The notes beneath the pieces are model-generated. The model was not told the origin of the DNA and did no database searches. It saw only the letters and a program-made list of their open reading frames with translations. A stretch of 64,000 nt of DNA from an uncultured Planctomycetota bacterium (GTDB taxonomy: Bacteria; Planctomycetota; CAYMFW01). Made by a program: the position numbers and the translations under genes. The stretch covers positions 813 through 64,812 of the forward strand of contig CAYMFW010000002.1 of the NCBI GenBank assembly GCA_964389785.1, given 5' to 3'. This document shows, one piece after another, positions 1-64,000 of the stretch. Numbering within the stretch: position 1 is the stretch's first letter; every line of letters begins with the position of its first letter.

Positions 1-307
1 TGTCGTCTCGCAGAAGGATCTCGCGGCCGGTTACGGCAAGCGTGGCCGACGTGACGCCGGGAGGTAGAACCACGTTGACGTATCGCGCCGGCGTCCAGGG
101 CGTGCCCGGAGTGTCCTCGGGCAGGCAGCCGTCTTTGAGACGGACCGTCTCGAAGCCCTTGAGCGAACCGAAAGAGAGGTCCTTCTGCTCGAAGGTGAAC
201 CTGGACCGGATCTCCCCCGCGCCGGCGATGCCGGCGCACAGAAGAACCGCGCCGAGCGCCAGCTCCAGCGACGCGCATCTCAACAGAGATGGTCTTTCTC
301 CTCCCAT
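1..307 (-). CDS. secreted protein, N-terminal portion (gene runs off the left edge of the window)
   Basis: The minus-strand frame from ATG 307-305 (alternative TTG 283-281) stays open to position 1. It reads MGGERPSLLRCASLELALGAVLLCAGIAGAGEIRSRFTFEQKDLSFGSLKGFETVRLKDGCLPEDTPGTPWTPARYVNVVLPPGVTSATLAVTGREILLRDD. The N-terminus looks like a signal peptide. The ORF is missing from the track only because it is truncated. Resemblance to C25/gingipain-type propeptide N-termini is weak and unverified. Confidence 0.5.
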   Translation of the reverse strand, partial: MGGERPSLLRCASLELALGAVLLCAGIAGAGEIRSRFTFEQKDLSFGSLKGFETVRLKDGCLPEDTPGTPWTPARYVNVVLPPGVTSATLAVTGREILLRDD

Positions 308-785
308 TGCATCCCCGAGCACAGGTGGCCGGTCAGGTACTCCTTCGCTTGCCTTCTTACCGCCTCGTCGATGCGCAACTCACATGTGTCTTGTTCTTGA
401 ATTATACCGGCGAAAAGAAGGATGTCAAGGGGGAGGGGGAGCATAGGATCCAGAGGTGAGAGCAATGGAAAGGTATTCCCTTATGTGGGAATGAGTTATG
501 TCCTTGAATCAGGTATTATGTTCCTGCAATCCATAAAGTGGCTGAGACCGGGGGAGGGCGAGATTCGACATTTAATCGCGTTCATCATGGCTGTTGTTCC
601 CGCCGTGTTTCTTGTCCGTGTGTACCGTAATCCAAAAGGTAAGATCAGGTTGGCTATAGACGACGATGTTCGCTCGGGGAGGGCGGGGTGAAGTCGCCCC
701 TACAGAGATAAGTTATCTGTCCCCGGATTAACTTCTACTTGTCAATAGGAAAGTTCCTTTTACTAAGGTCGTCGCAGGACGGGAC

Positions 786-1029
786 GCCTCCAAGAGCCCA
801 TTTCAATCATCCGCATTTGAATATCTTACCTTCGTAGCAGGAGTCGGACAAGGATTTTCATGGCGGGAGGCGACACCCGGGGGCATTGCGGCAGAATCAG
901 CGCAATTTCGGCATGGTCAAGGCGTGGCCCCATACCCCATCTCATCAGGCGGCGAGTGCCCCAGCGTCTTCGACGGCTCCTCCTCGAGCAGGCCAAGATG
1001 ATTGAGGATGCGAAATATCACGTCTTTGT
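786..1029 (-). mobile_element. relic of the 3' end of an IS91-family (Y2 HUH) transposase gene plus downstream repeat R1 (copy A)
   Basis: Minus-strand translation of 1045-934 gives DRAILHKDVIFRILNHLGLLEEEPSKTLGHSPPDEMG. This matches my memory of the C-terminal tail of IS91-family transposases (..VIxKILxHLGL....P....HSPP). It is truncated upstream, stops follow, and there is no intact ORF. Segment 786-933 is repeated at 2279-2426. Confidence 0.4.
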
Positions 1030-1134
1030 GTAGAATAGCCCTATCATGAAAAGAGCGATATCGGCCCTCATCCTCTCCCTAGCTTCTTCCCTCCTCCTCA
1101 CCACCTCCGTACTCGCGGACGTCACCCTCTATGT
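1030..1134 (+). repeat. repeat R2 copy A: -10 box plus start codon plus signal-peptide coding segment of the beta-helix gene family, truncated
   Basis: gtagaatagccctatcATGaaaagagcgatatcggccctc...ctcctcctcaccacctccgtactcgcggacgtcaccctctatgt aligns with 6669-6762 and 2576-2666. It encodes MKRAISALILSLASSLLLTTSVLADVTLYV, after which homology ends abruptly. Confidence 0.85.
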
Positions 1135-1402
1135 TCATCATGATCTCGCCCCTGGTGGGCGTGCCGGGCTCCGATATCCTGTTCGCGTCATTCCAGTACC
1201 GTACCGCGCTGGCGACAGGTATCGTCCCTCTCGCGCTGGTCGTGCTGCAGGTGGTGGGCGGGGCGATCGGCAACATGGTGTGCGTCAATAGCATTGTAGC
1301 CATTTCCGCAACCGTGGGCCTGGAAGGCAAGGCCGGAGCTACTCCATCCTGGTCGCGCTCGTGGTGGTAGCTCTCACCGGATTTGGTTTGCTTACCGGCT
1401 GA
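1131..1402 (+). pseudogene. L-lactate/glycolate permease (LctP family) 3' fragment, frameshifted
   Basis: The translation ..PLVGVPGSDILFASFQYRTALATGIVPLALVVLQVVGGAIGNMVCVNSIVAISATVGLEGKAG matches the conserved C-terminal region of LctP permeases. The last TM helix (YSILVALVVVALTGFGLLTG*) continues in another frame after ~1335. About 85% of the gene is missing upstream, and the fragment abuts R2 copy A. Confidence 0.6.
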
Positions 1403-1417
1403 CAAAGGAGGCCTCTT

Positions 1418-2239
1418 ATGGCAGGAACAATTCATTTGACTGTACAGGCCGATGACTTCGGCATGCACCCGGCCGTCAACGAAGGCATCGTCGATTCGTT
1501 CGTGCACGGCCTGCTGACCGACGCCAATGTGATGACTCCGTGCGAAGGCTTCGAGGACGCGGTCAAGCTCGCCAGGCAGCACGATCTTCCGGTCGGCCTG
1601 CACTCGACGCTTTCCTGCGACTTCGACCGATTTCGCTGGGGGCCGGTTACGGAGATGAAGACGCTTGTTGACGAGGCCGGATACTTCGTGCAGGAAAAAG
1701 CGATTTGGGAGCATGCCGACATCGACGAGGCACGCCGGGAACAGGACGCGCAGTATCAGATGCTGGCGGATACCGATCTTCCGATCACCCACATCAGCGA
1801 GCACATGGGCGTGGACGACGGAGGGAAGTTCTTTCAGATACAGGCGGAGCTGGCGGACCGGACCGGTATTCCGCACCGGCTGGTGTCCAATCCTCTTTTC
1901 AGGGATAGACCGGTTCTTCAGTACAGCTTTGACGGCAACGTGCGCGTCAGCAACAAGGGCCCCGACTTCGAAACGCGCAAGGCTCGCCTGAAGGAGCTGC
2001 TGTTCGCGCTCGAATCCGGCGGATACTACATATGGATAGTGCACCCGGCGGCGGACAGCGACGTGCTGGACACGTTCCAGACGCCGGGAACCGCCATGTG
2101 CGTGTGGGCGCGCCTGTACCGGGTGCTCGACTTGAAGCTTCTCCTGGACGCCGAAGTGAAGGAGTGGATCGAGCAGCTCAACATAGAGCTGACGCCGGTC
2201 TCGCAGGTGCCCTACGCGAAGGCGCCGAAGAAGTTCTAG
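1418..2239 (+). CDS. YdjC/ChbG-family carbohydrate deacetylase
   Basis: 273-aa ORF with AAAGGAGG 8 nt upstream. The N-terminal LTVQADDFGMHPAVNEGI and the ..HSTL.., ..HISEHMG.. motifs are typical of the YdjC family. Confidence 0.8.
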   Translation: MAGTIHLTVQADDFGMHPAVNEGIVDSFVHGLLTDANVMTPCEGFEDAVKLARQHDLPVGLHSTLSCDFDRFRWGPVTEMKTLVDEAGYFVQEKAIWEHADIDEARREQDAQYQMLADTDLPITHISEHMGVDDGGKFFQIQAELADRTGIPHRLVSNPLFRDRPVLQYSFDGNVRVSNKGPDFETRKARLKELLFALESGGYYIWIVHPAADSDVLDTFQTPGTAMCVWARLYRVLDLKLLLDAEVKEWIEQLNIELTPVSQVPYAKAPKKF

Positions 2240-2278
2240 ACCACCAGGAATCTCCTTTTTCTGAGGTCCCCGCGAGAG

Positions 2279-2426
2279 GCCTCCGAAAGCCCATTTCGAT
2301 CATCCGCATGTGATTATCGTACCTCCACCACGACAGCCCGGCAAGAATTTCCGCGGCGGGGAGTGACACCCAGGGTCGAGACGGCCGAATCAGTGCGATT
2401 TCGGCATGGTCAAGGCGTGGCCCCAT
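2279..2426 (-). repeat. repeat R1 copy B (same sequence as the tail of the IS91-like relic)
   Basis: Roughly three-quarters identical by eye to 786-933. Shared strings include gcccatttc(g/a)atcatccgcat and aatcag(t/c)gc(g/a)atttcggcatggtcaaggcgtggccccat. As in copy A, it lies ~100 nt upstream of an R2 copy. Confidence 0.7.
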
Positions 2427-2527
2427 TGTCCGCGGGAGCGATGCGAATCAGTTTCTCCCGACGTCCATAGCAGCATGCATCAGTTCCGTCCCCTCGCCGG
2501 GATCGAGATCATATGTCAAGAAGAGAG

Positions 2528-2666
2528 AACGCCGGCCCCCGCGACACCCCCACCTTGCCTCCTCACCCCCATCCCGTAGAATAGACCCGTCATAAAACGA
2601 GCGATATCGGCCCTCTGCCTCCCCCTCCTCCTCGCCACCTCCGTACTCGCAGACGTCACCATCTAT
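2528..2666 (+). repeat. repeat R2 copy B: intact promoter, start codon mutated (ATG to ATA), signal-peptide segment, truncated
   Basis: aacgccggcccccgcgacacccccaccttgcctcctcacccccatcccgtagaatagacccgtcatAaaacgagcgatatcgg... is near-identical to 6620-6762. Homology ends at ..gtcaccatctat. Confidence 0.85.
2555..2582 (+). promoter_or_regulatory. sigma70-like promoter inside R2 copy B (TTGCCT-16-TAGAAT), pointing into the aldolase operon
   Basis: -35 TTGCCT at 2555-2560 and -10 TAGAAT at 2577-2582. A second perfect TATAAT lies at 2768-2773, closer to the aldolase start. Confidence 0.45.
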
Positions 2667-2808
2667 ACTGATCCGCGCCATGGAGAAGATGGCGCGTGCG
2701 GACGGCTGCGCGGCGCTCCACATGGGCGTCAAGAACCGCTCGGGTAGTTTACGGAGAACACGTGCGGTATAATCCCGCGACACACATGGAAGAGGCAGAT
2801 AACGGACC

Positions 2809-3705
2809 ATGGCACACGCGACGCTGGAGGCAATCCGGACGGCGGAGCTGGTCGGCAGGGCGCTGAAAGCCGGAACGGTCGTTCCCGGCTTCAACATTCC
2901 GTACCTTCCCATGATGGAACCGGTGGTCCGGGCGCTGCGAGACACGCACAGCTTCGGGTTCATCATGGTCGCCCGGCTGGAATGGATGAAGTTCGAATCG
3001 GGGAGCCTGGAAAAGGTCCGCGACGAGTACGAGCGGGTAAAGGACCTCGATCACACGCGCCTCCATCTCGATCACGTGCCCGTGATCGATGAAGACGACG
3101 TGAGAGTGGATTACCAGGATGTCCTGCGGCGCGCCGTCGAGGCGGGTTACGATTCGATCATGATCGACGGCTCACGCCTGCCGCTCGAGGAGAATATCGA
3201 CTGCACGAAGCGCGCCGTGGAGATAGCCCGCTCCGCCGGCATCCCCGTCGAGGCGGAGCTCGGCGCGGTGATGGGTCACGAGACCGGTCCCCTTCCCCCC
3301 TACGACCAGCTCTTTGCGTCGGGCAGGGGGTTCAGCGATCCGGACGAGGCGAGACGCTTCGTGGAAGAGACAAACGTCGACTGGCTTTCCGTCGCCATCG
3401 GGAACGTTCACGGGGCGATATCGGCCGCCCGCAAGAACGAGAAGAAGATCGAGGCCCGGCTGGACATCGGCCGCCTCGATGAGATCCGGGCGGCGATCGA
3501 CGTCCCCCTGGTCCTGCACGGCGGCACCGGAATCGCCAGGAAGTACATCCTGGAATCGATCCGGCACGGCATCGCCAAGGTGAACGTGGCAACGGCGATC
3601 CGCCAGCCGTACGAAAGAGAAGGGCTGCAGGCGGTCTACCCGGCGATGCTCGCCGTGATCCGCGAGGACCTGCAGATCGAGAATAGCGCGGAGCTTCTGA
3701 AGTAG
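2809..3705 (+). CDS. class II ketose/fructose-bisphosphate aldolase family protein
   Basis: Motifs LHLDHVP, YDSIMIDGS, EAELG, GNVHGA and LVLHGGTG are the hallmark metal and substrate motifs of class II FBP/tagatose-BP aldolases. Confidence 0.85.
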   Translation: MAHATLEAIRTAELVGRALKAGTVVPGFNIPYLPMMEPVVRALRDTHSFGFIMVARLEWMKFESGSLEKVRDEYERVKDLDHTRLHLDHVPVIDEDDVRVDYQDVLRRAVEAGYDSIMIDGSRLPLEENIDCTKRAVEIARSAGIPVEAELGAVMGHETGPLPPYDQLFASGRGFSDPDEARRFVEETNVDWLSVAIGNVHGAISAARKNEKKIEARLDIGRLDEIRAAIDVPLVLHGGTGIARKYILESIRHGIAKVNVATAIRQPYEREGLQAVYPAMLAVIREDLQIENSAELLK

Positions 3706-3718
3706 GAGGATATACGAG

Positions 3719-5119
3719 ATGAACGAGACGACTTTTGCATTGTATTTCGGCAACCGCGGCTTCTTTCCCGAGTCGCTCATCGCCGGCGCGCGCAGGGAGA
3801 TGGTCGAGGCGCTGGAGAAGCTCGGGCACGGCACGCTGATCATGGACGAAGACGCGACCCCCCACGGCGCCGTCGAGACCCCGGCGGAGGGCGCGAAATA
3901 CGCGCGCTTCCTGGAGGCCCACCGGGGGGAGTACGACGGGGTGATCCTGTGCCTGCCGAATTTCGGCGACGAGACCGGCGCCATCTGCGCGCTCCGGGAC
4001 GCCGGCGTTCCGATCATGATACAGGCCTATCCCGACGAGCCGGACAGGATGGGATTCAGCACCAGGCGCGACGCGTTCTGCGGCAAGTTTTCGGTAATGG
4101 ACGTCTTCTGTCAGTACGGCTTGCCGTTCACCACGTTCAAGCCCCACACGGTGCACCCCGCCGGCGAGACCTTCGCCCGGCATGTCGGCCAGTTTGCCGC
4201 GGTCTGCCGGGTGGTCAACGGAATGAAGAGAATGACCGTCGGCGCCGTCGGCGCCCGCACGACGGCGTTCAAGACCGTTCGCTTCGACGAGCTCACGCTC
4301 CAGCGGTACGGCATCACGACGGAAACGCTGGACCTGTCGGAAGTGATATCCCGCGTACGGGACCTGAACGCGGACGGCGACGAGTGCCGCGCGAAAGCCG
4401 AACGCCTGAGGAATTACACCCGTTGGGACGGCGTGCCGGATGAAGCGTTCGCGACCCTCACGAAGCTTTCGGTGGTGCTCGACGAGCTCATCGCCGAGCA
4501 CGGCATGGACGCGATGGCCCTACGCTGCTGGCTCGAGCTGGAAAAGGAGCTGAAGGTCTCGCCCTGCGTGCTGCTGAGCGAACTCAACGATCGCGGTATC
4601 CCGGCGGCGTGCGAGCTCGACGTGTGCAACGCGGTGGCGATGCATTCGCTTTCGCTCGCGTCGGAAAGGGCCGCCACGTGCCTGGACTGGAACAACAACT
4701 ACGGGGACGACGACGACAAGTGCATCCTCTTCCACTGCGGGCCCGTTCCCCAGAGCCTGATGGCCGGGAAGGGGACGATCATCGAGCACCCGATGTTCGC
4801 CAAGGCGCTCGGCGCCGGGTGCGCGTACGGCTGCAACGCCGGGCGCATCGCACCCTGCCCGCTGACGTTCGCGAGCTCGAAGACGCAGGACGGTGCGCTG
4901 ACGTTCTATCTCGGAGAAGGCGAATTCACGGGCGACGCGATCGCGGACGATTTCTTCGGCTGCGCCGGCGTCGCACGGATCGACAACCTGCAGGACAAGC
5001 TGGAGACGATCGGGCATCAGGGCTACCGGCATCACGTAAGCGTCACGGCGGGTCACGTGGCGGTTCCCGTCCGCGAGGCGTGGGAACGCTATCTCGGCTA
5101 CAAGATCTGCGAGCTATGA
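3719..5119 (+). CDS. L-fucose/L-arabinose isomerase-family sugar isomerase
   Basis: 466 aa with GGAGGA RBS. The N-terminus is FALYFGNRGFFPESL.., followed by ..GVILCLPNFGDE.. and ACELDVCNAVAMH, typical of the fucose-isomerase-like family. The stop overlaps the kinase start (ATGA). Confidence 0.7.
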   Translation: MNETTFALYFGNRGFFPESLIAGARREMVEALEKLGHGTLIMDEDATPHGAVETPAEGAKYARFLEAHRGEYDGVILCLPNFGDETGAICALRDAGVPIMIQAYPDEPDRMGFSTRRDAFCGKFSVMDVFCQYGLPFTTFKPHTVHPAGETFARHVGQFAAVCRVVNGMKRMTVGAVGARTTAFKTVRFDELTLQRYGITTETLDLSEVISRVRDLNADGDECRAKAERLRNYTRWDGVPDEAFATLTKLSVVLDELIAEHGMDAMALRCWLELEKELKVSPCVLLSELNDRGIPAACELDVCNAVAMHSLSLASERAATCLDWNNNYGDDDDKCILFHCGPVPQSLMAGKGTIIEHPMFAKALGAGCAYGCNAGRIAPCPLTFASSKTQDGALTFYLGEGEFTGDAIADDFFGCAGVARIDNLQDKLETIGHQGYRHHVSVTAGHVAVPVREAWERYLGYKICEL

Positions 5120-6600
5120 GCCTGCTCGGCGTAGACGTCGGGACGGCGGGATGCAAGGCGGCCGCATTCTCCGAGGACGGCACCTGCATCGCCCGGGCCT
5201 ACCGCGAGTACGCGACCCTGCACCCGGCCGAAGGTCGGTCGGAGCTCGACAGCGCGGAGGTCTGGGAAAAAACGCACGCGGTGATTTCCGAAGCGGCCGC
5301 CGGGGCGGCACGCGATCCGGTGACGGCGCTGTGCGTCAGCGCGATGGGGGAAGCCGCCACCCCGCTGTCCGCCGACCGGCGAATACTCGGCAACTGCATC
5401 CTCTCGAGCGATACGCGGGGGAGAGAGCACGTCGCCATGCTGGAGAAACGGTACGGGCAGAAGCGGTTCTACGAGATCAACCCGAACATCCTGGCGACCA
5501 ACTACACCCTCCCGAAGATACTCTGGCTGCGTGAGAATGCCCCCGATCTCTACGAACGGACGGACGTGTTTCTGCTCTGGGACGGGCTCGCGGGGTTCAT
5601 GCTGGGGTGCGACCCGTTCACCGGCTATTCCGAGGCCAACCGCACCCTGCTCTTCGACATGCCGGGCCGGGACTGGTCCGACGAGCTTCTCGGGACCGCG
5701 GGAATCGACCGCGCAAAGCTTCCACGCTGTCTGCCGGGCGGCGCGATAGCGGGAACGGTCGGCGATGCCGCTGCGGACGACATGGGTCTGCCGCGGGGCG
5801 TGAAGGTGGTGGTCGGCGGGCACGACCAGTGCTGCAACGCGCTCGGGGCCGGCCTGTCCCGACCGGGCAGGGCCGTGGACGGCATCGGCACGTTCGAATG
5901 CATCACCCCTGTCTACGACCGCGTTCCGCCGGCACACGCCATGCTGCAGCAGGGGCTCAACGTGGAGCACCACGTCGTCCCCGGGCTGTACGTATCGTTC
6001 CTGTACAATCAGGCCGGGTTGCTCGTACGCTGGTTCCGGGACACGTTCGCGAAGGAGCGCCGTGACGAGGAAGACATCTACGATCGGCTGGCCTCCGAGA
6101 TGCCGGCCGATCCGACTCGCCTGTTCGTACTGCCGTATTTCGAGATGACCGGTTCGCCGCGTTTTGTCAGCGACGCATCGGGCGTTATAACCGGCCTGAA
6201 GACGCACACCACGCGCGGAGATATCCTGAAGGCGATCATGGAGAGCGTGACGTACTATTTCGCGGAGAGCATCGAGTCGCTGCGCGGGATCGGCATCGAC
6301 ACCTCGGAATTCGTCGCGACCGGAGGCGGCGCCACGTCCGATCCGTGGCTGCAGATCAAGGCGGACATACTCGGCGTTCCCATCGTCAGGCCGCGTATCA
6401 CCGAGTGCGGGCTCCTGGGCGCCGCGCTCCTTGCCGGTGCCGCCACCGGCGTGTTCGACTCCCTCGACGAGGGCGTCGGGCGCTTCGTGCGGCACGAAAG
6501 AGTATTCGAACCTGACCGCACACGCCATTCGATCTACCGCGAGCGGCTGGAGAAGTACCGCGGGCTTTTCCCCCTGATGCGAGACTACCTCAGCGGATAG
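5116..6600 (+). CDS. FGGY-family carbohydrate kinase (xylulokinase-like)
   Basis: In-frame ATG at 5116 gives MSLLGVDVGTAGCKAAAF..; ..TLPKILWLRENAPDLY.. and ..ATGGGATSDPWLQIKADILGVPI.. are FGGY signatures. The track ORF starting at 4609 is over-extended. Confidence 0.85.
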   Translation: MSLLGVDVGTAGCKAAAFSEDGTCIARAYREYATLHPAEGRSELDSAEVWEKTHAVISEAAAGAARDPVTALCVSAMGEAATPLSADRRILGNCILSSDTRGREHVAMLEKRYGQKRFYEINPNILATNYTLPKILWLRENAPDLYERTDVFLLWDGLAGFMLGCDPFTGYSEANRTLLFDMPGRDWSDELLGTAGIDRAKLPRCLPGGAIAGTVGDAAADDMGLPRGVKVVVGGHDQCCNALGAGLSRPGRAVDGIGTFECITPVYDRVPPAHAMLQQGLNVEHHVVPGLYVSFLYNQAGLLVRWFRDTFAKERRDEEDIYDRLASEMPADPTRLFVLPYFEMTGSPRFVSDASGVITGLKTHTTRGDILKAIMESVTYYFAESIESLRGIGIDTSEFVATGGGATSDPWLQIKADILGVPIVRPRITECGLLGAALLAGAATGVFDSLDEGVGRFVRHERVFEPDRTRHSIYRERLEKYRGLFPLMRDYLSG

Positions 6601-6619
6601 GCTCCGGACGACGTGCCCG

Positions 6620-6762
6620 AACGCCGGCCCCCGCGACACCCCCGCCTTGCCTCCTCACCCCCATCCCCGTAGAATAGACCCGTCATGAAACGAGCGATAT
6701 GGGCCCTCTGCCTCACCCTCCTCCTCACCACCTCCGTACTCGCGGACGTCACCCTCTATGTG
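6620..6762 (+). repeat. repeat R2 copy C: the functional promoter, start and signal peptide of the beta-helix gene
   Basis: Master copy of the cassette found at 1030-1134 and 2528-2666. Confidence 0.85.
6647..6675 (+). promoter_or_regulatory. sigma70-like promoter TTGCCT-17-TAGAAT, 9 nt upstream of the ATG (near-leaderless)
   Basis: -35 at 6647-6652, -10 at 6670-6675, ATG at 6685. No Shine-Dalgarno sequence fits in between. Confidence 0.5.
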
Positions 6763-9411
6763 TCGCCGAAAGGCGACGATGCCGGCCTCGGCACACCCAA
6801 GAAGCCGTTCAAGACGATCACCCGCGCGCAGAAGGCCGTCCGGGACATCACGAAGGGCGCGCCGCCGACGGAGGCGATCATCGTCTACCTGGGCCGCGGG
6901 ACGTTCTCGATCGACAAGCCGCTCGTATTCACGCCGGAGGATTCGGGCGCGAAGGACTTCCCCATCCTCTGGCGGGCGTGGAAGAGAGAAAAGGTGGTGA
7001 TAAGCGGCGGCAGGGAGATCACCGGCTGGGAGAAGGGGTCCGGGAAACTGTGGCAGACGACGGTGCCGGAGGTGAAGGAAGGGAAGCTCTATTTTGACTC
7101 GCTCTTCGTCAACGGCCGGCGGGCGGTGCGCGCGCGCACGCCCAATAAAGGATACCTGTATTCGGCCGGACCCCTGGCGCGGGTCGCCCCGAAGCACGGC
7201 ACCGTGAGGGAAGACGACGAGACGATGTTCGGGTTCCGCTTCACGCCGGGAGACATCACGCAGTGGGACAACCTGCAGGACGTGATGGTGACGTTCTACC
7301 ACACGTGGCTGGCGAGCCTGCACTGGGTGAAGGAGGTGGACGTGCGAAAGAACATCGTCCGCTTCAGGGAGTCGGTGCGCAAGCAGCTCGCGCTGGAGAA
7401 TCCCATGAGCCGGTACACGGTGGAGAACTACTTCGAGGCGCTGGACGCGCCCGGGGAATGGTACCTGAACCGGAAGACCGGCGTGCTGAGCTACTACCCG
7501 AGAGACGGCGAAGACATGAGCAAGGCAGTGGCGATCGCGCCGGTGGTCGATTCGCTTCTGCGCATCGAGGGAGATCCCGAAAAGGGCGCGTTCGTGAACT
7601 ACCTGAAATTCTACGGGCTGACGTTCCACTACTCCGACCTCCAGGGGGACGGGACCTACATCCATCGGAGGGGAAACTATTCCATGCAGGCGTTCGCCCA
7701 CATGGACATCGCCGGCATCCGGGCGCGGGGAGCGCGGCACGTGGAGATCGAGAACTGCGAGGTGGCGCACCTGGGAAGCCACGGCATCTGGCTCGAGGAG
7801 GGCTCCAGGTTCTGCACGGTGAGGCGCTGCCACATCCACGATCTGGCGGGCGGCGGCGTCTATATCGGAAACGGCCAGTATCAGTACAAGGCCCCGAACG
7901 ACAACGTGACGACGAGTCACCACACGGTCGACAACTGCTTCATCCACGACCTGTGTCACGTGTATCACGGGTCGGTGGGCGTGTGGATAGGATGCAGCTC
8001 GGACAATACCGTAACGCGGAATGAAATCAGCGACATGGATTACACCGGCATATCCGTCGGCTTTACCTGGCGGAGCTGGGACGTGGATCAGAAGAGGAAT
8101 ATGATCGGGCTCAATCACATCCATCACCTGATGAACGGCGTGCTTTCCGACGGCGGAGGAGTATATACCCTGGGGGATTCCCGGGGCACGAAGATATCGA
8201 ACAACCTGATCCACGATATCGTCCCCTACCCCCACCACAGCTACGGTATCGGGCTGTACCAGGACCAGGCGTCCGCGGACATCGTGCTGGAGAACAACAT
8301 CGTGTACAACGTGGCGCCCAGAGGATTCGGCTATCATCTGCATTACGGGGAGAGGAATACGGTACGCAACAACATATTCGCGTTCGTGGACGGCAAGGCG
8401 ATCAACCGGACGAAGAAGTTTGCGAGGGAGAACGAGCCGATTACGGTTGACGGGAATATCGTGTACGCGTCCAATGAAATGCATCCGTTCATCGGCGGTG
8501 ACGGGTTCCTGCCCGGCAAGGTGCGGTGCGAGCGTAACGTGTATTTCAACACGAAGGGCTATGTGGACTTCCGGGACGAGAATAACAAGAAGATAGGGTT
8601 CGATGAATGGCAGAAGCTGGGGTACGACGCGAGCGGTGCGGTGGCGGACCCGCTGTTCAAGGATGCCGCGAAGGGAGATTTCACTCTGGATGCGAAGTCT
8701 CCGGCGGTGGCGAAATTCTTCAGGCCGATAGACGTGGGGGCGATCGGGCTTCGTGGAGACGAGGAGTGGACGGGGCTGCCGGGGAAGGTGAAGCGGCAGC
8801 CGGTGTATCTGCCGCCGCGCAACGCGTTGACGGGGATGCTTCTGGACTTCGAGAACCAGGAGCCGGGGGATTTTCCGCTCTACTGCCGGATCTCGGACGA
8901 CGCCACGCGCACGGTCGTCGTGGCGGAAGGCGGCGCGGAGGGGAGTAAGCGCTGTCTGAAGTTCAGCGACGCGAAGGGCAAGCCGAGCTGGAAGCCACAC
9001 GTGTGGAATCGCGTGCATATCGAGAAGGGGCGGGTGAGGTTTTCCTTCCATATAAGGAACGACGAGAAGAAGCCGGCGAGGATTCTTATTTCGTTCCGGG
9101 ACTGGCGCACCCGGCTCATCACCGGGCCGAGCGTGGAGGTGACCCGCGGTAATATCGTGAAAGCCGGGGGCAAGAACTGCGGCATCATTCCGGGAGGAGC
9201 GTGGGGGAAGATCGATATGGATTTCACGCTGGGCGAACGCGAGCTGAAGACGTTTACGCTCCGGGTGACGACGGCCACGATGTCGACGATCACCAGCGAT
9301 CTGCCCTTCGAGGACAAGGACTTCGAAGTCGCCACCTGGTACGGCTTCGTCTCGGCGCCCGACGAAGAGGCGTACTGGTGGCTGGACAGGGTGAGGTTGG
9401 GAGAGAAATAG
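6685..9411 (+). CDS. secreted right-handed parallel beta-helix repeat protein (pectate-lyase-fold, likely glycan-active)
   Basis: 908 aa with signal peptide MKRAIWALCLTLLLTTSVLADV. LYVSPKGDDAGLGTPKKPFKTITRAQ is the typical N-terminus of beta-helix proteins. Repeated ..G(I/V)(Y/W)(I/L)... turns with NN(I/L)(I/V)(H/Y)D(I/V) motifs follow. Confidence 0.75.
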   Translation: MKRAIWALCLTLLLTTSVLADVTLYVSPKGDDAGLGTPKKPFKTITRAQKAVRDITKGAPPTEAIIVYLGRGTFSIDKPLVFTPEDSGAKDFPILWRAWKREKVVISGGREITGWEKGSGKLWQTTVPEVKEGKLYFDSLFVNGRRAVRARTPNKGYLYSAGPLARVAPKHGTVREDDETMFGFRFTPGDITQWDNLQDVMVTFYHTWLASLHWVKEVDVRKNIVRFRESVRKQLALENPMSRYTVENYFEALDAPGEWYLNRKTGVLSYYPRDGEDMSKAVAIAPVVDSLLRIEGDPEKGAFVNYLKFYGLTFHYSDLQGDGTYIHRRGNYSMQAFAHMDIAGIRARGARHVEIENCEVAHLGSHGIWLEEGSRFCTVRRCHIHDLAGGGVYIGNGQYQYKAPNDNVTTSHHTVDNCFIHDLCHVYHGSVGVWIGCSSDNTVTRNEISDMDYTGISVGFTWRSWDVDQKRNMIGLNHIHHLMNGVLSDGGGVYTLGDSRGTKISNNLIHDIVPYPHHSYGIGLYQDQASADIVLENNIVYNVAPRGFGYHLHYGERNTVRNNIFAFVDGKAINRTKKFARENEPITVDGNIVYASNEMHPFIGGDGFLPGKVRCERNVYFNTKGYVDFRDENNKKIGFDEWQKLGYDASGAVADPLFKDAAKGDFTLDAKSPAVAKFFRPIDVGAIGLRGDEEWTGLPGKVKRQPVYLPPRNALTGMLLDFENQEPGDFPLYCRISDDATRTVVVAEGGAEGSKRCLKFSDAKGKPSWKPHVWNRVHIEKGRVRFSFHIRNDEKKPARILISFRDWRTRLITGPSVEVTRGNIVKAGGKNCGIIPGGAWGKIDMDFTLGERELKTFTLRVTTATMSTITSDLPFEDKDFEVATWYGFVSAPDEEAYWWLDRVRLGEK

Positions 9412-9485
9412 ACCATGAACGACCTTGTTATCACACTCCGCCGGGGCGACGTGCTGGAATTGCAGGCTGTCCTGAAACCGGAATA

Positions 9486-10007
9486 ATGGCCGGCGAAGAA
9501 CCCAAACGCCGGCCAGTCGGCCCCATCGTCATCCTCGCCATGATTGCCGTCGGCATCGCGCTTTTCTGGCCCAAGAGAACTACCTGGTTCGTTGTGCACC
9601 AGTACCCGGCCGGCGTGGTGGAGGAGTGGCGTCATGAAGCGGAGAAGAAGGTCGTGTGGAAAGGCACTATCCGGCAGCTCGGTCACGAGGAGTTTGCTGT
9701 CGCGCCCTGGAACACCGAGATCGAAAACAACGCGGCGGTGACACAGTGCTACTATGTCTACTACGAAGAACGATACACGGACTTCTTCGGCAAACTGTAT
9801 TCCGGAATGCCCTCCGGTTCTTCAGGAAGCCACCGGCTGTTTGTGGCGACGCAGGGAGAGCGGCTGCTGCTGGCGAGCTACGACCTCACCCTCGACAAGA
9901 AGAGGGATATACGATCGTACGTCCACGTTGACAACGAGAACCTAGCGACTATATTGAGATTCGTGTCCGGAATACATAAAGAGAAAGCCCGGTTGGGAAC
10001 GGAGTAA
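9486..10007 (+). CDS. hypothetical membrane-anchored protein
   Basis: In-frame ATG at 9486 gives MAGEEPKRRPVGPIVILAMIAVGIALFWPK.., a single N-terminal TM helix. I recognise no family. Confidence 0.45.
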   Translation: MAGEEPKRRPVGPIVILAMIAVGIALFWPKRTTWFVVHQYPAGVVEEWRHEAEKKVVWKGTIRQLGHEEFAVAPWNTEIENNAAVTQCYYVYYEERYTDFFGKLYSGMPSGSSGSHRLFVATQGERLLLASYDLTLDKKRDIRSYVHVDNENLATILRFVSGIHKEKARLGTE

Positions 10008-10025
10008 CGACACAAGGAGGGAGCA

Positions 10026-10214
10026 ATGCCGATTATCACGGTTCACGGGCCGCGGGTCGAGGAGGTGGAGAAGAAGCGGGAGTTCGTAGGCAGCGTCACG
10101 GAGGCGGCGACGAATCTGTTCGGTTTGCCGAAGCAATCGATCGTCGTGCTTCTTCGGGAGACCTCGCGGGATAACGTCGGCGTCGGCGGGGAGCTGATCA
10201 TCGACAGGAAGTAG
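10026..10214 (+). CDS. 4-oxalocrotonate tautomerase-family protein
   Basis: 62 aa starting MPIITVHG (catalytic Pro1 after Met removal), with AAGGAGGGAG RBS. Length and pattern are typical of the tautomerase superfamily. Confidence 0.8.
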   Translation: MPIITVHGPRVEEVEKKREFVGSVTEAATNLFGLPKQSIVVLLRETSRDNVGVGGELIIDRK

Positions 10215-10242
10215 GTTCGGGCGAGGCCTATAGCAGGGAACC

Positions 10243-10458
10243 ATGATGCGGTATCCGCACACGGGTGAGACTACGGAGGCAATTATAGACCACTTTCTGA
10301 CGTCATCCAGGGGGAACGATCCGACCTCAGCATACTATGTCCTCAAGAATCTCAACAAGCGCCTCAGGGTACGGCTGAACACCATCGAAGAAATGGGCGC
10401 ACACATAGGCTTGCCCCCGGACAGCTTGAACTGTACCGGGTGGATCAGCCTTATTTGA
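10243..10458 (+). CDS. hypothetical small protein (weak call)
   Basis: 71-aa ORF in a lower-GC patch. No recognisable motif. It overlaps the convergent NHL gene end by 8 nt. Confidence 0.2.
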   Translation: MMRYPHTGETTEAIIDHFLTSSRGNDPTSAYYVLKNLNKRLRVRLNTIEEMGAHIGLPPDSLNCTGWISLI

Positions 10459-13063
10459 TTTCCACGGTCTCCTCGGCCGCGTACGTCAGGCGCACCTGCA
10501 CGATCCGGGCGGCGAGCATGTCGTGGACGAACACGTCGCCGTCGAGCGCCGCGGTCTTGTTCGGGTACCACAGCGGGATGGGCGGCTCGGGAACCGCGCC
10601 GCCGGCGCCCGTATTGTCCAGGCTTCCGTACGCGCCGAACCGGGTGATGAGGTTTCCGGCGGCGTCCACCGCGGCCACGCTGAACCCGGGCGCGTCGGGT
10701 ACCCACACGCGGCCCCAGTCATCCGCATCGAACCGGACGCTGATGGTGACGCACTGACAGCCGGTCTGCAGCGGCATCGGCGCCAGGCCGTGGAAGTCCC
10801 ACAATATGCCTTCCATCTTCACCGGCTGGAGCTTCTTCACGACCATGCCGCCCGCCACGTGGGTGGCGTCGGCCTCCTTCGCCGGGAACACCCCGCCGCC
10901 TTCGGAACGATAGCGGAACACGGTGCCGTACCAGCGGGCGAGATCGCCGAACGGGTCGGAGTCGTAACATTCCGGCATCGTCAGCTCCTTCGGCCGGATC
11001 GTGTCGGAGGCGTACATCCTGCCCGCGCGGTCTATCCGGAAACAGCCGCCGCTCTTGGTCATCGCGATCAGCTTTGGTTTCACCAGCGCCCCGTCGGGTC
11101 CATACACGTCGACGAAGACGTCGCGGTTCTCCCGGGAGGCGGCGGAGACCACGTATATCTTTCCGTCCGGGCCGACGTCGAAGGGGGTGGCGTGCATGTT
11201 GAACGCGGTGTGGGCCCGGTTGGCGTTGCACTCCAGGTACTCGCCGGCCTTCTCGAAGGGGACCAGCTTGCCGTCGCGGTCGAAGCGGCGGATTCGCCAG
11301 ATCTTCTCCACGTTCGGCAGATCGATCGAGCTGCGGAAGTAGATCAGCCCGTCGGGCCCCACGGCGATTTCGGACAGCCCGGAGAGCGCGGCCTTCCCGG
11401 CCTCGCCGGCCAGGGACAGCTTGCTCACCTCTCCGGTGGCGGGGTCGAGCAGGCCGCCGCCGACTACCAGCCGGTTGTGCGCGCGGTCCGCGCCCATGGC
11501 GGGCGGGCCGCCGCCGCGTCTCTTGTAGCAGATCATCTTGTGCGGCACCCGCTCCAGCCGGCCGTCCCGGTCGACCACCTTCCACATGAAGTCGTTGCCG
11601 GCCCCCTTGGCGGGAAGGGCCAGCCAGACAACCGGCTCCTTGCGCGTGGCGTCGAGGGCCATCATCGGGCCCGCGTCGTGCATGTAGCTCGGCTGTTTCG
11701 GAAGGTCCAGCCGGGAGACCTCCTTCCAGTCGTCGAAGGAGGTGAATTTGACGAGACTCTTGTCCGCGTAGATTTCCCAGGTGGCCTGTCTTCCGTAGCT
11801 GTGTGTTGCCCCGCGATCGCGCACGGAAAGCACATACACCGCGCCGGTCTTCGGATGCACACGAACCTGTTCCGGCCCGCGGATATCGAACTTCTTGATA
11901 AACGCGCCGCTGTCGTCGAAGACCTGGATGCGGTCGTTCTTGTAGTCGCAGACCCAGATGCGTCCCTTCGGGTCTACGGCGACGCCTCGCGGATCGTTGA
12001 ATTGGCTCTGTTCGTCGCCGGGATTGAATTCCCTGCCGATGAACGGCTTCGCGAAATCCGCCGCGTCGAGCGTGGTGCGGTACACCGCGTGCCCGAGCCC
12101 CGACTTCTTCGTCCGCGCGCCCGCGAAGTAGAGGTGCTTCTCGTCCGGCGAGAGCGCCATGAAGATGTACGCGCACATCTTGGCATTCTCCTGCAGCGGC
12201 GGTCCGGCGAAGGTCTCCTTCCCGGCTGCACCGTCGGTGCCCAGCACCAGCAGGCGGCGCTTGCCGTGCACCGGCTTGCCGCAGGGATAGAACATCCGCC
12301 CGTCGGTGGTGATCACCGGGGTGCTGCGCGTTGTCCCCGGCGCTCCGGGCAGGAACCCCCCGTAGGAGAAGTTTCCGCCGCTCAGGGCCAGGGGGATGCG
12401 CCGCCCGTCGGTGGTGGTGAGCCACCGCACCTCGGACACCTTCTCGGGCGGCCAGTCGCCGCGGAACGGAGAGAGGGTGCACAGGTACGCGCCGTCGCCG
12501 TCGAACACCTTGATGTTCAGCTTCTGCAGCGCGCCGGCCAGCCCGTTGTCCCGGATATACGTGTCGCCTTCCTTTATATAGAGCAGACCGTCCTTGTCCA
12601 CGGCCAGGCCGAGCGGGCCGCGGGCGTCCAGCCCCTGCTCCTTCTGGTAGAGCATCCGCGCGAACACCGGTTTCATGCCGAGAGAGACGCGGACCCGGCA
12701 GTCCGCCGGGGCGGGCTTCCCGACGTCGTCGGCGCCGTCCCACTCGATCTTCTGGGCGAGCGAGTCCTTCGCGAACGGCTCCGGGGCGTTCTTCCCCAGC
12801 ACTCCCGAGGCCAGGTGCCGGACGACCCTGCCGTTTGTATCAACGATCGCCGCCGTCGCGTCGCACGCCGCCTTGCAGGCGAAGGTGATGATCCATTTCT
12901 CGCCGTCCTTCTTCACGGCGGGCTTCTCCGCGAACCCGGCGGCCTCCGCCGCCAGGGCGCACCCCGCCGGCATCACCGTCGCCGCGAGCATCGCCGCGGC
13001 CGCCAGCCTCGCTGTCGGCACGAACCTGCCGCATCTTCCGTTACGCATTCCTGTCTTTCGCAT
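10451..13063 (-). CDS. secreted NHL-repeat beta-propeller protein (paralog of 55574-58411)
   Basis: ATG at 13063 is preceded by AAGGAG; the track start at 13108 is an upstream GTG. A signal peptide and an N-terminal Ig-like segment (..VVRHLASGVLGKNAPEPF..) are shared with the paralog. The NHL-type repeat GRIWVCDYKNDRIQVFDDSGAFIKKF is present. Confidence 0.75.
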   Translation of the reverse strand: MRKTGMRNGRCGRFVPTARLAAAAMLAATVMPAGCALAAEAAGFAEKPAVKKDGEKWIITFACKAACDATAAIVDTNGRVVRHLASGVLGKNAPEPFAKDSLAQKIEWDGADDVGKPAPADCRVRVSLGMKPVFARMLYQKEQGLDARGPLGLAVDKDGLLYIKEGDTYIRDNGLAGALQKLNIKVFDGDGAYLCTLSPFRGDWPPEKVSEVRWLTTTDGRRIPLALSGGNFSYGGFLPGAPGTTRSTPVITTDGRMFYPCGKPVHGKRRLLVLGTDGAAGKETFAGPPLQENAKMCAYIFMALSPDEKHLYFAGARTKKSGLGHAVYRTTLDAADFAKPFIGREFNPGDEQSQFNDPRGVAVDPKGRIWVCDYKNDRIQVFDDSGAFIKKFDIRGPEQVRVHPKTGAVYVLSVRDRGATHSYGRQATWEIYADKSLVKFTSFDDWKEVSRLDLPKQPSYMHDAGPMMALDATRKEPVVWLALPAKGAGNDFMWKVVDRDGRLERVPHKMICYKRRGGGPPAMGADRAHNRLVVGGGLLDPATGEVSKLSLAGEAGKAALSGLSEIAVGPDGLIYFRSSIDLPNVEKIWRIRRFDRDGKLVPFEKAGEYLECNANRAHTAFNMHATPFDVGPDGKIYVVSAASRENRDVFVDVYGPDGALVKPKLIAMTKSGGCFRIDRAGRMYASDTIRPKELTMPECYDSDPFGDLARWYGTVFRYRSEGGGVFPAKEADATHVAGGMVVKKLQPVKMEGILWDFHGLAPMPLQTGCQCVTISVRFDADDWGRVWVPDAPGFSVAAVDAAGNLITRFGAYGSLDNTGAGGAVPEPPIPLWYPNKTAALDGDVFVHDMLAARIVQVRLTYAAEETVEIK

Positions 13064-13250
13064 CGTCGTGCTCCTTGATATGCAGGGGGAATGATGAAAC
13101 CGCCGCACGATGGATTATACGGCGCCGGGGGAAAGAGGAACAAGGAACCGTCACCGGATTCAACAGAAGTCCATATCTTTCAACATTCACCACCGTTGAT
13201 TTCCGGACGGCCACGTGGTATGGGTTCGCTCATAGGAAAGGAGAATTTCG

Positions 13251-14384
13251 ATGAAGAAACCATGGATGACAGGGCTTATGGTGTGTGCCGCGGCGTGCCT
13301 GATTGCGTCGTCGTCGGCGGCGGCGGCGGGGGAGGAAGGTGAGGCAGAGGTCAAGATCGGGGGCAAGACGCTGTCCACCCTGGTGAAGCAGCTCGACTCC
13401 TCGAACCGGGGCCTCCAGGTGCGCGCCGCGCGGGCGCTGTCCGAGGCGCCGGAGGAGCTGTATCCGAAGATCGTCCCCAAGATGATCCTGCTGCTGGAGG
13501 CGGAGAGGGAGAACCTCCGGTTCGTCGCCGCGCAGACGCTGGGCAACTGCGGCCCGGTCGCGAGAGCGGCGGTCCCCAAGCTGGTGCCGCTGCTGAAGGG
13601 CACCCAGTTCGAGCGGAACCGCGCCGCGGCGGCCAAGGCGCTGGGCCAGATACTGAAGGACGCCAAGCCGAGCGACGAAGTGGAGAAGGTGGCCCAGGCG
13701 CTCACTGCCAAGGTCAGCGATGATTGGGACCAGTACTCGGACGTGCGGCGGGAGGCGGTGCGCGCGCTGGGGATGATCGGTCCGGCGGCCAAGTCCTGCA
13801 TCTCCAAGCTGAAGAGGGTGATGACCGACCACGTGGGTGATTTCAAGAGCCAGTTCATGGAGCATCTGCTGGCGCGCCGCGAGGCGGCGTGGACGTGCGG
13901 GCGCATGGGATTGTTGGCCAAGGAGCACATCGACCTGCTGATCTCCATGATGCACGCCGAGGGGCCCCGCAACCCGGAAGTGGTGGAGGCGATCGGGCTG
14001 ATCGGACCGGTGCACGAGAACGTGATCCCGAACATCATCGATAAGATCGAGAGCACCGGCCGTCCCGGCGACGCCGGAGGGTGGAAGGCGAAGGCGTTTG
14101 CCGCGCTGGGAGGGCTCGGCGCGAAGTCGGCGCCCGCGGTGCCGCTCGTCCGCCGCATGCTGCAGAATACGGTGGGCGACAACTCCTTGGAGGTCAAGAT
14201 CGCGATGGTGAAGGCGCTCGGGCAGATCGGCACGGCGGCCAAGGAGGCCGCGCCGGAGATCCTGTCTCATATCAAAATGGGGGAAAGCCGGCAGAACGAA
14301 CAGTACAAGACGCTGAAGGAAGAATCCGTCAAGGCGTACAAGGCGGTGACGGGTCAGGACCCCCCTTCCTCGGAGAAGAGATAG
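13251..14384 (+). CDS. secreted HEAT-repeat protein
   Basis: Signal peptide MKKPWMTGLMVCAAACLIASSSAAAAG, then repeated ..R..AA.ALG.IGP.A..AVP.L..L.. HEAT/PBS-lyase-like units. AGGAAAGGAG RBS. Confidence 0.7.
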   Translation: MKKPWMTGLMVCAAACLIASSSAAAAGEEGEAEVKIGGKTLSTLVKQLDSSNRGLQVRAARALSEAPEELYPKIVPKMILLLEAERENLRFVAAQTLGNCGPVARAAVPKLVPLLKGTQFERNRAAAAKALGQILKDAKPSDEVEKVAQALTAKVSDDWDQYSDVRREAVRALGMIGPAAKSCISKLKRVMTDHVGDFKSQFMEHLLARREAAWTCGRMGLLAKEHIDLLISMMHAEGPRNPEVVEAIGLIGPVHENVIPNIIDKIESTGRPGDAGGWKAKAFAALGGLGAKSAPAVPLVRRMLQNTVGDNSLEVKIAMVKALGQIGTAAKEAAPEILSHIKMGESRQNEQYKTLKEESVKAYKAVTGQDPPSSEKR

Positions 14385-14391
14385 CGCCGGG

Positions 14392-15633
14392 ATGACAACG
14401 ATGAACAACAAGGACGTGGAAATCATCCGGGAGCTGGCCGCGCGAACGACTGAGATCGCCGCGCTGCCGGTGCAGGAGGAGAAACGGACGCTGTGGCGCA
14501 AGCTGAACGCGCTCGAGCCGGAGCGCCCGATGGTGATGATCGACCAGGTGTGCTGGAACGAGATGGGCATCGGCGACGAGCTGACACTGCAGTGCACCGA
14601 CGCCGAGTGCCGGGAGTACGAGAAGCGCCTCCGGCGAACGCTCTACCAGTGGAAGCATTTTCCCGTGGACATGGTGGTGGAACCCTTCTTCCGGGTGCCC
14701 AAGGCGATCCGCAACAGCGGTCTGGGCATCAAGGTGGAGGAGGAGACCGCCGTGGGCGACCCCACGAACGCGGTGGTGGGCCACATGTACGAGAACCAGT
14801 TCCAGACCGAGGACGACCTGGAGAAGATCAAGATGCCGCGGATCAGCCACGATGCCGCCGAGACGGAACGGCGCATGGCGGTCGCGCACGAGCTGTTCGA
14901 CGGCCTGCTGGAGGTGAGACCGTGGGGGGCGGACCCCCACCTGTCGCTGTGGGATCCCATCTCGACGTGGATGGGCGTGCAGAACGCGCTGTACGCGCTG
15001 GTGGACACGCCCGACTACGTGCACCGCCTGGTGTCCCGCGCGACGGACGGCTACCTGAGCATGCTCGACCAGCTCGAGGAACAGGGCCTGCTGTGCGGAC
15101 CCCAGAGCCTGGTCCACTGCACGGGCGCGTATTCCGACGAGCTGCCCGCGCCGGGCTACGATCCGGCGAAGCCCCGCACGAAGGACCTCTGGATGTACGG
15201 GCTGGCTCAGATGTTCTCCACCGTCTCGCCCGCCATGTTCAAGGAATTCGAGGTGGACTACACCGCGCGCATCTGCGAGCGTTTCGGCCTGGTGTACTAC
15301 GGGTGCTGCGATCCGCTGGACGGCAAGATGGCCGAGGTGCGCATGATCCCGAACGTGCGCAAGGTGTCCATGAGCCCGTGGGTGGACGAGGACCGCGGCG
15401 CGTCGGAGATCGGCGGCGACCTCGTCTACTCCCGCAAGCCGAACCCGGCCCAGGTCGCGATGGAGAGCTTCCACCCGGAGCAGGTTCGGGCACACCTGAC
15501 CGAAACGCGGGAGGCGTGCGACCGGCACGGGTGCCCGCTGGAATACATCCTGAAGGACATCAGCACGGTGCGTTACGAGCCGCAACGGCTGTCGGAATGG
15601 GCCGCCATCGCCATGGAAGTGGCGGGCGGATGA
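14392..15633 (+). CDS. uroporphyrinogen-decarboxylase (URO-D/MtaA)-like family protein
   Basis: 413 aa, 8 nt after the HEAT gene. The TIM-barrel-like pattern and the C-terminal ..LVHCTGAY.., ..YYGCCDPLDGKMAEVRMIPNVRKVSMSPW.. resemble URO-D-family proteins. Assignment from memory only. Confidence 0.5.
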   Translation: MTTMNNKDVEIIRELAARTTEIAALPVQEEKRTLWRKLNALEPERPMVMIDQVCWNEMGIGDELTLQCTDAECREYEKRLRRTLYQWKHFPVDMVVEPFFRVPKAIRNSGLGIKVEEETAVGDPTNAVVGHMYENQFQTEDDLEKIKMPRISHDAAETERRMAVAHELFDGLLEVRPWGADPHLSLWDPISTWMGVQNALYALVDTPDYVHRLVSRATDGYLSMLDQLEEQGLLCGPQSLVHCTGAYSDELPAPGYDPAKPRTKDLWMYGLAQMFSTVSPAMFKEFEVDYTARICERFGLVYYGCCDPLDGKMAEVRMIPNVRKVSMSPWVDEDRGASEIGGDLVYSRKPNPAQVAMESFHPEQVRAHLTETREACDRHGCPLEYILKDISTVRYEPQRLSEWAAIAMEVAGG

Positions 15634-15669
15634 GAGGGGCGTGCGATCCGCCGTCCCCCGGCCCCTCCG

Positions 15670-16821
15670 CTAGCCCCTGCCCAATACGCTGACAAGACAA
15701 CGCAGGCTGCCGCCGTGGACGTACACGTCGGTGCAATCCACCTGCCGGACGGTGTATCCGGCTGCCCGCCACACTTCTTCGGCGGCGCGGTTGAGTGATT
15801 CCGCTCCGCGGAAGACCGGCATGTACACCACTCTTTCGCCGTCGCGGCAGTCGATGATGACGTTGAGATACGTCAGATACGTCCTGCCGTCCCGCCCGGG
15901 GAGAACCGGGATGCGCATCACATGATAACCCGAACGTCTGCACTGTTCCGCGACCGCGTCGAAGAGGAGCTGTGTTTCTCCGGTCGAGTCGAATCCCCTG
16001 CCGGGAGCCATCAGCGTCTCGAGTGAAGCCGCCTCGCCCGGACCGGCCCGCTCCAGGTGCCGCTTCGCCAGCGCCGGGTCCCCCACGATCACCGTGCGGC
16101 TTCCGACGGTCATCATGAACATGCCCGCGTGATGCTCCGGCGCGTTCTCCAGCAGGACCACGTTCCGCTTCAGCGTTCCGGTGAGCATGGCGACGAGCTG
16201 CTCGACGCCGGCAACGGTGCGCTGGAAGTTCCGACGGAAGACCCGCGGGGTAACGAACACGCTGTGTTCGTCGGCGACGAAGTCCCCGCCGTCGAAGTAC
16301 AGCGCGTCCCGCTCCGCCCGCACGTCCCCGTCCGAAGCCGCGGCGATGTCGAGCCCGACCCGCCGGTCTCCCGCGCGGCCGGCCCAGATCTCCGCGCCCG
16401 ACTCCCCGTGCGGCAGGAGAAGGGTGGTCGGCTGCCCGGGCCGGATCGGTGACAGGGCCAGCCATCGGTCGCGCGACCAGAAGGTCATCTGATGATCCGC
16501 GAGAACCGGCCGAATGACGCAGGATGGCGACCCGATGCGGGAAATGAAATCGTCGTACGCGGCGCGATCCGGACACACCACGGTGACGATAACGCTGTCG
16601 GGAAGGTCCGCCAGAAACGCGCGCAGGGCCGTCTGCACGACGGGTCCCGCGTCCGGCACGTACTGGATGACCAGCTCCCGGATGTCTCCCTCGCAGTCCG
16701 AGAGGGCCGGCCCGGCGCACGCTCCGATGGGAGGGGTGGAGCGGCCGCCGGGCCCGGAACACAGCAGGACCAGTCCGGCAAGGCCCAGTCCCAGCAGTAC
16801 CCCCGACAGCCTGGTGATCAT
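15670..16821 (-). CDS. membrane-anchored guanidino-group-modifying enzyme (agmatine deiminase / Porphyromonas-type peptidyl-arginine deiminase fold)
   Basis: In-frame ATG at 16821 gives MITRLSGVLLGLGLAGLVLLCSG.. (N-terminal hydrophobic anchor). Motifs FWSRDRW (cf. W-x-R-D), YFDGGDFV, EHHAGMF and the C-terminal HGGSLRCLVSV (catalytic Cys context GGxxxC) fit the family. The track ORF extending to 17397 is a fusion artefact. Confidence 0.65.
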   Translation of the reverse strand: MITRLSGVLLGLGLAGLVLLCSGPGGRSTPPIGACAGPALSDCEGDIRELVIQYVPDAGPVVQTALRAFLADLPDSVIVTVVCPDRAAYDDFISRIGSPSCVIRPVLADHQMTFWSRDRWLALSPIRPGQPTTLLLPHGESGAEIWAGRAGDRRVGLDIAAASDGDVRAERDALYFDGGDFVADEHSVFVTPRVFRRNFQRTVAGVEQLVAMLTGTLKRNVVLLENAPEHHAGMFMMTVGSRTVIVGDPALAKRHLERAGPGEAASLETLMAPGRGFDSTGETQLLFDAVAEQCRRSGYHVMRIPVLPGRDGRTYLTYLNVIIDCRDGERVVYMPVFRGAESLNRAAEEVWRAAGYTVRQVDCTDVYVHGGSLRCLVSVLGRG

Positions 16822-17372
16822 TTGCGGGCGACCGCTACCCGTACCTGCTTCGACTCTGTCTGTCGCTCGAGAAGCGCAAGAGGGATAACCGCCGGGCCCG
16901 TCAGCGACCGGGACATGGCCGTCCTGGACCCGGACTTCATCGTGAAGGAAACCGATTTCCCTTCCGGGATCTTCACGCCGGTCGAAATCGAATGCGCTTG
17001 CGTGGTATCGCCGTCGGCGGTCAGCGTGCAGTCGTATTTCCACAGCTCCTCGGGCATCATTATCATTCGAGAGAACCTTGAAGCCGGATTCTCCGCCAGC
17101 AGACGGATCTCTATCCTGCAGTTCTCGGCGTTTTCCTCCGTCCGAACCGCAACCACCTCGAGGCTCGGGATTTCTCCGGCCTTGTACGTGTCCTTCTTCG
17201 CGCGCAGCGTGACGTTCCACCCCTTCTCTTTGAGCGCCGGCCACGCGATTTCCGGCTGATTCTCCTTCTTCGGACCGCCGGCCCCGCCCGCCACCGGCCA
17301 GAGCAGACCGAGCGTGACGGTCGTCGTAACCGCCGCAATCCCCAACACTTCCGCTACCCGTGTCCTTCCCAT
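16818..17372 (-). CDS. small membrane-anchored hypothetical protein, translationally coupled to the deiminase-fold gene
   Basis: 184 aa with AGGAGG RBS and an N-terminal TM segment (VLGIAAVTTTVTLGLLW). Its stop overlaps the downstream start (ATGA at 16818-16821). Confidence 0.55.
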   Translation of the reverse strand: MGRTRVAEVLGIAAVTTTVTLGLLWPVAGGAGGPKKENQPEIAWPALKEKGWNVTLRAKKDTYKAGEIPSLEVVAVRTEENAENCRIEIRLLAENPASRFSRMIMMPEELWKYDCTLTADGDTTQAHSISTGVKIPEGKSVSFTMKSGSRTAMSRSLTGPAVIPLALLERQTESKQVRVAVARK

Positions 17373-17510
17373 CCTTTCCTCCTTTCCGACCTGTCACCCC
17401 AACACCTCGTTCCTGATAAGACTATACGGCTGCCGGGAGCATTCGTGTGTAAAAGCGATGTAAAACGTAGCCGTCCTTTTCTGTAGAATACGACAGAGGA
17501 GAGACCATAT

Positions 17511-18668
17511 ATGACGGACACCCGCGTACCGGCGCCGGACCCGGCGGAAGCCGATCGGCTGATCGGCGTTCATTACTTCCCCGGATGGAAGCCGGGCACG
17601 CACATCGGCTGGCCCGCCCTGGCCGGCTACCCGGAACGGAAGCCGGTGCTGGGATGGTACGACGAATCCAACCCGGAGGTGACGGACTGGGAGATCAAGT
17701 GGGCGGTCGAGCACGGCATCTCCTTCTTCGTGTACTGCTGGTACCGGAACAGGGAGAACGCGGGCAGGCCGCTCGGGGTAGCCGACGCGCGGCTGGGCCA
17801 CGCGATTCACGAAGGCCTGTTCCGGAGCCGGTACGCAGAGAAGTTCCGCTTCGCGATCATGTGGGAAAACCAGGGCACGCGGGGCATGATCTCCGACCTG
17901 GACGACCTGAAGGAGAACCTGGTCCCGTTCTGGTGCGAAGAGTATTTCTCGAAGCCGTTCTACCTGCGCATGGGCGATCGGCCGGTGCTGTTCGTGTACC
18001 ATATGGAATCGCTCATCGAGCAGGTCGGCGGCCCGGACGGGGCGGCCAGGGCGGTGGAGATCATACGGGAGGAGATCGCGCGGCGGGGGCTGGGTGACGT
18101 GTTCGTCATGGTCGAGCGACGCTGGGCGGACCGGAAGTTCCTGGAGCAGGCGAAGGGGTGCGGGTTCGACGCGTCGTTCGCCTACTGCTGGCACGCGAAG
18201 GACCGCTTCCCCGTTATCGAGAAGGCGTTCGACGAACAGCTGGAGCACATGCAGGCGCTGAGGGACATGAACGTGCTCCCCTTCGTGCCCACCGCGACGG
18301 TGGGGTGGGACCCCATGCCGTGGGCGAACGAGAGCCCGGACTCTCCCTGGCTGAACAAGGACAGGATGACGCGATGGTACTCCACGCCGGACGAGTTCCG
18401 CACGCTGCTGGAGAGGGTGAAGCGGTTCGCCGACGCGTTTCCGGAGGGAGACCTGGCGCGCTCCATGCTCCTTCTGGACAACTGGAACGAATGGGGGGAG
18501 GGGCACCATATCAGCCCGCACGAACGCGGCGGGTTCGGATACCTGGAGGCGGTGCGGAGCGTGTTCACGCCGGGGACCAACAGGCCGGACCACCGTACGC
18601 CCGGGGAGCTGGGACTGGGGCCGTACGGCCCGCCGAATCCGGAGGATTGTCAGGAGGCACTGCCGTGA
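17511..18668 (+). CDS. WbsX/GH99-like TIM-barrel glycan-active protein
   Basis: 385 aa. IGVHYFPGWKPG...GWYDESNPEVTDWEIKWAVEHGISFFVYCWY resembles the WbsX-like family N-terminus. GAGGAG RBS, with a TAGAAT -10 box at 17484-17489. Confidence 0.5.
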   Translation: MTDTRVPAPDPAEADRLIGVHYFPGWKPGTHIGWPALAGYPERKPVLGWYDESNPEVTDWEIKWAVEHGISFFVYCWYRNRENAGRPLGVADARLGHAIHEGLFRSRYAEKFRFAIMWENQGTRGMISDLDDLKENLVPFWCEEYFSKPFYLRMGDRPVLFVYHMESLIEQVGGPDGAARAVEIIREEIARRGLGDVFVMVERRWADRKFLEQAKGCGFDASFAYCWHAKDRFPVIEKAFDEQLEHMQALRDMNVLPFVPTATVGWDPMPWANESPDSPWLNKDRMTRWYSTPDEFRTLLERVKRFADAFPEGDLARSMLLLDNWNEWGEGHHISPHERGGFGYLEAVRSVFTPGTNRPDHRTPGELGLGPYGPPNPEDCQEALP

Positions 18669-19717
18669 ACCGATGGACCGTCGAGAAGGCGAACGAGTGG
18701 TATAACGCGCAGCCGTGGCTGGTGGGATGCAACTTTCTTCCGAGCAGCGCGATCAACCAGCTGGAGATGTTCCAGGCGGACACCTACGACCCCGAAACGA
18801 TCGAGCGGGAGCTGGGCTGGGCGGAAGACCTGGGCTTCAACACGCTGCGGGTGTACCTGCACGACCTGCTGTGGGCCGACGACCGGGAGGGCTTCGCCGG
18901 GAGGATCGACGACTTCCTCGGCATCGCCGACCGTCACGGCATGCGGGTGCTGCTTACCCTGTTCGACGACTGCCACCGGCCGGACCCGGAGCTGGGCGTG
19001 CAGCCGCTGCCGGTGCGCGGCGTCCACAATTCCGGCTGGAAGCGAAGCCCTCACCGGGACATCGTCCTGCAGTTCCATGACGGCACCGTGCCGGAGAACG
19101 AGAGAACGCGCCTGCGGGATTACGTCCACGACATACTGGGCCGCTTCGCGGACGACGCGCGCGTTCTGATGTGGGACGTGTACAACGAGCCCGGCTTCAA
19201 GGACTCGCTGAACGACCTGCTGGAGGAAACCTGGCAGTGGGCGCAGGAGGCGAGGCCCTCCCAGCCGCTGACGTCCTGCCAGGAAGGTTCGCAGGGCGAG
19301 AAGAACATCGCGTTCAACGCGGCGCACTCCGACGTGATAACGTTTCACTGCTACCAGGGCGAGCTGCTCGAGGAGACCATCGCGCGGCACCGGGACGCCC
19401 ACGAGGGACGGCCCCTCATATGTACGGAGTACATGGCCCGGGACCACGGCACCACGTTTCAGCACAGCCTTCCGATCTTCAAGACGCACCGCGTCGGCTG
19501 TTACAACTGGGGCCTGGTGGCCGGGAAGAGCCAAACCCACTTCAGCTGGAAGACGGTGAAGCAGCTGGAGGAGCTGAAACAGCAGGGAGCGTTTCTCCGG
19601 CCCGGCGATCCGATCCCCGAGCCGCCGCTCTGGTTCCACGACATCTTCCGCACGGACGGCACCCCGTTCGACCCGAAAGAAATCGACTTCATCAAGAGCG
19701 TGGTCCCGCGCACGTAA
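18665..19717 (+). CDS. clan GH-A glycoside hydrolase (GH5-like)
   Basis: GTG at 18665 overlaps the upstream stop (GTGA). ..GFNTLRVYLHD.., VYNEPG (acid/base NEP) and ICTEYMA (nucleophile TE) are typical of the GH5-type (beta/alpha)8 fold. Confidence 0.65.
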   Translation: MNRWTVEKANEWYNAQPWLVGCNFLPSSAINQLEMFQADTYDPETIERELGWAEDLGFNTLRVYLHDLLWADDREGFAGRIDDFLGIADRHGMRVLLTLFDDCHRPDPELGVQPLPVRGVHNSGWKRSPHRDIVLQFHDGTVPENERTRLRDYVHDILGRFADDARVLMWDVYNEPGFKDSLNDLLEETWQWAQEARPSQPLTSCQEGSQGEKNIAFNAAHSDVITFHCYQGELLEETIARHRDAHEGRPLICTEYMARDHGTTFQHSLPIFKTHRVGCYNWGLVAGKSQTHFSWKTVKQLEELKQQGAFLRPGDPIPEPPLWFHDIFRTDGTPFDPKEIDFIKSVVPRT

Positions 19718-19739
19718 TAGAGTGACAGGTTACTCTATT
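19716..19739. terminator. possible bidirectional hairpin between convergent genes
   Basis: aatagagt-gacaggtt-actctatt forms an 8-bp stem. It is AT-rich and has only a short T tract, so it is weak. Confidence 0.3.
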
Positions 19740-19751
19740 TGCTCACCGGCA

Positions 19752-22610
19752 CTACTGCTTCACCTCGACGGTCACCTGGTTCGAAATCGCGCTTCTATGG
19801 TTCGTTGAATCCCAGCTCCGCACGGCGAAGAGGTACGTCCCCGGCTTGAATTCCTGTCCCGGAATCCGGAGCCCCGTCGTCATATCCGAGGTGAACTCCT
19901 GCTTCTTCCCGGGCTCGGCCGCGGGCTCTCCCTGGAGATGCTCGGCCGCCCACCAGTTGCAGTATTCGTCCGGGTGGAACTCGTAGACGCGCTTGTCCCG
20001 GTCCCAGTTGAGATTCGGCACCATCTTGCGGGTGGAAAACCGTGCCTGGAGCTTCGCCGCGCCCTCGGGCGTGGTCCAGGCCAGCTTCACCTTGCCGCCG
20101 CCCAGCGACTCGACCTTCAGGTCCTTGATGGCGTCCGGCGCCTTGCCTTCCAGCTGCTTCTTCTGGTGAAGCATGTAGTATATCAGCGCCTGGCACCCCG
20201 GCTTGTCCAGGTACGTGAAGCCGCTTTCGTTCAGCCCCATCGCGAACGAGCTTCGCATCACCCGCTCGGCCAGGCCCTCGCTGAACTCCTCCCCGTAGCG
20301 CAGGATGGGCATCATCACCGAGTAGTGCGCGGGACCGATGAAGCCCCAGTTGCGCTTGTGCCCGCGGGGAAAGCCGGCGAGGTTGTAGCTGTAGGCCCCG
20401 TACACGTCCTTGCCGTCCTTGTAATGACCCTGGTCGTCCGTCAGGAAGCACTCCCGGCCCATGATCCATTCTATCCCCTCGCACATGTCGGCCAGGCGCT
20501 CTCCGACCGGATCGTCCCACTCGAAGCGGCTGCGCGAAAGCCAGAACGAGTCGTGAATGATGTAGCCGATCATCAGGCGGGCGCTCATGTTGATCGGGGG
20601 CTCCGGCGGGATCTTGTGCCACTCGGTTCCGCCGTGGCCGAACGCGCCGCGGTGCCAGTCCATCTTCCATTTCGTCTGTTCGGCAACGAGCTTCGTGGTG
20701 TGCGTCGCCAGAGCTTCCTTGAACTCCTTGTCCCCGGTGATGTCGTCTCCGCCGGCGAGCAGGTACATCGCCCACCCGAGGAACCGGGCCCATCCGTACA
20801 TCCGTGGGCCGGCACGGTCCGCCCGAAGCTTGCGGACGAAATCGACCGTCGCGTCGCCTATGCGCTGATCGCCGGTGCAGTAGTAATACAGGGGAATGCC
20901 GTACCAGTGGACGTGCTCCTCCTCGAAGTTGATCTTTCGGCCGATGTAATGCTTTCGCCCGAAGTCGGTTATGCCGTCCCCGTGATGCATGCTCCAGTCG
21001 ACGTTGTAGTTGAAGCGGTCCTCCGCGTAGAGGAAATAGCCCCCCGCGCGCTCCAGGTTGTCGTCCCTGAGGAAGTTCACGAACGCGACGCGCGCGAAGT
21101 CGTGCTGGTTGCGAAAGCCGCCCCTGCCCCAGTACCACGAGCGCCACACCACCATCGGGCGGCGGCGGCCGGCCTGGCGGTTCACCCAGCCCTTCTCCTT
21201 GCACAGCGCCTCCTCTTCGGCGCGCGAGACGAAGTGGTACAGCGGGTAGACCTCGCTGTCGCCGGTGCAGCGGTTGTACCAGGCAACGGTCGTCCGGCCG
21301 GTGAGCGGGTACTGGAACCGGTACATGGCCCCTTCAGGGTCCGCGGCCGGCGTGGCATGGAAGTGGTAGAGCACCTCGAAGGTGGCGTGCGAGCCGTGGG
21401 CGATGACGTGCTTCACACCGCTCTCCGCGGGCCACAGCCCGACGGCGATGGTGCCGTCGGCGCGCACGCGCATCGTCTTCGGAAAGTTGCCGCGCGCGAA
21501 CCGGACGCCGACGGTAGCGCCCGCGCCGTCTTTGTGTGCCGCGTCTACCCACATCAGGTCCGGCACCTCTTCGGCCTTCCCCCGCACCAGCTCTTCGCCG
21601 CCCTTTTTCACCCAGTAGCCCGTGTCGTCGCCTTTGACGCCGAACTTGTCCCAGCCCATCTCCTCCTTGCCGGAGCCCCGCTGGTAGTCGCCCTTGGGAC
21701 GGGCCTGGTAGAAGACGATGTCCTTGCCTTCCTCGGGCTGCTCGCTCCTGTCGCGGCCGGTTAGCCGCACAACCGAGGCCGGCCCGGCCAGGTGCGTCAC
21801 GACGTTCACGCTCGTCAGGTACACCTTCGTCCGGTTCTCCTTGTCCTCGTCGTTCGTCAGCGTGTAGTAGACCCGGACGTCGGAGCGGCCCTGGTAGAAA
21901 TACATGCGGACGATGTAGCCGAGCATCCGCTTGCCGGCCTTGTCGCGGTTGCTTCCGGTCGCCCGTATCACGCAGCGCACCGGTCCGTTTTCCTCGAGCA
22001 CCACCTTGCCGTCGGCGGAGCCGAGGAACGTGCCGCCGTCGGCGCCTACCACCTCGACGTCCATCGCCCCCGGCTTCACCACCTCGACGCCGCCCGTCCT
22101 GACGCCGTCGAACAGGTTGAACTCATCCTTGCGCACGGACACGGTGACGGCGCCGGTGTCGACGGTGATGGCCTTGTCCGTTTCCGCGGCGAGCGGCTTG
22201 CCGCCGGAAACGCCCTTGCCGGGCACGACGGTGAATCCGTCCGCCTTCTGCTTTGCCTTGCAGTCGGTCTGCAGCACCACGGCCGCCCAGCGAACGTTTC
22301 CGCCCGGCCACTTCGCGAGCGTGCGGAACTGATACGCGTCGGCCCCCTCCAGGGCGAGCGCGGGTCTCCCGTCCGCCTCCTTCACGGCCATGTCGTCCGT
22401 AAACGGCACCCCGATACTCACGCCTTCGGCCGTACGATCCGCTCCCGCGGAACCCATCCGCTTCGCCTCGAACACCTCGAGCGGCACGGATATCTTTTCC
22501 GCCGCCCGGACCGGCGCGGCCGCCGCCGTCACAGCAAGAACCGCCGCGATCAGTATCGAAACGAACGCTCCGAGCAGCAATACGACGGAGAAACATACCT
22601 TGCCCTTCAT
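19752..22610 (-). CDS. large secreted protein with C-terminal Fn3-like domain, possible polysaccharide lyase/hydrolase
   Basis: ATG at 22610 with GGAGG upstream. Signal/anchor MKGKVCFSVVLLLGAFVSILIAAVL. A beta-rich N-terminal third is followed by a helix-rich centre (..WYWGRGGFRNQHDFARVAFVNFL..) and a C-terminal ..LKVESLGGGKVKLAWTTP.. Fn3-like module. Function not established. Confidence 0.6.
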   Translation of the reverse strand: MKGKVCFSVVLLLGAFVSILIAAVLAVTAAAAPVRAAEKISVPLEVFEAKRMGSAGADRTAEGVSIGVPFTDDMAVKEADGRPALALEGADAYQFRTLAKWPGGNVRWAAVVLQTDCKAKQKADGFTVVPGKGVSGGKPLAAETDKAITVDTGAVTVSVRKDEFNLFDGVRTGGVEVVKPGAMDVEVVGADGGTFLGSADGKVVLEENGPVRCVIRATGSNRDKAGKRMLGYIVRMYFYQGRSDVRVYYTLTNDEDKENRTKVYLTSVNVVTHLAGPASVVRLTGRDRSEQPEEGKDIVFYQARPKGDYQRGSGKEEMGWDKFGVKGDDTGYWVKKGGEELVRGKAEEVPDLMWVDAAHKDGAGATVGVRFARGNFPKTMRVRADGTIAVGLWPAESGVKHVIAHGSHATFEVLYHFHATPAADPEGAMYRFQYPLTGRTTVAWYNRCTGDSEVYPLYHFVSRAEEEALCKEKGWVNRQAGRRRPMVVWRSWYWGRGGFRNQHDFARVAFVNFLRDDNLERAGGYFLYAEDRFNYNVDWSMHHGDGITDFGRKHYIGRKINFEEEHVHWYGIPLYYYCTGDQRIGDATVDFVRKLRADRAGPRMYGWARFLGWAMYLLAGGDDITGDKEFKEALATHTTKLVAEQTKWKMDWHRGAFGHGGTEWHKIPPEPPINMSARLMIGYIIHDSFWLSRSRFEWDDPVGERLADMCEGIEWIMGRECFLTDDQGHYKDGKDVYGAYSYNLAGFPRGHKRNWGFIGPAHYSVMMPILRYGEEFSEGLAERVMRSSFAMGLNESGFTYLDKPGCQALIYYMLHQKKQLEGKAPDAIKDLKVESLGGGKVKLAWTTPEGAAKLQARFSTRKMVPNLNWDRDKRVYEFHPDEYCNWWAAEHLQGEPAAEPGKKQEFTSDMTTGLRIPGQEFKPGTYLFAVRSWDSTNHRSAISNQVTVEVKQ

Positions 22611-22805
22611 GTCCACCTCCGCTCTGTTTCACGGATTTCGCGAAGATGTCATTATAGCAGAATCATGTGCGAAGGTTGCGGCCCGAGAACGGATAGACGC
22701 TTCACTCCGTCTTCGGCGTTGTCGGCGCGTCGAGAAACACCATGGCATCCGCGTGTAAAGGGGAAGCAAAAGCGGTACAATGGCTTTCAGAGAAGGGACC
22801 CAAAC

Positions 22806-22952
22806 ATGAAGAGCGTCATACTCGTCGGCGACTCGATCCGCATGGGATACCAGGGAAAGGTGCGCGAACAGCTCGCGGGCCGGGCGGGGACAAGGAGCGG
22901 GAATTCTCGGGGTGCCGGTGCGACATTGACAACGATTCCCGGTGGATTATAG
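22806..22952 (+). pseudogene. truncated 5' duplicate of the SGNH hydrolase gene (first 27 codons conserved, then divergent 48-aa ORF)
   Basis: MKSVILVGDSIRMGYQGKVREQLAGRA.. versus MKTIALVGDSIRMGYQGKVREQLAGRA.. at 25209. Nucleotides 22826-22887 match 25229-25290 with a single mismatch. It retains its own TACAAT -10 (22778-22783) and RBS. Confidence 0.75.
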
Positions 22953-22960
22953 TACCTCCG

Positions 22961-25198
22961 ATGTGCTCGATGAGACTGATGCTGCTCCCGGTGACGATCG
23001 CTCTCACCTGTTCCGTCTGCGCCGTCGCGGAGGCCGGCGGCGGCCCGGACGAGCCGATCAACAGGTGGGTGAAAAAGACCAAGGCCCCCAATCACGTGCA
23101 CGAAAACGACATGGCCTACGACCCGTCGACCGGAAGAGTTGTGTTCTACGGCGCGCACGTGGGCATGCTCTACCCGCAGAGCAACTACACGTTTCTCTAC
23201 GACGTCCGACGGAACCGGTTCTTCGAGTCTCAATCCCAATACCGTCCCCAGCGGCGGTGTTTCGTCAACACGGTGTATCTCGACTCCTGCCGGCTGACCC
23301 TCACCGGCTGCGGCAGTCCCGGGCACGGGTCGCTCCCCGAAGGCGGCTTCCGGAAGGATCAGGGGAACTACAAGGTCTGCTACCGGCGCTTCAACGTGGG
23401 ACCGTGGCTGTACGACGGCGTGGACGACAGCTGGAGCCACTGCCGGACCCTGCCTCCCCGCTGGCGCAACAAGGACGTCTCCACCCTGGTCTACGAGCGC
23501 AACAGCGACGCGATGCTCTACAACGAGGGCGACAAGTGGGCCGTCTACTGCCCGCGGACGAACCGGGTGACCATGCGGTGGCTGCCCGAGTCGCTGTGGT
23601 CGTTGTGCGGCTACGCGGTGGCGTCCGACCCGGTCCGCCGGAAGATCGTGCTGTTCGGCGGGCTGAACGGCTTCAGTTTTCCCCGCACACAGGAAGCGTA
23701 CGACAAGCGCATGAACCGGGACACCTGGATATACGACATCGCCACGGACACGTGGCGGAAAGTCGAGACCAAGAACGGCCCGCAGCCGGGCTACCCGATG
23801 CTCGCGGTGATGAGCCTGAAGATGGTATATCACCCCCCCACCGACAGCATGCTGATGCTGCAGAACCCGGTGAGCGCGCCGCCCGCGAACACGACCGACA
23901 TACCGCCCACCGAGCTGTGGAGCTTCGCGCTGGATAAGGAACGGTGGGCGAAGGTGCCGATGGAGAAGGGAAGCGAGATGCCGTCGTATCTCGGCCTGCT
24001 GGATTACGCCCGGAACGAGGACCTGCTGGTCCTTATCGGCGGCGGCAGGGACACGATGGGACGAAACGGCCAGCCCAGTATTTCCGGGAGCCGGACGGTG
24101 TGGACCTGCCGGGTGCGGATTCCGGACCGGAAGCCGGTGCGGCCGGCGCTGCCGGGGCGGATCCGGGTCGAGACCGGCGGCGAGGGCAACCGGGTGGTCT
24201 GGGACAGCGGCGTGATGGCCGGCTACGACGTGTTCCGCGCGAAGGCCCCCGGGCTGTCCGGAAAGACGACCGCCATGTACTCGGCCGACGCGCCGTTCAA
24301 CAGGGCCGCCCTCGCGCCGCCCCAGCTTCCGGCGCACCTGGCGACGACGCCCCAGAAGCCCCGCACCAACTGGTGGGGACCGGACGCCGACCCGTGCCCG
24401 GGCGTCTACAAGAGAATCAACGAGAAGCCGGTGAAAGCGGGCTGGTACATGGACAAGGACATAGAACCCGGCGCGGTGTACGCGTATCAGGTGCTGCCGA
24501 ACATGGCGCCCCTCGACATGGCGCGGTCGCTGCCTGCGTTCAACCAGCCGTGGCACCCGGTGAGGCTGAGGGCCTCGGTGGAGTCCGCGAAAAAGGTGGT
24601 ACTCCGCTGGAGGGCGAACGAGGAGAAGGACCTGGCCGGCTACAGGGCGTACCGGGCGATCGGCGAACAGATCGAGCGCGGCACCGGCACGCTGATGACG
24701 AAGGAGCCGATCGGGACGACGGAGTTCACCGACACCTCGGACGACCTGTCCGACGGGGTGGTCCGGTTCTACTGGGTGACGGCGGTCAACAGGGGAGGAA
24801 TCGAGAGCGGGGCGTCGCCGCTGGCGCACAGCTTCCCCGACGCGCCCGCCGGGCTCACCATCGTGCCGGGCGAGGGCCCGAGCAACAGGGACGGTATCCT
24901 GCTGGGCTACCGGGTGCGCTGGGAGTGGCCGCGCGACGTGAAGGTGGCCGGCTTCCACGTGTACTACGCGGATACGCACCGCAACGGCTCGAACGGACCC
25001 GGCGGCACGTACGATAAGGACTGGAAGCGGATCACCGAGACGCCGGTGACGGACAACGAATACGTCTTCCCGCTGGCCGCGGACGACCCGCGGCCCAACC
25101 ATTACTTCCACGTGCGGGCGGTGAACGTACTGGACCAGCAGGGCTTCTACTCCGACATCGTCAGCCCGACGGACCTGCGCTTCCGGGCGACGCCGTGA
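22961..25198 (+). CDS. secreted Kelch-type beta-propeller protein with three Fn3-like domains
   Basis: In-frame ATG at 22961 gives MCSMRLMLLPVTIALTCSVCAVAEA (signal peptide). Repeated ..V(L/V)FGG.., ..W.YD...D.W.. Kelch-like blades follow, then ..LRWRANEEKDLAGYRAYRA.. and ..VAGFHVYYAD.. Fn3-like modules. Confidence 0.65.
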   Translation: MCSMRLMLLPVTIALTCSVCAVAEAGGGPDEPINRWVKKTKAPNHVHENDMAYDPSTGRVVFYGAHVGMLYPQSNYTFLYDVRRNRFFESQSQYRPQRRCFVNTVYLDSCRLTLTGCGSPGHGSLPEGGFRKDQGNYKVCYRRFNVGPWLYDGVDDSWSHCRTLPPRWRNKDVSTLVYERNSDAMLYNEGDKWAVYCPRTNRVTMRWLPESLWSLCGYAVASDPVRRKIVLFGGLNGFSFPRTQEAYDKRMNRDTWIYDIATDTWRKVETKNGPQPGYPMLAVMSLKMVYHPPTDSMLMLQNPVSAPPANTTDIPPTELWSFALDKERWAKVPMEKGSEMPSYLGLLDYARNEDLLVLIGGGRDTMGRNGQPSISGSRTVWTCRVRIPDRKPVRPALPGRIRVETGGEGNRVVWDSGVMAGYDVFRAKAPGLSGKTTAMYSADAPFNRAALAPPQLPAHLATTPQKPRTNWWGPDADPCPGVYKRINEKPVKAGWYMDKDIEPGAVYAYQVLPNMAPLDMARSLPAFNQPWHPVRLRASVESAKKVVLRWRANEEKDLAGYRAYRAIGEQIERGTGTLMTKEPIGTTEFTDTSDDLSDGVVRFYWVTAVNRGGIESGASPLAHSFPDAPAGLTIVPGEGPSNRDGILLGYRVRWEWPRDVKVAGFHVYYADTHRNGSNGPGGTYDKDWKRITETPVTDNEYVFPLAADDPRPNHYFHVRAVNVLDQQGFYSDIVSPTDLRFRATP

Positions 25199-25208
25199 GG
25201 AGCGGAAC

Positions 25209-25784
25209 ATGAAGACCATCGCACTCGTCGGCGATTCGATCCGCATGGGATACCAGGGAAAGGTGCGCGAACAGCTCGCGGGCCGGGCGGACGTGTGGGG
25301 GCCGGAGCAGAACGGGGGCACCAGCGAGAACGTGCTGGCGCACCTGGAGGAATGGGCGCTCTCCCGGGGGCCGGACGTGCTTCATATCAACTGCGGCCTC
25401 CACGATCTCAAGAAGGAATTCGGCGAGGATGCCGCGGCGGTCCCGCTCGACGCGTACAGGGAAAACGTTCGCTCCATTCTGACACGGCTGAAGGACGGGA
25501 CCGAGGCGACCGCGATATGGGCGCTCACCACCCCGGTCAATTTCGAGAACCATCACAGGAACAAGGATTTCGACCGGTTCGAAGAGGACGTGGTCGCGTA
25601 CAACGAGGCCGCCTCGGAGGTCTGCCGGGAGCTGGGCGTGGCGGTGAACGACCTGTATTCCGCGGTCGTCGAGGCGGGCCCAGACCGCATCCTGCTGAAA
25701 GACGGGGTGCACTTCACGCCCGAAGGGTACGATATACTCGGCGAGCGCGTCGCTGAGTGTGTGGGATCGGCGCTGGAGGGATAG
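25209..25784 (+). CDS. SGNH/GDSL-family hydrolase
   Basis: 191 aa with block I GDSIRMG, block III-like INCGLHD, and block V DGVHFTPEGY (DxxH). Confidence 0.8.
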   Translation: MKTIALVGDSIRMGYQGKVREQLAGRADVWGPEQNGGTSENVLAHLEEWALSRGPDVLHINCGLHDLKKEFGEDAAAVPLDAYRENVRSILTRLKDGTEATAIWALTTPVNFENHHRNKDFDRFEEDVVAYNEAASEVCRELGVAVNDLYSAVVEAGPDRILLKDGVHFTPEGYDILGERVAECVGSALEG

Positions 25785-25868
25785 GCGGCCCTCCCGGTAA
25801 ACCGTTGACAGGGGAAAGCACCTCTGGCATCGTATTGCTGTCGACAGAGCCAACAAAGGAGGTCTCTC

Positions 25869-27101
25869 ATGGGAAAGATGTCAGTATTCGCACGGCTGGG
25901 CGCGCTGTGTGCGGCAGCGGGTGTTCTGGTATGCGGTGTGGCCGCCAACGGCGCGGACTGGCCGGACTGGCGCGGACCGAACAGGAACGGGAAATCGGCT
26001 GATACCGGCCTTCTCAAGGCATGGCCCGAGGGCGGCCCCAAGCTGCTGTGGAAGGTCACCGATATCGGCAAAGGCTTTTCCACCGTTACCGTGTCGAAGG
26101 GCGTGGTGTACACGGCGGGTCACGCCGGGGAAAACCTGACGATATTCGCGTTCGATATCAACGGAAAGCCGAAGTGGAAGGTCGCTCAGGGCCCGGCGGT
26201 CAAGGTGGCCCACCCCGGTTCGCGTTCCACCCCGGTCATCAGCGACGGCAAGCTGTATCTGACGGGAGCCGGCGGGCTGGTCACCTGCCACAGCATCACC
26301 AACGGCAAGGAGGTCTGGAAGAAGGACATGAGGGCCCTCGGAGGCAAGCCCGGCAACTGGGGGTACGCCGAGTCGGTGCTGATACTGGACACCATGGCGG
26401 TCTTCACCCCCGGCGGCAAGAACGCGCTCGTGGCGCTGAACAAGGCGACCGGGAAGGAGATATGGAAGAGCGACGTCCAGGCCAACACGCACTACTCGTC
26501 TCCGATCGCGGTGAAGGAGGGTAACAGCACCATCATCGTGCAGGGCTCCGGCAGCGGCATCTTCGCCGTCAACGCCAGGGACGGGAAGAAGATCTGGATG
26601 GACGAGTTCTGCAAGAAGAACACGGCGAACTGTCCCGACCCCGCGTATTCCGACGGGCACCTCTTCTGGGCGAACGGGTACGGCAAGGGCGGCATCTGCT
26701 TCAAGGTCGAGTGCAAGAACGGCGCGTGGAGCTTCACCGAAGCCTACCGCACCAAGGACATGGTCTGCCATCACGGCGGCTACGTGATCGAGAAGGGATA
26801 CGTCTACGGGAACCACGGCGGCGGCTGGTCGTGCCTGGATCTGAAGACGGGCCAGGTGAAATGGAACGACAAGGGCGTCGGGAAGGGCTCCCTGTGCTTC
26901 GCCGACGGCATGCTGTACCTGTTCGGCGAGCGTGGAGGCCAGGCGGGACTCGCCGCCGCGACACCGGACGCGTTCAAGATGAGCGGCCAGGTCAAGGTGG
27001 CCGGCAACGGGCCGAGCTGGGCCCACCCGGTGGTCGCCGACGGCAAGCTGTTCCTGAGGTACGACACGAATCTCTACTGCTTCGACGTGAAAGCGAAGTA
27101 A
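25869..27101 (+). CDS. secreted PQQ-like (BamB-like) beta-propeller repeat protein
   Basis: AAAGGAGG RBS and a signal peptide. DWPDWRGPNRNGKS is the classic N-terminus of the PQQ-like repeat family, with repeated ..G.V(Y/W).... blades. Confidence 0.75.
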   Translation: MGKMSVFARLGALCAAAGVLVCGVAANGADWPDWRGPNRNGKSADTGLLKAWPEGGPKLLWKVTDIGKGFSTVTVSKGVVYTAGHAGENLTIFAFDINGKPKWKVAQGPAVKVAHPGSRSTPVISDGKLYLTGAGGLVTCHSITNGKEVWKKDMRALGGKPGNWGYAESVLILDTMAVFTPGGKNALVALNKATGKEIWKSDVQANTHYSSPIAVKEGNSTIIVQGSGSGIFAVNARDGKKIWMDEFCKKNTANCPDPAYSDGHLFWANGYGKGGICFKVECKNGAWSFTEAYRTKDMVCHHGGYVIEKGYVYGNHGGGWSCLDLKTGQVKWNDKGVGKGSLCFADGMLYLFGERGGQAGLAAATPDAFKMSGQVKVAGNGPSWAHPVVADGKLFLRYDTNLYCFDVKAK

Positions 27102-27281
27102 TTAATGCTGCCAGATAACTCAATTCGGGGACGACTCAAGTCGAGGACAGATAGCTCAATCGAGCCGTCTGACCCCTTGATTATACTATCGCCGTTCGTA
27201 CCGTCCTGCGCAGGTTACGTGGTCTGAGTCATAATGCCCACGAACGAAAACGTGTCAAGGGTCGCAGGAGGAAGCAAGCCG

Positions 27282-28109
27282 ATGTGGAAGCATTACGCGG
27301 CGATACTGGCAATTGTGGCGGCGGGGGCGATTCTGGCGGGCGCGGCGGCGGGATACGCCGCGACGGGGATACCCGTGGCGTCCGTGAAGACGATGCCGCC
27401 GTCGGTAGTGAAGACGGTCCCGCAGGCGGGAGACACCACGGTGGATCCGGGCCTGACGGAGGTGAGCGTGACGTTCAGCAAGGACATGCTGACAAAGGAA
27501 ATGTGGTCGTGGTGCAGTCAGTCGCCCGACACGTTTCCGAAGATAGACAAGTCGAAGATCCGGTTCCTGAAAGACAAGCGCACGTGCGTGCTCCCGGTGA
27601 CGCTGGAGCCGGACAGGACGTACGTGATATGGATCAACACGCAGAAGCACACCCACTTCCAGGACACGGAGAGGAACCCCGCGATACCGTACCTGCTGGT
27701 GTTCCAGACGGGGAAGAAGGGCGCCGCGCCGGCGGCGGCGGAGGCCGCGTCGGCGACGAGCGAGGCGGAGGCGGCTGCGGAGGCCGCCGCCAGGAGCTGG
27801 CTCGAACTGGTGGACGACGGCGGCTACGCCGCGAGCTGGGACGAGGCCGCGGCGTATTTCAAGAACGCGGTGACGAAGGGCAACTGGACGCAGGGCCTGG
27901 AGACGGCCAGGAAGCCGCTCGGGAAGAACCTGTCCCGCAAGGTGCTGTCCAGGAGCTACCGGACGACCCTGCCGGGCGCGCCGGACGGCAAGTACGTGGT
28001 GATACAGCTCAAATCGTCGTTCGAAAAGAAGAAGGAAGCCGTCGAAACCGTCACCCCCATGCTGGACAGGGACGGAAAGTGGCGGGTGAGCGGGTATTTC
28101 ATCAAATAG
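27282..28109 (+). CDS. membrane-anchored protein with Ig-like N-domain and C-terminal DUF4019-like domain
   Basis: ATG at 27282 has AGGAGG 8 nt upstream; the track start at 27234 has no RBS. A TM anchor is followed by ..VVKTVPQAGDTTVDPGLTEVSVTFSKDM.. (SbsA-Ig-like), an Ala-rich linker, and ..SWDEAAAYFKNAVTKGNWTQGL...DGKWRVSGYFI (DUF4019-like). Confidence 0.6.
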   Translation: MWKHYAAILAIVAAGAILAGAAAGYAATGIPVASVKTMPPSVVKTVPQAGDTTVDPGLTEVSVTFSKDMLTKEMWSWCSQSPDTFPKIDKSKIRFLKDKRTCVLPVTLEPDRTYVIWINTQKHTHFQDTERNPAIPYLLVFQTGKKGAAPAAAEAASATSEAEAAAEAAARSWLELVDDGGYAASWDEAAAYFKNAVTKGNWTQGLETARKPLGKNLSRKVLSRSYRTTLPGAPDGKYVVIQLKSSFEKKKEAVETVTPMLDRDGKWRVSGYFIK

Positions 28110-28240
28110 AAGAGAACTGTTGACATCCGGGGGGTTTCCGTATACCGTATCTGCGCTTTGGAAAGCCAGAGGTCGATTCGGGGCGATTCATCGGCCGAAC
28201 GCTATGTAGAGATTGTTAGAATCGCCGGGATGAAAGGGTT

Positions 28241-28519
28241 GTGATGAGGCTGTATATTGGGAACATGTCGTATGACATGACGGAGGACGATGTGAGGGAC
28301 CTGCTCGCCACTCATGGAGAGGTCGCCTCGGTGGATTTGATCACGGACAGAGATACCGGCCGCCCGAAGGGGTTCGGTTTCGCAGATATGCCGAATGATG
28401 CAGAGGCACAGGCCGCCATCAACGCGCTGAACGAGACTGAGATCCAGGGAAGGACCATCAAGGTCAACCAGGCTCGTCCGAGAGAGGAGAGGGGCGGCGG
28501 CGGCGGCGGCAGGTACTAA
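28241..28519 (+). CDS. RRM-type RNA-binding protein
   Basis: 92 aa with RNP-2 LYIGNM, RNP-1 KGFGFADM and a Gly-rich tail. An extended -10 TGtTAGAAT lies at 28214-28222. Confidence 0.9.
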   Translation: MMRLYIGNMSYDMTEDDVRDLLATHGEVASVDLITDRDTGRPKGFGFADMPNDAEAQAAINALNETEIQGRTIKVNQARPREERGGGGGGRY

Positions 28520-28541
28520 ATCCGATAGAAGCGCACAGACG

Positions 28542-28576
28542 GCCGCGCGGGCACACGCTCGCGCGGCTTTTTTATT
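28542..28576 (+). terminator. rho-independent terminator of the RRM gene
   Basis: gccgcgcg-ggcacacgct-cgcgcggc followed by ttttttatt: an 8-bp GC stem plus T run, 23 nt after the stop. Confidence 0.8.
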
Positions 28577-28596
28577 CCAATCTCCTTCCACAGGCG

Positions 28597-28784
28597 TTCT
28601 GAGATTTTCGAACACGGCGGGAGCGGGATACTCCTGAACGAGTTCGTGGTGAGACGAACGGGCCGAAGGCCCTTCCATAGTCCGTCGAACCGCGACCTCG
28701 GAGGCGCCATATCCGCATCCATGGCGCCGAGAATGAGTGAAGGGGTGTCCCGCTCCCGCATTCACGTGTTCGAAAATCTCAGAA
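28597..28784 (+). ncRNA. conserved structured element X, copy 1 (core 28617-28759 plus an extra 20-bp outer stem); candidate ncRNA or structured DNA repeat
   Basis: An 18-bp closing stem pairs 28617-28634 with 28742-28759. The internal blocks TGAACGAGTTCG, CGAACGGGC, GTCGAA, CCTCGGAGGCG and GCCGAGAATGAGTGAA are all shared with 63579-63723. The outer perfect 20-bp inverted repeat 28597-28616 / 28765-28784 overlaps the FadL-type gene stop codon. The strand call rests on two G-U pairs that form only in plus-sense RNA. Confidence 0.55.
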
Positions 28785-30077
28785 CTTCCACTCGTACCCG
28801 ACGTAGAGCTCGTGCGTGGTGACGCCGTAGTCGGCGCCCGGAACGTATCCGCCGGCATCAGGACCGAACGCGTACGTGTATCCCATGTTCAGCGTGTTGC
28901 CCCCGACGTCCACGCCCGCCCCGATGGAAAGCTTCCACGTGTCCACCACCAGCCCCCCCACCAGGGTGCGGTAGCGCTTGGGCTCGGGCGCCTCGTCGTA
29001 GAGCGCCCCGCAGCGAAGCGTCCAGCGGAGACCGGCCTTCCGCTCGTAGCCGACGGCGTACAGCACCACGTTCTTCCAGCGGGCCGGGTTGCCGTCCGAG
29101 TCGTCGAAGATCCCGGGAATCGGGCTGCCGTAGCTCGTCTTCTGCCGGTACGCACGCCAGCCCATCCACGTGGCGGAAAGCGCCAGCAGGCTCTTCTCGT
29201 CCGGGCGAAAGGCCAGGCCGGCCGCGATGCGCGTCGGGTAGTACGTCCTCACCGTAGTGCTGGTCGAGACGGTGAGCGGAATGAGCGAGTTCACCACCGT
29301 AGAGTCGCCCTTCCTCTCGAACGAATACGGCAGCTTGAGGACCAGGCCGACCGAGGTGCGCGCGCTCGGCCTTGCCAGCATGCCCAGGTTGAAGCTGAAG
29401 CCGATCCCGTCGGTGTCCTGGTTGGATTTCATGGTGTACGGAACCGCGCCGGTGCGGCACTTGTTGCAATCGACGTCGAGCAGGCCGTAGTGAAGCGCCA
29501 TCCGCACGCCCAGGTCGAGCACCGGCGAGGCGCGGTAGCCGAGCACCAGCGGGACGTTGGCCGACCCGTTCGTAAAGCTTATCTCTCCCTTCAGCGTATC
29601 GCCGCCCCCGGTCTGCATCGAGTCCTCCCACCCGGTGCCGGAGCCGGATCCGTACAGGCCGGTGCCGAACGCGATCCGGTCCCGCCGGGCGATGTACCCC
29701 AGCGCGATGGCGTGGATGGGCGCGACGATCTTCTTTGCGCTGAACGAGACCGGCTCGTCGCCGATGGGGTCGAAGAAGTCGCCGCGCGACGGGTCGCCGC
29801 CCGCGGCCAGGTTGCGGAGCGATTCGGACGAATACCCCCCGCCGGTGAAGAACTCGTACTCCAGACCGAAGCGGCGCCCCTCCGTCTGCGCGATGCCCGC
29901 CGGGTTGTAGTGGACGGCCGACCAGTCGTCGGCCACGCCGACCATGGCGTAGCCCATGGAGCGGCTGCGGGTGCCGATGCCGTTCGGCTCGGTGCCCGAG
30001 CCGCGCGCCCTCGACCCGCCGGCCAGCATCAGGGCCGCACAGAAGAGCACCTGTGATATTCCAGAAATTCGTTTCAT
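28779..30077 (-). CDS. outer-membrane transport protein, OMPP1/FadL/TodX family
   Basis: 432 aa with a signal peptide. ..GTRSRSMGYAMVGVADDWSAVHYNPAG.. is typical of the FadL family. The beta-barrel pattern ends in the terminal YVGYEWKF aromatic signature. Confidence 0.75.
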   Translation of the reverse strand: MKRISGISQVLFCAALMLAGGSRARGSGTEPNGIGTRSRSMGYAMVGVADDWSAVHYNPAGIAQTEGRRFGLEYEFFTGGGYSSESLRNLAAGGDPSRGDFFDPIGDEPVSFSAKKIVAPIHAIALGYIARRDRIAFGTGLYGSGSGTGWEDSMQTGGGDTLKGEISFTNGSANVPLVLGYRASPVLDLGVRMALHYGLLDVDCNKCRTGAVPYTMKSNQDTDGIGFSFNLGMLARPSARTSVGLVLKLPYSFERKGDSTVVNSLIPLTVSTSTTVRTYYPTRIAAGLAFRPDEKSLLALSATWMGWRAYRQKTSYGSPIPGIFDDSDGNPARWKNVVLYAVGYERKAGLRWTLRCGALYDEAPEPKRYRTLVGGLVVDTWKLSIGAGVDVGGNTLNMGYTYAFGPDAGGYVPGADYGVTTHELYVGYEWKF

Positions 30078-30230
30078 ACGGATTGTGCCGTATCTGTCTC
30101 CCCACGAACAGAGGAAGGGTACAGTGCTGAGGGGAGAAACACAAGACGCGTGAAAACGTGAGTCACCTTTCCGGGAGATGAACGCAAGATTCGTGATTGT
30201 GTGTCACCTTCGTGGTAGTATTAATGTACT

Positions 30231-33200
30231 ATGGGGAGCAGGACGATTGGGCGGCGCGTGGTCGTTGCATCGTGTGCCTTCCTTGCCGCCTGCGCCCTCA
30301 TCCTCTTCCCCTCCATCGTGCCCGGCTCCTTCGCCGATGAGCCGGCAGACGTACCCGGCATCGGCTCCGCCGCCCGCTACCTGACGGGAACCTTCCGCGA
30401 CAGGAACGGCAAGAGCATCGACAGGATGGTCGTGCCCGGACGCCGACCGCCGAAGGTGAAGATGGCCGTCGCGTCCGTGCCGCGGGGCATTGTCGCCCTC
30501 GGGGCGAACGGGCTGGCCGACGTTCCCGCCTTCGACTGGTCCTACGGGTGCTCCGCCACCTCGGCCGCGATGATGATGGGCTACTACGACAACCTGGATT
30601 ACACGAACATGTACACCGGACCGACCAACGGCGGGGTCTGCCCCATGAACAACTCCACCTGGGGCGACGGCGAGTGCCCGCTGAGCGCGACGCACCAGGG
30701 ATACGACGGCCGCGGCATCAAGGGCCACGTGGACGATTACTGGGTCTCATACGGGAGCCCGGCGACCGATCCGTGGGTCGGCAGCTGGGCGGAGCATACC
30801 CTGGGGGACTGCACCGGCGACTACATGGGCACCAACCAGTCGGAGCTGAACAACAGCGACGGGTCGACGACGTTCTACAACTATACGGACGGCGAGCCGC
30901 TGTACGACTACACCGCCTGTGAGCCCGACAGGAGAGACGGCTGTCACGGGATGCGGCTCTTCGCGGAGTCGCGCGGCTACTGGGTGGAGGAGAACTTCTC
31001 CCAGTACATCTACGGGTACGACGACAACACGAAGGGCTTCACCTTCGCCGATTACCAGGCCGAGATAGACGCCGGGCGGCCCGTCGTGATCCAGGTGGCC
31101 GGCCATTCGATGCTCGGCACCGGATACGACACGGATACCTCCCTGGTCTACCTGCACGACACGTGGGATCACAACTCCCATTCGATGACGTGGGCAGGCG
31201 AGTATTCCGGCATGGAACACTACGGCGTGGCCGTGATCCGGCTCGCCCCGGCGGCCAAGCTGTCCGTCGCGGACGTGCAGGTCGACGAGGGCGCGGGCAC
31301 CGCCACGGTGACGGTCACCATGACGGGAAAGAGCTGTCTCGCGGTCTCCGTCACCTACGCCACGTCCGACGACACCGCCACCGAGGGAAACGACTACACG
31401 GAGGCGACGGGGACCCTGACGTGGAGCGCCGGCACCAACGGCGACAGGACGTTTTCCGTGACGATCGCCGAGGACGCGGTGTCCGAAGGAAACGAAACGG
31501 TGAGCATAACCCTGTCCGGCGCGCAGAACACGCTGATAGAGGACGGAAGCGCCGTGCTCACCATCCTGGACAACGAGAGCCCGGACATGGTGGTCGATCC
31601 GGTGTCCGGCCTTACCACCACGGAGGCGGGAGGTACCGACACCTTCACCATCGTGCTCGACACCAAGCCCTCCCACGACGTGACGATACCCCTTTCCAGC
31701 TCGAACCCGGACGAGGGAACGGTGAGCCCCGCATCCGTCACGTTCACCCCCGGCAACTGGGACACCGCCAGGACGGTGACGGTCACGGGCGTGGATGACG
31801 ACGCGGACGACGATAATGTCGCGTACACCGTCATCACCGGCGCCGCGACCAGCTCCGACGCCGGCTACGACGGAGTCGATCCGGACGACGTGTCCGTGAC
31901 CAATAACGACAACGATACCGCCGGCATCACGGTCAGCCCCACCGGCGGGCTTCAGACGACGGAGACCCTGGGAATCGCCACGTTCACGATAGTGCTGGCG
32001 ACCGCGCCGACACACAACGTGACGATAGCGCTCACCACCTCGGACGATACGGAGGGGACTGTGTCCCCCGCGTCCGTTACGTTCGTCCCGGGAGAGTGGA
32101 ACGACCCGAAAACGGTGACGGTGACGGGGGTCGACGACGTGCAGGTCGACGGCCCCGTCGGCTACAACATCGAAACCGCGGCCGCCGTCAGCGACGACGC
32201 GAAATACTCCGGCATCGACCCGGACGACGTGTCCGTGACGAACACGGACAACGACACCCCCGGCATCACCGTGACGCCCACGAGCGGGCTGACGACCACC
32301 GAGGCGGAGGGCACCGCGACCTTCACCATAGTGCTCCACACACAGCCGACCCACGACGTGACGATAGCGCTTTCCAGTTCGAACACCGACGAGGGAACGG
32401 TCTCTCCGGCCTCCGTGACGCTCACGTCCGGTAACTGGGACACGCCCAGGACGGTGACGGTGACCGGCGTGGGCGAAGACATCGACGACGGGGACGCCGC
32501 GTATACGATAGTCACGGCCGCCGCGGAGAGTGACGATCTCGTTTACCACGGCGTGAATCCCGATGACGTGTCCGTCACGAATATCGACGACGACACCGCG
32601 GGCGTGACGGTAGACCCCGCGTCCGGCCTTACCACGACGGAGGCGGGAGCGTTCGACACGTGTACGATCGTCCTGGACTCCGAGCCGACCGCCGACGTGA
32701 CGATACCCCTTTCCAGCTCGAACGCGGACGAGGGAACGGTGAGCCCCGCGTCCGTCACCTTCACTTCCGGCAACTGGGATACCGCGAAGACGATAACGGT
32801 GACCGGAGTGGGCGATTCGATCGACGACGGCGACGTCTCCTATCATATAGTCACCGGCGCCGCGACGAGCGGCGATGGAAAATACTCGGGAATGGACGCG
32901 GAAGACCCGTCGGTTACGAACACGGACGACGACACGGCCGGCGTCACCGTGTCCCCGACGTCCGGCCTGGTGACGAGCGAAGCCTCGGGCGGCGCCGGCT
33001 TCACGGTGGTGCTCACGAGCGAGCCGACCCACGACGTGACGATACCGCTTTCCAGCTCCGACGCGACGGAGGGAACGGTATCCCCCTCTTCCGTGACCTT
33101 CACTTCCGCCGACTGGGACCAGGCGAAGCCGGTGTCGGTGCAGGGCGTGAACGACGACGTGGATGACGGAAACGTGGGGTACACGATAACCATCGGCCCG

Positions 33201-36200
33201 GTGACGAGCGATGACGCGACGTACGCCGCGATCGACCCCGACGACGTATCGGTCGTCAATAACGACGACGACACCGCCGGCGTGACCGTCGCGCCCGTAT
33301 CCGGGCTGGTCACCTCGGAGGGCGGGGCAACCGACTCGTTCACGGTGGTACTGACGAGCGAGCCGACGGACGACGTGACGATAACGTTTGTCAGCTCGGA
33401 CGTGACGGAGGGGACCGTCTCGCCCGGAGCGGTGACCTTTACCGCCGGCAGCTGGGATGAAGCGGTCCCGATAACGGTAACCGGCGTGAACGACGACATG
33501 GCGGACGGCGATGTCTCCTACAGCATACTCGTCGCCGCCGGAAGCGCCGACGGCACATACGCCGCCATCGATCCGGCCGACGTATCGGTCACCAACGACG
33601 ACAACGACATGCCGGGAATAACGGTGACCCCGTCGGACGGCCTGGTCACCTCCGAAGGCGGCGGCACCGCCGAGTTCACGATAACGCTCAATACCCGTCC
33701 GGGAGAAAACGTGACGATCAGCCTGGACACCTCTGACTCCGGCGAGGGGATCGTATCGCCGGCGTCCTGTACGTTCACGCCGGGCACCTGGAATAACCCC
33801 AAGACGGTGACGGTCACCGGCGTGAACGACGACGTGGACGACGGGGACGCGGCCTACCAGGTGCTCACCGCCGCGACGAGCGGTGACCCCGACTACGACG
33901 GCATCGACACGCTGGACGCGTCCGTGACGAATACGGACGACGACACCGCCGGCGTGACGGTGACCCCCACGGAGGGCCTGACGACCACGGAGGCGGAGGG
34001 CTTCGCCGAGTTCACGGTGGTGCTGGACAGCGAGCCGCTCGACTGGGTGGAGATCACCTTCGGCAGCTCCGACTACAGCGAGGGCTGGGTGGCGCCCGAC
34101 GCGATCTACTTCAGCCCCGGTGATTGGAGCACGCCCAAGACGGTGTGCATCGTCGGTGTGGACGACGACGTGGACGAGGGCGACGTGACGTATACCGCCA
34201 TTGTGGACCCGGCGGGCAGCAACGACCAGACGTACCACGGCATAGACCCGGCGGACGTCTCGGTGACGAACATCGACGACGACACGGCCGGCCTCTCCAT
34301 CAGTCCCACCGGGGGGCTGGTGACCACGGAGGCGGGCGGCACCGCGACCTTCGTCGTCACGATGGCCAGCGAGCCGACGTCGGCGGTGACGATCGACCTG
34401 ACGAGCACGGACGAGTCGGAGGGCCGGGTGAGCCCCACTCCGCTCGTATTCATGGCCGCGAACTGGAGCAAGACCCACACGGTGACGATCACGGGGCAGG
34501 ACGACGCCGTCGCCGACGGCACCGTGGCGTTCCAGGTGATAACGGACGCCGCCGTCAGCGACGATCCGCTCTACAGCGGGACAGACCTCGACGACGTGGA
34601 CGTCACCAATGACGACAACGAGGTACCCGGCGTAACGATAAATCCGACCGGCGGACTGACAACCACCGAGGCGGGCGGCTTCGCCGAATTCAGCGTATCG
34701 CTCGGATCGGAGCCAGCGGCGAGCGTCACCGTCGGGTTCTCCGTTTCGGACCCGTCGGAGGGCCAGGTGACGCCGGCGGAGGTGATCTTCACGAACCAGA
34801 ACTGGGATACGGTGCGGACGGTGACGGTGACCGGTATCGACGACGACGCGGACGACGGCGACGCGGGCTATAGCGTGGTGTCCGGCGCCGTGGTAAGCGC
34901 GGACCCGGTGTACGACGGCATAGACCCGTCCGACGTGTCGGTGACGAATACCGACGACGACACCGCCGGCATAACGGTCACCCCCACCGAGGGGCTGGTG
35001 ACCACGGAGACCGGGGGAACGGCAGCGTTCACCGTGGTGCTGACGAGCCGTCCGGGCGGCGACGTGACGATCGGCGCGGTCAGCTCGGACCTCGACGAGG
35101 GAACGGTCAGCCCTTCGTCCCTGGTGTTTTCCGACACCACCTGGGACGAGCCGCAGACGGTGACCGTGACGGGAGTGAACGATGCCCTGATAGACGGTCC
35201 GGTTCCCTTCAGCGTGGTTCTCAGCCCGGCGGTCAGCGCCGATGAGGGCTACGACGGGATCGATCCGCCCGACGTCGCGGTAACGAACGCGGACAACGAC
35301 TCTCCCGGCATAACGGTCAGCCCGGTATCCGGCCTGGTCACCACGGAGGCGGGAGGCACCGCAACGTTCAGCGTCGTCCTCAATACGATGCCCACCGCGA
35401 GCGTCGAGGTCGGGCTCTCCAGCTCCGATACCGGCGAAGGAACGGTCTCGCCGGAAACGGTAACCATCACGGCCGCCGGATGGAACGTTCCCGCGATAGT
35501 AACGGTGACCGGTATCGACGACGCGGTGGACGACGGCGACATCGCCTTCACGATAGTGACGGCCGCCGCGGTCAGCGCGGACGGCGACTACGACGGCCGG
35601 GACCCGTCCGACGTCGACGTAACGAATGCCGATGATGATGAGCTCCCCACGATCAGCTTCGACGCGCCGTCGTCGAGAAGCCCCGAATCCGATTCGTTTC
35701 CGGCTCTCACCGTCTCCCTGAGCGCCGCGTATGCGCTTCCGGTGACGGTCGAGTGCGCGGTGACGGGCGGCACGGCGGACGAGGGAACCGACTTCGTTCT
35801 CCCGGGCGGCACGCTGACGTTCGCGCCGGGCGAGACCGTCGCGACCGTTCCCCTGACGGTGACCGACGACGCATTCGACGAGCCGGACGAGACGCTGGAG
35901 ATAGCCATATTCGACCCGGTGAACGCGGCACTGGGCGCGACGCGCTCACATACCTGTACCCTGGGAGATGACGACGACGTGCCGACGGTCCAGTTCCATT
36001 CCCCGATTTCCGAAGCCGACGAAGCGTGCGGTACCGCCCATATCAACGTGACGCTCTCTTCCGTTTCAGGAAAGACGGTGACCGTCGCGTATTCGGCCGC
36101 CGGAGGCACCGCGGAAGCGGGAGCCGACTACGTGCTCAACGGCGGCGCGCTGTCGTTCGCGCCCGGGGAAACGACCGCGGGTATTTCCCTCACCGTCACG

Positions 36201-37652
36201 GACGACGCGCTGTGCGATTCCGGCGAGACGGTGATCGTGCGGCTGTCCGGCCCGGTCAGCGCCGCGCTCGGCACGGACGACTATCACACCTGCGAGCTGA
36301 ACGACGAGGACCTGGACGGGGACGGGCTGTCGGACGACTGGGAGAACGCGTATCTGGGCGGAACGGACGCCGGCCCGGATGACGATGGCGACAATGACGG
36401 GGCGTCGAACGGCGACGAGAGCGACGCGGGGTCCGACCCCTCCGATCCGGATACGGACGACGACGGCGTCTATGATGGAAGCGACGACTTCCCGACCGAC
36501 CCGGACGAACAGACGGACACGGACGGTGACGGCGTCGGCAACAACCTGGACACCGACGACGACAACGACGGCGTCGAGGACGGAGAGGACGCGTTCCCGA
36601 CGGACCCGGGCGAGCAGACGGACACGGACGGTGACGGCACCGGCAACAACGCGGACACGGACGACGACGATGACGGGGTCTCCGACGAACGGGAAGGAGA
36701 GATCGGAACGAATCCTCTCGATCCCGATACGGACGGGGACGGCACGATCGATTCCGGCGCTGGAACCGACTCCGACGGGGACGGCATCGTGGACGACGCG
36801 GACGACGAGGACCTGGTGCCGATAGAGGACTCCGACACGGACGGTGACGGCACGCCGAACCGCGACGACGAAGACGACGACGGCGACGGCATTCCGGACG
36901 TATCGGACGAATTCCCGTACGACACCGATAACGACGGCCTGCTGAACGGCGCCGACGACGACGACGACAACGACGGCATCGCGGACGCGATCGACGACTA
37001 CCCGATGGACACCGACAACGACGGGCTTGACAACGCCGCCGACGAGGACGACGACGGCGACGGAGTGGCCGACGTGATAGAAGCGGAGCTGGGAACCGAC
37101 CGGCTCATCGGCACGGGGGACGACGCTCCCGACATTGCGCTGCCGGAACCCGTGACGATCGATCCGACGATACCCGGCACCGTCACGTACGACTACTCCG
37201 GGCTCGAGGGCTACACGTGGGCCACGTCAATCCTGTTCGTGTACCGGGCCCAGGAGCTTACCGGGACGCTCGCCCCCATCGTCAGCATTCCGAAGCCGGA
37301 CGAAGACGCGGACGCGGACGTGCCCGGCGGCTACATGGTTGCCGGCGCCGTCTTCGACATAATCGGAGAGATAGCTTCGGGACAGACCGTCCTGCTCCCG
37401 CTTCCCCTGCCGGACGAGCTCAGGGACCGGGGCCTGACCGAAGAGGACGTTGTCGTGCAGATGTTCGACGGCGAAACGTGGCAGGACGAGGGAACGGTTA
37501 TCAGTGTCGCCGACGGCGTGGTGACGACGGAGGTCTCCCACTTCTCCCGCTGGAGAATCCTGGTGCCGGCACCCGCCGGTTCGAGCGGAGGCGGCGGCGG
37601 CTGTTTCCTGCGATCCGCCGGAGGGGCTTTCTTTTCCCGCAACCAGGACTGA
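30231..37652 (+). CDS. giant secreted adhesin-like protein: papain-like (C39-like) N-domain, Calx-beta domains, 12 tandem ~113-aa repeats, thrombospondin-type-3 Ca-binding repeats
   Basis: 2473 aa with a signal peptide. FDWSYGCSATSAAMMMGYYD (Cys) ... VAGHSMLGTGYD (His) form a papain-like pair. The Calx-beta pattern ..VTYATSDDTATEGNDYTEATGTLTW..G....F.V.I..D...E.NE.. appears at aa ~345-450 and twice near aa 1810-2020. The Asp-rich DTDGDGVGNNLDTDDDNDGV repeats span aa ~2030-2290. Confidence 0.85.
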   Translation: MGSRTIGRRVVVASCAFLAACALILFPSIVPGSFADEPADVPGIGSAARYLTGTFRDRNGKSIDRMVVPGRRPPKVKMAVASVPRGIVALGANGLADVPAFDWSYGCSATSAAMMMGYYDNLDYTNMYTGPTNGGVCPMNNSTWGDGECPLSATHQGYDGRGIKGHVDDYWVSYGSPATDPWVGSWAEHTLGDCTGDYMGTNQSELNNSDGSTTFYNYTDGEPLYDYTACEPDRRDGCHGMRLFAESRGYWVEENFSQYIYGYDDNTKGFTFADYQAEIDAGRPVVIQVAGHSMLGTGYDTDTSLVYLHDTWDHNSHSMTWAGEYSGMEHYGVAVIRLAPAAKLSVADVQVDEGAGTATVTVTMTGKSCLAVSVTYATSDDTATEGNDYTEATGTLTWSAGTNGDRTFSVTIAEDAVSEGNETVSITLSGAQNTLIEDGSAVLTILDNESPDMVVDPVSGLTTTEAGGTDTFTIVLDTKPSHDVTIPLSSSNPDEGTVSPASVTFTPGNWDTARTVTVTGVDDDADDDNVAYTVITGAATSSDAGYDGVDPDDVSVTNNDNDTAGITVSPTGGLQTTETLGIATFTIVLATAPTHNVTIALTTSDDTEGTVSPASVTFVPGEWNDPKTVTVTGVDDVQVDGPVGYNIETAAAVSDDAKYSGIDPDDVSVTNTDNDTPGITVTPTSGLTTTEAEGTATFTIVLHTQPTHDVTIALSSSNTDEGTVSPASVTLTSGNWDTPRTVTVTGVGEDIDDGDAAYTIVTAAAESDDLVYHGVNPDDVSVTNIDDDTAGVTVDPASGLTTTEAGAFDTCTIVLDSEPTADVTIPLSSSNADEGTVSPASVTFTSGNWDTAKTITVTGVGDSIDDGDVSYHIVTGAATSGDGKYSGMDAEDPSVTNTDDDTAGVTVSPTSGLVTSEASGGAGFTVVLTSEPTHDVTIPLSSSDATEGTVSPSSVTFTSADWDQAKPVSVQGVNDDVDDGNVGYTITIGPVTSDDATYAAIDPDDVSVVNNDDDTAGVTVAPVSGLVTSEGGATDSFTVVLTSEPTDDVTITFVSSDVTEGTVSPGAVTFTAGSWDEAVPITVTGVNDDMADGDVSYSILVAAGSADGTYAAIDPADVSVTNDDNDMPGITVTPSDGLVTSEGGGTAEFTITLNTRPGENVTISLDTSDSGEGIVSPASCTFTPGTWNNPKTVTVTGVNDDVDDGDAAYQVLTAATSGDPDYDGIDTLDASVTNTDDDTAGVTVTPTEGLTTTEAEGFAEFTVVLDSEPLDWVEITFGSSDYSEGWVAPDAIYFSPGDWSTPKTVCIVGVDDDVDEGDVTYTAIVDPAGSNDQTYHGIDPADVSVTNIDDDTAGLSISPTGGLVTTEAGGTATFVVTMASEPTSAVTIDLTSTDESEGRVSPTPLVFMAANWSKTHTVTITGQDDAVADGTVAFQVITDAAVSDDPLYSGTDLDDVDVTNDDNEVPGVTINPTGGLTTTEAGGFAEFSVSLGSEPAASVTVGFSVSDPSEGQVTPAEVIFTNQNWDTVRTVTVTGIDDDADDGDAGYSVVSGAVVSADPVYDGIDPSDVSVTNTDDDTAGITVTPTEGLVTTETGGTAAFTVVLTSRPGGDVTIGAVSSDLDEGTVSPSSLVFSDTTWDEPQTVTVTGVNDALIDGPVPFSVVLSPAVSADEGYDGIDPPDVAVTNADNDSPGITVSPVSGLVTTEAGGTATFSVVLNTMPTASVEVGLSSSDTGEGTVSPETVTITAAGWNVPAIVTVTGIDDAVDDGDIAFTIVTAAAVSADGDYDGRDPSDVDVTNADDDELPTISFDAPSSRSPESDSFPALTVSLSAAYALPVTVECAVTGGTADEGTDFVLPGGTLTFAPGETVATVPLTVTDDAFDEPDETLEIAIFDPVNAALGATRSHTCTLGDDDDVPTVQFHSPISEADEACGTAHINVTLSSVSGKTVTVAYSAAGGTAEAGADYVLNGGALSFAPGETTAGISLTVTDDALCDSGETVIVRLSGPVSAALGTDDYHTCELNDEDLDGDGLSDDWENAYLGGTDAGPDDDGDNDGASNGDESDAGSDPSDPDTDDDGVYDGSDDFPTDPDEQTDTDGDGVGNNLDTDDDNDGVEDGEDAFPTDPGEQTDTDGDGTGNNADTDDDDDGVSDEREGEIGTNPLDPDTDGDGTIDSGAGTDSDGDGIVDDADDEDLVPIEDSDTDGDGTPNRDDEDDDGDGIPDVSDEFPYDTDNDGLLNGADDDDDNDGIADAIDDYPMDTDNDGLDNAADEDDDGDGVADVIEAELGTDRLIGTGDDAPDIALPEPVTIDPTIPGTVTYDYSGLEGYTWATSILFVYRAQELTGTLAPIVSIPKPDEDADADVPGGYMVAGAVFDIIGEIASGQTVLLPLPLPDELRDRGLTEEDVVVQMFDGETWQDEGTVISVADGVVTTEVSHFSRWRILVPAPAGSSGGGGGCFLRSAGGAFFSRNQD
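31581..35642 (+). repeat. 12 tandem coding repeats (~339 bp / ~113 aa each) inside the giant gene
   Basis: The unit is (P/A)G(I/V)TV.P..GL.T(T/S)E.GG.A.F...L...P...V.I.L.SSD..EG.VSP..V.F....W...(K/R)TVTVTG(V/I)(D/N)D...DG...Y.(I/V)......S.D..Y.G.DP.DV.VTN.D(D/N)D. I counted 12 consecutive units in the translation. Confidence 0.9.
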
Positions 37653-37662
37653 CACACCGGAA

Positions 37663-39372
37663 ATGAACAGCAACGCGACTGCAGATCGGTCCCCGTCACA
37701 GTCGATTCACCTCCTCATCCTCTGCCTCATTCTGATCGTGTACATGGCCGCCTCCCGGGCCGCCCTGATGTCGTCACCGTGGATGCCCCGGATGATCCTG
37801 GTGATGGCTCTTGTCGTCGCGGCGCTGGGCGCCGCGGCCCTGCTGAGCTTCCGGAGAACGCTCGCGGAACGGGTGGACGCCTGGATCCGACACCCGTCCC
37901 CCCTGCCGGTGCTGCTGCTCGCCCCCTGCGTGCTCGTCGCGGCGCGTGTGGCCCCGACGATCACGCTGCGCGCGTGTCTGACCCTGGGGATCTGGGCGGC
38001 GTTCGCGCGGGGGTATCTTTCCTTCGGGTCCCGCGGCACCCGCGCGGCCTGGCTGGCCGTTCTCGCGCTGGCGGTGCTGGTCCGCGTCGCCCTCATCGCG
38101 GGGCTCCCCCGGCCGCTGTGGTATCCGGACACGCCGTCGTACCTGGCCGGGGTGGACGAGTATCTCTCCGGCGGCCCCCTCACCTTCAACCCGCATCGAA
38201 TGCCCGGCTATTCCATCTACGCCCTCGTTCTCCTGCGCCTGGGCGGATACCCCGGGTATCCGCTGCTCTCTCACGCGCTGACTCTCGGGATCGCCTGGGC
38301 GGCCGGCCGGGTGGTGCGCCGCACGGATGGTGAGACGGCCGGCTGGCTGGTCTTCACCGCCCTCGCGCTCTCTCCCCACGCGGTGATATATGCCCATTCA
38401 CTGCTCAGCGAGGCGCTCTTCATCCCTCTGATTGCGGTCTACGCCCTTCTCGTCCGGACGCAGTTTGCCGATCGTGAGATCGAGAAGCCGCTTCACCGGC
38501 TCCTCGGCGCGGCAGGTCTCGGGCTGGTCACCGCGGCGGCCGTCCTCACCCGGCCGGGCGCGATCCTTCTCATCCCCGTCGGCGCGGGAGCGGCACTGCT
38601 TCGCCGCTGGCGGTGGCCCCGCCTGGCGGTCCTGATCGCGACGGCGTCGATCCCCGTCCTTCTGTGGATGGCGCACCAGAAGCAGGAGCACGGCGTGTTC
38701 CGTCTGACGGCGGCCGGCAGCTACGCCCTCTTCGGCACCACCGCACATCTCATCGAGAGCGATTCCCCGGGACACGAAGAGCTGAAGGCGGAGATGCGGG
38801 ACGCCATCGCCGCGCACAACGCCGCGCATTCCTGCTGGGCCCCCGATTACGAGTGGCTGCTCTACCAGGGGCCGCTGAAGAACCCGGCGTTCGAGTCGCT
38901 CTCCCCCCGGGAGCAGGACCGGGCCCTCTTCGACGTGGCCGTGCAGGCCCTCCGGCGCCATCCGTTCCGCTATATCCAGCGCTCCCTCTTTCCCCTCTGG
39001 CGCTTCCTCATTCAGCCGACGAATATCCAGGTGCTGGCCCTTCACGCGTACGCCCCCGGCGAGAATCTCTTTTTCGAGATCGCCGCGCACCAGATGACGC
39101 GCGGCTACTCCCTGTTCCCGCTGGAGCTTTTCGAACACTGGCTGCTCGCGATCGCCGCCGCGGCCATCGCCCTGCGCACCGGCCGGGAGCGCGGGCCGCT
39201 GCTGACGCTCGCCGCCGCCGCGTTCGGCTTCGTGATCCTGTCATGCGCGCTGAACACCGCCGTGACCCGCTACCAGCTCCAGTGGTTTCCCCTGCTGCTC
39301 GTCGCCTTCGCGGTGCTCGCCGGGGACTGGAGCGGGCATCGTTGCATTTCCGACGACGCGCGCCTAGAATGA
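37663..39372 (+). CDS. polytopic membrane protein, GT-C-fold (ArnT/PMT_2-like) glycosyltransferase candidate
   Basis: 569 aa, starting 10 nt after the giant gene. It has at least 10 predicted hydrophobic helices, an early loop ..LWYPDTPSYL.. and a large later soluble loop, which is the general architecture of GT-C enzymes. No catalytic motif was verified. Confidence 0.5.
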   Translation: MNSNATADRSPSQSIHLLILCLILIVYMAASRAALMSSPWMPRMILVMALVVAALGAAALLSFRRTLAERVDAWIRHPSPLPVLLLAPCVLVAARVAPTITLRACLTLGIWAAFARGYLSFGSRGTRAAWLAVLALAVLVRVALIAGLPRPLWYPDTPSYLAGVDEYLSGGPLTFNPHRMPGYSIYALVLLRLGGYPGYPLLSHALTLGIAWAAGRVVRRTDGETAGWLVFTALALSPHAVIYAHSLLSEALFIPLIAVYALLVRTQFADREIEKPLHRLLGAAGLGLVTAAAVLTRPGAILLIPVGAGAALLRRWRWPRLAVLIATASIPVLLWMAHQKQEHGVFRLTAAGSYALFGTTAHLIESDSPGHEELKAEMRDAIAAHNAAHSCWAPDYEWLLYQGPLKNPAFESLSPREQDRALFDVAVQALRRHPFRYIQRSLFPLWRFLIQPTNIQVLALHAYAPGENLFFEIAAHQMTRGYSLFPLELFEHWLLAIAAAAIALRTGRERGPLLTLAAAAFGFVILSCALNTAVTRYQLQWFPLLLVAFAVLAGDWSGHRCISDDARLE

Positions 39373-39379
39373 AGCGCAT

Positions 39380-40327
39380 ATGTCGCTGACATCTCCCATT
39401 CACTACGACTCGTTCGACAGCATCACGCTCGGCACCGAGTGCCGGTACCTGGTGTACCTGCCCCCGGCGTACGAGGCCGAGCCGGACCGGCGCTTCCCGG
39501 TGGTCTTCTGGCTACACGGGGCCAACGGCCGGCCGCCGGCCGCGCTTCCCATGATGCTTCGGCTGGAGCTGGAGATCGCCCGCGGCACCGCCCCGCAGAT
39601 GATAGTCATCTCGCCCGACGGCCTGGGAAACACATGGTGGTGCGACACGAAGGACGGCGCCCGCCCGGCCGAGACGGTGCTGGTGAGGGAGCTGGTGCCC
39701 CGCGTGGACGCGACGTGGCGCACGACAGGCGCACGGGACGGGCGCGCGATAGAGGGCTTCTCGATGGGCGGCTTCGGGGCCGCGCATATCGCGTTCAAGT
39801 ATCCGGAGCTCTTCCGCGCGGTGTCCATCGCAAGCGGGGCGCTCCACACGCCGGAGCAGGTCCGCAAGGAACGGGCGGGGCGTTTCGTGGAGGTCTTCGG
39901 CGGCGACATGGACTACTGCACGGCGGAGTCGCCCTGGACGCTCGCGGAGAAGAACGCGGACACGATACGGGAACGGCTCGCGATACGCATCAGCGTCGGG
40001 CAGGACGACGAGCTCCGCCCCAAGAACGAGGCCCTCAGCATGCTGCTGTCCGACCTCGACATCGAATACACGTTCGGGCTTGTCGAGAGCGAGGAGCACA
40101 AGCTCGGCCAGCTGTACGAACGCATCGAGGACCCGTTCTCCTTCTACGCGGAGGTCTTCGCGGCGCACGCGGGGGAGATCGAGCCGGCACGGAACACCCG
40201 GATGCTGGGGAATTTCACGGACCGCCTGCGGGACGGCATGCGCGACGGGAGCCTGCACAACGACGCCGCGGGAGTCGAGGCGGTCAACTCACTCGTCGAG
40301 GAATTCAGACAGTCACTCGAATTCTGA
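39380..40327 (+). CDS. alpha/beta-hydrolase 'putative esterase' family (esterase D / feruloyl-esterase-like)
   Basis: ..YLVYLPPAYEAEPDRRFPVVFWLHG.. and the nucleophile elbow GFSMGG are typical of the PF00756-type esterases. Confidence 0.75.
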   Translation: MSLTSPIHYDSFDSITLGTECRYLVYLPPAYEAEPDRRFPVVFWLHGANGRPPAALPMMLRLELEIARGTAPQMIVISPDGLGNTWWCDTKDGARPAETVLVRELVPRVDATWRTTGARDGRAIEGFSMGGFGAAHIAFKYPELFRAVSIASGALHTPEQVRKERAGRFVEVFGGDMDYCTAESPWTLAEKNADTIRERLAIRISVGQDDELRPKNEALSMLLSDLDIEYTFGLVESEEHKLGQLYERIEDPFSFYAEVFAAHAGEIEPARNTRMLGNFTDRLRDGMRDGSLHNDAAGVEAVNSLVEEFRQSLEF

Positions 40328-40336
40328 GGAGGAGAC

Positions 40337-42259
40337 ATGTCGTACGGACACATGCTGAGGTGCTGGATATTCGTTCTCGCCTGCACCGCCGCATTCGCCG
40401 GAGCGGCTCCGGACAGGGTCGTCATCGAGGACTTCGAGGAAGAGAAGCCGCCCCTGTCGCCGAACCAGGACGGCGGGACGCCGCCTGCGTTTTCGATCGC
40501 CGACAGGGACGCGAAGAGCGGAAAGAAGTGCCTCCGGCTCGAGTACCGCAATCCAGACAAGGGCTACGGCAACCTCCGGATGCCGGTCTGGCTCTCCGGG
40601 GCCGAGGAGGCGGTGGAGCTGTGGGTCCGGCGCGAGAAGGCGGAAGGGAAGGCGACGCTTCATATATGGCTCTTCGAGGAGGACGGCGACGCGTGGCTCT
40701 CCCCGGGCACCGCGCTGACAACGCTCCAGAAGGGCTGGCAGGCCGTCCGCCTGAAGCTCTCCGATTTCAGGTACGACCCCCGTGGGGACAAGGTGAAGAG
40801 CATCGGCAGCGTCAGCAGGATGCTTCTCGGCTGTAACTACGCGGACTTCGTGATATTCGTCGACGGCATCACGTTCGTCGGCAAGGACCTCGTCGCAGGG
40901 AGGAAGAAGACGATGGAAGAGGTGGAGATCTCGTGCGAGGTGGACTCGAAAACGACGCTCTGCAGTGACTTCATCGGCATCGGCGCGGAGTGGAACCCGT
41001 ACGTGTGGCTGGACGTTCCCGAGGAGCACTGGAAATCGATAGAAGAGCGCATCCGCTGGATGAAGCTGCCGGCGGCCCGCATCCTGATGCTCGCCAGGTG
41101 GTGCGTGCGGGAAGGCGGCACGTTCGACTGGGAGAGCCGCGAGATGAAGATACTCTACCGGCACCTGGATATCTGCCAGAAGGAAGGCATCACCGTGTTC
41201 CTCACCGACTGGGGGTGCGTGCGCGACTGGGTGAAGGCCCCCGGCATCGCGAACACGGCCGACCCGAAGTACGCCGGGACGATCGGCGCGTACCTGGACC
41301 ACCTGATCAACAAGAAGGGATATTCGTGCATCAGGTACTTCATCCTGGTCAACGAGCCGAACTGCGAGGCCGGCGGCTACGAGGACTGGAAGAAGGGCGT
41401 GCTGAACGTCGCGAAGGAATTGAAGGCGAGAAAGCTCGATGGGCACGTGACGATCGCCGGCTCCGACGCGAGCCAGGTGGACGGCACGTGGCACCGGAAC
41501 GCGGTGGACCAGCTCCAGGGGACGCTCGGGGCGTACGACCTGCACCTCTACGCCGGAGACGGCGAGGTGAAGGCGGGCCGGCTGGAGGGCCGGTGGCAGA
41601 ACCTGTGGGGATACGCGCTGGCGAAGGACCCGAAGGCGAAGGGCAAGCGCTTCGTCGTCGGCGAGGCGGGGCTGAACGACGGCGCGGTCCATCCGCGGGG
41701 AAACAACAACATCGACAGCTACCACTACGGGATATTCATGGCGGACTACGCGGTGCAGGCCGTTCGCGCGGGGAGCCATGCGGTGCTGGCGTGGATGCTC
41801 TGCGACAACTCCCACAAGGGCTTCTTCTGGGGCTGCTGGTCGAACAGCGAGAAGGGGCTGGAGCTCCGCCCGTGGTTCTACACCTGGTCGCTGCTCTCCC
41901 GGTATATCCCGCCCGGCTCGACCATCCACGCCGTGAAGCAGACCTCGTCCGCGCCGCCGGCGCACCCGGCGCAGGTGCGCATCCTCGCGGCCAAGGCCCC
42001 CGACGCGGGCGGGAAGAAAGGCGGCTGGACGTTCTGCGTCGTCAACCGCGACACCCGCCGGGAGGCCTCCGTGACGCTTCGCGTTCCCGGCGCGGGAACC
42101 GCGAAGCTCGCGCGCTACGTGTACAGGGAGAAGGTCCGGCGGACGGACACGCGCGGGTTCCCCGTCTCCGAGGCAACGGAGAGCGCCGACCTGACGAAGG
42201 GGCACGCGGTGACGTGCCCGAAGAACGCGGTGGTGATACTCACGTCGGTGGAACGATGA
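40337..42259 (+). CDS. secreted glycoside hydrolase: N-terminal CBM11/CIA30-like jelly-roll plus clan GH-A catalytic domain
   Basis: GAGGAGGAG RBS and a signal peptide. The N-terminal ..VVIEDFEEE...LRLEY...W..V.L.LSDF.. module is followed by LVNEPN (acid/base) and VVGEAG (nucleophile) in a (beta/alpha)8-like pattern. Confidence 0.65.
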   Translation: MSYGHMLRCWIFVLACTAAFAGAAPDRVVIEDFEEEKPPLSPNQDGGTPPAFSIADRDAKSGKKCLRLEYRNPDKGYGNLRMPVWLSGAEEAVELWVRREKAEGKATLHIWLFEEDGDAWLSPGTALTTLQKGWQAVRLKLSDFRYDPRGDKVKSIGSVSRMLLGCNYADFVIFVDGITFVGKDLVAGRKKTMEEVEISCEVDSKTTLCSDFIGIGAEWNPYVWLDVPEEHWKSIEERIRWMKLPAARILMLARWCVREGGTFDWESREMKILYRHLDICQKEGITVFLTDWGCVRDWVKAPGIANTADPKYAGTIGAYLDHLINKKGYSCIRYFILVNEPNCEAGGYEDWKKGVLNVAKELKARKLDGHVTIAGSDASQVDGTWHRNAVDQLQGTLGAYDLHLYAGDGEVKAGRLEGRWQNLWGYALAKDPKAKGKRFVVGEAGLNDGAVHPRGNNNIDSYHYGIFMADYAVQAVRAGSHAVLAWMLCDNSHKGFFWGCWSNSEKGLELRPWFYTWSLLSRYIPPGSTIHAVKQTSSAPPAHPAQVRILAAKAPDAGGKKGGWTFCVVNRDTRREASVTLRVPGAGTAKLARYVYREKVRRTDTRGFPVSEATESADLTKGHAVTCPKNAVVILTSVER

Positions 42260-42275
42260 GGTGCCGGGGAAGAAG

Positions 42276-43904
42276 ATGAAGTACCTGTTCCTGATCACCG
42301 CCGCGGCGCTCGCCGCCTTCGGCGCGGCGCTGTACCTCACCGAGCCGCAGGCCCGGAGCGAGGTGCCGGTGATCTACTGGGTGATCGACCCGGCCCCCGC
42401 GCGCCCGGAGCAGATCGCGCTGTACCACCGGTGGCTCATCAAGCACGGCCACGGAGAAAAATATGACATCACCACGATGGCGGAGCTGGATGTGTTCCGC
42501 CGGAAGAAGTGGACCCCCGCCGTGCGGGACGCCATAGAGAAGGGCAACCCGGACGGACCGAAGGTGTGGGACGCCCGCACGAACGCGGCCGACCTGCCGC
42601 TCAGCGTTACCGCCCCCGGCGCGGAGATGCGGGTGGACGCATCGAGCAACGACCTGAGCAAGAAGCTGATACAGGGCGTCTCCGGCGTCGCCGGGGACGT
42701 GCTCGAGGCGTATAACGGCGGGCAGCAGATGCAGTACTTCGCCGCGGCCGGGATGCTGGCCGACGTCACCGAGAGCGCGAAGAAGTACGGATTCGAGCCG
42801 GAGAAGACGTACGAGGCGCTCCGGCCGGCGCTCTTCTTCGAGGGGCGGCAGTACGCCTTCCCGCGCAACCCGGCTCAGACCATGTACTGGGTGAACAAGG
42901 CGACCTTCGAGAAGCACCAACAGCCGCTTCCCCCCTCCCGGTGGACGATCGAGGAGTTCGAGAAGCGCGGGAGGGAATTCGTGAAGGCGGCGAACCCGCC
43001 GGGCGCGCGGCGCAGGGTGTTCTTCGCCGACCGGGCGTTCGTCGTTGAGCTGCGCCGGGGCCTGGGGCTTTCGATGTTCAACGAGACGCTCACCCGGTGC
43101 ACGCTGGACGATCCGCGCAACGCCCGGGTGATGCGCCTGATCCACCAGTGGACGTACCAGGACCGGATACTCCCCAGCGCCGCCGATATGGCCGCGTTCG
43201 ACACCGAGGGCGGCTGGGGAGGGAAGTCGTTCCAGCTCTTCAAGAACGGGCAGTTCGCCATGTTCGCGAGCGGGCGCTGGGCGCTGATGCTCTTCCGCAA
43301 ATTCGGCGAGATGCAGCTCGCGGTCGCGGAGCCCCCCCACACCGGCATGCCGAACACCATACTGTCGGGCGGGCAGTCCACCGTGTTCCGGGGGTCGCGC
43401 CACCGGAAGTACGCGGAGCTCTTCCTGGCGTACATGGCCGACGAGGACTACAACATGCAGATCGTGCGCGACGGAGACGCCCTGCCGCCCAATCCCAAGT
43501 ACACCGACAGCGAGCTGTTCAGGCGCCCGCCGGACCATCCCAACGAATGGGGATGCCACGAGCCGTGGGCGAAGGCGGCGCACGAGATAGGCACCGTGGC
43601 CAGCTTCAGTCCGTTCGTGCTCCCCGTCGTCGCCGCCCGGTACGACGGAGTGTCACAGCAGGAGGTGATGAACGACCGCGCCACGGCGGAGGAGGCGGGA
43701 AAGACAGCCGCGGACCGGATCAACGGGGAGATACGGCGCACCCTCGCGGAAAGCGCGGAGCTGAGGAAGAGATACGCGGAGCTCACCGGCCTGCAGGAGA
43801 AGATCGACGCGTACCGCGCGGAGGGCCGGAAGGTCCCTCTGGACTGGATAAGGAACCCGTTCCACCGCAGGTGGTATCTGGAGAAGGGATGGGTGGCACA
43901 ATGA
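42276..43904 (+). CDS. ABC transporter extracellular solute-binding protein (sugar, family 1-like, long form)
   Basis: MKYLFLITAAALAAFGAALYL is the anchor (an alternative GTG start is at 42261). ..FPRNPAQTMYWVNKATFEK.., ..LFKNGQFAMFASGRWAL.. are typical of sugar SBPs. Confidence 0.7.
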   Translation: MKYLFLITAAALAAFGAALYLTEPQARSEVPVIYWVIDPAPARPEQIALYHRWLIKHGHGEKYDITTMAELDVFRRKKWTPAVRDAIEKGNPDGPKVWDARTNAADLPLSVTAPGAEMRVDASSNDLSKKLIQGVSGVAGDVLEAYNGGQQMQYFAAAGMLADVTESAKKYGFEPEKTYEALRPALFFEGRQYAFPRNPAQTMYWVNKATFEKHQQPLPPSRWTIEEFEKRGREFVKAANPPGARRRVFFADRAFVVELRRGLGLSMFNETLTRCTLDDPRNARVMRLIHQWTYQDRILPSAADMAAFDTEGGWGGKSFQLFKNGQFAMFASGRWALMLFRKFGEMQLAVAEPPHTGMPNTILSGGQSTVFRGSRHRKYAELFLAYMADEDYNMQIVRDGDALPPNPKYTDSELFRRPPDHPNEWGCHEPWAKAAHEIGTVASFSPFVLPVVAARYDGVSQQEVMNDRATAEEAGKTAADRINGEIRRTLAESAELRKRYAELTGLQEKIDAYRAEGRKVPLDWIRNPFHRRWYLEKGWVAQ

Positions 43905-45385
43905 TCTCCCGCGGCGGCCGCGAAGCGAGCCGGATGGCGAAAGGGCTGGCGTTCATCGCCCCGAACATCGCGGGCTTCCTGGTCTTCACCCTGTTTCCAC
44001 TCGTGTTCAGCTTCGCCATGGCGTTCACCAACTGGGACATCCAGCGGCACAACATGTACAACAACGAGGCACTGCGCTTCGTGGGGCTCGAGAACCTGGT
44101 CCGGCTGTTCGGGGACCCCGACTTCTTCAAGTACCTCGGCAACACGTTCTTCCTGATGATGGGAATGCCGTTCGGCATCGCGGGGAGCCTGGGCGCCGCG
44201 CTGCTTCTCAGCCGGGACCTCTCCGCGGGCGGCAGGCGCGTGTGGGCGTACGTGCTTCTGTGCGTGTCGCTCACCGTCGGTATCGGGGCGCTCATCGCGG
44301 CGGGGGCGGGAGCGACGGCGATGACGATACTCGTATGCGGGGTCGCCGGCGCCATACTTGTCACCGGCTCCCTGGGGGGAAAGACCGTCTACCGGACCCT
44401 CTTCTACTTCCCCCACTTCACCGCGGGGGTGGCGACGTTCCTGCTGTGGAAGAAACTCTACAACCCGCACACCGGTCCCTTCAACAACGCTCTCAGACCC
44501 CTGCTGGAAAGCTTCGGTGGCGCGGTGAACGCCCTTCCCGCGGGCCTGGTGCGGAGCGGCGCGTGGGCGTGCGCGGCTCTGGCGGCCGCGCTGGCGCTGA
44601 TCGGCGCCCGGAACCTGCGGAGGGCGTGGCTCGACGGGGAGATGGGGACCGTCTCCGTGTCGATCGGCACGTCGCTCCTGTGCGTCCCGGCGGTCCTCGC
44701 CGTTCCCTGGGCGCCGGACGCGGTGGTGCGACTCATCATCCCCGCGGCCGCGCTGGCGGCGGCGGCGCTGATCGTCCGGACCCTCGCCGCGCGGCGGGAG
44801 TTCGCCTGCGCGCTCGACGAGGAGCTGGGACACGCGGTGATCTCGTGCGGCGGCATCATGACCGCCCAGCTCGCGCTTCTGGGGCTCGGCATCGTGCTCT
44901 TCCGCCTGCCGGAGATGAGCGCGGCGGGCCTGGCGCCCCCCGAGTGGCTGACGCAGTATCACTGGTCGAAGCCGTCCCTCATGATCATGGGATTGTGGGC
45001 GGCCGTCGGCTCGAACAGCATGCTGCTGTATCTGGCCGGCATATCCAACATCCCGCCGGAGCTCTACGAGGCGGCCGACGTGGACGGCGCGTCGCCGCTC
45101 CAGCGCTTCCTGCACATCACCTGGCCCCAGCTCGCGCCCATCACGTTCTTCATACTCATCATGGCAATCATCCACGGCCTGCAGGGCGGCTTCGAGATGG
45201 CCCGCACCATGACGCAGGGCGGGCCCGCCGGCGCCACCACGACGCTCAGCTACTACGTCTACACCGAGGGGTTCGAGACCGGGCGGCTGGGATACGCCTC
45301 GGCCGTCGCGTGGGCGCTCTTCGCGCTGGTGTTCACCGTCACCGTGTTCAACTGGAAGTTCGGAAACAGATATGTCAACGACTGA
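43901..45385 (+). CDS. carbohydrate ABC transporter permease with ~200-aa extra transmembrane insertion
   Basis: ATG at 43901 overlaps the upstream stop (ATGA). The N-terminus FIAPNIAGFLVFTLFPLVFSF and the C-terminal EAA loop YEAADVDGASPLQRFLHITWPQL fit the MalF/UgpA type. 494 aa versus ~290 typical. Confidence 0.8.
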   Translation: MISRGGREASRMAKGLAFIAPNIAGFLVFTLFPLVFSFAMAFTNWDIQRHNMYNNEALRFVGLENLVRLFGDPDFFKYLGNTFFLMMGMPFGIAGSLGAALLLSRDLSAGGRRVWAYVLLCVSLTVGIGALIAAGAGATAMTILVCGVAGAILVTGSLGGKTVYRTLFYFPHFTAGVATFLLWKKLYNPHTGPFNNALRPLLESFGGAVNALPAGLVRSGAWACAALAAALALIGARNLRRAWLDGEMGTVSVSIGTSLLCVPAVLAVPWAPDAVVRLIIPAAALAAAALIVRTLAARREFACALDEELGHAVISCGGIMTAQLALLGLGIVLFRLPEMSAAGLAPPEWLTQYHWSKPSLMIMGLWAAVGSNSMLLYLAGISNIPPELYEAADVDGASPLQRFLHITWPQLAPITFFILIMAIIHGLQGGFEMARTMTQGGPAGATTTLSYYVYTEGFETGRLGYASAVAWALFALVFTVTVFNWKFGNRYVND

Positions 45386-46205
45386 GAAACAGGTGATACC
45401 CGCCACGCTGCTGCACTACGTGCTGGCGGCCGCGAGCCTGACGCTGGTGCTGCCCTTCGTCTGGATGGTGCTCACCAGCCTGAAGACCCTCGACGAGGTG
45501 GGCCTCGAGACGTGGCTGCCCCGCGCCGCGCAGTGGCACAACTACCCCGACGTGTTCGGGGTCGAGGGCATCCAGTTCGGCCGGTGGTACCTGAACAGCA
45601 TATTCGTCGCCGCGTGCGTGACGTTCCTGCAGGTTCTGACCAGCTCGATGGCCGCGTTCAGCTTTTCGCGGCTCCGCTGGAAGGGACGCGACAAAGTGTT
45701 CCTGCTGTACCTGGGCACGATGATGCTGCCCGGGCTCGTGATGATGATCCCGAATTACCAGATCATGATAAAGCTGGGGCTGGTGGACACGTACGCCGGG
45801 CTCGTCATACCGGCGGCGTTCAGCGCGTTCGGCACGTTCCTGCTCCGGCAGTTCATGCTGGGCATCCCCACCTCCCTCGACGAGGCCGCCGAGATCGACG
45901 GCGCGAGCACCTGGCAGGTGTTCTGGGAGGTGATACTGCCGCTCTCCCGGCCGGGGCTGATCACGCTCGCGATCTTTACCTTCATAGGCAACTACCACAG
46001 CTTCTTCTGGCCGCTCGTGATGATGAAGACCACCCACCGCTACACCCTGCCGATAGGGCTGCTCTTCTTCGACAACAGCCAGGGGCAGGAGACCTGCCTG
46101 CTGATGGCGGCGATCACGATGTCGGTGGTGCCGATGATCCTGATATTCGTCTTCCTGCAGAGACACCTGGTCCGCGGCATCCAGCTCGGCGCGGTGAAGG
46201 GGTAG
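45372..46205 (+). CDS. carbohydrate ABC transporter permease (MalG/UgpE-like)
   Basis: 277 aa with EAA loop DEAAEIDGASTWQVFWEVILPLSRPG. It overlaps the upstream gene by 14 nt. Confidence 0.9.
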   Translation: MSTTEKQVIPATLLHYVLAAASLTLVLPFVWMVLTSLKTLDEVGLETWLPRAAQWHNYPDVFGVEGIQFGRWYLNSIFVAACVTFLQVLTSSMAAFSFSRLRWKGRDKVFLLYLGTMMLPGLVMMIPNYQIMIKLGLVDTYAGLVIPAAFSAFGTFLLRQFMLGIPTSLDEAAEIDGASTWQVFWEVILPLSRPGLITLAIFTFIGNYHSFFWPLVMMKTTHRYTLPIGLLFFDNSQGQETCLLMAAITMSVVPMILIFVFLQRHLVRGIQLGAVKG

Positions 46206-46247
46206 ACGGAATACCCGCAAAGAGCCCGTGACGTCACCCCCCACCCC

Positions 46248-46275
46248 TTGACACCACACTGATTACGGGTATACT
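46248..46275 (+). promoter_or_regulatory. sigma70-like promoter TTGACA-16-TATACT
   Basis: -35 at 46248-46253 and -10 at 46270-46275, 48 nt upstream of the DUF1559 gene. A GTGACGTCAC palindrome at 46228-46237 lies just upstream. Confidence 0.6.
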
Positions 46276-46323
46276 TCTACGGGGTGAGCGTGCGTTGTCC
46301 GATAACACTATTGGTGACTGAAT

Positions 46324-47289
46324 ATGCGTAGGAACCGACACAACCGGGCCGGAACCGGCACATGGAGCCATTCAGCTTTTACGCTCGTCGAGCTGCTCGT
46401 CGTGATCGCCATCATAACGATACTCGCGTCCATACTGATCCCCACGATGAACGAGGTCAAGGAAAGGGCCCGCGTCGTCGTGTGCATCAGCAATCTCCGG
46501 CAGGTCGGGGTGGCCCACATAGTGTTCGCCGGAAACAACGACGGCCAGCTGCCGTGGGCCCCGGGCACCGACAGCTTCCCTTCGATTCCCTGCAGGTGGG
46601 GCAATACCCGCTGGGTGGACGGGTATTCGCAGATGAGAGAGTACCTGGACCTGGTATGGGGCCTCTACAACTGGAAGCCGTTCCAGACGCGGACGATACC
46701 ACAGCCGGGCAAGTACCTCACCGACTTCCGCGTATTCTACTGCCCGGGATGGATTCTGCATCTCGACAACAGCCCCGGCACGTACTACTACAACAACACT
46801 TCCCTGAGATACGTCCCCGACCGGCTCGACAAGGCTTTCATGCAGCCGATGGATTATCCGTGGAACTTCAACTCCCAGCGCATCGGATACGAGATATTCG
46901 CGTCGGGCCATCCCCGACCCAACGACCTCTCCAACGACGAGAAAGGCCTCGAGTGTTCCAGGCGCCTCCTGTCGAAACAGCGAAGGCTGAGGGCGTCGTC
47001 GCTTCCCACCTGCTGGATGGCGGCGGACATGGCGAGTGCAAGCTGTCACAAGGTGCCGCAGAACGTCAGCGGCTTTACGTTCCCCTACAACGTCATTCAC
47101 GTGGACGGGCACGCCGGCACCCACCAGGTGGACCCGTACTCCGGGGCGTCGGGCGGCACGGTCCGCATGCCGGGGGGCGACTGGCAGAAGTCCTCCAGCC
47201 AGATGCCGTACGGCAACTCCGGATGGAACCCCACCATCGGACTGCAGAGAACCGGCCTGGACACGGATAACGACAGGAAGGGCAGATAG
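46324..47289 (+). CDS. prepilin-type N-terminal cleavage/methylation domain protein, DUF1559-like
   Basis: ..[24 protein letters not shown].. followed by ..ISNLRQVGVAHIVFAGNNDGQLP.. is the classic type IV pilin-like N-terminus plus DUF1559 pattern. Confidence 0.85.
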   Translation: MRRNRHNRAGTGTWSHSAFTLVELLVVIAIITILASILIPTMNEVKERARVVVCISNLRQVGVAHIVFAGNNDGQLPWAPGTDSFPSIPCRWGNTRWVDGYSQMREYLDLVWGLYNWKPFQTRTIPQPGKYLTDFRVFYCPGWILHLDNSPGTYYYNNTSLRYVPDRLDKAFMQPMDYPWNFNSQRIGYEIFASGHPRPNDLSNDEKGLECSRRLLSKQRRLRASSLPTCWMAADMASASCHKVPQNVSGFTFPYNVIHVDGHAGTHQVDPYSGASGGTVRMPGGDWQKSSSQMPYGNSGWNPTIGLQRTGLDTDNDRKGR

Positions 47290-47293
47290 GGGC

Positions 47294-47322
47294 TTGACGT
47301 CCGCCGGACGCCCGGGTATAGT
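47294..47322 (+). promoter_or_regulatory. near-consensus sigma70 promoter TTGACG-17-TATAGT of the LacI-family gene
   Basis: -35 at 47294-47299 and -10 at 47317-47322 with 17-nt spacing. Confidence 0.7.
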
Positions 47323-47325
47323 AAG

Positions 47326-47347
47326 CCAATTAAAACGTTTTAATTGG
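47326..47347. promoter_or_regulatory. perfect 22-bp palindrome CCAATTAAAACGTTTTAATTGG, candidate LacI-family operator
   Basis: The sequence is its own reverse complement with a central CG, as in LacI/GalR operators. It starts 4 nt after the -10 box, so it covers the predicted transcription start. Confidence 0.65.
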
Positions 47348-47357
47348 CCAATAGCCC

Positions 47358-48329
47358 ATGAGCGTCACCCTGGTCCAGATCGCCCGCCGGGCGGGAGTCT
47401 CGCCCGCCACGGTCAGCCTGGCGCTGCGCGACGACCCGCGAGTAGCCGAGGCGACCCGCCGGCGTGTCTGCAGCCTGGCCGGGAAGGCGGGATATGTGCC
47501 GAACAACGTCGGCCGGGCCCTGCAGTCCAGAAGGAGCCGGCTTGTCGGGTACCTGCTTCCGGACGTCACGGCCTCCTTCTACAGCGACGTCCTCCAGGGA
47601 ATCGGCGAGGCGGCGGACGCCGCGGGCTACAGCGTGCTCACCGCCATCACGGAGCGCTCTGCGGACAGCGAACGCCGCCACCTGCGTGTATTCCGGGAAA
47701 AGCGGGTGGATGGCGTGCTGGTCTCGCTCTTCACGGAGCGTACGTGCCGCGAGCTGAGGGCCCTCGAGAAATCGGGGACAGCCGTGATGGTCTGCTCTAA
47801 CGAGACCTTCGACCGGCGCGTACCCTTCGTTATTATCGATAACAGGAGGGGCGGAGCGCTCGCCGCCGAGCACCTGATCCGACTTGGGCACCGGAGGCTG
47901 GGGTTCTGCTTCCCGGCAGCGGGGGCGGAGGCGCGCTACGCGGGCGCGAAGGGGGCGGCGCGGCGGCTGCGGTGCAGCGCGCCGGTGCGGTGCCGCGACG
48001 CGGGCGATCTCAGAGACCGTCTGCGAGCGGGCAGTCGACCGACGGGAATCGTTGCCTGCACGGATTTCGCCGCGCTGGAGGTGAAACACGTCGCGGACGA
48101 GCTGGGGCTCCGGATCCCGCAGGATCTCTCCGTCGTCGGATTCGACGATCTCTGGTTCACCGGCCTGCCCGAGTTCTCATTCACGACGGTTGCCCAGCCG
48201 AAGCGTGAGATAGGGCGGCTCTCCATGCAGCTGCTTCTTCGCAGGATCGAGGGCACACGCGTCAAGAGCAGGCGGCTCGCGCCCAGGCTCGTTGTCAGGG
48301 GGAGCAGCGGCCCCCCCCGGGGTAGATGA
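47358..48329 (+). CDS. LacI-family transcriptional regulator
   Basis: N-terminal HTH VTLVQIARRAGVSPATVSLALRDDPRVAEATRRRVCSLAGKAGYVPN, followed by a periplasmic-binding-fold sugar domain. Confidence 0.9.
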   Translation: MSVTLVQIARRAGVSPATVSLALRDDPRVAEATRRRVCSLAGKAGYVPNNVGRALQSRRSRLVGYLLPDVTASFYSDVLQGIGEAADAAGYSVLTAITERSADSERRHLRVFREKRVDGVLVSLFTERTCRELRALEKSGTAVMVCSNETFDRRVPFVIIDNRRGGALAAEHLIRLGHRRLGFCFPAAGAEARYAGAKGAARRLRCSAPVRCRDAGDLRDRLRAGSRPTGIVACTDFAALEVKHVADELGLRIPQDLSVVGFDDLWFTGLPEFSFTTVAQPKREIGRLSMQLLLRRIEGTRVKSRRLAPRLVVRGSSGPPRGR

Positions 48330-48344
48330 AAAGGAGTATCGGCC

Positions 48345-49397
48345 ATGAATCGAGTGGGGACGATCAAGATCGGCATAGTCGGGCTGGGAGTCGGTTCCTG
48401 GCATCTGAGGAGCTTCCTCGAAACCAGGGGCGCCGAGGTGGTCGCGCTGTGCGACGTTGACGGGAGACGTCTGGCAGGGAAGGGCGCGGACAGCGGCGTG
48501 AAACGCCTCTACACCGACTACGGGGATCTGCTGGCGGACGGGTCGGTCGATGCGGTAAGCGTCTGCGTGCCCAACGCGCTGCACGGACCGATCGCTGCAG
48601 CGGCGCTTCGGGCGGGAAAGCACGTCCTGTGCGAGAAGCCGCTGGCGAACACCCTTGTCGAAGCGCGAAAGATTCTCCGGGCCGCGAAGAAATCCAGGAA
48701 GACATTCATGGTTGCCATGAAGCTCCGGTATCTCCCCGAGTCCGCCTACGTGAAATCTCTTCTGGACAAGGGCCGCTTCGGATTCGTCTACCACGGCTAC
48801 TCTCACTACCTGAGGCCGTTCGGCGGCATTCCGGCCAGGCCCACGTTCATACACAAGAGATTGTCGGGCGGCGGCGCCCTGATAGACAACGGCGTGCACC
48901 TTCTCGACCTCAACTGGTACCTGATGGGAAATCCCAGGCCGGTTTCCGCCTTCGGAACGACGTCCATGCGCCTCGTCAGGGTCGGCAGAGGCTTCGGAAT
49001 GTCCGCCGTGAAAGCGAAGGGCCTGAAATGCGACGTGGAGGATTTCGGCGCCGGCATGATCCGTTTCGCAAACGGGGCGTGCGCGTATCTCGATAACGCC
49101 TGGGCGTCGTTCGTGCCGCAGGAAGGCGTCGCCCACGTGCGGATTCTCGGTGACAGGGGAGGGGCGACCGTGTGGCCGTTCTCCGTGACGCTCTCGAAGG
49201 GATCGAAGGTCGCCGATGCCACGCCGGACCTGGCCGGGAAGAAGTTCCGTGCTCCGACACAGTTCGAGCACTTCGTGGACTGCGTGCGCCGCGACCGCCC
49301 GCCGCTTTCAACCGTGGAGCAGGGGGTGCAGATGATGCAGATGCTCGACGGGATCTACCGCTCGAGCAGGACGGGGAGGATGATCAGGCTCACCTGA
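48345..49397 (+). CDS. Gfo/Idh/MocA-family NAD(P)-dependent oxidoreductase
   Basis: Rossmann motif IGIVGLGVGSWH and the EKP motif (HVLCEKPLA). AAAGGAG RBS, 15 nt after the LacI-family gene. Confidence 0.9.
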   Translation: MNRVGTIKIGIVGLGVGSWHLRSFLETRGAEVVALCDVDGRRLAGKGADSGVKRLYTDYGDLLADGSVDAVSVCVPNALHGPIAAAALRAGKHVLCEKPLANTLVEARKILRAAKKSRKTFMVAMKLRYLPESAYVKSLLDKGRFGFVYHGYSHYLRPFGGIPARPTFIHKRLSGGGALIDNGVHLLDLNWYLMGNPRPVSAFGTTSMRLVRVGRGFGMSAVKAKGLKCDVEDFGAGMIRFANGACAYLDNAWASFVPQEGVAHVRILGDRGGATVWPFSVTLSKGSKVADATPDLAGKKFRAPTQFEHFVDCVRRDRPPLSTVEQGVQMMQMLDGIYRSSRTGRMIRLT

Positions 49398-49780
49398 GGC
49401 GCGAGGCCGCCTCTCAACAAAAGTCCATAAATTCCAACAAATACACCCCTTGTGCTTTGGTTAGCGGGAGATATACTCATCCGGATAGCATAGTCATTCG
49501 GAAACCACACCGGATCGGCGGGATTTGTTTCGTTCACGTTCGTCACACGCCTTGGGACCGCCGCAGCACCGCTGCGGATGAGAGGAGAACACGCTGCTTC
49601 TGAAGATCACCCAGGGCGGCGGCGCCCGTACAGCCGGCATTCGGACCCACCAGATACAAGGGGACGTGCGGCAGAAAGATCACGATCGTCGGCGACCCGA
49701 AGGCGTTCGAGAATCCGGCCGGGGCGAAGCTCACCGCCAAAGCGCGCGGCGGAACCGATCGTCACCCGGCAGCCGGCTTC

Positions 49781-49809
49781 TTGCCCGTATTCTCCTTACG
49801 CGGTAGGAT
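49781..49809 (+). promoter_or_regulatory. promoter TTGCCC-17-TAGGAT placed 6 nt before the ATG (leaderless mRNA predicted)
   Basis: -35 at 49781-49786, -10 at 49804-49809, ATG at 49816. Confidence 0.5.
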
Positions 49810-49815
49810 TACCGC

Positions 49816-51171
49816 ATGAACAGCTCACGCATCACGCCCAGAAGATTCCTGGGCTACTCCGCGGGCAGCGTGGGCATCGCCGTGCTCAGGCAGGTGATGG
49901 TGTTCTTCCCGATGTTCTTCTACTGCCCGCCGGCGGGAAAGGGTACGATATACCTCGACGGCGCGCTGGTGGGCACCGCCCTGCTCGTCGGACGGCTGAT
50001 GGACGTGCTGTCCGATCCGGCCGTCGGGTACCTCTCGGACCGGACGTCGCACCGGTGGGGAAAGCGCCTCCCGTATATCGTCATCGGCGTGCCGCTGTGG
50101 ATCGCCGCGACCGTGTTTCTCTTCGCCCCTCCCGGGGTCGCGGAATCGATGATGAACTTCTACTGGCTTGTCATGGTCTCCGCGCTGTTCTTCCTGGCCA
50201 CGACCGCGGTGCAGATACCGTACACCGCGGTGCTGCCGGAGATCACCGCGTCGGAAGACGAGACGGTGCGGGTGTCCGCGAGGATGGGGAAGTTCTACAT
50301 GGCGGGAGTGCTCGTCACCGTCGCGGCGGGCTGGCCGCTCGCGTCGTATCTCGGCTTCGTCGGAATGGCGCTCGCGTTCGGGCTTCTTGCCGCGGTGTCG
50401 TTCGCGTTCGCGATCGCGGAGCTCTTCACCGTAGAGCAGAGACCGGTGGTCGGCTACACGCAGGGCTTTCTCAGAAGCGCGATCACCGTCATCACCCAGA
50501 AGCCCTTCATCACGTACCTCGTCAGCCACAGCCTGTTCATGCTGGGTTATTACATGCTGCTCGTGTCGACGCCGTATCTCATCACGCAGATCGTGGGGCT
50601 CGGCACCGCGGCGGCCGGCGGGTTCTTCCTCTTGGCGATGCTGGTCGCCATCGGGGTCTCGCCCGTCATTACCCGGCTGGGGCTTCGCTGGGGCAAGAAG
50701 CCGGTGATGCTCGGCGCGATGGTGCTCTACGTCGTGATGTTCGCCCTGTGGACGTTCATCGGACGGATCCCGTGGCTGCAGGGGATCGGGACGATGGCCG
50801 TGGGAAAGACGACGGTGGACACCGGCGTGCTGATCGAGGCAGTCGTGTTCTTCGCGCTCGCCGGCGTCGGGGTGTCCGTGCAGATGCTTCTTCCGAACGC
50901 GATCGTGGCGGACCTGGTGATCTACGACGAGAGAACGGGAGGGGAACGCAGGGAGTCGCTGGTGTACGGCCTGCAGGGCGGCATCGAGAAGAACGCGGTG
51001 ATGATCGCCACCCTGCTGGTCGGTTTCATCCTCAAGCTGGGCAACACCACGTCGAATCCGGCGGGGATTTACATGATCGGTCCGGTCGCGGCCCTGCTCA
51101 CGGCCGTGGGATTCGGCATATTCCTCGCGTATCCGCTGAAGAAAGGGTGGCAGGAGAATGAAAACGTCTGA
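49816..51171 (+). CDS. MFS transporter, glycoside-pentoside-hexuronide (GPH):cation symporter family
   Basis: 451 aa with 12 TM-like segments. ..GYLSDRTSHRWGKRLPYIVIG.. is the GPH signature (D-x-T-x-x-x-G-(K/R)-R-x-P). Confidence 0.85.
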   Translation: MNSSRITPRRFLGYSAGSVGIAVLRQVMVFFPMFFYCPPAGKGTIYLDGALVGTALLVGRLMDVLSDPAVGYLSDRTSHRWGKRLPYIVIGVPLWIAATVFLFAPPGVAESMMNFYWLVMVSALFFLATTAVQIPYTAVLPEITASEDETVRVSARMGKFYMAGVLVTVAAGWPLASYLGFVGMALAFGLLAAVSFAFAIAELFTVEQRPVVGYTQGFLRSAITVITQKPFITYLVSHSLFMLGYYMLLVSTPYLITQIVGLGTAAAGGFFLLAMLVAIGVSPVITRLGLRWGKKPVMLGAMVLYVVMFALWTFIGRIPWLQGIGTMAVGKTTVDTGVLIEAVVFFALAGVGVSVQMLLPNAIVADLVIYDERTGGERRESLVYGLQGGIEKNAVMIATLLVGFILKLGNTTSNPAGIYMIGPVAALLTAVGFGIFLAYPLKKGWQENENV

Positions 51172-51405
51172 TGATTTCACCGTACGGGTAAACGGTGCCG
51201 AGGTGTTCGTGCATCGGGCTCGGGTTTCCGCGGTGCCCTTGAACTGGCGGCGACCGGACACTGGTGAGGGATTTTCTCTATGAAAACATACGCTTCGAGA
51301 TGGAGGACGTGTCGCTGGAGAACGTCCGCATCAACGGGAAGCTCGTCACGAGCCTCGAGGACGGGAATACCCGCACGAACGAGTTCGTGAAAGACGTCCG
51401 GTTCA
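51158..51405 (+). pseudogene. collapsed remnant of a glycoside-hydrolase-like gene (N-terminal ~30 codons joined out of frame to C-terminal ~45 codons)
   Basis: MKTSDDFTVRVNGAEVFVHRARVSAVPLNW.. resembles the N-termini of beta-helix/GH28-like enzymes. A different frame then reads ..[41 protein letters not shown], typical of their C-termini. The catalytic core is absent. Confidence 0.35.
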
Positions 51406-54312
51406 GTTCTTTTTCAGGACCACCCTCACGGTCGTGATGCCCCGTTTCGGCACGCGTACCGTCACCGCGTTCCCGGAAACCTTCGCGGAATTCTTCTTCA
51501 CCGGCCGCTCCAGGAGGTCCGTTTCGACCGCGCTCTTCACCCTGCCGCAGAACCGGTCGAAGGACAGCTTCGCCTGCGCGGCCCTGCCGGAGGGATCGTA
51601 GAGGCGTACCACGAGCGCGTCGCCTTCTTCGGCCCTCTTTATCGTGTCGAGAACGACGCTGTCGGGTGACACGGCGACGAACGATCCGGCGCCGGGAAGT
51701 GTTCCCTTGTGCGCATCCGTGTTTATCACCTTCAGCTCGTGGTTGAATGCGCGCGCCGATTCTATCGCCCGCTCGGGACTTATGCGTCCTCCGGTCGGGA
51801 GCAGGGCGAAGCGCATGTCGTGCCGCCCTATCTCCGGAAGCGGATCGGGAGAGTAGCTGGAGCGGACGAGGGTGACGTTCATCGTATTTTCGACGAGCGA
51901 GTGGCCGTGCTTACAGTCGTTGAGAACCAGGCACCCGGCGGCCTTCTTTCCCGCCTTCCCCCCCACGTGCGCCCACCGGAGCGCGGGCACCTCCTCGCCG
52001 TTCTTCATGTCGCGCGATATGGAGCCGAACGGTATCTCGTACTCCGCCTTCGGCTTCTCCAGAGCCAGCGGGAGCGACAGCCGCAGTACCGGCGTTCCCT
52101 TCTCAGGACTCCCCCGCTCGAACCAGGTGCCGGAGATGTCGACGTAGAGCGCCGGGTCGCCCGCCTTGAGCACGTAGCTTACGCTGAAATTCGAATCGCC
52201 GAGCGTGCCCTCCGCGGTGATGCCCGCCCGGTACGGGCCCTTCGAACCGCGCGATATCTTCCTGACGTTCATCGGCTGCCACGGGCCGGTGTGCTCCACC
52301 GTCCAGGCGCTCATGCCCCGGGCGCGCTCGACGGCGTACTGCAGGACCGGCGCCGGACGGTCGGGCGAGATCAGCGCGGTGCCGGTGGTGAGATCGACCA
52401 GGGAGGCGATGCCGCCCGTCGTCATGTCGAGAGACACGGAGACGAGCCCGTTCGACAGCCCTTCCGGACCGCGCTCGTACGACGTGTAGCCGCACTGATG
52501 CTCTATGCCGGTCTGTCCGGTTCCCGCGCTCTTTTCCTTCGCCGTCCCCTCCTCCACGTAGTACATCGCGTACCCGTACGGGCCGACGGAGACGGGAAAC
52601 GCGAGATCCACGTGGTCGTGGCCCCAGTAGTGCCCCTTGCCCATCACCTGGACCGGCACCGCGGACCCGTCCGGGCCGACCGCCCGGAACGGTATCCCGG
52701 CGATGTCCCTGTCCTGCCAGCCCCAGCCGGGGTCCCAGAGCCGGACCTCGATCACCTCGTCGCGCCCGCGCGGAAGCGGGTTCCACACCAGGAACGCGCG
52801 CCGGTCGGAGCCTTTGCCGTGGCCGTACCGGGTGATGTCGCCCTCGGCGGTGTTCATGCCCATGCCGCCGCCCATCGCGCGGGGCACGGCCGACGGGGGA
52901 AGGTCGTCCTGGACCCGTATCGCGGCGGCCGACGTGTCGACGGCCCCGGCGAGCGTACGCAGCGCCTCGGCTTCGCGAATGGAGGTAAACGCCGCGATCT
53001 CCTGGAACAGGCCGTGGGTGTACGTTCGGGTGTCGCGGACGCCCGAGCCGGGGAGGATGTCGTGGAAGTGGGAAAACAGCGTGTCGCGCCACTTCTCCTC
53101 GAACCCCCGGGAGGGGTACGCCCCGCCGAGACCGCTCCAGACGAGCGAGGCCGCGGCTTCCGCGTCCTGGAGCTTCTTCTCCGAGAACCGGTTCGCCCGC
53201 TTGATGAGGGTCTGCGTGGTATAGCACCCGGTGAATTCGAAATTCAGCTCGTCGTCGATCACCGGCAGCTTCGCCGCGTCGAGCTCCGCGAAGAAGTCGC
53301 GCGCGGTCGAGCAGATGACGCGGGGGTAGACCGGCCACGCGTCCAGGTCACGCCGGGTGACCAGGTCTCGCCGCGTCGGCCCGCCGCCGTGGTCGCCCAT
53401 GCCGTACACGAAGCACGCCGACTTCAGACCGGTTTCGTCACAGAAATCCTGCAGCGCCCGCTTCGCCATGCTCGGTCCTATCGATCCGTTGTAGCCGAGG
53501 TGCATGTCGTTCATGACAAGTACCCGGCTTCCGTCCGGGCCGCGCCACCGGAAGGCCCGGGGGCGGGGCTGGGGCGGGGTGTGCACGCCGGGGCGGTGCA
53601 GGTAGACGTACTTCACGCCGCCGCGGACCAGGTACGTGGGTACGGTGTGCGCGTGACCGAACGTGTCGGGCGACCAGTCTATGGCGACGTCTTCCGGCGC
53701 GAGGCCGAACAGGTCCTGCATGTACCGCCGGGTGTACAGCAGGTGGCGGCAGAGCGCCTCGCCGCCGGCCAGGTTCTTGTCTCCCTCCACCCAGTGACTC
53801 GCCGTCACCTCCCAGCGGCCCTTCTTCACCAGCTTCGCGATCTCCTTCAGCATGGACGGATTGTGCTGTTCGATGATCCGGTAGACCGAGGCCTGGCTCT
53901 GGGAGAACGTGAACTCCGGGAACTCCTTCATGAGATTGAGCACGGTGGTGAACGTGTCGTTCGTGGTGTTCACCGTCTCGGGCCACGACCACATCCAGTT
54001 CATGTCTATGTGCGCGTGCGCGATGCAGTGAATCGTATACGCCTTGGCCGCCTCCCCTATCGGGGACATCAGCCCCTCCGCCTTCCGGACCGCCGTCCGG
54101 ACGCCGGCCGGGGCGCCGGCGGCGAACGCGGCGCCGACGAGGGTTTCGCCCTTCGAGATGAGTTTCTTCCAGGCACCCGCGTTCTTCCCGTTCTTTCTGC
54201 ACAGGTAGTGCGCGAACCGGACCTGCGTGTCGAACCGCTTCCGCTCGTACTCGAGGAGCTTCTTCGCGCGCGCGCACCCGACATCGACGGAAGGATCACC
54301 TGACTTCTTCAT
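51403..54312 (-). CDS. GH38 alpha-mannosidase
   Basis: 969 aa. [10 protein letters not shown], ..FSQSQASVY.., ..WSPDTFGH.. and HFHDILPGS are conserved GH38 motifs. Confidence 0.9.
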
Positions 54313-54408
54313 GGAATATTCTCCCTGCTATATAGAGCGGATTCAGTGCGGGCATCCTACCGGCACGGTATCGGGGAAGCAAGATTCTCCTCGTGGCGGG
54401 ACGGGGTA

Positions 54409-54438
54409 TTGCGAGAGGGCCGGACGCCGGGGTAGAAT
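54409..54438 (+). promoter_or_regulatory. promoter TTGCGA-18-TAGAAT upstream of the second DUF1559 gene
   Basis: -35 at 54409-54414 and -10 at 54433-54438. The -10 overlaps the first in-frame ATG (54437), so the ATG at 54449 is the likely, near-leaderless start. Confidence 0.45.
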
Positions 54439-54448
54439 GCCTCTCGCC

Positions 54449-55486
54449 ATGAGACCGTCACGCGGATTTACTCTCGTAGAGCTTCTGGTGGTGATCGCGA
54501 TCATCGCGCTGCTCGCCGCCATGCTGCTTCCGACCCTCTCGCGGGCCAGGGAGTACGCCTACTTCACCCGGTGCAAGAGCAACCTGAGGCAGATCACGGT
54601 GGGCTTCCTGGTATTTGCCGGGGAAAACAAGGGGCGCCTTCCCGAGGGAGAGAACCGATGCGCGGGCAGCCCGAGCGCCCTCCGGAAGATGGGATACGTC
54701 GAGCCGGTAGGGGCGTTCGCCAAGGGCAAGTCTCTGGTGGCCAAGATCTACGACGACTCGCTCTGGCCGACCGATGCGGGCTACGCGTACGACTGGAACA
54801 TGAACAAAGGATACGGGATGATCGGAAAGCCGAAGCTCAAGGGCAAATACCTCCCGATAGAGGTCCTCTGGTGTCCGGCGGTGAAGCTTCGCAACTGGAA
54901 TTACGTCAATATCGACGTGGGCGACTGGTCGGGCACGGAGAAGGGAAGGGACTACATAGCGCGGCGTAACGGGAATTTCGGCTACACGCTCTTCGTGTTC
55001 AGCGTCGGGTGCTGGCAGTACAAGACGACCAGGTGGAAGAATCACGTGAGTCCCGAGTACCGCGCCCTGTACGGCCTTTCGTCGGGCAGCGAGGACGCGT
55101 GGCGCTCCGAGGAGCCGTTCCGCTGGAACACCAACAACACCACCATCAAGACGTCGCACAAGCCGTCCGCCTGGATAGCCGCCGACAGCGTGCCGGGCAT
55201 AAACGACGGCTGCTACGGCCGCGGCCAGAGATCGTGGACGACGCATTTCGGCATCCGGTCGGCTGTCGAGGGAGAGTTCCGGTTCAACGTCGCCCACCTC
55301 GACGGACACATCGACGACTCTCCCTGGAAAGAAGTGAGGGGCAGCATATGGAACCAGTACCGGGTGCCGGTGCAGGATTGGGGCCGCCCGTACGGCTGGG
55401 CGTACTACAACGGCTCGCTGACCGGCATAGGCGGCTCGATACGGAAGGAACCGTACATCGACGGCGCGTTCGACGAGAACCTGTAG
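54449..55486 (+). CDS. prepilin-type N-terminal cleavage/methylation domain protein, DUF1559-like
   Basis: [62 protein letters not shown].. (an alternative start is at 54437). Confidence 0.85.
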
Positions 55487-55573
55487 CCCGTCGCGCCGGA
55501 ACCGCACCCTTGCGGAACGAACGGCCGGTTACGTATAATCGAGTTCAAAATCAGACCCCGGGAGAACCAGATC

Positions 55574-58411
55574 ATGAGGCGCATACTTCTCTCTGCTGTC
55601 GTGTTCGTGTCAATCGCTCTCGCCCCCGCCGCGCACGCCGCCGGATGGCAGAAACCGTACGGCCCTTCCTGCACCGAGCGGGCGAACGTGTTCGCCTTCA
55701 CCGAAAAGCCGACGGTGAAGCTGGTCGCGAAAGACAGGTACCAGATTACGTTCGCGGTGAAGGACTGCTGCGACGTGACCGTGGCCGTCGTGGACGGGAA
55801 CGGCACGGTGATTCGTCATCTGGCCTCCGGCGTGCTCGGCAAGAACGCGCCGGCGCCGTTCCAGAAGGGTTCCCTGAAGCAGACGGTTCACTGGACGGGA
55901 AAGGACGACCTGGAACGGTATCCGAAGTCGCTGGATGGATTCAAGGTGCGGGTGTCGCTCGGCCTGAAGCCCGAGTTCGACAAGCGGCTCGGGGGCACGA
56001 GCCCGAAGAACCTGCCGGGCTACGTGTGGAGCATCGCGATCGACGGTACCGGCGCGTACGTGTTCGCCAAGGGGCCGGGCAGCCACGGCCGGGTGACGCT
56101 GCGGAAGTTCGATCTGAACGGAAACTATCTGAAGACGCTCTTCCCGCCGCCCGCGAACAAGCCGGCGAAAGACCTCACCGGCACCGGGTATATCGAATAC
56201 GAGGAGGGCATAAAGGCCTGGCACAGCCACGTCGTGAACGAGACGGTGGCGCGCAACGGGTTCATCTTCAAGGGCGCCGGAGGAAAGGGCGTCGGCGACT
56301 GCCAGGTGGCCGTCGCCGGGAACAAGCTCTTCTACGTCAACGCGGGCAGCTCGCTGATCGCGGCGCAGGGGGCGTCGTCGCTCCACTGGATACACACGGA
56401 CGGCTCGACGGATCTGGCCGGGATGAAGGGCGTGCCGTTCGCGTGGGGAGCGCATCTCCTGCCGCGCCTGGCCGGCTCGCCGGACGGCAAATGGGTATAC
56501 ATGGTGTCCGACCACGGCGCGTACAAGTTCGGACCCGTCGTGGTGCGCGCGCCGGCCGACGGGAGCGCGCCGTCGAAGGCGTTCATAGGGGACCAGAAGA
56601 AGCCGGGAAGCGACAACACCCTTCTGAACGGCCCCACCGGGATAGACTGCGACGCGACGGGCCGGATATACGTGGCGGATTCCATGAACAACCGGGTGCA
56701 GATATTCTCGCCCGACGGGAAGTATCTGAAGACGATTCCCTGCGACCGGCCGCGGCTGGTGCGGGTGCACCGGAAAACGGGCGGGATATACGTGCAGCAC
56801 GCGGCGCGGGAGCGGGGGAAATCCATTGCCCAGCTCACCAAGTACGTGTCGTTCGACAATCCGGCGAAGGACTACACGGTGAACGGCATCGCCACCGGTA
56901 CGATGACGCTCGACTCCTGGTCCGCGAAGCCCCGTCTGTGGCTGGCCGGGGCGTCGCAGACCACGTCGCACATATCCGGCACCTCGAACGCGGGAAGCAG
57001 CGTGATGATCTACGAGGAGGACGGCAAAACCCTCAAGAAGATCGTGGACTTCGACGAGGAGGCGAAGAAGGAGGCCGGCGGGAATTACCTGGGACGCTGG
57101 AGCGGGTGCATATTCGATAAGGTGGTCTGCGACCCCACGCGGGAGCAGGTGTACTACAAGAACAGCCATTTCCTCGACCTGAAGACGGGGAAGCGGCTCG
57201 GCTCGTTCTGGCCCGGCGCGCACAGCTTCGACGACATCGCCTTCGATGAGCACGGGTATATGCACGTGCACTTCAACCCGGGCTTCTACATGCCCGGCGT
57301 CGGCCGGGTGGACCCGGCACAGCGCGTTCCCCACGGGAAGGGAGAGAACTCGTTCCGCTACCCCGAGGTGCCGTACGACTACGGTATCCCGAAGATGGGC
57401 AAGTGGAAGTCCGAATGGATCGGGATCCTGCCGACGAAGTGCCAGCCGGGGGCGAAGTTCTTCCAGGACGGCATCGGGGTGAACATGCGCGGGGACGTGG
57501 CCGTCGAGAGCAATATCTACTACGTTCCCAGGATGTCGGAGGAGGGCTGGGGACTGGCCGCGGCCGGCATACGAGAGCGAAGCAAGAAGGGGGAATACGT
57601 GGACGGCTCCATGGGCGGCACGGCCAACAACTACGCCAGGTACATGCAGCAGATACGGGAGAGGGAGAAGCGCGGCGACAAGGTGTACTTCATCCCCCGC
57701 CGTCCGGGGATATCCCTCGCCGGAGCGACGGTATGGACCTTCGACCGCACCGGCGAGCTCCGCGACGAGTGCGCCGTGGTGGCCGGCAGGCTGATCGCCG
57801 GCCTGCAGATGGACGAGGACGGGTACCTCTATTTCACCAACAATCGTCCCGCGCTGGTCGGCGGCACGCAGTTCCTGGCGGGCCGGGGAGGGCTGCACGG
57901 CACGGACGAGGGAAAGACGAGTCCGTTCACGGGAACCTGGATGAAGACGAAGGGCAAGGCGAAGATACTGCAGGCGAAGTCGCCCATACCGATGGACACA
58001 CCGCCGAAGCGCGAGGCGGAGCTGGTGTACGGCGGCACCGAGAGCTGGGTGGACGGCGTGGAGTGGACATACGCGGGCGCGTCGCCCTGCGTCGCGGGCG
58101 GCTGTTCGTGCCCGTCCATGCGTCCCGCGCTCGACTGGTACAAACGCTCGTTCGTGCCGGAGGCGTATCGGCACTCGTTCGGCATCCTGGACACGAACGG
58201 AAATCTCGTCATGCACATGGGCACCTACGGGAACCTCGATAGCGGCAGCGGCCCGAAGAGCCGGGTGCCGGTCGAGGGCGGCATCGGCGTCACCCAGCCG
58301 CGTTTCATCTCGGCAAGCAACGACTACGTCGTCTTCGACGACTGGGGCGAGCGGCTCGCCGTCGTGAAGCTGAACTACCACGCCGAGGAGTCGGTGCCCG
58401 TCATCCGATAG
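55574..58411 (+). CDS. secreted NHL-repeat beta-propeller protein (paralog of 10451-13063)
   Basis: 945 aa with a signal peptide. The Ig-like N-terminal segment contains VIRHLASGVLGKNAPAPF. The NHL repeat GRIYVADSMNNRVQIFSPDGKYLKTI is present. The C-terminal ..VVKLNYHAEESVPV mirrors ..QVRLTYAAEETVEI of the paralog. Confidence 0.8.
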   Translation: MRRILLSAVVFVSIALAPAAHAAGWQKPYGPSCTERANVFAFTEKPTVKLVAKDRYQITFAVKDCCDVTVAVVDGNGTVIRHLASGVLGKNAPAPFQKGSLKQTVHWTGKDDLERYPKSLDGFKVRVSLGLKPEFDKRLGGTSPKNLPGYVWSIAIDGTGAYVFAKGPGSHGRVTLRKFDLNGNYLKTLFPPPANKPAKDLTGTGYIEYEEGIKAWHSHVVNETVARNGFIFKGAGGKGVGDCQVAVAGNKLFYVNAGSSLIAAQGASSLHWIHTDGSTDLAGMKGVPFAWGAHLLPRLAGSPDGKWVYMVSDHGAYKFGPVVVRAPADGSAPSKAFIGDQKKPGSDNTLLNGPTGIDCDATGRIYVADSMNNRVQIFSPDGKYLKTIPCDRPRLVRVHRKTGGIYVQHAARERGKSIAQLTKYVSFDNPAKDYTVNGIATGTMTLDSWSAKPRLWLAGASQTTSHISGTSNAGSSVMIYEEDGKTLKKIVDFDEEAKKEAGGNYLGRWSGCIFDKVVCDPTREQVYYKNSHFLDLKTGKRLGSFWPGAHSFDDIAFDEHGYMHVHFNPGFYMPGVGRVDPAQRVPHGKGENSFRYPEVPYDYGIPKMGKWKSEWIGILPTKCQPGAKFFQDGIGVNMRGDVAVESNIYYVPRMSEEGWGLAAAGIRERSKKGEYVDGSMGGTANNYARYMQQIREREKRGDKVYFIPRRPGISLAGATVWTFDRTGELRDECAVVAGRLIAGLQMDEDGYLYFTNNRPALVGGTQFLAGRGGLHGTDEGKTSPFTGTWMKTKGKAKILQAKSPIPMDTPPKREAELVYGGTESWVDGVEWTYAGASPCVAGGCSCPSMRPALDWYKRSFVPEAYRHSFGILDTNGNLVMHMGTYGNLDSGSGPKSRVPVEGGIGVTQPRFISASNDYVVFDDWGERLAVVKLNYHAEESVPVIR

Positions 58412-58657
58412 CCGGTTGACTTGCCGATCCCTGAAAAGGGGCTGCAGTAAGCCCTACTCACACGTGTCCTGATATCGAACACCCGTACCGCACATGTGTC
58501 CCAAATCGGGACATCCCGTCTTCGTGAGACACGTTCGGACCGCCGGGACGCAAAATCAGTTTCGTCGTATCCCAAAACACTAAAAACACTTATATATCAT
58601 TTCCCGCGGCCGGATGTGACCCTCATTATCTGGCACATCCGTTGCACTATCACTAGT

Positions 58658-59473
58658 ATGAATAGCAGACTTTACACGATTCTGGTCACGGGAATTCTGG
58701 TGCTGAGCGCGGCTCAGACCGTCCTCGGGGACGGCGAGCAGGGGGACGACCGGGTGCTCCTTCTGGAGACCGGCCTGGCGCTCGACGAGTTGGTACCCTC
58801 CCTTGAGGCGGTCGAGGAGAATGCTCCCGAGCCGATGATACACACCCACGGAACGCTCCTCGAAGAGATTCCCGTGACCATCTCCTCCGTGATCGCCGCC
58901 AAGCTGCTCACCACGTTCACCCACGAGCTGGGCCACGTGGACGAGGCGCTCGATCAGGGACTGGACACCGCAATCAACATGGGCATACTGTTCGGCAACG
59001 GTGACTACGCCGCGCCCGGCGCGGTCGGCTCCTTCCAGTTCCAGGGAAGGCCGCGGGATCGGAACCGGATCTCCCTGGCCGGTATCGGTTCCAACCTGGA
59101 CATATACCAGACGCTGAACGAGGAGATCGTCGCGGGGCACTCCGACACCAGGTTCGCGAACACCGTCGCGCTCTTCACCGGGCTCGAGCTGGCGCGCTAC
59201 GTCATCTGGGACGCGGTGGCCGGCAACAGCGCGAGCGACCTAGTGGAGTTCCGCGACCAGAGCGGCACGGACGATCAGTTCATCTACGCGGCCGCGCTGA
59301 TGAACGCGGTGGATTTCCTCCTGAGCGGCGGCACGTATCACGCGCGCCGCACCGTCGGCCTGGACGCGGAACGCCCCACGTCCACCGGCCTGTTCGGCAC
59401 CGGACTTCGCCCCTGCTCCTGGATCGACGAGGACAAGATCTGCATCGGCATGCAGATGACCGTCAACTTCTAG
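58658..59473 (+). CDS. secreted hypothetical protein with HExxH motif
   Basis: In-frame ATG at 58658 gives MNSRLYTILVTGILVLSAAQTVLG (signal peptide). It has a single FTHELGHV zincin-like motif and a C-terminal ..GMQMTVNF aromatic end. Confidence 0.5.
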   Translation: MNSRLYTILVTGILVLSAAQTVLGDGEQGDDRVLLLETGLALDELVPSLEAVEENAPEPMIHTHGTLLEEIPVTISSVIAAKLLTTFTHELGHVDEALDQGLDTAINMGILFGNGDYAAPGAVGSFQFQGRPRDRNRISLAGIGSNLDIYQTLNEEIVAGHSDTRFANTVALFTGLELARYVIWDAVAGNSASDLVEFRDQSGTDDQFIYAAALMNAVDFLLSGGTYHARRTVGLDAERPTSTGLFGTGLRPCSWIDEDKICIGMQMTVNF

Positions 59474-60420
59474 CGGTACTTTTCGAGGGCGGCACAGACG
59501 GCTTCGATATTCTCCAGCGGCACGTCCGGTCCGCACTCTCCCCTCAGCCACAGCCCCCCTTCCGGGGAGCCCAGCGCCTCCACGGCCTCGCGCACGTGCG
59601 TGTCTATGTCCGCGGGGGAACAGAACGGAAACATCTGGCGGTCCAGGTCCAGGTCCACGCACACCTTTCCCCTGCAGACCCGCACCAGGTTATCCAGGCC
59701 GTTGGCGCGGAACTGCGGATTGACGACGTTCACTCCGCACTCCACCAGGTCCGGGATGATTTCATATATGTGCCCGTCGGTGTGCATGTAGATATGGTGC
59801 CCGGCCTCGCGGCACGGGCGGTAGATCTCCTCGTAGCACGGCTTCAGGTACCTGCGCCACTTCCCCGGGCTCATGGGAAGCGACGTCTGCATCCCGAGGT
59901 CGTCGCCGAAGTACAGAACGGCAGGCTCCGATCGTCTCGCGAGCATCAGCTTCACCTGCCGCACGTTGTAGTCGCGCACCACGTCGATCAGCATTTGCAG
60001 CTCCGGCGGCTCCTCCGCGAAATCCACCATCGCCTCCTCGAACCCCCTCAGGTCTGCCAGCCGCAGGTACATGAAGCCGTGCGGCAGGCCGGCGTCCTCC
60101 GCGGGAGCCTTGAGGGTCCGTACCGCCTCCCGGGTGGGCACCGGGTGACGGGTGACGATCGCCTCCAGCCCGGTCTCCACGTTGCTCCACACGCATCCCC
60201 AGGCGTCTACGTGCTCGCCCTCCTCGTACGTGCCCTTCCAGACCTCGTCGTAGTCCCGGTCTTTCTTCTGCTCCCCGAATATCACCGGGTGGCGGGCGAC
60301 CAGCTCGTCCAGCGCCTCCCGGTACTTCATCCAGGTGCCGGGAAGGAGGCCGATCGACACCGGGATGTGCTCCGGACGGTCGAAGTTCATCGCCTTTATC
60401 CGGTCTTCCTGCATGCCCAT
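59470..60420 (-). CDS. uroporphyrinogen-decarboxylase (URO-D)-like family protein
   Basis: 316 aa. ..FDRPEHIPVS.., ..LYFGDDLGMQTSLPMSP..W..Y..P.Y.. and ..HIYMHTDGHIYEIIPDLVECGVNVVNPQ.. fit the URO-D/MtaA-type TIM barrel. Confidence 0.65.
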   Translation of the reverse strand: MGMQEDRIKAMNFDRPEHIPVSIGLLPGTWMKYREALDELVARHPVIFGEQKKDRDYDEVWKGTYEEGEHVDAWGCVWSNVETGLEAIVTRHPVPTREAVRTLKAPAEDAGLPHGFMYLRLADLRGFEEAMVDFAEEPPELQMLIDVVRDYNVRQVKLMLARRSEPAVLYFGDDLGMQTSLPMSPGKWRRYLKPCYEEIYRPCREAGHHIYMHTDGHIYEIIPDLVECGVNVVNPQFRANGLDNLVRVCRGKVCVDLDLDRQMFPFCSPADIDTHVREAVEALGSPEGGLWLRGECGPDVPLENIEAVCAALEKYR

Positions 60421-60433
60421 GATAGATATGTCC

Positions 60434-61705
60434 TCAGCCGAGCCGGGGAAGCGTGGTGTATCCCTCCGGCAGTATGTGAACGAGGGGCCGGTCGGTTTCG
60501 AGATGCGCCGCGGCCTTCTCCAGTGCGTCAGCCATGTCCGAGGCGCGTTCCACCCCCAGGAGGGCCGCCCGCGCGTCGTCCATCTTCGTTACCATTATCG
60601 TGTGCACCGCCTGCGTCTTCAGCCTGTGCGCCAGCGCGGTGTGTCCGGATATCTGGAAGTGGTCCTTCAGCCGCTTCTCGTGCTCCTCTATGGACGGCAC
60701 CGCCAGGTACTCCTCCAGGATCTCGTTGCCCAGCCCGTCGCGGCACTCGGCCGCGAGAATGACGACCCCGCCTTTCTTCACCGCGTAGAACGCGTTGTCG
60801 TACGCCTTGTGAGACTGTATGTAGTTGATGTCCTTCGGATAGCCGCCGGGCGTCGCGATCACGACGTCGGCGTGCTCCCCTATCTTCACCGCGAAGTGCG
60901 CCGTCACCGTCTCGCACGCCTTCCGATGCGCCTTCTCCCAGTCACCCGCGAATACGGCGGCGATCTCCCGCCTGTCGTTCAGCACCACGTTGACGAGGAA
61001 GTCGGGCGAGACCATCCGGGTCGCTTCGGTCATGTCTTCGCTCACCTCGTTGCCGTCCAGCTTCGCGGGCCTGCAGTGCGGGTTCCTGCCGCCCCCGGGA
61101 TCCATCGTGAAGGCGTGATTCCTGACGATCGTTTCCTCGGCGCAGATTCCGGGCAGGACGCTCTTGCGCCCGCCGCCGAAACCGGCGAAGTAGTGAAACT
61201 GCGCGGTGCCGGTGATCACCAGCCGGTCCGCCTCGTGCGCCATCCGGTTGATCCGCACCGGCGTGCCCGCCCCGGTGGTGCCGACGCTCACCATGTCCTC
61301 CGCGCGGCAGTCGTGGTCCACCAGCCGGACCCGTGAGGTGACCTCTTCTCCAACGATGGCCCGTCGCTCCTCGTCCGTGTGCATCGCGTGGGTGCCGCAG
61401 GCGAACAGGACGGTGATGCCGGGATCCGGCACCCCCGCGTCGTTCGCCGCGTTCAGAAGGACCGGCAGCACGACGCCCGCGCCGGTGATCCGTGTCTTGT
61501 CGGACACGACGATCACCAGGCTTCCCGCCCCGTCGAGCACCTCGGTCAGCGGCGGGGAGGATACCGGGTGCGCGACGGCGCGCGCGACCTCCCCCGCCGG
61601 GTCCTCGAGTGACGGCATGCCCTTCGGCACCAGCAGGGACGGCCGCCACCCATCGGGCAGCTCGAAATCGACCTGTCCGTCCCCGTAGCCGATTGAGGGC
61701 ATCAT
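60434..61705 (-). CDS. larA: LarA-family (nickel-pincer cofactor dependent) 2-hydroxyacid racemase/epimerase homolog
   Basis: ATG at 61705 (GGGGAG RBS) overlaps the upstream stop (ATGA). VIVVSDKTR, ACGTHAMHTDEE and QFHYFAGFGGGRKSVLPG (the Lys that tethers the cofactor in LarA) fit the DUF2088/LarA family. The track start at 61831 lies inside the upstream gene. Confidence 0.8.
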   Translation of the reverse strand: MMPSIGYGDGQVDFELPDGWRPSLLVPKGMPSLEDPAGEVARAVAHPVSSPPLTEVLDGAGSLVIVVSDKTRITGAGVVLPVLLNAANDAGVPDPGITVLFACGTHAMHTDEERRAIVGEEVTSRVRLVDHDCRAEDMVSVGTTGAGTPVRINRMAHEADRLVITGTAQFHYFAGFGGGRKSVLPGICAEETIVRNHAFTMDPGGGRNPHCRPAKLDGNEVSEDMTEATRMVSPDFLVNVVLNDRREIAAVFAGDWEKAHRKACETVTAHFAVKIGEHADVVIATPGGYPKDINYIQSHKAYDNAFYAVKKGGVVILAAECRDGLGNEILEEYLAVPSIEEHEKRLKDHFQISGHTALAHRLKTQAVHTIMVTKMDDARAALLGVERASDMADALEKAAAHLETDRPLVHILPEGYTTLPRLG

Positions 61706-63534
61706 CTCCCCTTCAGCGCCGCGGAGTACGCGGCCCGGTAGTGACCGATCACCTCGGACCAGTCGAACAGGTGCGACACCCGCTCGACCCTGTTGCGCAG
61801 CTCGCGCCGCTGGCGCCTGTTCAAACGACAAAAGTCATATAGGAAATCGGTGAGGCTTTCGACCGTTTGTTTCGCGGTCCGGCCGTGCCGGTTGATGACG
61901 CACAGCCCGTTGGCCTCGTAGTCAGGAAGGATCTTGACCAGGTGGTTGCCGAACCCGCTCAGGTCACTCGCGACCGCCGGGATGCCGAGCGCGACACACT
62001 CCATCGGGGTGTAGCCCCACGGTTCGTAGTACGACGGGAACACCCCGAGATTGCAGCCGCGGACGAACTGCTGGTAATCCAGACCGAGAATCGGGCTGGT
62101 GCTCGCGACGAACTGAGGATGGAACACCACCTTCACCCGGTCCTTCTCCGCGTTCAGAAGGCCGCAGGCCCGCAGCTTCTGGATCACCGGGTCACCGTCC
62201 GGGTCCGTCAGGTCGTGCGTCACGTTGCGGGGGAGCTTCTTCGACTGCCACGCCAGCATACTCCGCCGTATCCGAAGCGCCTGCGTCTCCGTAAAGACGT
62301 CCTTCGAGTCGGGAATCCTTCCCTCGACTACCCGCTGGAAGAGCCGGGTGCCCATGTCGTGCTCGACCGAGCCGCAGACCTGGCGGAGCTCGTGGTACAA
62401 CGCGTGCTGGCTCAACACGTCCACGTTGATGCTGCGGACGTCCGCGTTGGCGACGATGAAGCCGACCACGGTGAGGTCCATGTCGTCTTCGATCAGGCGA
62501 CGGTTCAGCGTCGCGAGGCTCTCTATGAATATGTCTTTGCCCTTGTTCCGGTATTCGTAGCGGCCCGCCGTAAACAGGTAGACGGTCGTGTCCAGGTCGA
62601 AGGTATAGGAGCCGAAGAAGTGTCCGGTGACGAAGTCGTGTATCCGGGCCTTGTAGATGCGGTGGAGCGCCTGGAATTCATCCGGCGCCTCGAATTGGCT
62701 TATGCTCAGCCCGTTCGGGACGATGAAATCCGACTTCCGGCCCAGCAGCTTCAGGGCTTCTCCCGCGGACAGATCGGACACCGTGGTGAACACGTCCGCT
62801 TCCTGCACCGCGAGCCGCTCGAGCGCGTACCGGGAAGGAATGCCGAGCTGTCTCGCTTCCTTGACCGGATTCACCTTGTCGAGCAGGCCGTAGAAGTCCT
62901 CGCTGGCCGAGCTCATGTACCTGCCCAGCAGCGTGCCGTGCGTGGTGAAGATGGTCGCGACGGGTATCCCATGCTTCCTGATGAGGGGAACGGCCACGCC
63001 GCCCATCCACTCGTGGAAGTGCGCGATCAGCGGGGTCTTCTTCGAAACTTCAGCGAATCGATCCAGAAAGTCGGCGACCTGACAGCCGAACGCGACTACC
63101 TCGTCGACCATCGCGTCCCGCACGTGGGTCTCTACATCCAGTTCCTTCCACAGAAGAAACTTGCGCCTCTCCAGCTCCGCCTCCCTCATCTTCGGTTCTA
63201 TGAGGATCGTCCTGGGGTGCCCGGGCACCAGCCACCGTCCATACCGGCACGTGACGCCGTCCCTGGTGAGCGCGTCCATCGTCAGCGCGATCGGCCCCTC
63301 CGGCATCAACTCCTCGAATTCGACGGCCGCCCTCTCCGGCACGTACGGCCCGATCATCAGGTACCGGTCGCCCCACATCTCCACCATCGCCGGGGCCTTG
63401 CTTCTCAGGACGGTGTAGATTCCGCCGAGCTGGTTGCACACCTCCCACGCGACTTCGCACAGGAAGGCGTCGTCGACGGACGGCGCGGATTTCCGCTTCT
63501 TCGACGGGGACCCTTTCTTCTTCTTCGTTACCAT
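61702..63534 (-). CDS. GT3-family (animal/fungal-type) glycogen synthase
   Basis: FLCEVAWEVCNQLGGIYTVLRSKA, ..IAHFHEWMGGVA.. and ..TTHGTLLGRY.. match the eukaryote-type glycogen synthase N-terminal signatures. An unusual Lys-rich N-terminal tail MVTKKKKGSPSKKRKS is present. Confidence 0.85.
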   Translation of the reverse strand: MVTKKKKGSPSKKRKSAPSVDDAFLCEVAWEVCNQLGGIYTVLRSKAPAMVEMWGDRYLMIGPYVPERAAVEFEELMPEGPIALTMDALTRDGVTCRYGRWLVPGHPRTILIEPKMREAELERRKFLLWKELDVETHVRDAMVDEVVAFGCQVADFLDRFAEVSKKTPLIAHFHEWMGGVAVPLIRKHGIPVATIFTTHGTLLGRYMSSASEDFYGLLDKVNPVKEARQLGIPSRYALERLAVQEADVFTTVSDLSAGEALKLLGRKSDFIVPNGLSISQFEAPDEFQALHRIYKARIHDFVTGHFFGSYTFDLDTTVYLFTAGRYEYRNKGKDIFIESLATLNRRLIEDDMDLTVVGFIVANADVRSINVDVLSQHALYHELRQVCGSVEHDMGTRLFQRVVEGRIPDSKDVFTETQALRIRRSMLAWQSKKLPRNVTHDLTDPDGDPVIQKLRACGLLNAEKDRVKVVFHPQFVASTSPILGLDYQQFVRGCNLGVFPSYYEPWGYTPMECVALGIPAVASDLSGFGNHLVKILPDYEANGLCVINRHGRTAKQTVESLTDFLYDFCRLNRRQRRELRNRVERVSHLFDWSEVIGHYRAAYSAALKGR

Positions 63535-63578
63535 ATCAGAACTCCTCTATCGCTCTACCGCTGTTCTTCACGCTGCAA

Positions 63579-63723
63579 GCGGAAAGGGCAAGTTGCTGAA
63601 CGGGTTCGAGATTCGGCCGGCAGCCCGAACGGGCTATTCGATAAGCCGGTCGAAGCTCGCCCTCGGAGGCGAGCCCGTTCCTTATACGGGCCGAGAATGA
63701 GTGAAGCAACTTGCCCTTTCCGC
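63579..63723 (+). ncRNA. conserved structured element X, copy 2; candidate ncRNA or structured DNA repeat
   Basis: A 19-bp perfect inverted repeat pairs 63579-63597 with 63705-63723. It encloses the same five conserved blocks as copy 1. It ends 1 nt before the cobO-like stop codon and lies 45 nt upstream (in the minus sense) of the glycogen synthase start. Confidence 0.55.
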
Positions 63724-63724
63724 C

Positions 63725-64000
63725 TCAAAATTCTATCCCTTTTTGCGCCTTCACGCCGCCGGCGTAGGCGTGCTTGATCTCCTTCATCTCCGTGACGGTA
63801 TCGGCCGCCGCGACGATCGAATCCGGGCAACCGCGCCCGGTCAGCACCAGGTGCACCGGCTCCGGCCGGGCGGCTATCAGCCCGGTGATGTCGTCTTCGC
63901 TCAGGAGATTCTCCTTCACGGCCAGCAGCGCTTCGTCCGCGACCACCATGTCGTAGTCGCCGGAGGCGAGCCCCTCCCTCACGCGCTCCAGCGCCTTTCC
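63725..64000 (-). CDS. cobO: cob(I)yrinic acid a,c-diamide adenosyltransferase (CobO/BtuR type), C-terminal part; gene continues past the right edge
   Basis: ..YDMVVADEALLAVKENLLSEDDITGLIAARPEPVHLVLTGRGCPDSIVAAADTVTEMKEIKHAYAGGVKAQKGIEF matches the conserved C-terminus (..VLTGR....L...AD.VTEM...KH.......A..GIEF). The frame stays open to position 64000. Confidence 0.85.
   Translation of the reverse strand, partial: GKALERVREGLASGDYDMVVADEALLAVKENLLSEDDITGLIAARPEPVHLVLTGRGCPDSIVAAADTVTEMKEIKHAYAGGVKAQKGIEF

What the first reader, a model, noticed from the sequence alone, without database searches (positions are those of the whole stretch)
1030..6762. A promoter plus start codon plus signal-peptide cassette (R2) is present three times, once in front of each transcription unit of the first 9 kb
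The copies lie at 1030-1134, 2528-2666 and 6620-6762. They share the -10 box TAGAAT, the start region and about 30 codons of signal peptide (MKRAI.AL.L.L.....LLTTSVLADVT(L/I)Y).

Only copy C continues into an intact gene, the beta-helix protein. Copy B keeps the full TTGCCT-16-TAGAAT promoter but has ATG mutated to ATA, and it ends 143 nt before the aldolase/isomerase/kinase operon. Copy A keeps the -10 and the ATG but is fused to a dead lactate-permease fragment upstream of the YdjC-like gene.

The pattern suggests a portable promoter that has been copied, or retained after deletions of paralogs, so that three neighbouring units could be co-regulated. Duplication of a gene START rather than a whole gene is unusual. 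It recurs at 22806/25209 in this window.
Basis: seen in the sequence. Interest (0 to 1): 0.65.

Follow-up and report, generated by a model that had tools for sequence, protein, structure and literature searches.

The report
Reused promoter and signal-peptide gene start
A roughly 100-140 base gene start (promoter, start codon and export signal) of a sugar-degrading enzyme gene is a real repeat found at least nine times in this uncultured salt-marsh bacterium, mostly as dead stubs in front of unrelated genes; this looks like natural promoter reuse, but no transcript data could be found to test it.

Summary
R2 occurs at 1030-1134 (A), 2527-2666 (B) and 6619-6761 (C). Only C starts an intact gene, a GH141-like beta-helix protein. 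B has ATG changed to ATA. A is joined out of frame to the last ~80 codons of a lactate permease.

R2 is not confined to this window. Contigs from the same salt-marsh population carry at least six more copies of its 5' half (TTGCCW-16/17-TAGAAT, 9 nt, ATG, MKRAI.AL.L). These contigs are co-abundant with the window and include JGI contig L084. Four of the five fully read copies are dead stubs just upstream of unrelated genes (YdjC, an aldolase-isomerase-kinase operon, an ankyrin protein, a membrane protein). All of those genes except the aldolase have a recognisable Shine-Dalgarno-like sequence of their own.

The -35 and -10 boxes are kept wherever that region is present. There is no Shine-Dalgarno sequence, and the -10 lies 9 nt from the ATG, which is a leaderless-type layout.

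R2 has no terminal inverted repeats, no hairpin and no Rfam match, and no recombinase lies nearby. A and C are identical over 46 nt, which indicates gene conversion. In a related strain the kinase/R2-C junction is a synteny breakpoint.

Best reading: promoter reuse or capture through local rearrangement and recombination, not a transposon. Transcription is untested. It is a new member of a known kind, of moderate interest.

The parts
755..933 (+). U_A: upstream repeat, 76-77% identical to U_B; lies ~100 nt 5' of R2-A
   Evidence: (D7)
1030..1134 (+). R2 copy A: -10 TAGAAT 1031-1036, ATG 1046, 29 signal-peptide codons with a 12-nt insertion; no -35 box. Positions 1089-1134 are identical to 6716-6761.
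1135..1403 (+). Dead 3' fragment of a lactate permease gene (Pfam model positions 422-498 of 522), out of frame with R2-A. By my reading it is frameshifted near 1340, with the original stop at 1401-1403, 14 nt before the YdjC ATG.
   Evidence: for the Pfam match; one search read by eye for the frameshift and stop; a relative with an intact permease ending 14 nt before its YdjC gene:
1418..2239 (+). YdjC-like (ChbG-type) carbohydrate deacetylase gene with its own Shine-Dalgarno sequence AAGGAGG
2240..2426 (+). U_B: upstream repeat starting 1 nt after the YdjC stop codon. Its first ~50 nt also occur in L084 at 1680-1730.
2383..2470 (.). Short element that is highly repeated in the source metagenome (summed depth 108-145 at 2416-2459, against 8.9 for single-copy sequence); nature unknown
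   Evidence: no significant fold; no Rfam match
2527..2666 (+). R2 copy B: -35 TTGCCT 2555-2560, -10 TAGAAT 2577-2582, start codon mutated to ATA at 2592; dead signal-peptide stub
2667..2808 (+). 142 nt of unknown origin between R2-B and the aldolase gene; contains TATAAT at 2768-2773; no Pfam match in two frames
2809..6600 (+). Sugar-catabolic triad: class II aldolase 2809-3705, fucose-isomerase-like gene 3719-5119, FGGY kinase 5116-6600. This block is conserved as a unit in many phyla.
6619..6761 (+). R2 copy C, the working copy: -35 TTGCCT 6647-6652, -10 TAGAAT 6670-6675, ATG 6685, signal peptide MKRAIWALCLTLLLTTSVLA/DVTLY
6685..9411 (+). GH141-like right-handed beta-helix protein, 908 aa, presumably secreted
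22796..22887 (+). Second case: dead 27-codon stub of the GDSL/SGNH hydrolase gene start, 91% identical to 25199-25290. A Kelch/FN3 secreted-protein gene (22964-25198) follows it.
   Evidence: (D13)
25199..25784 (+). Intact GDSL/SGNH hydrolase gene (ATG 25209). The repeat begins directly after the stop codon of the Kelch gene.

Best explanation
R2 is the compact 5' module of a lineage-specific family of gene starts in an uncultured Kiritimatiellales-like bacterium from salt-marsh sediment.

It has three parts:
- a sigma-70-type promoter, TTGCC(T/A)-16/17-TAGAAT;
- a start codon only 9 nt after the -10 box, with no Shine-Dalgarno sequence, so the mRNA should be leaderless or nearly so;
- about 25 codons of a Sec-type signal peptide.

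All of this fits in roughly 110 nt. Any rearrangement whose breakpoint falls just inside such a gene therefore leaves or creates a complete promoter-plus-start stub.

- Copy C is the working start of the GH141-like beta-helix gene.
- Copies B and A are stubs at rearrangement junctions. A is joined to codon ~422 of a lactate permease that is intact in a relative. B is joined to 142 nt of unknown DNA ahead of the aldolase-isomerase-kinase block.
- The stubs have decayed as coding sequence but keep the promoter boxes. B most likely transcribes the sugar-catabolic operon, and perhaps reads through into the beta-helix gene. A may contribute to YdjC expression.

This is promoter capture or reuse. 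The copies recombine with each other, as shown by a gene-conversion tract between A and C and by family copies at synteny breakpoints between strains. That recombination keeps them alike and shuffles the gene blocks between them.

What is shown: the repeats, their anatomy, their multiplicity, their gene contexts, the mosaic identity pattern, the ancestral permease-YdjC pair, and the strain-specific junction.

What is inferred: promoter activity, leaderless initiation, and which rearrangement type (deletion, duplication or insertion) made each stub.
For: Repeats and anatomy:
- The three copies and their boundaries.

A family beyond the window:
- Logan contigs of the source run hold the 5' half of R2 on at least four further contigs, giving at least six more copies. 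Their depths are 5-8x, against 8.5-8.9x for the window.
- JGI contig L084 is 100% identical to one of those contigs and is co-abundant with the window in four runs.
- L084 carries two copies. Each is a dead 21-29-codon stub placed ahead of an unrelated gene, an ankyrin-repeat protein and a 171-aa membrane protein.

Conservation:
- GTAGAAT is invariant in 5 of 5 copies and CCTTGCC in 4 of 4 copies that have that region.
- By contrast, the 9 nt between the -10 box and the ATG vary at about 6 of 9 positions.
- Pairwise identity of the core is 80-87%, except for B-C at 94-95%.

Leaderless-type layout:
- TAGWAT-N9-ATG occurs 4 times in the window against 0.07 expected. Two of the four are at unrelated gene starts, 30231 and 39380.
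- Other genes here have clear Shine-Dalgarno sequences.

Recombination between copies:
- A and C differ at 8 of 51 positions in the 5' half but at 0 of 46 in the 3' half (Fisher p = 0.006).

Origin of the junctions:
- A relative whose YdjC is 81% identical has a lactate permease gene ending 14 nt before its YdjC gene, the same spacing as in the window.
- The aldolase-isomerase-kinase triad travels as a block in many phyla. In none of 80 related loci was a close relative of the window's YdjC or a beta-helix gene found within 10 kb; the single weak YdjC-like match (30%, L030) lies about 8 kb away on the opposite strand.
- In a related strain (kinase ~96% identical), homology stops at the kinase stop codon. 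A 16-nt remnant of the R2 -10 region follows. That strain's R2 plus beta-helix start has a different upstream sequence.
- The closest beta-helix ortholog (78% identical) shares only the L-T-x-SVLAD(I/V)(S/T)LYV segment of the signal peptide. Its upstream DNA and the first part of its signal peptide are different.

Precedent:
- Putative mobile promoters (PMC3575422).
- Promoter capture by deletion or tandem duplication (PMC6614815).
Against: - There is no transcript evidence at all.
- The promoter call rests on consensus similarity of 9 of 12 positions in a phylum whose promoters are uncharacterised.
- A has no -35 box, and a terminator-like hairpin at 1362-1379 lies between A and the YdjC gene.
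- The aldolase gene has a TATAAT of its own at 2768-2773, so B may be redundant.
- The +4 to +24 block (AAA.GAGCGATAT.GGCCCTC) is conserved as strongly as the promoter boxes, even in dead stubs. A pure promoter model does not explain this. Gene conversion could explain all the conservation without any function.
- Copy counts come from short k = 31 contigs of a metagenome. Assigning them to the same genome rests on co-abundance only.
Confidence: 0.55

Rival explanations
1. Silent debris. A and B, and the stubs in L084, are neutral 5' remnants of R2-headed paralogs removed by deletions. They look conserved only because they are young or are homogenised by gene conversion, and they drive nothing.
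For: - B has lost its ATG and shows 5 non-synonymous changes against 1 synonymous change relative to C.
- A is fused out of frame to a permease pseudogene.
- After its last matching codon, B reads IYTDPRHGEDGA. This weakly resembles the beta-helix N-terminal motif YVSPKGDDAG, as expected for a truncated paralog.
- A gene-conversion tract links A and C.
- Downstream genes mostly have their own starts with Shine-Dalgarno-like sequences; the aldolase gene instead has its own TATAAT box.
Against: - Most copies are 13-20% diverged from each other, so they are not young, yet they keep the -10 box in 5 of 5 copies and the -35 box in 4 of 4.
- All five stand co-oriented and 0-285 nt upstream of an intact gene.
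- Compact bacterial genomes usually lose useless DNA.
- B differs from C at 1 of 65 positions upstream of the start codon but at 6 of 75 after it. This is a trend only.
Confidence: 0.25
2. Cassette-type system. R2 is a recombination site at which gene blocks are inserted or exchanged by a dedicated recombinase, as with integron attC sites or other site-specific systems. That would give arrays of R2-block-R2-block.
For: - Copies occur in same-orientation arrays separated by 1.3-4-kb gene blocks in the window, in L084 and in another Logan contig.
- Repeats begin 0-18 nt after the stop codon of the preceding gene.
- A and B end within 2 nt of each other.
- Family copies sit at a synteny breakpoint between strains.
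Against: - R2 has no inverted repeats, and its folding is weaker than that of shuffled sequence on both strands.
- No integrase or transposase was found among the roughly 30 window genes scanned.
- The junctions cut through genes (the permease fragment), as expected for illegitimate or homologous recombination rather than site-specific recombination.
Confidence: 0.07
3. Leader-peptide or upstream-ORF element. The conserved ATG AAA CGA GCG ATA .GG CCC TC block is translated as a short leaderless upstream ORF, and its termination next to the downstream start couples or regulates translation of that gene.
For: - The ATG is kept in 4 of 5 copies, and the +4 to +24 block is nearly invariant even in dead stubs.
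- In L084 the two stub ORFs stop 4 nt and 3 nt before the start codons of the next genes.
Against: - In the window, A's ORF stops 127 nt before the YdjC start.
- B has no start codon, and its frame stops 63 nt before the aldolase start.
- The peptides after about codon 10 are unrelated.
Confidence: 0.08
4. Assembly artefact. The repeats or their order result from mis-joining of strain variants in a metagenome assembly.
For: k = 31 Logan contigs cannot bridge the 46-nt tract shared exactly by A and C. The alternative pairing (A's left flank with the beta-helix gene, C's left flank with the permease fragment) is therefore not excluded by those data.
Against: - All other junctions are reproduced by independent contigs at even depth, 6-9x.
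- One 4313-nt Logan contig spans R2-B, the operon and the 5' part of R2-C.
- Either pairing leaves three copies, of which one is intact.
Confidence: 0.03

Closest known systems
Putative mobile promoters and promoter reuse in prokaryotes (Matus-Garcia, Nijveen and van Passel 2012; commentary PMC3575422)
   Same: Highly similar upstream sequences (at least 80% identical over at least 50 nt) stand in front of unrelated genes within one genome. They have no link to a known mobile element, and how they spread is unknown.
   Different: R2 extends through the start codon into a signal peptide. That survey deliberately filtered out pairs whose adjacent coding sequences were also similar, which would probably remove such cases. 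R2 is also leaderless in layout and occurs in local arrays.
Promoter capture by deletion or tandem duplication (E. coli Cit+ rnk-citT, as cited in PMC3575422; experimental cases in PMC6614815)
   Same: A stub made of a neighbour's promoter plus its first codons is joined to a gene fragment ahead of the captured gene or genes, while an intact copy of the donor gene remains nearby. The breakpoints lie inside genes.
   Different: Here the events are old, at 6-20% divergence. No second copy of the captured genes remains. The same module recurs at several loci.
Promoter-bearing miniature elements (Correia, ERIC, REPIN), as listed in PMC3575422
   Same: They are short dispersed intergenic repeats that can supply promoters and sometimes overlap ORFs.
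   Different: R2 has no terminal inverted repeats, no target-site duplication and no stable hairpin.
Conserved 5' expression regions of variable surface-protein families, such as Mycoplasma vsp/vlp/vsa and the Borrelia upstream homology box (from my own knowledge)
   Same: The promoter, start codon and signal-peptide coding region are conserved at the DNA level among many genes, and recombination among the copies takes place.
   Different: In those systems the downstream genes are paralogous surface antigens and the system serves phase or antigenic variation. Here the downstream genes are unrelated metabolic and other genes, and most copies are dead stubs.
Leaderless bacterial mRNAs (from my own knowledge: common in Actinobacteria and Deinococcus)
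   Same: [quoted passage not shown]
   Different: A 9-nt gap is at the long end for a true leaderless start. No transcription-start data exist for this lineage.

Membership tests
Putative mobile promoter (PMP) family | At least 80% identity over at least 50 nt between upstream regions of genes in the same genome | tested here: met
   B-C are 94% identical over 141 nt. The other pairs are 80-87% identical over 50 nt measured from the -10 box to codon 10, and pairs not involving A are 83-87% over the full 78-79-nt core (pairs with A are about 70% over that span, because A lacks the -35 segment). Assignment to the same genome is inferred from co-abundance.
Putative mobile promoter (PMP) family | The downstream coding sequences are not homologous | tested here: met
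   The downstream genes are YdjC, a class II aldolase operon, a GH141-like beta-helix protein, an ankyrin-repeat protein and an unknown membrane protein.
Putative mobile promoter (PMP) family | Actual promoter activity | not testable with these tools
   No RNA run holds the sequence. Only consensus matches are available.
Sigma-70-type promoter | -35 and -10 hexamers separated by 16-18 nt | tested here: met
   B has TTGCCT-16-TAGAAT and C has TTGCCT-17-TAGAAT, each matching 9 of 12 positions. The L084 copies have TTGCCA-17-TAGAAT. Copy A does not meet this feature: it has a -10 box only.
Leaderless mRNA gene start | Transcription starts at or within a few nucleotides of the start codon, with no Shine-Dalgarno sequence | tested here: inconclusive
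   The gap from the -10 box to the ATG is 9 nt and no purine-rich Shine-Dalgarno sequence is present. TAGWAT-N9-ATG is enriched, 4 observed against 0.07 expected. The transcription start site has not been measured.
Sec signal peptide | A positively charged N-terminal region, a hydrophobic core, and a small-residue cleavage motif | tested here: inconclusive
   By inspection only: MKR, then AIWALCLTLLLTTSVLA, then a VLA/D site. The ortholog keeps the SVLAD(I/V)(S/T)LYV segment. No signal-peptide predictor was available.
MITE-like element (Correia, ERIC, REPIN) | Terminal inverted repeats or a stable hairpin | tested here: not met
   No inverted repeats flank any copy. Fold z-scores are +0.6 to +1.6 on both strands.
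Integron attC or gene-cassette site | Imperfect inverted repeats that fold as a single-strand hairpin, with an integrase nearby | tested here: not met
   No hairpin. No integrase was found among the scanned genes.
Known RNA family (riboswitch, leader or small RNA) | A match to an Rfam covariance model | tested here: not met
   Scanning positions 1-10000 at E <= 1 gave only one chance-level snoRNA hit, at 923-977 on the minus strand.
GH141-like beta-helix glycoside hydrolase (the gene headed by copy C) | A right-handed beta-helix plus the GH141 insertion domain | tested here: met
   Pfam Beta_helix E = 4e-22 and GH141_M E = 5e-10. More than 2000 homologues carry the same domains. Enzyme activity was not tested.

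The most novel reading that the evidence does not exclude
R2 is a genuinely portable 'express and export' module. In this reading it is a roughly 70-140-nt unit that spreads among loci by recombination. It gives whatever lies downstream a promoter and a leaderless start. When it lands in frame, it also supplies the N-terminal part of a signal peptide. Its invariant +4 to +24 block would be a cis-acting site, either an operator or a loading site for leaderless ribosomes. That site would tie a set of polysaccharide-degradation genes, including the GH141-like enzyme and the sugar-catabolic triad, into one regulon.
Probability: 0.15. Interest if true: 0.7.

Novelty: new member of a known kind. Interest (0 to 1): 0.42.

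Why it matters
If the stubs fire, this is a natural, multi-copy example of promoter reuse in a little-studied phylum (Kiritimatiellota, part of the PVC group). One compact leaderless promoter would then place a secreted glycosidase and the operon that consumes its sugar product under the same control. The same module would also serve as homology for recombination that reshuffles gene blocks between strains.

It would also provide a first candidate promoter consensus (TTGCCW-17-TAGAAT) and evidence for leaderless genes in this lineage. Both would help annotate start codons in such metagenome-assembled genomes. If the stubs are silent, the finding is ordinary genomic debris.

Tried and rejected
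Searches that found nothing:
- Exact-pattern scans for the R2 3' half (CCACCTCCGTACTCGCNGACGTCACC) gave 0 hits in 185,579 species-representative genomes and 0 hits in JGI metagenome contigs. The organism is not represented there.
- A word-indexed protein search with the 45-residue N-terminus returned no candidates.
- Rfam gave nothing on positions 1-10000.
- No RNA-seq runs hold this DNA.
- An nhmmer profile of the R2 core, run against the 83 loci fetched up to that point (mostly related isomerase loci), found no copies outside the window and the Logan contig that duplicates it.

Hypotheses tested and dropped:
- MITE or attC models. There are no inverted repeats and no structure.
- Tandem duplication with a surviving first copy of YdjC. 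No YdjC remnant lies upstream of U_A; the Smith-Waterman score was no better than for shuffled sequence.
- A sharp common right boundary of the 5' half at codons 8-10. The Logan alignments suggested this, but it weakened once L084 was read. Similarity decays gradually there, and L084-2 keeps traces up to GTCACC.

Unresolved:
- The origin of the 142 nt after R2-B. There was no Pfam match and no tblastn match.
- The fold of the high-copy element at 2370-2480 is not significant.


Full report
**1. Observation**

The three R2 copies are real.
- The repeat finder, MAFFT and a self-BLAST place them at 1030-1134 (A), 2527-2666 (B) and 6619-6761 (C).
- B and C are 94% identical over 141 nt.
- A matches C at 81% with a 12-nt insertion.
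- No other copy lies in the 64-kb window.

Promoter and start codon:
- B and C carry TTGCCT-16/17-TAGAAT. A has only the TAGAAT box.
- In every copy the -10 box is followed by 9 nt and then the start codon: ATG at 1046, ATA at 2592 and ATG at 6685.

What follows each copy:
- Only C runs into an intact gene, a 908-aa GH141-like beta-helix protein.
- A is joined at 1134/1135, out of frame, to the last ~80 codons of a lactate permease (Pfam model positions 422-498 of 522). The YdjC-like gene follows.
- B is followed by 142 nt of unidentifiable DNA. Next come a class II aldolase, a fucose-isomerase-like gene and an FGGY kinase.

It lies about 100 nt upstream of A and B but not of C.

**2. Source and assembly**

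- The DNA comes from a salt-marsh metagenome.
- The nearest relatives of the isomerase are Kiritimatiellales genomes assembled from metagenomes, at 71-75% identity.
- Independent k = 31 contigs of the source run reproduce all junctions at even depth. One 4313-nt contig spans R2-B, the operon and the start of R2-C.
- The exception is a 46-nt tract that is identical in A and C (1089-1134 = 6716-6761). Those contigs cannot bridge it, so the pairing of its flanks has not been independently checked.
- Either pairing leaves three copies with one intact.

**3. R2 is a dispersed family**

- In the source run, the 5' half of R2 (the -35 box to about codon 10) occurs on at least four further contigs, giving at least six more copies. 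Their depths are 5-8x, against 8.5-8.9x for the window.
- The 3' half (TTSVLADVTLY) is found only in A, B and C.
- A pattern scan of JGI metagenome contigs recovered L084. It is 100% identical to one of those contigs and is co-abundant with the window in four runs.

L084 holds two copies:
- The first has TTGCCA-17-TAGAAT-9-ATG and a dead 29-codon ORF. That ORF stops 4 nt before the ATG of an ankyrin-repeat protein, which has its own GGAGG.
- The second starts right after the ankyrin stop codon. Its 21-codon ORF stops 3 nt before the GTG of a 171-aa membrane protein.
- The first ~50 nt of U also lie upstream of the first L084 copy, next to the start of a divergent gene.

Partial views of other copies show two outcomes. 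Some are in-frame fusions that look like good signal peptides, for example MK.AILALLCIFLFATSASA and MKRAIPAVTSCLCIL. Others look like stubs.

So four of the five fully read copies are stubs ahead of unrelated genes.

**4. Conservation pattern**

- Across the five copies, CCTTGCC (the -35 region) and GTAGAAT are invariant wherever they are present.
- The 9 nt between the -10 box and the ATG vary at about six positions.
- The block AAA.GAGCGATAT.GGCCCTC is almost invariant.
- Similarity fades after about codon 10.
- Pairwise identity of the core is 80-87% for all pairs except B-C, which is 94-95%.
- A and C differ at 8 of 51 positions in the 5' half but at 0 of 46 in the 3' half (p = 0.006). This indicates gene conversion between them.
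- B differs from C at 1 of 65 positions upstream of the start and at 6 of 75 after it. Five of those six changes are non-synonymous and include the lost ATG. The coding part is decaying while the promoter part is not, but this is only a trend.

**5. Leaderless-type layout**

- R2 has no Shine-Dalgarno sequence. YdjC, the isomerase and several other genes here have clear ones.
- TAGWAT-N9-ATG occurs four times in the window against 0.07 expected.
- Two of those four are independent gene starts: a 2473-aa Calx-beta protein at 30231 and an esterase at 39380.
- The start of transcription is therefore expected at or within 2-3 nt of the ATG. This is inferred, not measured.

**6. How the stubs arose**

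- A relative whose YdjC is 81% identical has a lactate permease gene ending 14 nt before its YdjC gene. This is the same spacing as the permease remnant's original stop (1401-1403, my reading) and the ATG at 1418 in the window.
- The permease-YdjC pair is therefore ancestral, and the R2-A junction removed the first ~421 codons of the permease.
- The aldolase-isomerase-kinase triad is conserved as a block in Kiritimatiellia, Lentisphaerae, Planctomycetota, Bacteroidales and others. None of the 80 related loci has a beta-helix gene or a close relative of the window's YdjC within 10 kb; one locus (L030) has a weak, 30% YdjC-like match about 8 kb away on the other strand.
- In a related strain (kinase ~96% identical), homology to the window ends at the kinase stop codon. 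A 16-nt remnant of the R2 -10 region (GTAGAATAACCCCGTC) follows, and then unrelated DNA.
- In the same runs, a contig with R2 plus the beta-helix start has a different, AT-rich upstream sequence, with TTAACT 17 nt from the TAGAAT box.
- The closest beta-helix ortholog (78% identical) shares only LTxSVLAD(I/V)(S/T)LYV. Its upstream DNA and the first part of its signal peptide are different.

Together these results place R2-family copies at rearrangement and synteny breakpoints.

I cannot tell whether each stub was made by a deletion that fused an R2-headed gene to downstream DNA, by a duplication, or by an insertion. No remnant of a first YdjC copy is detectable upstream of U_A.

The same architecture recurs at 22796-25784: a stub of the downstream gene's start, then an unrelated gene, then the intact gene. 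There the pieces are a GDSL hydrolase stub, a Kelch/FN3 gene and the intact GDSL hydrolase gene.

**7. What R2 is not**

- There is no Rfam match.
- There are no terminal inverted repeats.
- Folding is weaker than for shuffled sequence on both strands.
- No integrase or transposase was found among the roughly 30 window genes scanned with Pfam.

**8. Interpretation**

The most economical reading is promoter reuse or capture. A compact leaderless promoter, start codon and signal-peptide module is left in front of other genes by local rearrangements. It is kept because it supplies transcription, and recombination between copies keeps the copies alike.

There is precedent for both parts of this reading:
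- Thousands of putative mobile promoter families have been described (PMC3575422).
- Promoter capture by deletion or tandem duplication, with breakpoints inside genes, has been shown experimentally (PMC6614815).

A functional link is plausible. From my own knowledge, the founding GH141 enzyme is a fucosidase. The isomerase-kinase-aldolase triad has the form of a fucose-type catabolic pathway. A shared promoter type would therefore make biological sense.

Weak points:
- There are no transcript data.
- A lacks a -35 box and is followed by a terminator-like hairpin.
- The aldolase gene has its own TATAAT.
- The promoter model does not explain the invariant +4 to +24 block.

**9. Verdict**

- R2 is a new member of a known kind (putative mobile or captured promoters). 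Its unusual feature is that the unit includes a leaderless start and a signal peptide.
- Interest is about 0.4.

Noticed in passing
window 755-933 and 2240-2426; L084 1680-1730: A second repeat, U, lies about 100-150 nt upstream of R2 copies A and B and of the first L084 copy. On the minus strand its 5' end reads like the ribosome-binding region of a divergent gene (AAAGGAGATTCC). A whole divergent intergenic region therefore seems to have been duplicated. Another U copy sits on a 712-nt Logan contig.
   Followed up: partly
window 2383-2470: This short stretch has a summed contig depth of 108-145 in the source run, against 8.9 for single-copy sequence, so it is a high-copy short element of unknown nature. 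It has no significant fold and no Rfam match.
   Followed up: partly
window 22796-25784: The same stub-insert-intact architecture occurs here. A 27-codon dead copy of the GDSL/SGNH hydrolase start is 91% identical to the real start. A Kelch/FN3 secreted-protein gene follows, and then the intact hydrolase. The repeat begins directly after the Kelch gene's stop codon.
   Followed up: partly
window 30216-30233 and 39365-39382: TAGTAT or TAGAAT lies exactly 9 nt before the ATG of a 2473-aa Calx-beta protein and of an esterase, with no Shine-Dalgarno sequence. This suggests that leaderless or near-leaderless starts are a regular feature of this genome.
   Followed up: partly
L084 1865-1961 and 3145-3216: The dead R2-initiated ORFs stop 4 nt and 3 nt before the start codons of the next genes. 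This could be translational coupling, or it could be chance.
   Followed up: partly
window 31607-35629 and 36450-37084: Twelve tandem 339-nt (113-aa) repeats, 60-76% identical, lie inside the 2473-aa Calx-beta, Peptidase_C39-like protein (30231-37652). Aspartate-rich short repeats follow them.
   Followed up: no
window 401-428, minus strand: A perfect consensus promoter, TTGACA-16-TATAAT (12 of 12), lies upstream of a signal-peptide-bearing gene that runs off the left end of the window. It sits in an unusually AT-rich 300-nt stretch (430-750).
   Followed up: no
window 1135-1403: By my reading of the sequence, the lactate permease remnant has a frameshift near 1340 and its original stop at 1401-1403, 14 nt before the YdjC ATG. 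A relative (JGI sample 3300042731) has the intact pair with the same 14-nt spacing.
   Followed up: yes
window 6596-6620 versus runs X7 and X9: In a related strain (~96% identical) the kinase ends ...GGGCAGGAGGTAGAATAA. Its last codons therefore overlap a 16-nt remnant of the R2 -10 region. Homology to the window stops there.
   Followed up: partly
window 5116-5119: The isomerase stop and the kinase start overlap as ATGA. This is typical of translationally coupled operon genes.
   Followed up: no

Follow-up and report, generated by a model that had tools for sequence, protein, structure and literature searches.

The element that occurs twice in the window (the whole 64-kb stretch of DNA that was analysed) appears to belong to a mobile, MITE-like family in which a conserved stem of ~19 bp and a junction core of ~105 nt would act as a plus-strand RNA module. 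We give this statement as a whole a probability of about one half. Its descriptive part, i.e., a family with covarying stems, one preferred strand, insertions, differing terminal shells, an inversion and slow change, is very probable, and the step from there to an RNA module is tentative and falls somewhat short of even odds. The parts of the two copies are listed below.

28585-28591, no strand: direct repeat CTTCCAC (7 nt), left copy; candidate target-site duplication of copy 1
28596-28615, plus strand: left arm of the outer inverted repeat (P0 5') of copy 1, GTTCTGAGATTTTCGAACAC; L001 and L008:3596 have homologous outer arms
28617-28634, plus strand: 5' arm of the closing stem P1 of copy 1; pairs with 28742-28759
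28635-28644, plus strand: 5' junction block of copy 1, UGAACGAGUU; U-A pair, tandem G.A, A-C of helix P1b, GA and UU bulge
28645-28695, plus strand: P2 of copy 1, an irregular variable hairpin arm of 51 nt
28696-28704, plus strand: CCUCGGAGG of copy 1; 5' strand of P3 (CUCGG), then the conserved AGG bulge
28705-28726, plus strand: P4 of copy 1, a variable hairpin of 22 nt
28727-28741, plus strand: CCGAGAAUGAGUGAA of copy 1; 3' strand of P3, junction AAUGA, P1b GU, tandem G.A and closing A
28742-28759, plus strand: 3' arm of the closing stem P1 of copy 1
28760-28765, plus strand: asymmetric loop ATTCAC (6 nt) that separates P1 from the outer stem in copy 1
28766-28785, plus strand: right arm of the outer inverted repeat (P0 3') of copy 1; overlaps the end of the FadL gene
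28785-28791, no strand: direct repeat CTTCCAC, right copy; within the FadL codons E-W-K
63579-63596, plus strand: 5' arm of P1 of copy 2
63597-63606, plus strand: 5' junction block of copy 2, UGAACGGGUU
63607-63660, plus strand: P2 hairpin arm of copy 2, 54 nt
63661-63669, plus strand: CCUCGGAGG of copy 2
63670-63690, plus strand: P4 hairpin of copy 2, 21 nt
63691-63705, plus strand: CCGAGAAUGAGUGAA of copy 2
63706-63723, plus strand: 3' arm of P1 of copy 2

The initial annotation had described two copies built from the same ordered blocks, and both were found as described: the block order of copy 2 (63579-63723) is identical to that of copy 1, and the 18-nt arms of P1 differ between the copies at 8 of 18 positions, with every difference compensated on the opposite arm. 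The window holds exactly two occurrences of the 16-mer GCCGAGAATGAGTGAA. The segments that had been taken simply as variable proved to be hairpins, P2 and P4. Folding of the plus strand gave -87.7 kcal/mol for copy 1 and -88.7 kcal/mol for copy 2 (z-scores of -9.07 and -7.48), and none of 200 shuffles was equally good. The minus-strand folds were weaker (-79.1 and -82.4 kcal/mol, respectively). The predicted fold is a P1 of ~19 bp, tandem G.A, and a three-way junction that carries P2 together with an arm composed of P3, the AGG bulge and P4.

Relatives were collected with a split pattern of 23 bases, CTCGGAGG-N10-40-CCGAGAATGAGTGAA, which matched 39 contigs from metagenomes and 22 from species-representative genomes. 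Most of the latter belong to MAGs of Nitrospirota/Thermodesulfovibrionales and Nitrospinota, with one match each in Deltaproteobacteria, Latescibacterota and Giovannonibacteria (CPR); a match in Saccharibacteria lies inside a ribosomal-protein gene and was discarded as chance. The stricter pattern GAACGNGTTCG...GAGAATGAGTGAA had no match in the genome collection. An nhmmer profile search of the collected loci recovered ~75 copies, including diverged ones missed by the pattern, so that the further covarying copies foreseen for the element do exist. The units measure ~125-230 bp and are non-coding. Several contigs hold two or three copies, four contigs of the MAG JACQBS01 carry one copy each, and the window carries two in 64 kb. 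On contig L051 three copies lie within 8 kb in the orientation -,+,-, which rules out a fixed orientation relative to replication. Each window copy represents a subfamily of its own, w1-like or w2-like, and both subfamilies are also present on the related GC-rich contig L008. The two window copies are old, diverged members of the family and not the outcome of a recent duplication, as had been argued from the pair alone.

At the gathering score, Rfam 15 gave no match in the whole window. Nothing overlapped either copy even at E<=10, or eight other family loci at E<=5, in agreement with the earlier remark that the element resembles no known riboswitch or ribozyme. To our knowledge, it is also unlike the consensus motifs of the hammerhead, twister and hairpin ribozymes, the k-turn or C/D box, loop E, 5S rRNA and phi29 pRNA. 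A k-turn was rejected on the grounds that the pair beside the G.A tandem covaries as Watson-Crick and that the 3-nt bulge is missing at the required place. No blastn match was found in phages and no pattern match in the viral-contig collection, and a plasmid origin was dismissed, since blastn gave only chance matches of 30 nt in Rhizobium plasmids. String and keyword searches of the literature found no description of the element. By these searches, the family is one of small, non-coding, multi-copy elements that are widespread, uncatalogued and absent from Rfam.

A single plan is common to 42 distinct full cores. In the 5' half it runs through P1, a U-A pair, tandem G.A/A.G, the 2-bp helix P1b (RC with GY), GG-NUU and P2, and in the 3' half through (N)C-CUCGG, the AGG bulge, P4 and CCGAG-AAUGA-GY-GA-A into the 3' arm of P1. 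Copy 1 has GA after the A-C of P1b in its block, at a place where the majority of copies have GG. The ungapped length of P1 is mostly 16-24 bp, P2 is a variable irregular hairpin of 11-81 nt (median 17 bp), and P4, also a variable hairpin, measures 9-24 nt. Among 28 family members, 95.3% of the cells of P1, P1b and P3 held standard pairs, compared with 67.9% in shuffles and ~40% with slid partners, which supports the earlier picture of covarying stems around conserved unpaired blocks. The covariation score of the same members was 0.743 against 0.200, none of 500 shuffles reaching the former value, and double changes were seen at 18 of their 26 pairs. P1, P2 and P4 covary across the family.

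Individual variants help to define the junction. In the variant UGAGC...GAGCGAA the A-U pair of P1b is replaced by G-C; the G-U intermediate is present in at least nine copies and A.C in none. In other copies UUCAC or UUCGC replaces UGAAC, which converts the G.A tandem into Watson-Crick pairs. A CUGAG variant gives a G.U pair in P3, and in L054:1009 P3 and P4 form one continuous helix. A switch between two mutually exclusive pairings had been suspected here; the variants keep the CUCGG/CCGAG pairing of P3, and the alternative amounts to a 2-bp hairpin, so this suggestion finds no support. Covariation within inverted repeats can also arise at the DNA level, by arm-to-arm conversion or by correction of quasipalindromes.

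The two U.G pairs in P1 of copy 1 (28629/28747 and 28632/28744), on which a plus-strand RNA or single-stranded DNA form had been proposed, are real. In the family as a whole the P1 pairs include 56 G.U and 21 A.C, many of the latter at the fraying outer end of the stem, and the pair that adjoins the tandem G.A is A-U, G-U or G-C but never A.C. Of 39 sequence clusters, 35 fold more stably as the plus than as the minus strand (Wilcoxon p~1e-6), and dG(+) minus dG(-) for the whole element has a mean of -6.1 kcal/mol, part of this gap being due to the invariant G.A tandem. The excess of G.U over A.C pairs and the higher stability of the plus strand indicate that the fold is constrained on one strand, the plus strand of the window, as RNA or as single-stranded DNA. 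The strand part of the earlier proposal is thereby upheld, and the data fit either molecule.

Comparisons of orthologous sites indicate that the family is mobile as DNA, and that whole units insert with short target duplications. In the spacer between the rubrerythrin gene and hisZ, a complete type-A unit lies between the two copies of a 5-bp duplication, AGAAG, in L032 and L063; in L064 and L065 (HisZ 87% identical) the orthologous site is uninterrupted (...ATAAAGCAGAGTTC...). A second presence/absence polymorphism was observed between ilvD and a radical-SAM gene, where L072 and L070 have a ~300-nt block with another copy and L071, L011 and L023 lack it. One further case of a 5-bp flanking duplication was judged by eye. 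Flanking direct repeats of at least 6 nt were found at 47% of 45 loci, compared with 27% in a shuffled-partner control; the flanking repeats measure 5-8 bp and differ between lineages.

The core lies at the exact centre of differing shells, and at least three unrelated types of terminal repeat were distinguished: type A (CCCAAATCCCGATATAGAA with CCCTAAAACAGAGATAGAA), type B (CCTAAATTGAGCGATTT at both ends) and GC-type arms, which include 28596-28615 with 28766-28785 of copy 1. In some copies P1 itself is terminal and there is no outer shell. The AT-rich copies have outer arms of type A or type B, both with 5-bp flanking repeats. Within one Nitrospinota MAG, the cores of L060 (type A) and L053 (type B) are 97% identical, and their P1 arms only 58-68%. 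At an orthologous site the element of L072 is inverted with respect to L011, L023 and L071, the inner P1 arms having swapped sides. A search of 480 kb of family loci and of the window turned up no autonomous IS that shares these termini, and the window holds no transposase or reverse transcriptase, its ORFs being metabolic, transport or envelope genes. CC ends with a 4-5-bp duplication are those of what we take to be the IS1380 family. Unrelated palindromic MITEs are also present in the same genomes. The idea that P1 is an older target hairpin entered by the core is weakened by the clustering of P1 lengths and by the homology of P1 within subfamilies. The mosaic of L060 and L053 leaves room for entry of a core into an existing P1 hairpin.

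Around copy 1, the outer 20-bp inverted repeat (28596-28615 with 28766-28785) is perfect, and its right arm takes in the end of the minus-strand FadL/Toluene_X gene, namely its last codon (28782-28784) and its stop codon (28779-28781), as initially annotated. It had been regarded as an addition peculiar to copy 1. Arms homologous to those of copy 1 (TGAGATTTTCGAACAC) surround the L001 copy and the second L008 copy. The genes beside these two copies are unrelated, and there, too, a stop codon touches the end of the arm; the asymmetric loop between arm and P1 is 5-6 nt long (CTCAC in L008, AGGGA in L001). Hence, the outer repeat belongs to the element, and an origin solely as a copy of the FadL end was rejected. 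The repeat CTTCCAC, which lies exactly 24 nt outside both P1 ends, resembles a target duplication. The C-terminus of FadL (...VGYEWKF) has the length and ending typical of the family (homologues end in VGxxx[KR]F), so AAG-TTC-TGA is apparently older than the insertion, which speaks against CTTCCAC as a simple duplication. The outer repeat may have arisen by insertion at the stop codon with terminal microhomology, or by outward growth of the palindrome through arm-to-arm copying. The host lineage of the window is thinly sampled, and among named homologues of FadL the best are Planctomycetota MAG proteins with 45-51% identity. No empty site was found for copy 1; the closest FadL relative overall is 58% identical and its neighbourhood is different. 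Copy 2 lacks outer arms and has no detectable target duplication.

Nearly all copies adjoin a stop codon and sit directly after it. In the window the distances are 0 nt (FadL) and 1 nt (CobO), the minus-strand CobA/CobO gene having its stop codon (63725-63727) 1 nt past the 3' arm of P1 of copy 2. By crude ORF calling, on which these classes rest, 16 copies are antisense between tandem genes, 5 are sense between tandem genes, 8 lie between convergent genes and 5 between divergent genes. About two-thirds of the copies are antisense, on the same crude calls, to the gene whose stop codon they adjoin, so the plus strand often falls outside the neighbouring mRNA. No neighbouring gene recurs across the family loci, and no partner enzyme (reverse transcriptase, nuclease or recombinase) is encoded near any copy. 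No sigma-70-like promoter was detected upstream of copy 1, copy 2 or one AT-rich copy. The element has no intrinsic terminator of its own, the U-tract after P1 being missing, and a separate canonical terminator precedes copy 1.

Resident copies change slowly. In all 11 orthologous pairs the element has a higher identity than the four-fold degenerate sites in the genes that flank it: in nine pairs the element is 90-99% identical compared with 69-94% at four-fold sites (e.g., 98.6 vs 84.0%, 97.0 vs 81.3%, 90.1 vs 73.0% and 91.3 vs 68.9%), and in the remaining two the values are 89.6 vs 84.4% and 73.3 vs 54.5%. Both P1 and P2 show compensatory changes between orthologues. Decayed copies also occur, in L012 (where the 5' half is deleted at an orthologous locus), in the L016 group and in L070. 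To judge from these comparisons, either selection or gene conversion among copies keeps the resident copies intact, and the central three-way-junction fold appears to be under selection.

The initial annotation had set the element apart from MITEs. Since relatives (L032 and L063) carry terminal inverted repeats together with 5-bp target duplications, this separation fails for the family, which shares with MITEs a small non-coding unit, terminal inverted repeats, target duplications with empty sites, and many dispersed copies. What stands of that interpretation is the strand-specific structural conservation and the lack of a known family; what falls is the view of a private element, the window copies being members of a mobile repeat family. 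Bacterial MITEs and structured repeats such as Correia/CREE, ERIC, BOX, RUP and Bacillus bcr1 are restricted to a genus or family and conserved mainly at their termini. Like the element, these are small, non-coding, multi-copy and intergenic, usually just past genes; they are long imperfect palindromes with terminal inverted repeats and short target duplications, they are predicted to give stable hairpin RNAs, and they are polymorphic for presence or absence between relatives. Unlike them, the element has termini that differ (at least three shells, or none) around a strand-specific core that is near-invariant over at least five phyla and changes at a lower rate than synonymous sites. With a near-invariant core across phyla, differing shells and slow-changing resident copies, the family is, on the sequence evidence, not an ordinary MITE.

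Other known systems share some of its traits. REP sequences and REPINs, which are mobilised by RAYT, are likewise hairpin repeats found after genes, with compensated stems and high copy number, but a REPIN consists of two inverted REPs with simple hairpins and a 5' tetranucleotide and makes no target duplication. The branched core and the verified 5-bp duplication of the element exclude it from this group, and no RAYT was seen. Orphan Rfam motifs, HEARO/omega RNA, IS605-orfB motifs, IS110 bridge RNA and retron msr-msd also have conserved unpaired nucleotides and covarying stems; the mobile-element RNAs resemble the element further in their association with mobile DNA and in a closing stem formed by the ends, as in retron a1/a2. 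In contrast to the HEARO/omega, IS605-orfB, IS110 and retron RNAs, the element has neither large programmable internal loops nor a guide-like flank, and a retron ncRNA, a TnpB/IscB omega RNA or an IS110 bridge RNA was rejected because no reverse transcriptase, TnpB, IscB or DEDD recombinase gene is adjacent. Integron attC sites are similar in their variable sequence, strand-specific single-strand fold, location at gene ends and, in some, branched tips. They have conserved outer R''/R' boxes (RYYYAAC/GTTRRRY), extrahelical bases and an arrangement in co-oriented cassette arrays, whereas the element is conserved at the tip, has perfect stems of 19 bp, is scattered among housekeeping genes in mixed orientation, and lacks RYYYAAC/GTTRRRY ends. 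As in invertons, inverted repeats surround a segment of ~105 bp, and at one orthologous site this segment occurs in either orientation; the inverted repeats of the element (P1), in contrast, vary in sequence, and a single flip was seen. No invertase gene was seen, and no promoter was found inside the element. It does not group with riboswitches or cis-regulatory leaders: there is no recurrent neighbour, most copies lie past the ends of genes, and antisense copies are frequent.

A purely DNA-level palindromic MITE devoid of RNA function, with its arms kept complementary by gene conversion (through inversion) or template switching, would account for the target duplications and empty site (L032/L063 vs L064/L065), the terminal inverted repeats, the in-place inversion in L072 and the divergence of P1 beside a core that is 97% identical within one genome. 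The failure to find a promoter, the occurrence of copies in both orientations relative to genes and the unrelated palindromic MITEs of the same genomes fit it as well. The invariant blocks would then be sites for a transposase or host DNA-binding protein, or would act in a single-stranded DNA transposition intermediate. A double-stranded site or symmetric conversion of arms predicts no strand asymmetry, yet G.U pairs far outnumber A.C pairs and the plus strand is favoured in 35 of 39 clusters. In addition, the invariant part is central and unpaired, not terminal, and a single transposase site is unlikely for one core found with at least three unrelated types of terminal repeat. An intermediate of fixed single strand would fit the asymmetry, but HUH-type single-strand transposition leaves no target duplications. 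The chief rival, a DNA-only palindrome, thus explains the inversion and the mosaic but not easily the strand asymmetry and the presence of one core in different shells, and we consider it unlikely. Another reading makes P1 plus core the active agent, i.e., a trans-acting small RNA, ribozyme, RNA cofactor or retro-mobile RNA (a 'bacterial SINE') that enters the centre of palindromic repeats or rides as their cargo, and that is recognised via the junction with P1 as a length ruler. Unpaired nucleotides that are invariant across at least five phyla while all stems are free to vary, P1 lengths clustered at 16-24 bp, a core that is always at the exact centre of different shells and is homogenised independently of P1, flanking repeats that range from 5 to 8 bp by lineage, and purifying selection on resident copies would all be expected from such an agent. 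It is nevertheless improbable: Rfam holds no matching ribozyme or RNA family, no reverse transcriptase, nuclease or recombinase gene lies near the copies, the duplication is a constant 5 bp within A and B shells, as for a DDE transposase, and there is no poly-A or 5'-truncation signature, the 5'-truncated L012 being a deletion at an orthologous locus. The related proposal that P1 and core form a new class of mobile functional RNA (a ribozyme, a cofactor or guide of a mobile-element enzyme, or a 'bacterial SINE'), kept by selection, finds no positive support and is doubtful; such an RNA would have spread over at least five phyla by riding in, or entering the centres of, palindromic transposon shells.

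The position of nearly all copies next to a stop codon (0 and 1 nt in the window) and a long stable hairpin in either orientation would suit a cis-regulatory RNA of the adjacent genes, either a riboswitch, attenuator or terminator, or a REP-like element beside the stop codon with a role in ribosome stalling or mRNA stability. We regard this as very unlikely, given that the neighbouring genes are unrelated, that both orientations occur and one orthologue is flipped, that no U-tract follows P1 and a separate canonical terminator lies ahead of copy 1, and that a plain hairpin needs no invariant three-way junction. A small protein gene can practically be discounted. The invariant GGAGG would be brought near an AUG by the P4 hairpin, beyond which an invariant AUG lies at 6 nt, and translation would proceed from AUG-AGU-GAA onward; but the frames run for 7-118 codons with nothing in common beyond MSE, and the single AGU-to-AGC change covaries with the opposite strand.

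Under the mobile-module reading that we prefer, the constrained molecule would be a plus-strand transcript and that transcript a self-contained structured RNA module. The long P1/P0 duplex might serve for RNase III-type processing or as a hairpin that insulates 3' ends, and proteins could bind to a platform made up of the invariant junction, AGG bulge and tandem G.A. Insertions beside stop codons could thereby be tolerable or even useful, and the module would be kept while transposases of different families move it.

Bacterial MITEs are usually treated as lineage-specific junk conserved only at the transposase-binding ends. Here the usual pattern is reversed: the ends are interchangeable, and a branched, strand-specific core with invariant unpaired bases is common to Nitrospirota, Nitrospinota, Deltaproteobacteria, Latescibacterota, CPR bacteria and the GC-rich host of the window. 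This pattern points to a functional nucleic-acid module for which transposons are vehicles. If the folded molecule is RNA, it would constitute a well-supported new class of structured RNA, in which ~40 distinct cores covary strongly; should the fold form in DNA, one would be dealing with an unusual element of structure-specific recognition. For genome annotation, the copies overlap or adjoin stop codons (FadL and CobO here) and mark rearrangement hot spots.

Four loci (L-numbers denote metagenome or MAG loci that carry element copies, or their relatives, with coordinates counted within each locus) have the element at the same orthologous intergenic site:
L072:2433-2550, element
L011:5323-5438, element
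L023:3824-3941, element
L071:2271-2387, element
The orientation of the element in L072 is opposite to that in L011, L023 and L071, and the inner arms of P1, the closing stem of the core, lie on swapped sides. The flip, together with the swapped arms, suggests an in-place inversion between the P1 arms. When the Nitrospinota relatives L038 and L042 were compared, synteny was lost at L038:1364 / L042:882. The outer arm of a second element copy (L038:1373-1567) follows this break point after about 9 nt, which suggests that element copies mark rearrangement points.

Other palindromic structures are present in L050, L063 and L060:
L050:1812-2109, composite palindromic insertion of 298 bp
L063, about 1690-1730, 32-nt perfect-stem palindrome (CCCGTTAGAAAG...CTTTCTAACGGGG) in the rubrerythrin-hisZ spacer
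L060:6519-6618, perfect closing stem of 19 bp around two hairpins, which make up an unrelated insert of 62 nt (z -6.1)
The first is missing from the orthologous L048 and L025, has CCCAAAAAAT and ATTTGGG as its ends, with TTAA duplicated, and contains two further long-stem hairpins; it is a MITE family other than that of the element, present in the same Nitrospinota genomes. The L063 palindrome is an insertion relative to L032, with duplication of TTTAC, and its arms recur around a longer insert at L060:1546-1625. The L060:6519-6618 structure is possibly a further element of the "closing stem plus cargo" kind.

A reduced version of the element occurs at a Latescibacterota locus:
L037:1718-1801, equivalent to L043:4069-4152, "mini" element
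Its closing stem is 9 bp long, UGAACGG and the variable hairpin P2 are absent, and CCUCGGAGG-hairpin-CCGAGAAUGAGUGAA is retained. Across all copies of the element, P1 has a purine-rich 5′ arm when the folded strand is read (G-C pairs, 254 versus 141 C-G; A-U pairs, 216 versus 174 U-A), and GGAGG-like sequence is frequent in this arm.

Two plus-strand genes of the window lie around copy 1, which overlaps the stop codon of the minus-strand FadL gene:
28241-28574, plus strand, RRM_1 RNA-binding protein of 92 aa with a Gly-run tail
30231-37652, plus strand, ORF of 2473 aa adjoining FadL, with three Calx-beta domains
The RRM_1 gene is followed, just upstream of copy 1, by a textbook intrinsic terminator (28541-28568 plus a T-run), and its proximity to the element does not recur at other loci. 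The 2473-aa ORF gave a weak Peptidase_C39-like match (E 1.6e-8, with no single stretch passing alone), and its product resembles a very large protein of a secreted or adhesin-like type.

Repeats adjoin the element in two further loci, a REP-like hairpin, GTCATTCCCGCGAAGGCGGGAATCCAG, in L055 (about 3150-3210) and a tandem CCTTTGAC repeat in L041 (upstream of 4700).

Follow-up and report, generated by a model that had tools for sequence, protein, structure and literature searches.

Results

A probable glycan-utilisation unit with a lineage-specific upstream pair

We analysed a 64,000-nt stretch of DNA, hereafter the window. The seven genes at 30231–46205 are best explained as an ordinary ABC-based glycan-utilisation unit preceded by a lineage-specific pair of genes. 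Together these would form one operon-like block in a salt-marsh diderm glycan degrader. We put the probability of this reading at roughly 0.55. The features of the block are as follows.

30078–30230, no strand: divergent intergenic region of 153 nt, between a FadL-type outer-membrane protein gene (28779–30077, − strand) and the giant gene
30231–37652, + strand: giant secreted protein, 2473 aa (14% Asp, 13% Thr, 11% Gly), N-terminal Sec-type signal peptide at residues 1–35
30426–31250, + strand: C39-like (papain-fold) cysteine-peptidase head, residues ~66–340 (Pfam PF13529)
31257–31574, + strand: Calx-beta domain, residues 343–448 (Pfam PF03160, E = 7.6e-58 for the whole protein, in three stretches)
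31584–35645, + strand: twelve tandem repeats of ~113 aa each, residues 452–1805, Thr/Asp-rich and Ig/Calx-like (periodic motif)
35646–36260, + strand: two more Calx-beta domains, residues ~1806–2010 (NCBIfam caca stretch at 1912–2007, and sequence)
36288–37100, + strand: thrombospondin-type-3-like (TSP3-like) Ca-binding region, residues ~2020–2290 (15 DxDxDG motifs by regular expression; motif only, with no Pfam match)
37128–37649, + strand: C-terminal globular domain and Gly-rich tail, VPAPAGS(S/G)GGGGGCF(L/V)RS.GG
37663–39372, + strand: polytopic membrane protein, 569 aa, GT-C-fold glycosyltransferase-like (remote homologues, AF2/Foldseek)
39380–40327, + strand: CE1-like serine esterase, 315 aa, GFSMGG motif (PF00756, E = 1.3e-20)
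40337–42259, + strand: secreted glycoside hydrolase (GH), 640 aa, signal peptide at residues 1–23 (AF2 and Foldseek)
40412–40882, + strand: GH N-terminal beta-sandwich, residues 26–182 (AF2 model)
40922–41911, + strand: GH (beta/alpha)8 catalytic domain, residues ~196–525 (AF2 model)
GH residues 526–640, + strand: C-terminal beta-sandwich (AF2 model)
42276–43904, + strand: CUT1-type solute-binding protein (SBP), 542 aa, or 547 aa from GTG 42261 (SBP_bac_8, SBP_bac_1)
43901–45385, + strand: ABC permease 1, MalF/UgpA-like, 494 aa, ~10 hydrophobic segments including an Ala-rich insertion
45372–46205, + strand: ABC permease 2, MalG/UgpE-like, 277 aa (Pfam/NCBIfam)
46248–46275, + strand: sigma-70-like promoter, strong match (TTGACA-16-TATACT, 11/12), marking the start of the next unit

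The genes are tightly packed on one strand

The initial annotation described seven same-strand genes with gaps of 16 nt or less. Our ORF calls agree with it exactly, in coordinates and junctions. In order, gaps of 10, 7, 9 and 16 nt are followed by overlaps of 4 and 14 nt. The 16-nt junction between the GH and SBP genes shrinks to 1 nt if the SBP starts at GTG 42261. These six consecutive junctions are the longest tight run of the window. Other same-strand neighbours in the window are spaced by 68–180 nt (25784>25869, 27101>27234, 46205>46324, 47289>47358, 49397>49578). All seven ORFs have a GC3 of 0.87–0.94, the coding signature of a 65% GC genome.

The cluster sequence turned up in DNA metagenome runs only; a search among RNA runs gave none containing it. 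One 11,261-nt Logan contig (run X1), an independent assembly, spans 34305–45565 with no differences to the window. Hence, the assembly is not chimeric at the cluster. Logan contigs break up within 31584–35645, as expected for the repeats of the giant gene. Apparent contig joints in the salt-marsh runs were disregarded, since they lay in this repeat region or on side matches of 20–30 nt. The DNA contigs of four salt-marsh runs contained no population variant lacking the GT-C gene. Exact-sequence look-ups of the window's GH and GT-C proteins returned no contig on record.

Signals for transcription

A single 16-kb transcript had been proposed, and the tight same-strand packing is compatible with it. 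Judged by spacing, the seven genes are probably one operon-like unit. In a consensus scan for sigma-70-like promoters, the + strand gave no site within 30231–46205. Promoters of other sigma factors, or ones buried in coding sequence, may be present. The best two sites in 28000–47500 are both intergenic, at 46248 (11/12) and 47294 (10/12). The first is the downstream promoter already annotated.

The upstream start of the transcript had been assigned to an extended −10, TGgTAGTAT, at 30213–30221. The sequence is present but scores poorly (−10 4/6, best −35 3/6) and is missing from the output of the consensus scan. We consider it a weak promoter candidate.

An extended −10 at this position would leave a leader of a few nt only. 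The same intergenic region contains two copies of GTCACCTT (30162–30169 and 30203–30210). These were rejected as an operator motif; the window has 3 matches where 1.18 are expected, and 14 of 100 shuffles reach 3, so there is no enrichment.

Terminator-like matches, 11 in all, are not in excess of shuffled sequence (7.3 ± 3.0). Those on the + strand within the cluster are three overlapping, weak 5-bp stems at 40471–40488, and no hairpin with a U-tract was found at the cluster junctions. Apart from these weak stems, neither a terminator nor a sigma-70-like + strand site was found inside the block. The strongest + strand hairpin (42070–42112, −29.7 kcal/mol) was rejected as a terminator or processing element. 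It is situated within a coding region, lacks a U-tract and, in the relative L004, is conserved in its inner stem alone.

The five 3' genes resemble an ABC-based glycan-utilisation unit

In the proposed unit, a secreted hydrolase would cut polysaccharide outside the cytoplasm. The oligosaccharides would enter through a CUT1 importer, for which another locus would supply the ATPase. A cytoplasmic esterase would then strip acyl or feruloyl groups off the imported products.

The hydrolase has no Pfam match, including to GH5 (PF00150), which some homologues match weakly. A PDB sequence search gave nothing usable. Foldseek matches the AF2 model (pLDDT 91.7) to GH51, GH30 and GH79 enzymes (E = 1e-16 to 6e-21, 12–14% identity, probability 1.00). 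Glu340 (NEP) and Glu443 (GEAG) are invariant in 29 sequences. In the model, Glu340 follows the strand at 332–337 and Glu443 lies within the strand at 438–446. The predicted structure is a clan GH-A fold, a (beta/alpha)8 barrel with a Glu after strand 4 and a Glu on strand 7. It shares with GH30, GH51, GH79 and GH5 enzymes the acid/base Glu in NEP, the nucleophile Glu on strand 7, and a C-terminal beta-sandwich appended to the barrel. It differs in being only 12–14% identical to any solved member and in matching no Pfam family. The best relatives in GTDB are from Planctomycetota MAGs (52–54% identity).

The protein had been annotated as a glycosidase with a carbohydrate-binding module (CBM). 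The barrel and its invariant Glu residues sustain the first part; the second is tentative. In the model, the N-terminal domain folds as a beta-sandwich, possibly CBM11-like. Three of six orthologous N-domains match CBM_11 at E = 6e-4 to 0.03, below the 27-bit cut-off, and the window's own N-domain has no CBM_11 match.

The esterase call was correct in that the protein matches PF00756 and is CE1/feruloyl-esterase-like. Its nearest solved relatives are ferulic acid esterases and other CE1 members (E = 1e-17 to 2e-18). It probably does not belong to the extracellular degradation step that had been implied. We found no signal peptide; the N-terminus is not hydrophobic and 39380 is the first possible start in frame. 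Hence, the esterase is predicted to be cytoplasmic and probably acts after import.

The importer was also annotated correctly. A family-1 SBP and two BPD_transp_1 permeases (MalF/MalG or UgpA/UgpE type) identify it as CUT1, according to Pfam/NCBIfam and solved SBP relatives. The nearest of these are Lmo0181 (E = 1e-15) and an arabino-oligosaccharide-binding protein. The SBP begins with a hydrophobic anchor lacking a lipobox Cys, and extends at its C-terminus beyond the SBP-fold match. The 64-kb window contains no ABC ATPase motif, in line with the initial annotation.

The giant protein starts with a peptidase-like head

The giant protein had been labelled an adhesin. It is not simply that, because it starts with a conserved C39-like Cys/His peptidase head common to more than 1200 proteins. 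The head matches PF13529 (Peptidase_C39_2) with 35.7 bits, against a cut-off of 24. None of 18 sequences varies at Cys107 (WxxGCSAT), His292 or Asp313. The homologous heads are 53–68% identical and occur in many phyla of bacteria and archaea, with unrelated tails and contexts. A PDB sequence search with the head found no solved relative. The papers that a literature search found on Peptidase_C39_2 were endolysin work and genome surveys, none dealing with the architecture of the giant protein. Peptidase_C39_2 members found in our search are typically 350–590 aa, with BACON, fn3, dockerin, PKD or PEP-CTERM tails. The head described here shares their above-threshold Pfam match and conserved Cys/His, but is fused to a stalk of ~2100 aa.

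Within the stalk, a G[IVL][TS][VI]xP register recurs with a period of 112–113 residues. The Gly-rich tail is kept in the relatives L004 and L087. It matches no sorting-signal model of Pfam or NCBIfam, and no outer-membrane anchoring signal was recognised. Unlike giant adhesins of the RTX/LapA type, the protein has no HemolysinCabind match, and it carries a Sec-type N-terminal signal peptide instead of a C-terminal T1SS signal. The cluster flanks contain no T1SS genes.

The second gene encodes a GT-C-like membrane protein

The 569-aa protein itself has no Pfam or NCBIfam match and no usable PDB match, whether searched as a single sequence or as a profile. A word-based homology search recovered only the protein itself; a full HMMER scan recovered 171 relatives. 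Two distant homologues (E ~1e-15 to 1e-17) pass Pfam PMT_2. Consistent with the original GT-C assignment, 18 of the 20 top Foldseek matches in the PDB to the AF2 model (pLDDT 83) are GT-C enzymes or STT3 complexes, with a probability of ~1.0 and a TM of only 0.30–0.37. The top matches are ArnT (E = 1.9e-4), STT3, AglB, PglB, AftB, ALG and Pmt. D156, R179 and R536 are invariant in the family; D156 is so in 35 sequences. D156 lies in a PDSxxY-like motif just past the fourth predicted hydrophobic segment (128–146).

The protein resembles GT-C enzymes (ArnT, PMT/PMT_2, STT3/PglB/AglB) in its polytopic all-helical structure, its invariant Asp and its best structural matches. It differs in having no Pfam match of its own, a TM of ~0.3 and no large soluble C-terminal domain. 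Its relatives usually sit in envelope-glycan biosynthesis clusters, adjoining genes for GT2 (polyprenyl-phosphate glycosyltransferase-like) proteins. No such GT2 partner is found nearby in the window.

The gene order is kept in part in one lineage

Conservation of the seven-gene order had been put forward as a check. The full order is not kept. One lineage, represented by L004 and L087, retains giant protein (75% protein identity), esterase (74%), GH (83%) and SBP (80%), whose tight junctions are gaps of 46 and 10 nt and an overlap of 4 nt. This lineage lacks the GT-C gene and the N-terminal domain of the GH. The neighbouring genes thus stay in place whether or not the GT-C gene is there. Linkage is not missing from every relative, but it is gone at 63% identity and below: none of the GH orthologues at 42–63% identity adjoins an esterase, a giant protein or a GT-C gene, and their contexts are unrelated. 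When the esterase was used to scan metagenomes, only two loci came up, and just one was informative.

ABC genes occur near the GH in one of ~79 GTDB loci, plus two weak ones. In L026, a Verrucomicrobiota MAG, the order is SBP, permease, permease, MalK ATPase, beta-helix protein and GH. Permease 2 of the window is 60% identical to one L026 permease, and the C-terminal 139 aa of permease 1 are 58% identical to the other (321 aa). L026 is an independent GH–transporter link in a distant phylum. Because only one close relative shares it, the pairing of the giant and GT-C genes with the glycan unit looks like a local arrangement and not a new capture machine.

Discussion

The surroundings fit glycan catabolism. 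The window is an island of such genes, encoding GH141-like, PcRGLX-like, GH38 and WbsX-like proteins, a sugar kinase, an aldolase and LacI. The next unit, past 46248, encodes a prepilin-like protein (46324), LacI (47358) and a Gfo/Idh/MocA oxidoreductase (48345). The nearby FadL-type outer-membrane protein and prepilin-like proteins indicate that the host is diderm.

One close likeness is to ABC-based polysaccharide utilisation loci (PULs) of the Gram-positive kind. Shared elements, all on one strand, are an SBP_bac_1/8 protein, two MalF/MalG-like permeases, a secreted GH and a carbohydrate esterase. As in CUT1 loci with an MsiK or MalK ATPase elsewhere, a LacI-family regulator lies next door and the ATPase is not co-encoded. 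Differences are the diderm host, the GH outside any Pfam family, and the giant non-CAZyme protein and GT-C gene upstream. Bacteroidota SusC/SusD PULs follow the same principle of grouping genes for surface, degradative and import functions. However, the seven proteins and the ten nearest flanking genes include no member of the Plug/TonB_dep_Rec or SusD families, import is by an ABC system, and the upstream outer-membrane protein is FadL-type and on the opposite strand. Cellulosome scaffoldins are likewise very large secreted repeat proteins that may be encoded beside a GH. Here, the repeats are Calx-beta-like and TSP3-like Ca-binding modules, and neither giant protein nor GH has a cohesin or dockerin match in Pfam. 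We find no support for the comparison with a PUL or cellulosome-like tether drawn in the initial annotation: SusC/SusD, cohesin, dockerin and other tethering parts are absent.

The giant protein could nevertheless be a surface tether or adhesin, capturing glycan on behalf of a GH, an esterase and an importer expressed along with it. In function this would be analogous to a PUL or cellulosome, although with other components. Its gene lies only 10 nt upstream of the rest, and the giant–esterase–GH–SBP adjacency survives ~25% protein divergence in one lineage. The secreted protein has many Ca-binding modules, Calx-beta and TSP3-like, of a kind that surface proteins typically carry. We think the idea doubtful. 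By Pfam and NCBIfam, neither the giant protein nor the cluster contains a carbohydrate-binding, cohesin, dockerin or SusC/D module, and the sole enzymatic module of the giant protein is the widespread peptidase-like head. A related C39-plus-Calx-beta protein sits in an unrelated genomic context, linkage is lost from all GH orthologues at 63% identity or less, the esterase is predicted to be cytoplasmic, and an anchoring signal was not recognised. A mechanistic role in substrate capture is not supported. The head might instead cleave the protein core of glycoproteins or proteoglycans, the giant protein being an enzyme on a stalk, while GH, esterase and importer take the glycan. The Cys107/His292/Asp313 triad does not vary, strong constraint acts on the head, and genes for a secreted GH and a sugar importer lie in the same cluster. 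However, heads of this family are mostly found away from CAZyme/ABC genes, in variable architectures, and the cluster has no peptide importer or further peptidase. This is very unlikely. An elaboration, in which the adjacent GT-C protein glycosylates the Thr/Asp-rich giant protein in the periplasm, and the head on its Ca-stiffened stalk acts with the co-transcribed GH, esterase and CUT1 importer on glycoprotein or proteoglycan, is a long shot.

Two or more independent units may also have been packed together by genome compaction, with no shared function or regulation. The giant gene, with or without the GT-C gene, would then be an envelope or surface unit, and the esterase, GH, SBP and permease genes would have their own buried promoter. 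The usual place of the GT-C family, beside GT2 genes, fits this, as does the ease with which the GT-C gene comes or goes. So do the restriction of the giant gene's catabolic linkage to one lineage and the strong Shine-Dalgarno sequence (GAGGAGGAG), which occurs upstream of the GH gene only. Against these points, the scan that found no + strand sigma-70-like site in 30231–46205 gives 10–11/12 at the next two intergenic regions. In addition, gaps of 7–10 nt are too short for a terminator and the junctions have no U-tract hairpin. We regard separate units as possible, though unlikely.

We favour the ordinary glycan-utilisation unit with an upstream addition. Gene content, spacing, folds, catalytic residues and the conservation pattern are shown here; co-transcription, localisation and the sequence of steps are inferred. 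The added pair would be the 2473-aa Ca-binding repeat protein with its C39-like head and an orphan GT-C protein, and one upstream promoter probably serves this pair as well as the unit. Should a single transcript cover the block, it would be a compact case of lineage-specific surface proteins bolted onto a standard ABC-based unit in uncultured glycan degraders outside the Bacteroidota. Were the glycosylated-stalk idea true, PVC-like bacteria would have a kind of 'glycoprotein utilisation locus' that has not been described in them. More useful than the block itself are three uncharacterised families, each with a good model or alignment: a widespread clan GH-A hydrolase family lacking relatives both in Pfam and among solved structures, a GT-C subfamily missed by ordinary word-based searches, and a C39-like secreted peptidase head, very strongly conserved, that more than 1200 bacterial and archaeal proteins share.

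A tightly packed run of seven genes

Seven ORFs were re-found on the + strand exactly where the initial annotation placed them:

30231-37652, +, giant protein, 2473 aa
37663-39372, +, GT-C-like membrane protein, 569 aa
39380-40327, +, esterase, 315 aa
40337-42259, +, glycoside hydrolase (GH), 640 aa
42276-43904, +, solute-binding protein (SBP), 542 aa, or 547 aa if the GTG at 42261 is the start
43901-45385, +, permease 1, 494 aa
45372-46205, +, permease 2, 277 aa

GC3 across these ORFs is 0.87-0.94, the strong bias of real genes, and the GC content of the window is ~65% throughout. The first four junctions are gaps of 10, 7, 9 and 16 nt (the last shrinks to 1 nt if the GTG is used), and the final two are overlaps of 4 and 14 nt. 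Elsewhere in the window, same-strand neighbours lie 68-180 nt apart, which makes this block its longest tight run. The source of the sequence is a salt-marsh metagenome. An independently assembled Logan contig (sequencing run X1) matched 34305-45565 without difference. An assembly artefact is therefore excluded for every junction between the 3' part of the giant gene and permease 1.

Promoters, terminators and transcription

A single transcript had been proposed, driven from an extended -10 element (TGgTAGTAT). The element is present at 30213-30221 but is weak (-10 4/6, best -35 3/6), and transcripts starting from it would carry just a few nucleotides of leader. Within the block, a consensus scan of the + strand detected no sigma-70-like site. 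The best two matches in 28000-47500, at 46248 (11/12) and 47294 (10/12), are both intergenic and correctly placed ahead of the next two genes downstream. This placement gives the scan some credibility for the genome at hand. The first (46248-46275) lies directly upstream of a gene for a prepilin-type N-methyl protein (46324-47289). The second (47294-47322) directly precedes a LacI-family regulator gene (47358-48329); a Gfo/Idh/MocA oxidoreductase gene comes next, across a 15-nt gap. The LacI protein is a candidate for regulating the cluster beside it.

The initial annotation saw no terminator-like hairpins in the block. Terminator-like matches were no more numerous than in shuffles, and folding around each junction revealed no hairpin with a U-tract. 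The most stable + strand hairpin of the cluster (42070-42112, ~18 bp, -29.7 kcal/mol) falls within GH coding sequence towards the 3' end, ~150 nt ahead of the SBP gene. It lacks a U-tract, and the sister-lineage locus L004 retains the inner stem only. From the spacing, we infer co-transcription of the seven genes. Because the genes are so tightly packed, read-through from the giant protein and GT-C genes into the 3' five genes is likely.

Conservation of the block is partial

Conservation of the gene order was assessed at loci encoding GH orthologues.

GH identity to the window and gene context at orthologous loci
L004 (ENA) and L087 (JGI), sister lineage: 76-83%; giant (75%)-esterase (74%)-GH-SBP (80%, L004 only), tight packing kept
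JGI 3300042731 contig: 63%; unrelated
L090: 57%; unrelated
L005: 54%; unrelated
L001: 52%; unrelated
L002: 47%; unrelated
L026, Verrucomicrobiota MAG: 46%; ABC genes nearby
JGI 3300071358 contig: 43%; unrelated

The seven-gene order is thus retained in part by the sister lineage, but the GT-C gene is absent from both L004 and L087, and at GH identities of 63% or less contexts are unrelated save for the ABC genes near L026. Relative to the sister lineage, the GT-C ORF as a whole (37653-39379) is an indel (L004 4126-4171; L087 ~890-1008). The 46-nt giant-esterase spacer of L004 and L087 matches the last ~13 codons of the window GT-C ORF (RRCISADTRLE* against HRCISDDARLE*). The GT-C gene is dispensable or recently acquired.

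None of ~79 GTDB loci has giant, GT-C or esterase genes near the GH homologue, and ABC genes are found only at L026. There, the order is SBP-permease (58%)-permease (60%)-MalK ATPase-beta-helix protein-GH-unknown-WbsX-like. A GH141-like beta-helix protein, a WbsX-like protein, a member of this GH family and a CUT1 importer are found together in the window (6685-9411, 17511-18668, 40337-42259) and in L026 (7449-9974, 9341-11431, 12683-15082). Their joint presence in both places suggests that a set of genes recurs for one glycan class.

Esterase, hydrolase and importer

The esterase belongs to PF00756; among solved structures it is closest to ferulic acid esterases/CE1. It carries no signal peptide, and its frame offers no start before 39380, which predicts a cytoplasmic site of action. 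The esterase assignment stands, but a part in extracellular degradation is not supported.

No Pfam match was found for the GH. Its AF2 model (pLDDT 91.7) is a (beta/alpha)8 barrel with a C-terminal beta-sandwich, matching GH51, GH30 and GH79, and Glu340 (NEP) and Glu443 (GEAG) are invariant. The N-terminal domain (residues 26-182; 40412-40882) is a further beta-sandwich. The GH call made initially is borne out. The CBM call is tentative: 3/6 orthologous copies of this domain give CBM_11 matches, all sub-threshold. This domain is present in more distant full-length orthologues (42-63% identity) and absent from L004 and L087, where the signal peptide abuts the catalytic part. In L004 (GH 83% identical; 5133-5230) the signal peptide runs straight into ...KKxxTMEEVEISCE.

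The SBP and two permeases named in the initial annotation are of CUT1 type. No ABC ATPase motif occurs anywhere within the 64 kb, in agreement with the reported lack of an ATPase gene. The N-terminal hydrophobic segment of the SBP has no lipobox cysteine, and its C-terminus runs past the SBP fold match to a charged end (...RKRYAELTGLQEKIDAYRAEGRK...). Permease 1, with 494 aa and ~10 hydrophobic segments, is longer than its L026 counterpart (321 aa). Only C-terminal residues 333-494 match family models or the L026 permease, and the remainder includes an Ala/Gly-rich hydrophobic stretch.

The giant and GT-C-like proteins

Briefly, the giant protein consists of a Sec-type signal peptide, a C39-like papain-fold head, a Calx-beta domain, twelve 113-aa Thr/Asp-rich tandem repeats, two more Calx-beta domains, a TSP3-like region with 15 TSP3-like DxDxDG motifs, a C-terminal domain and a conserved tail, GGGGGCF(L/V)RS. 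The head (30426-31250) passes the PF13529 threshold; a sequence search returned no solved structure for it. It is common to >1200 proteins (identity 53-68%), usually of 350-590 aa, from Deltaproteobacteria, Dehalococcoidia, Methanospirareceae archaea and others. Their tails vary (BACON, fn3, dockerin, PKD, cadherin-like, PEP-CTERM). Cys107, His292 and Asp313 are invariant. The same identity is kept across bacterial phyla and archaea, and tail modules are freely swapped. Such conservation is unusually strong for a predicted secreted domain.

No RTX, cohesin, dockerin or CBM models were found in the giant protein; the label "adhesin" was a guess. Its domain order is that of a peptidase-like head on a long, predicted Ca-binding stalk. 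The C-terminal tail (37572-37649; ...VPAPAGSSGGGGGCFLRSAGG...) is kept in L004 and L087. It contains no transmembrane helix and matches no known sorting-signal model; it could serve in processing or anchoring as a signal of a type not yet recognised. A C39-plus-Calx-beta relative in an unrelated context (L091, an ENA contig; 4072-8715) is broken into many short ORFs, probably because frameshifts in a long-read assembly have disrupted another giant gene.

Sequence searches against Pfam, NCBIfam and PDB gave no match for the GT-C-like protein. A word-based search across 5.8 billion proteins retrieved only the query; a full HMMER scan identified 171 relatives. The GT-C call is supported by structure and by remote homologues: the best matches to the AF2 model (pLDDT 83) are all GT-C enzymes (ArnT, STT3, AglB, PglB, AftB, ALG3/9/12, Pmt), with low TM-scores, and more distant relatives pass Pfam PMT_2. 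D156, R179 and R536 are invariant. Two relatives are in envelope-glycan biosynthesis clusters, with a GT2 directly after each. The closest homologues, P0122 and P0123 (L089 2101-2400; L092 11985-12857; L094 4120-4998), show this arrangement, amid GT4 and methyltransferase genes. Such surroundings are the usual envelope-glycan context. Conversely, the window copy is outside this context, and no GT2 partner gene was identified nearby.

A probable glycan-utilisation unit with an upstream addition

We favour a layered operon (probability about 0.55), in which an ABC-based glycan-utilisation unit is joined by a lineage-specific upstream pair. The 3' five genes would form a conventional unit of this type. 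The secreted GH would act first, the CUT1 system would then bring in its products, powered by an ATPase whose gene lies elsewhere, and the cytoplasmic CE1-like esterase would act last. Such a unit is in keeping with the glycan-catabolism island around it, which includes GH141-like, PcRGLX-like, GH38 and WbsX-like genes, a sugar kinase, an aldolase and LacI. The giant protein and GT-C would be the lineage-specific upstream addition.

That independent units are packed side by side is a possible but rather unlikely explanation of the same layout. The module proposed initially, with the giant protein capturing glycan for degradation and import, is improbable; no feature of the giant protein indicates that it captures glycan. 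A glycoprotein-directed unit is more doubtful still. Analogies with Bacteroidota PULs and cellulosomes fail because the block has no SusC/D, the defining parts of the former, and no cohesin or dockerin, those of the latter.

On the layered-operon reading, the pairing of the upstream genes with the catabolic unit is young. We conclude that the block is an ABC-based CAZyme cluster of a known type, partly built from uncharacterised families.
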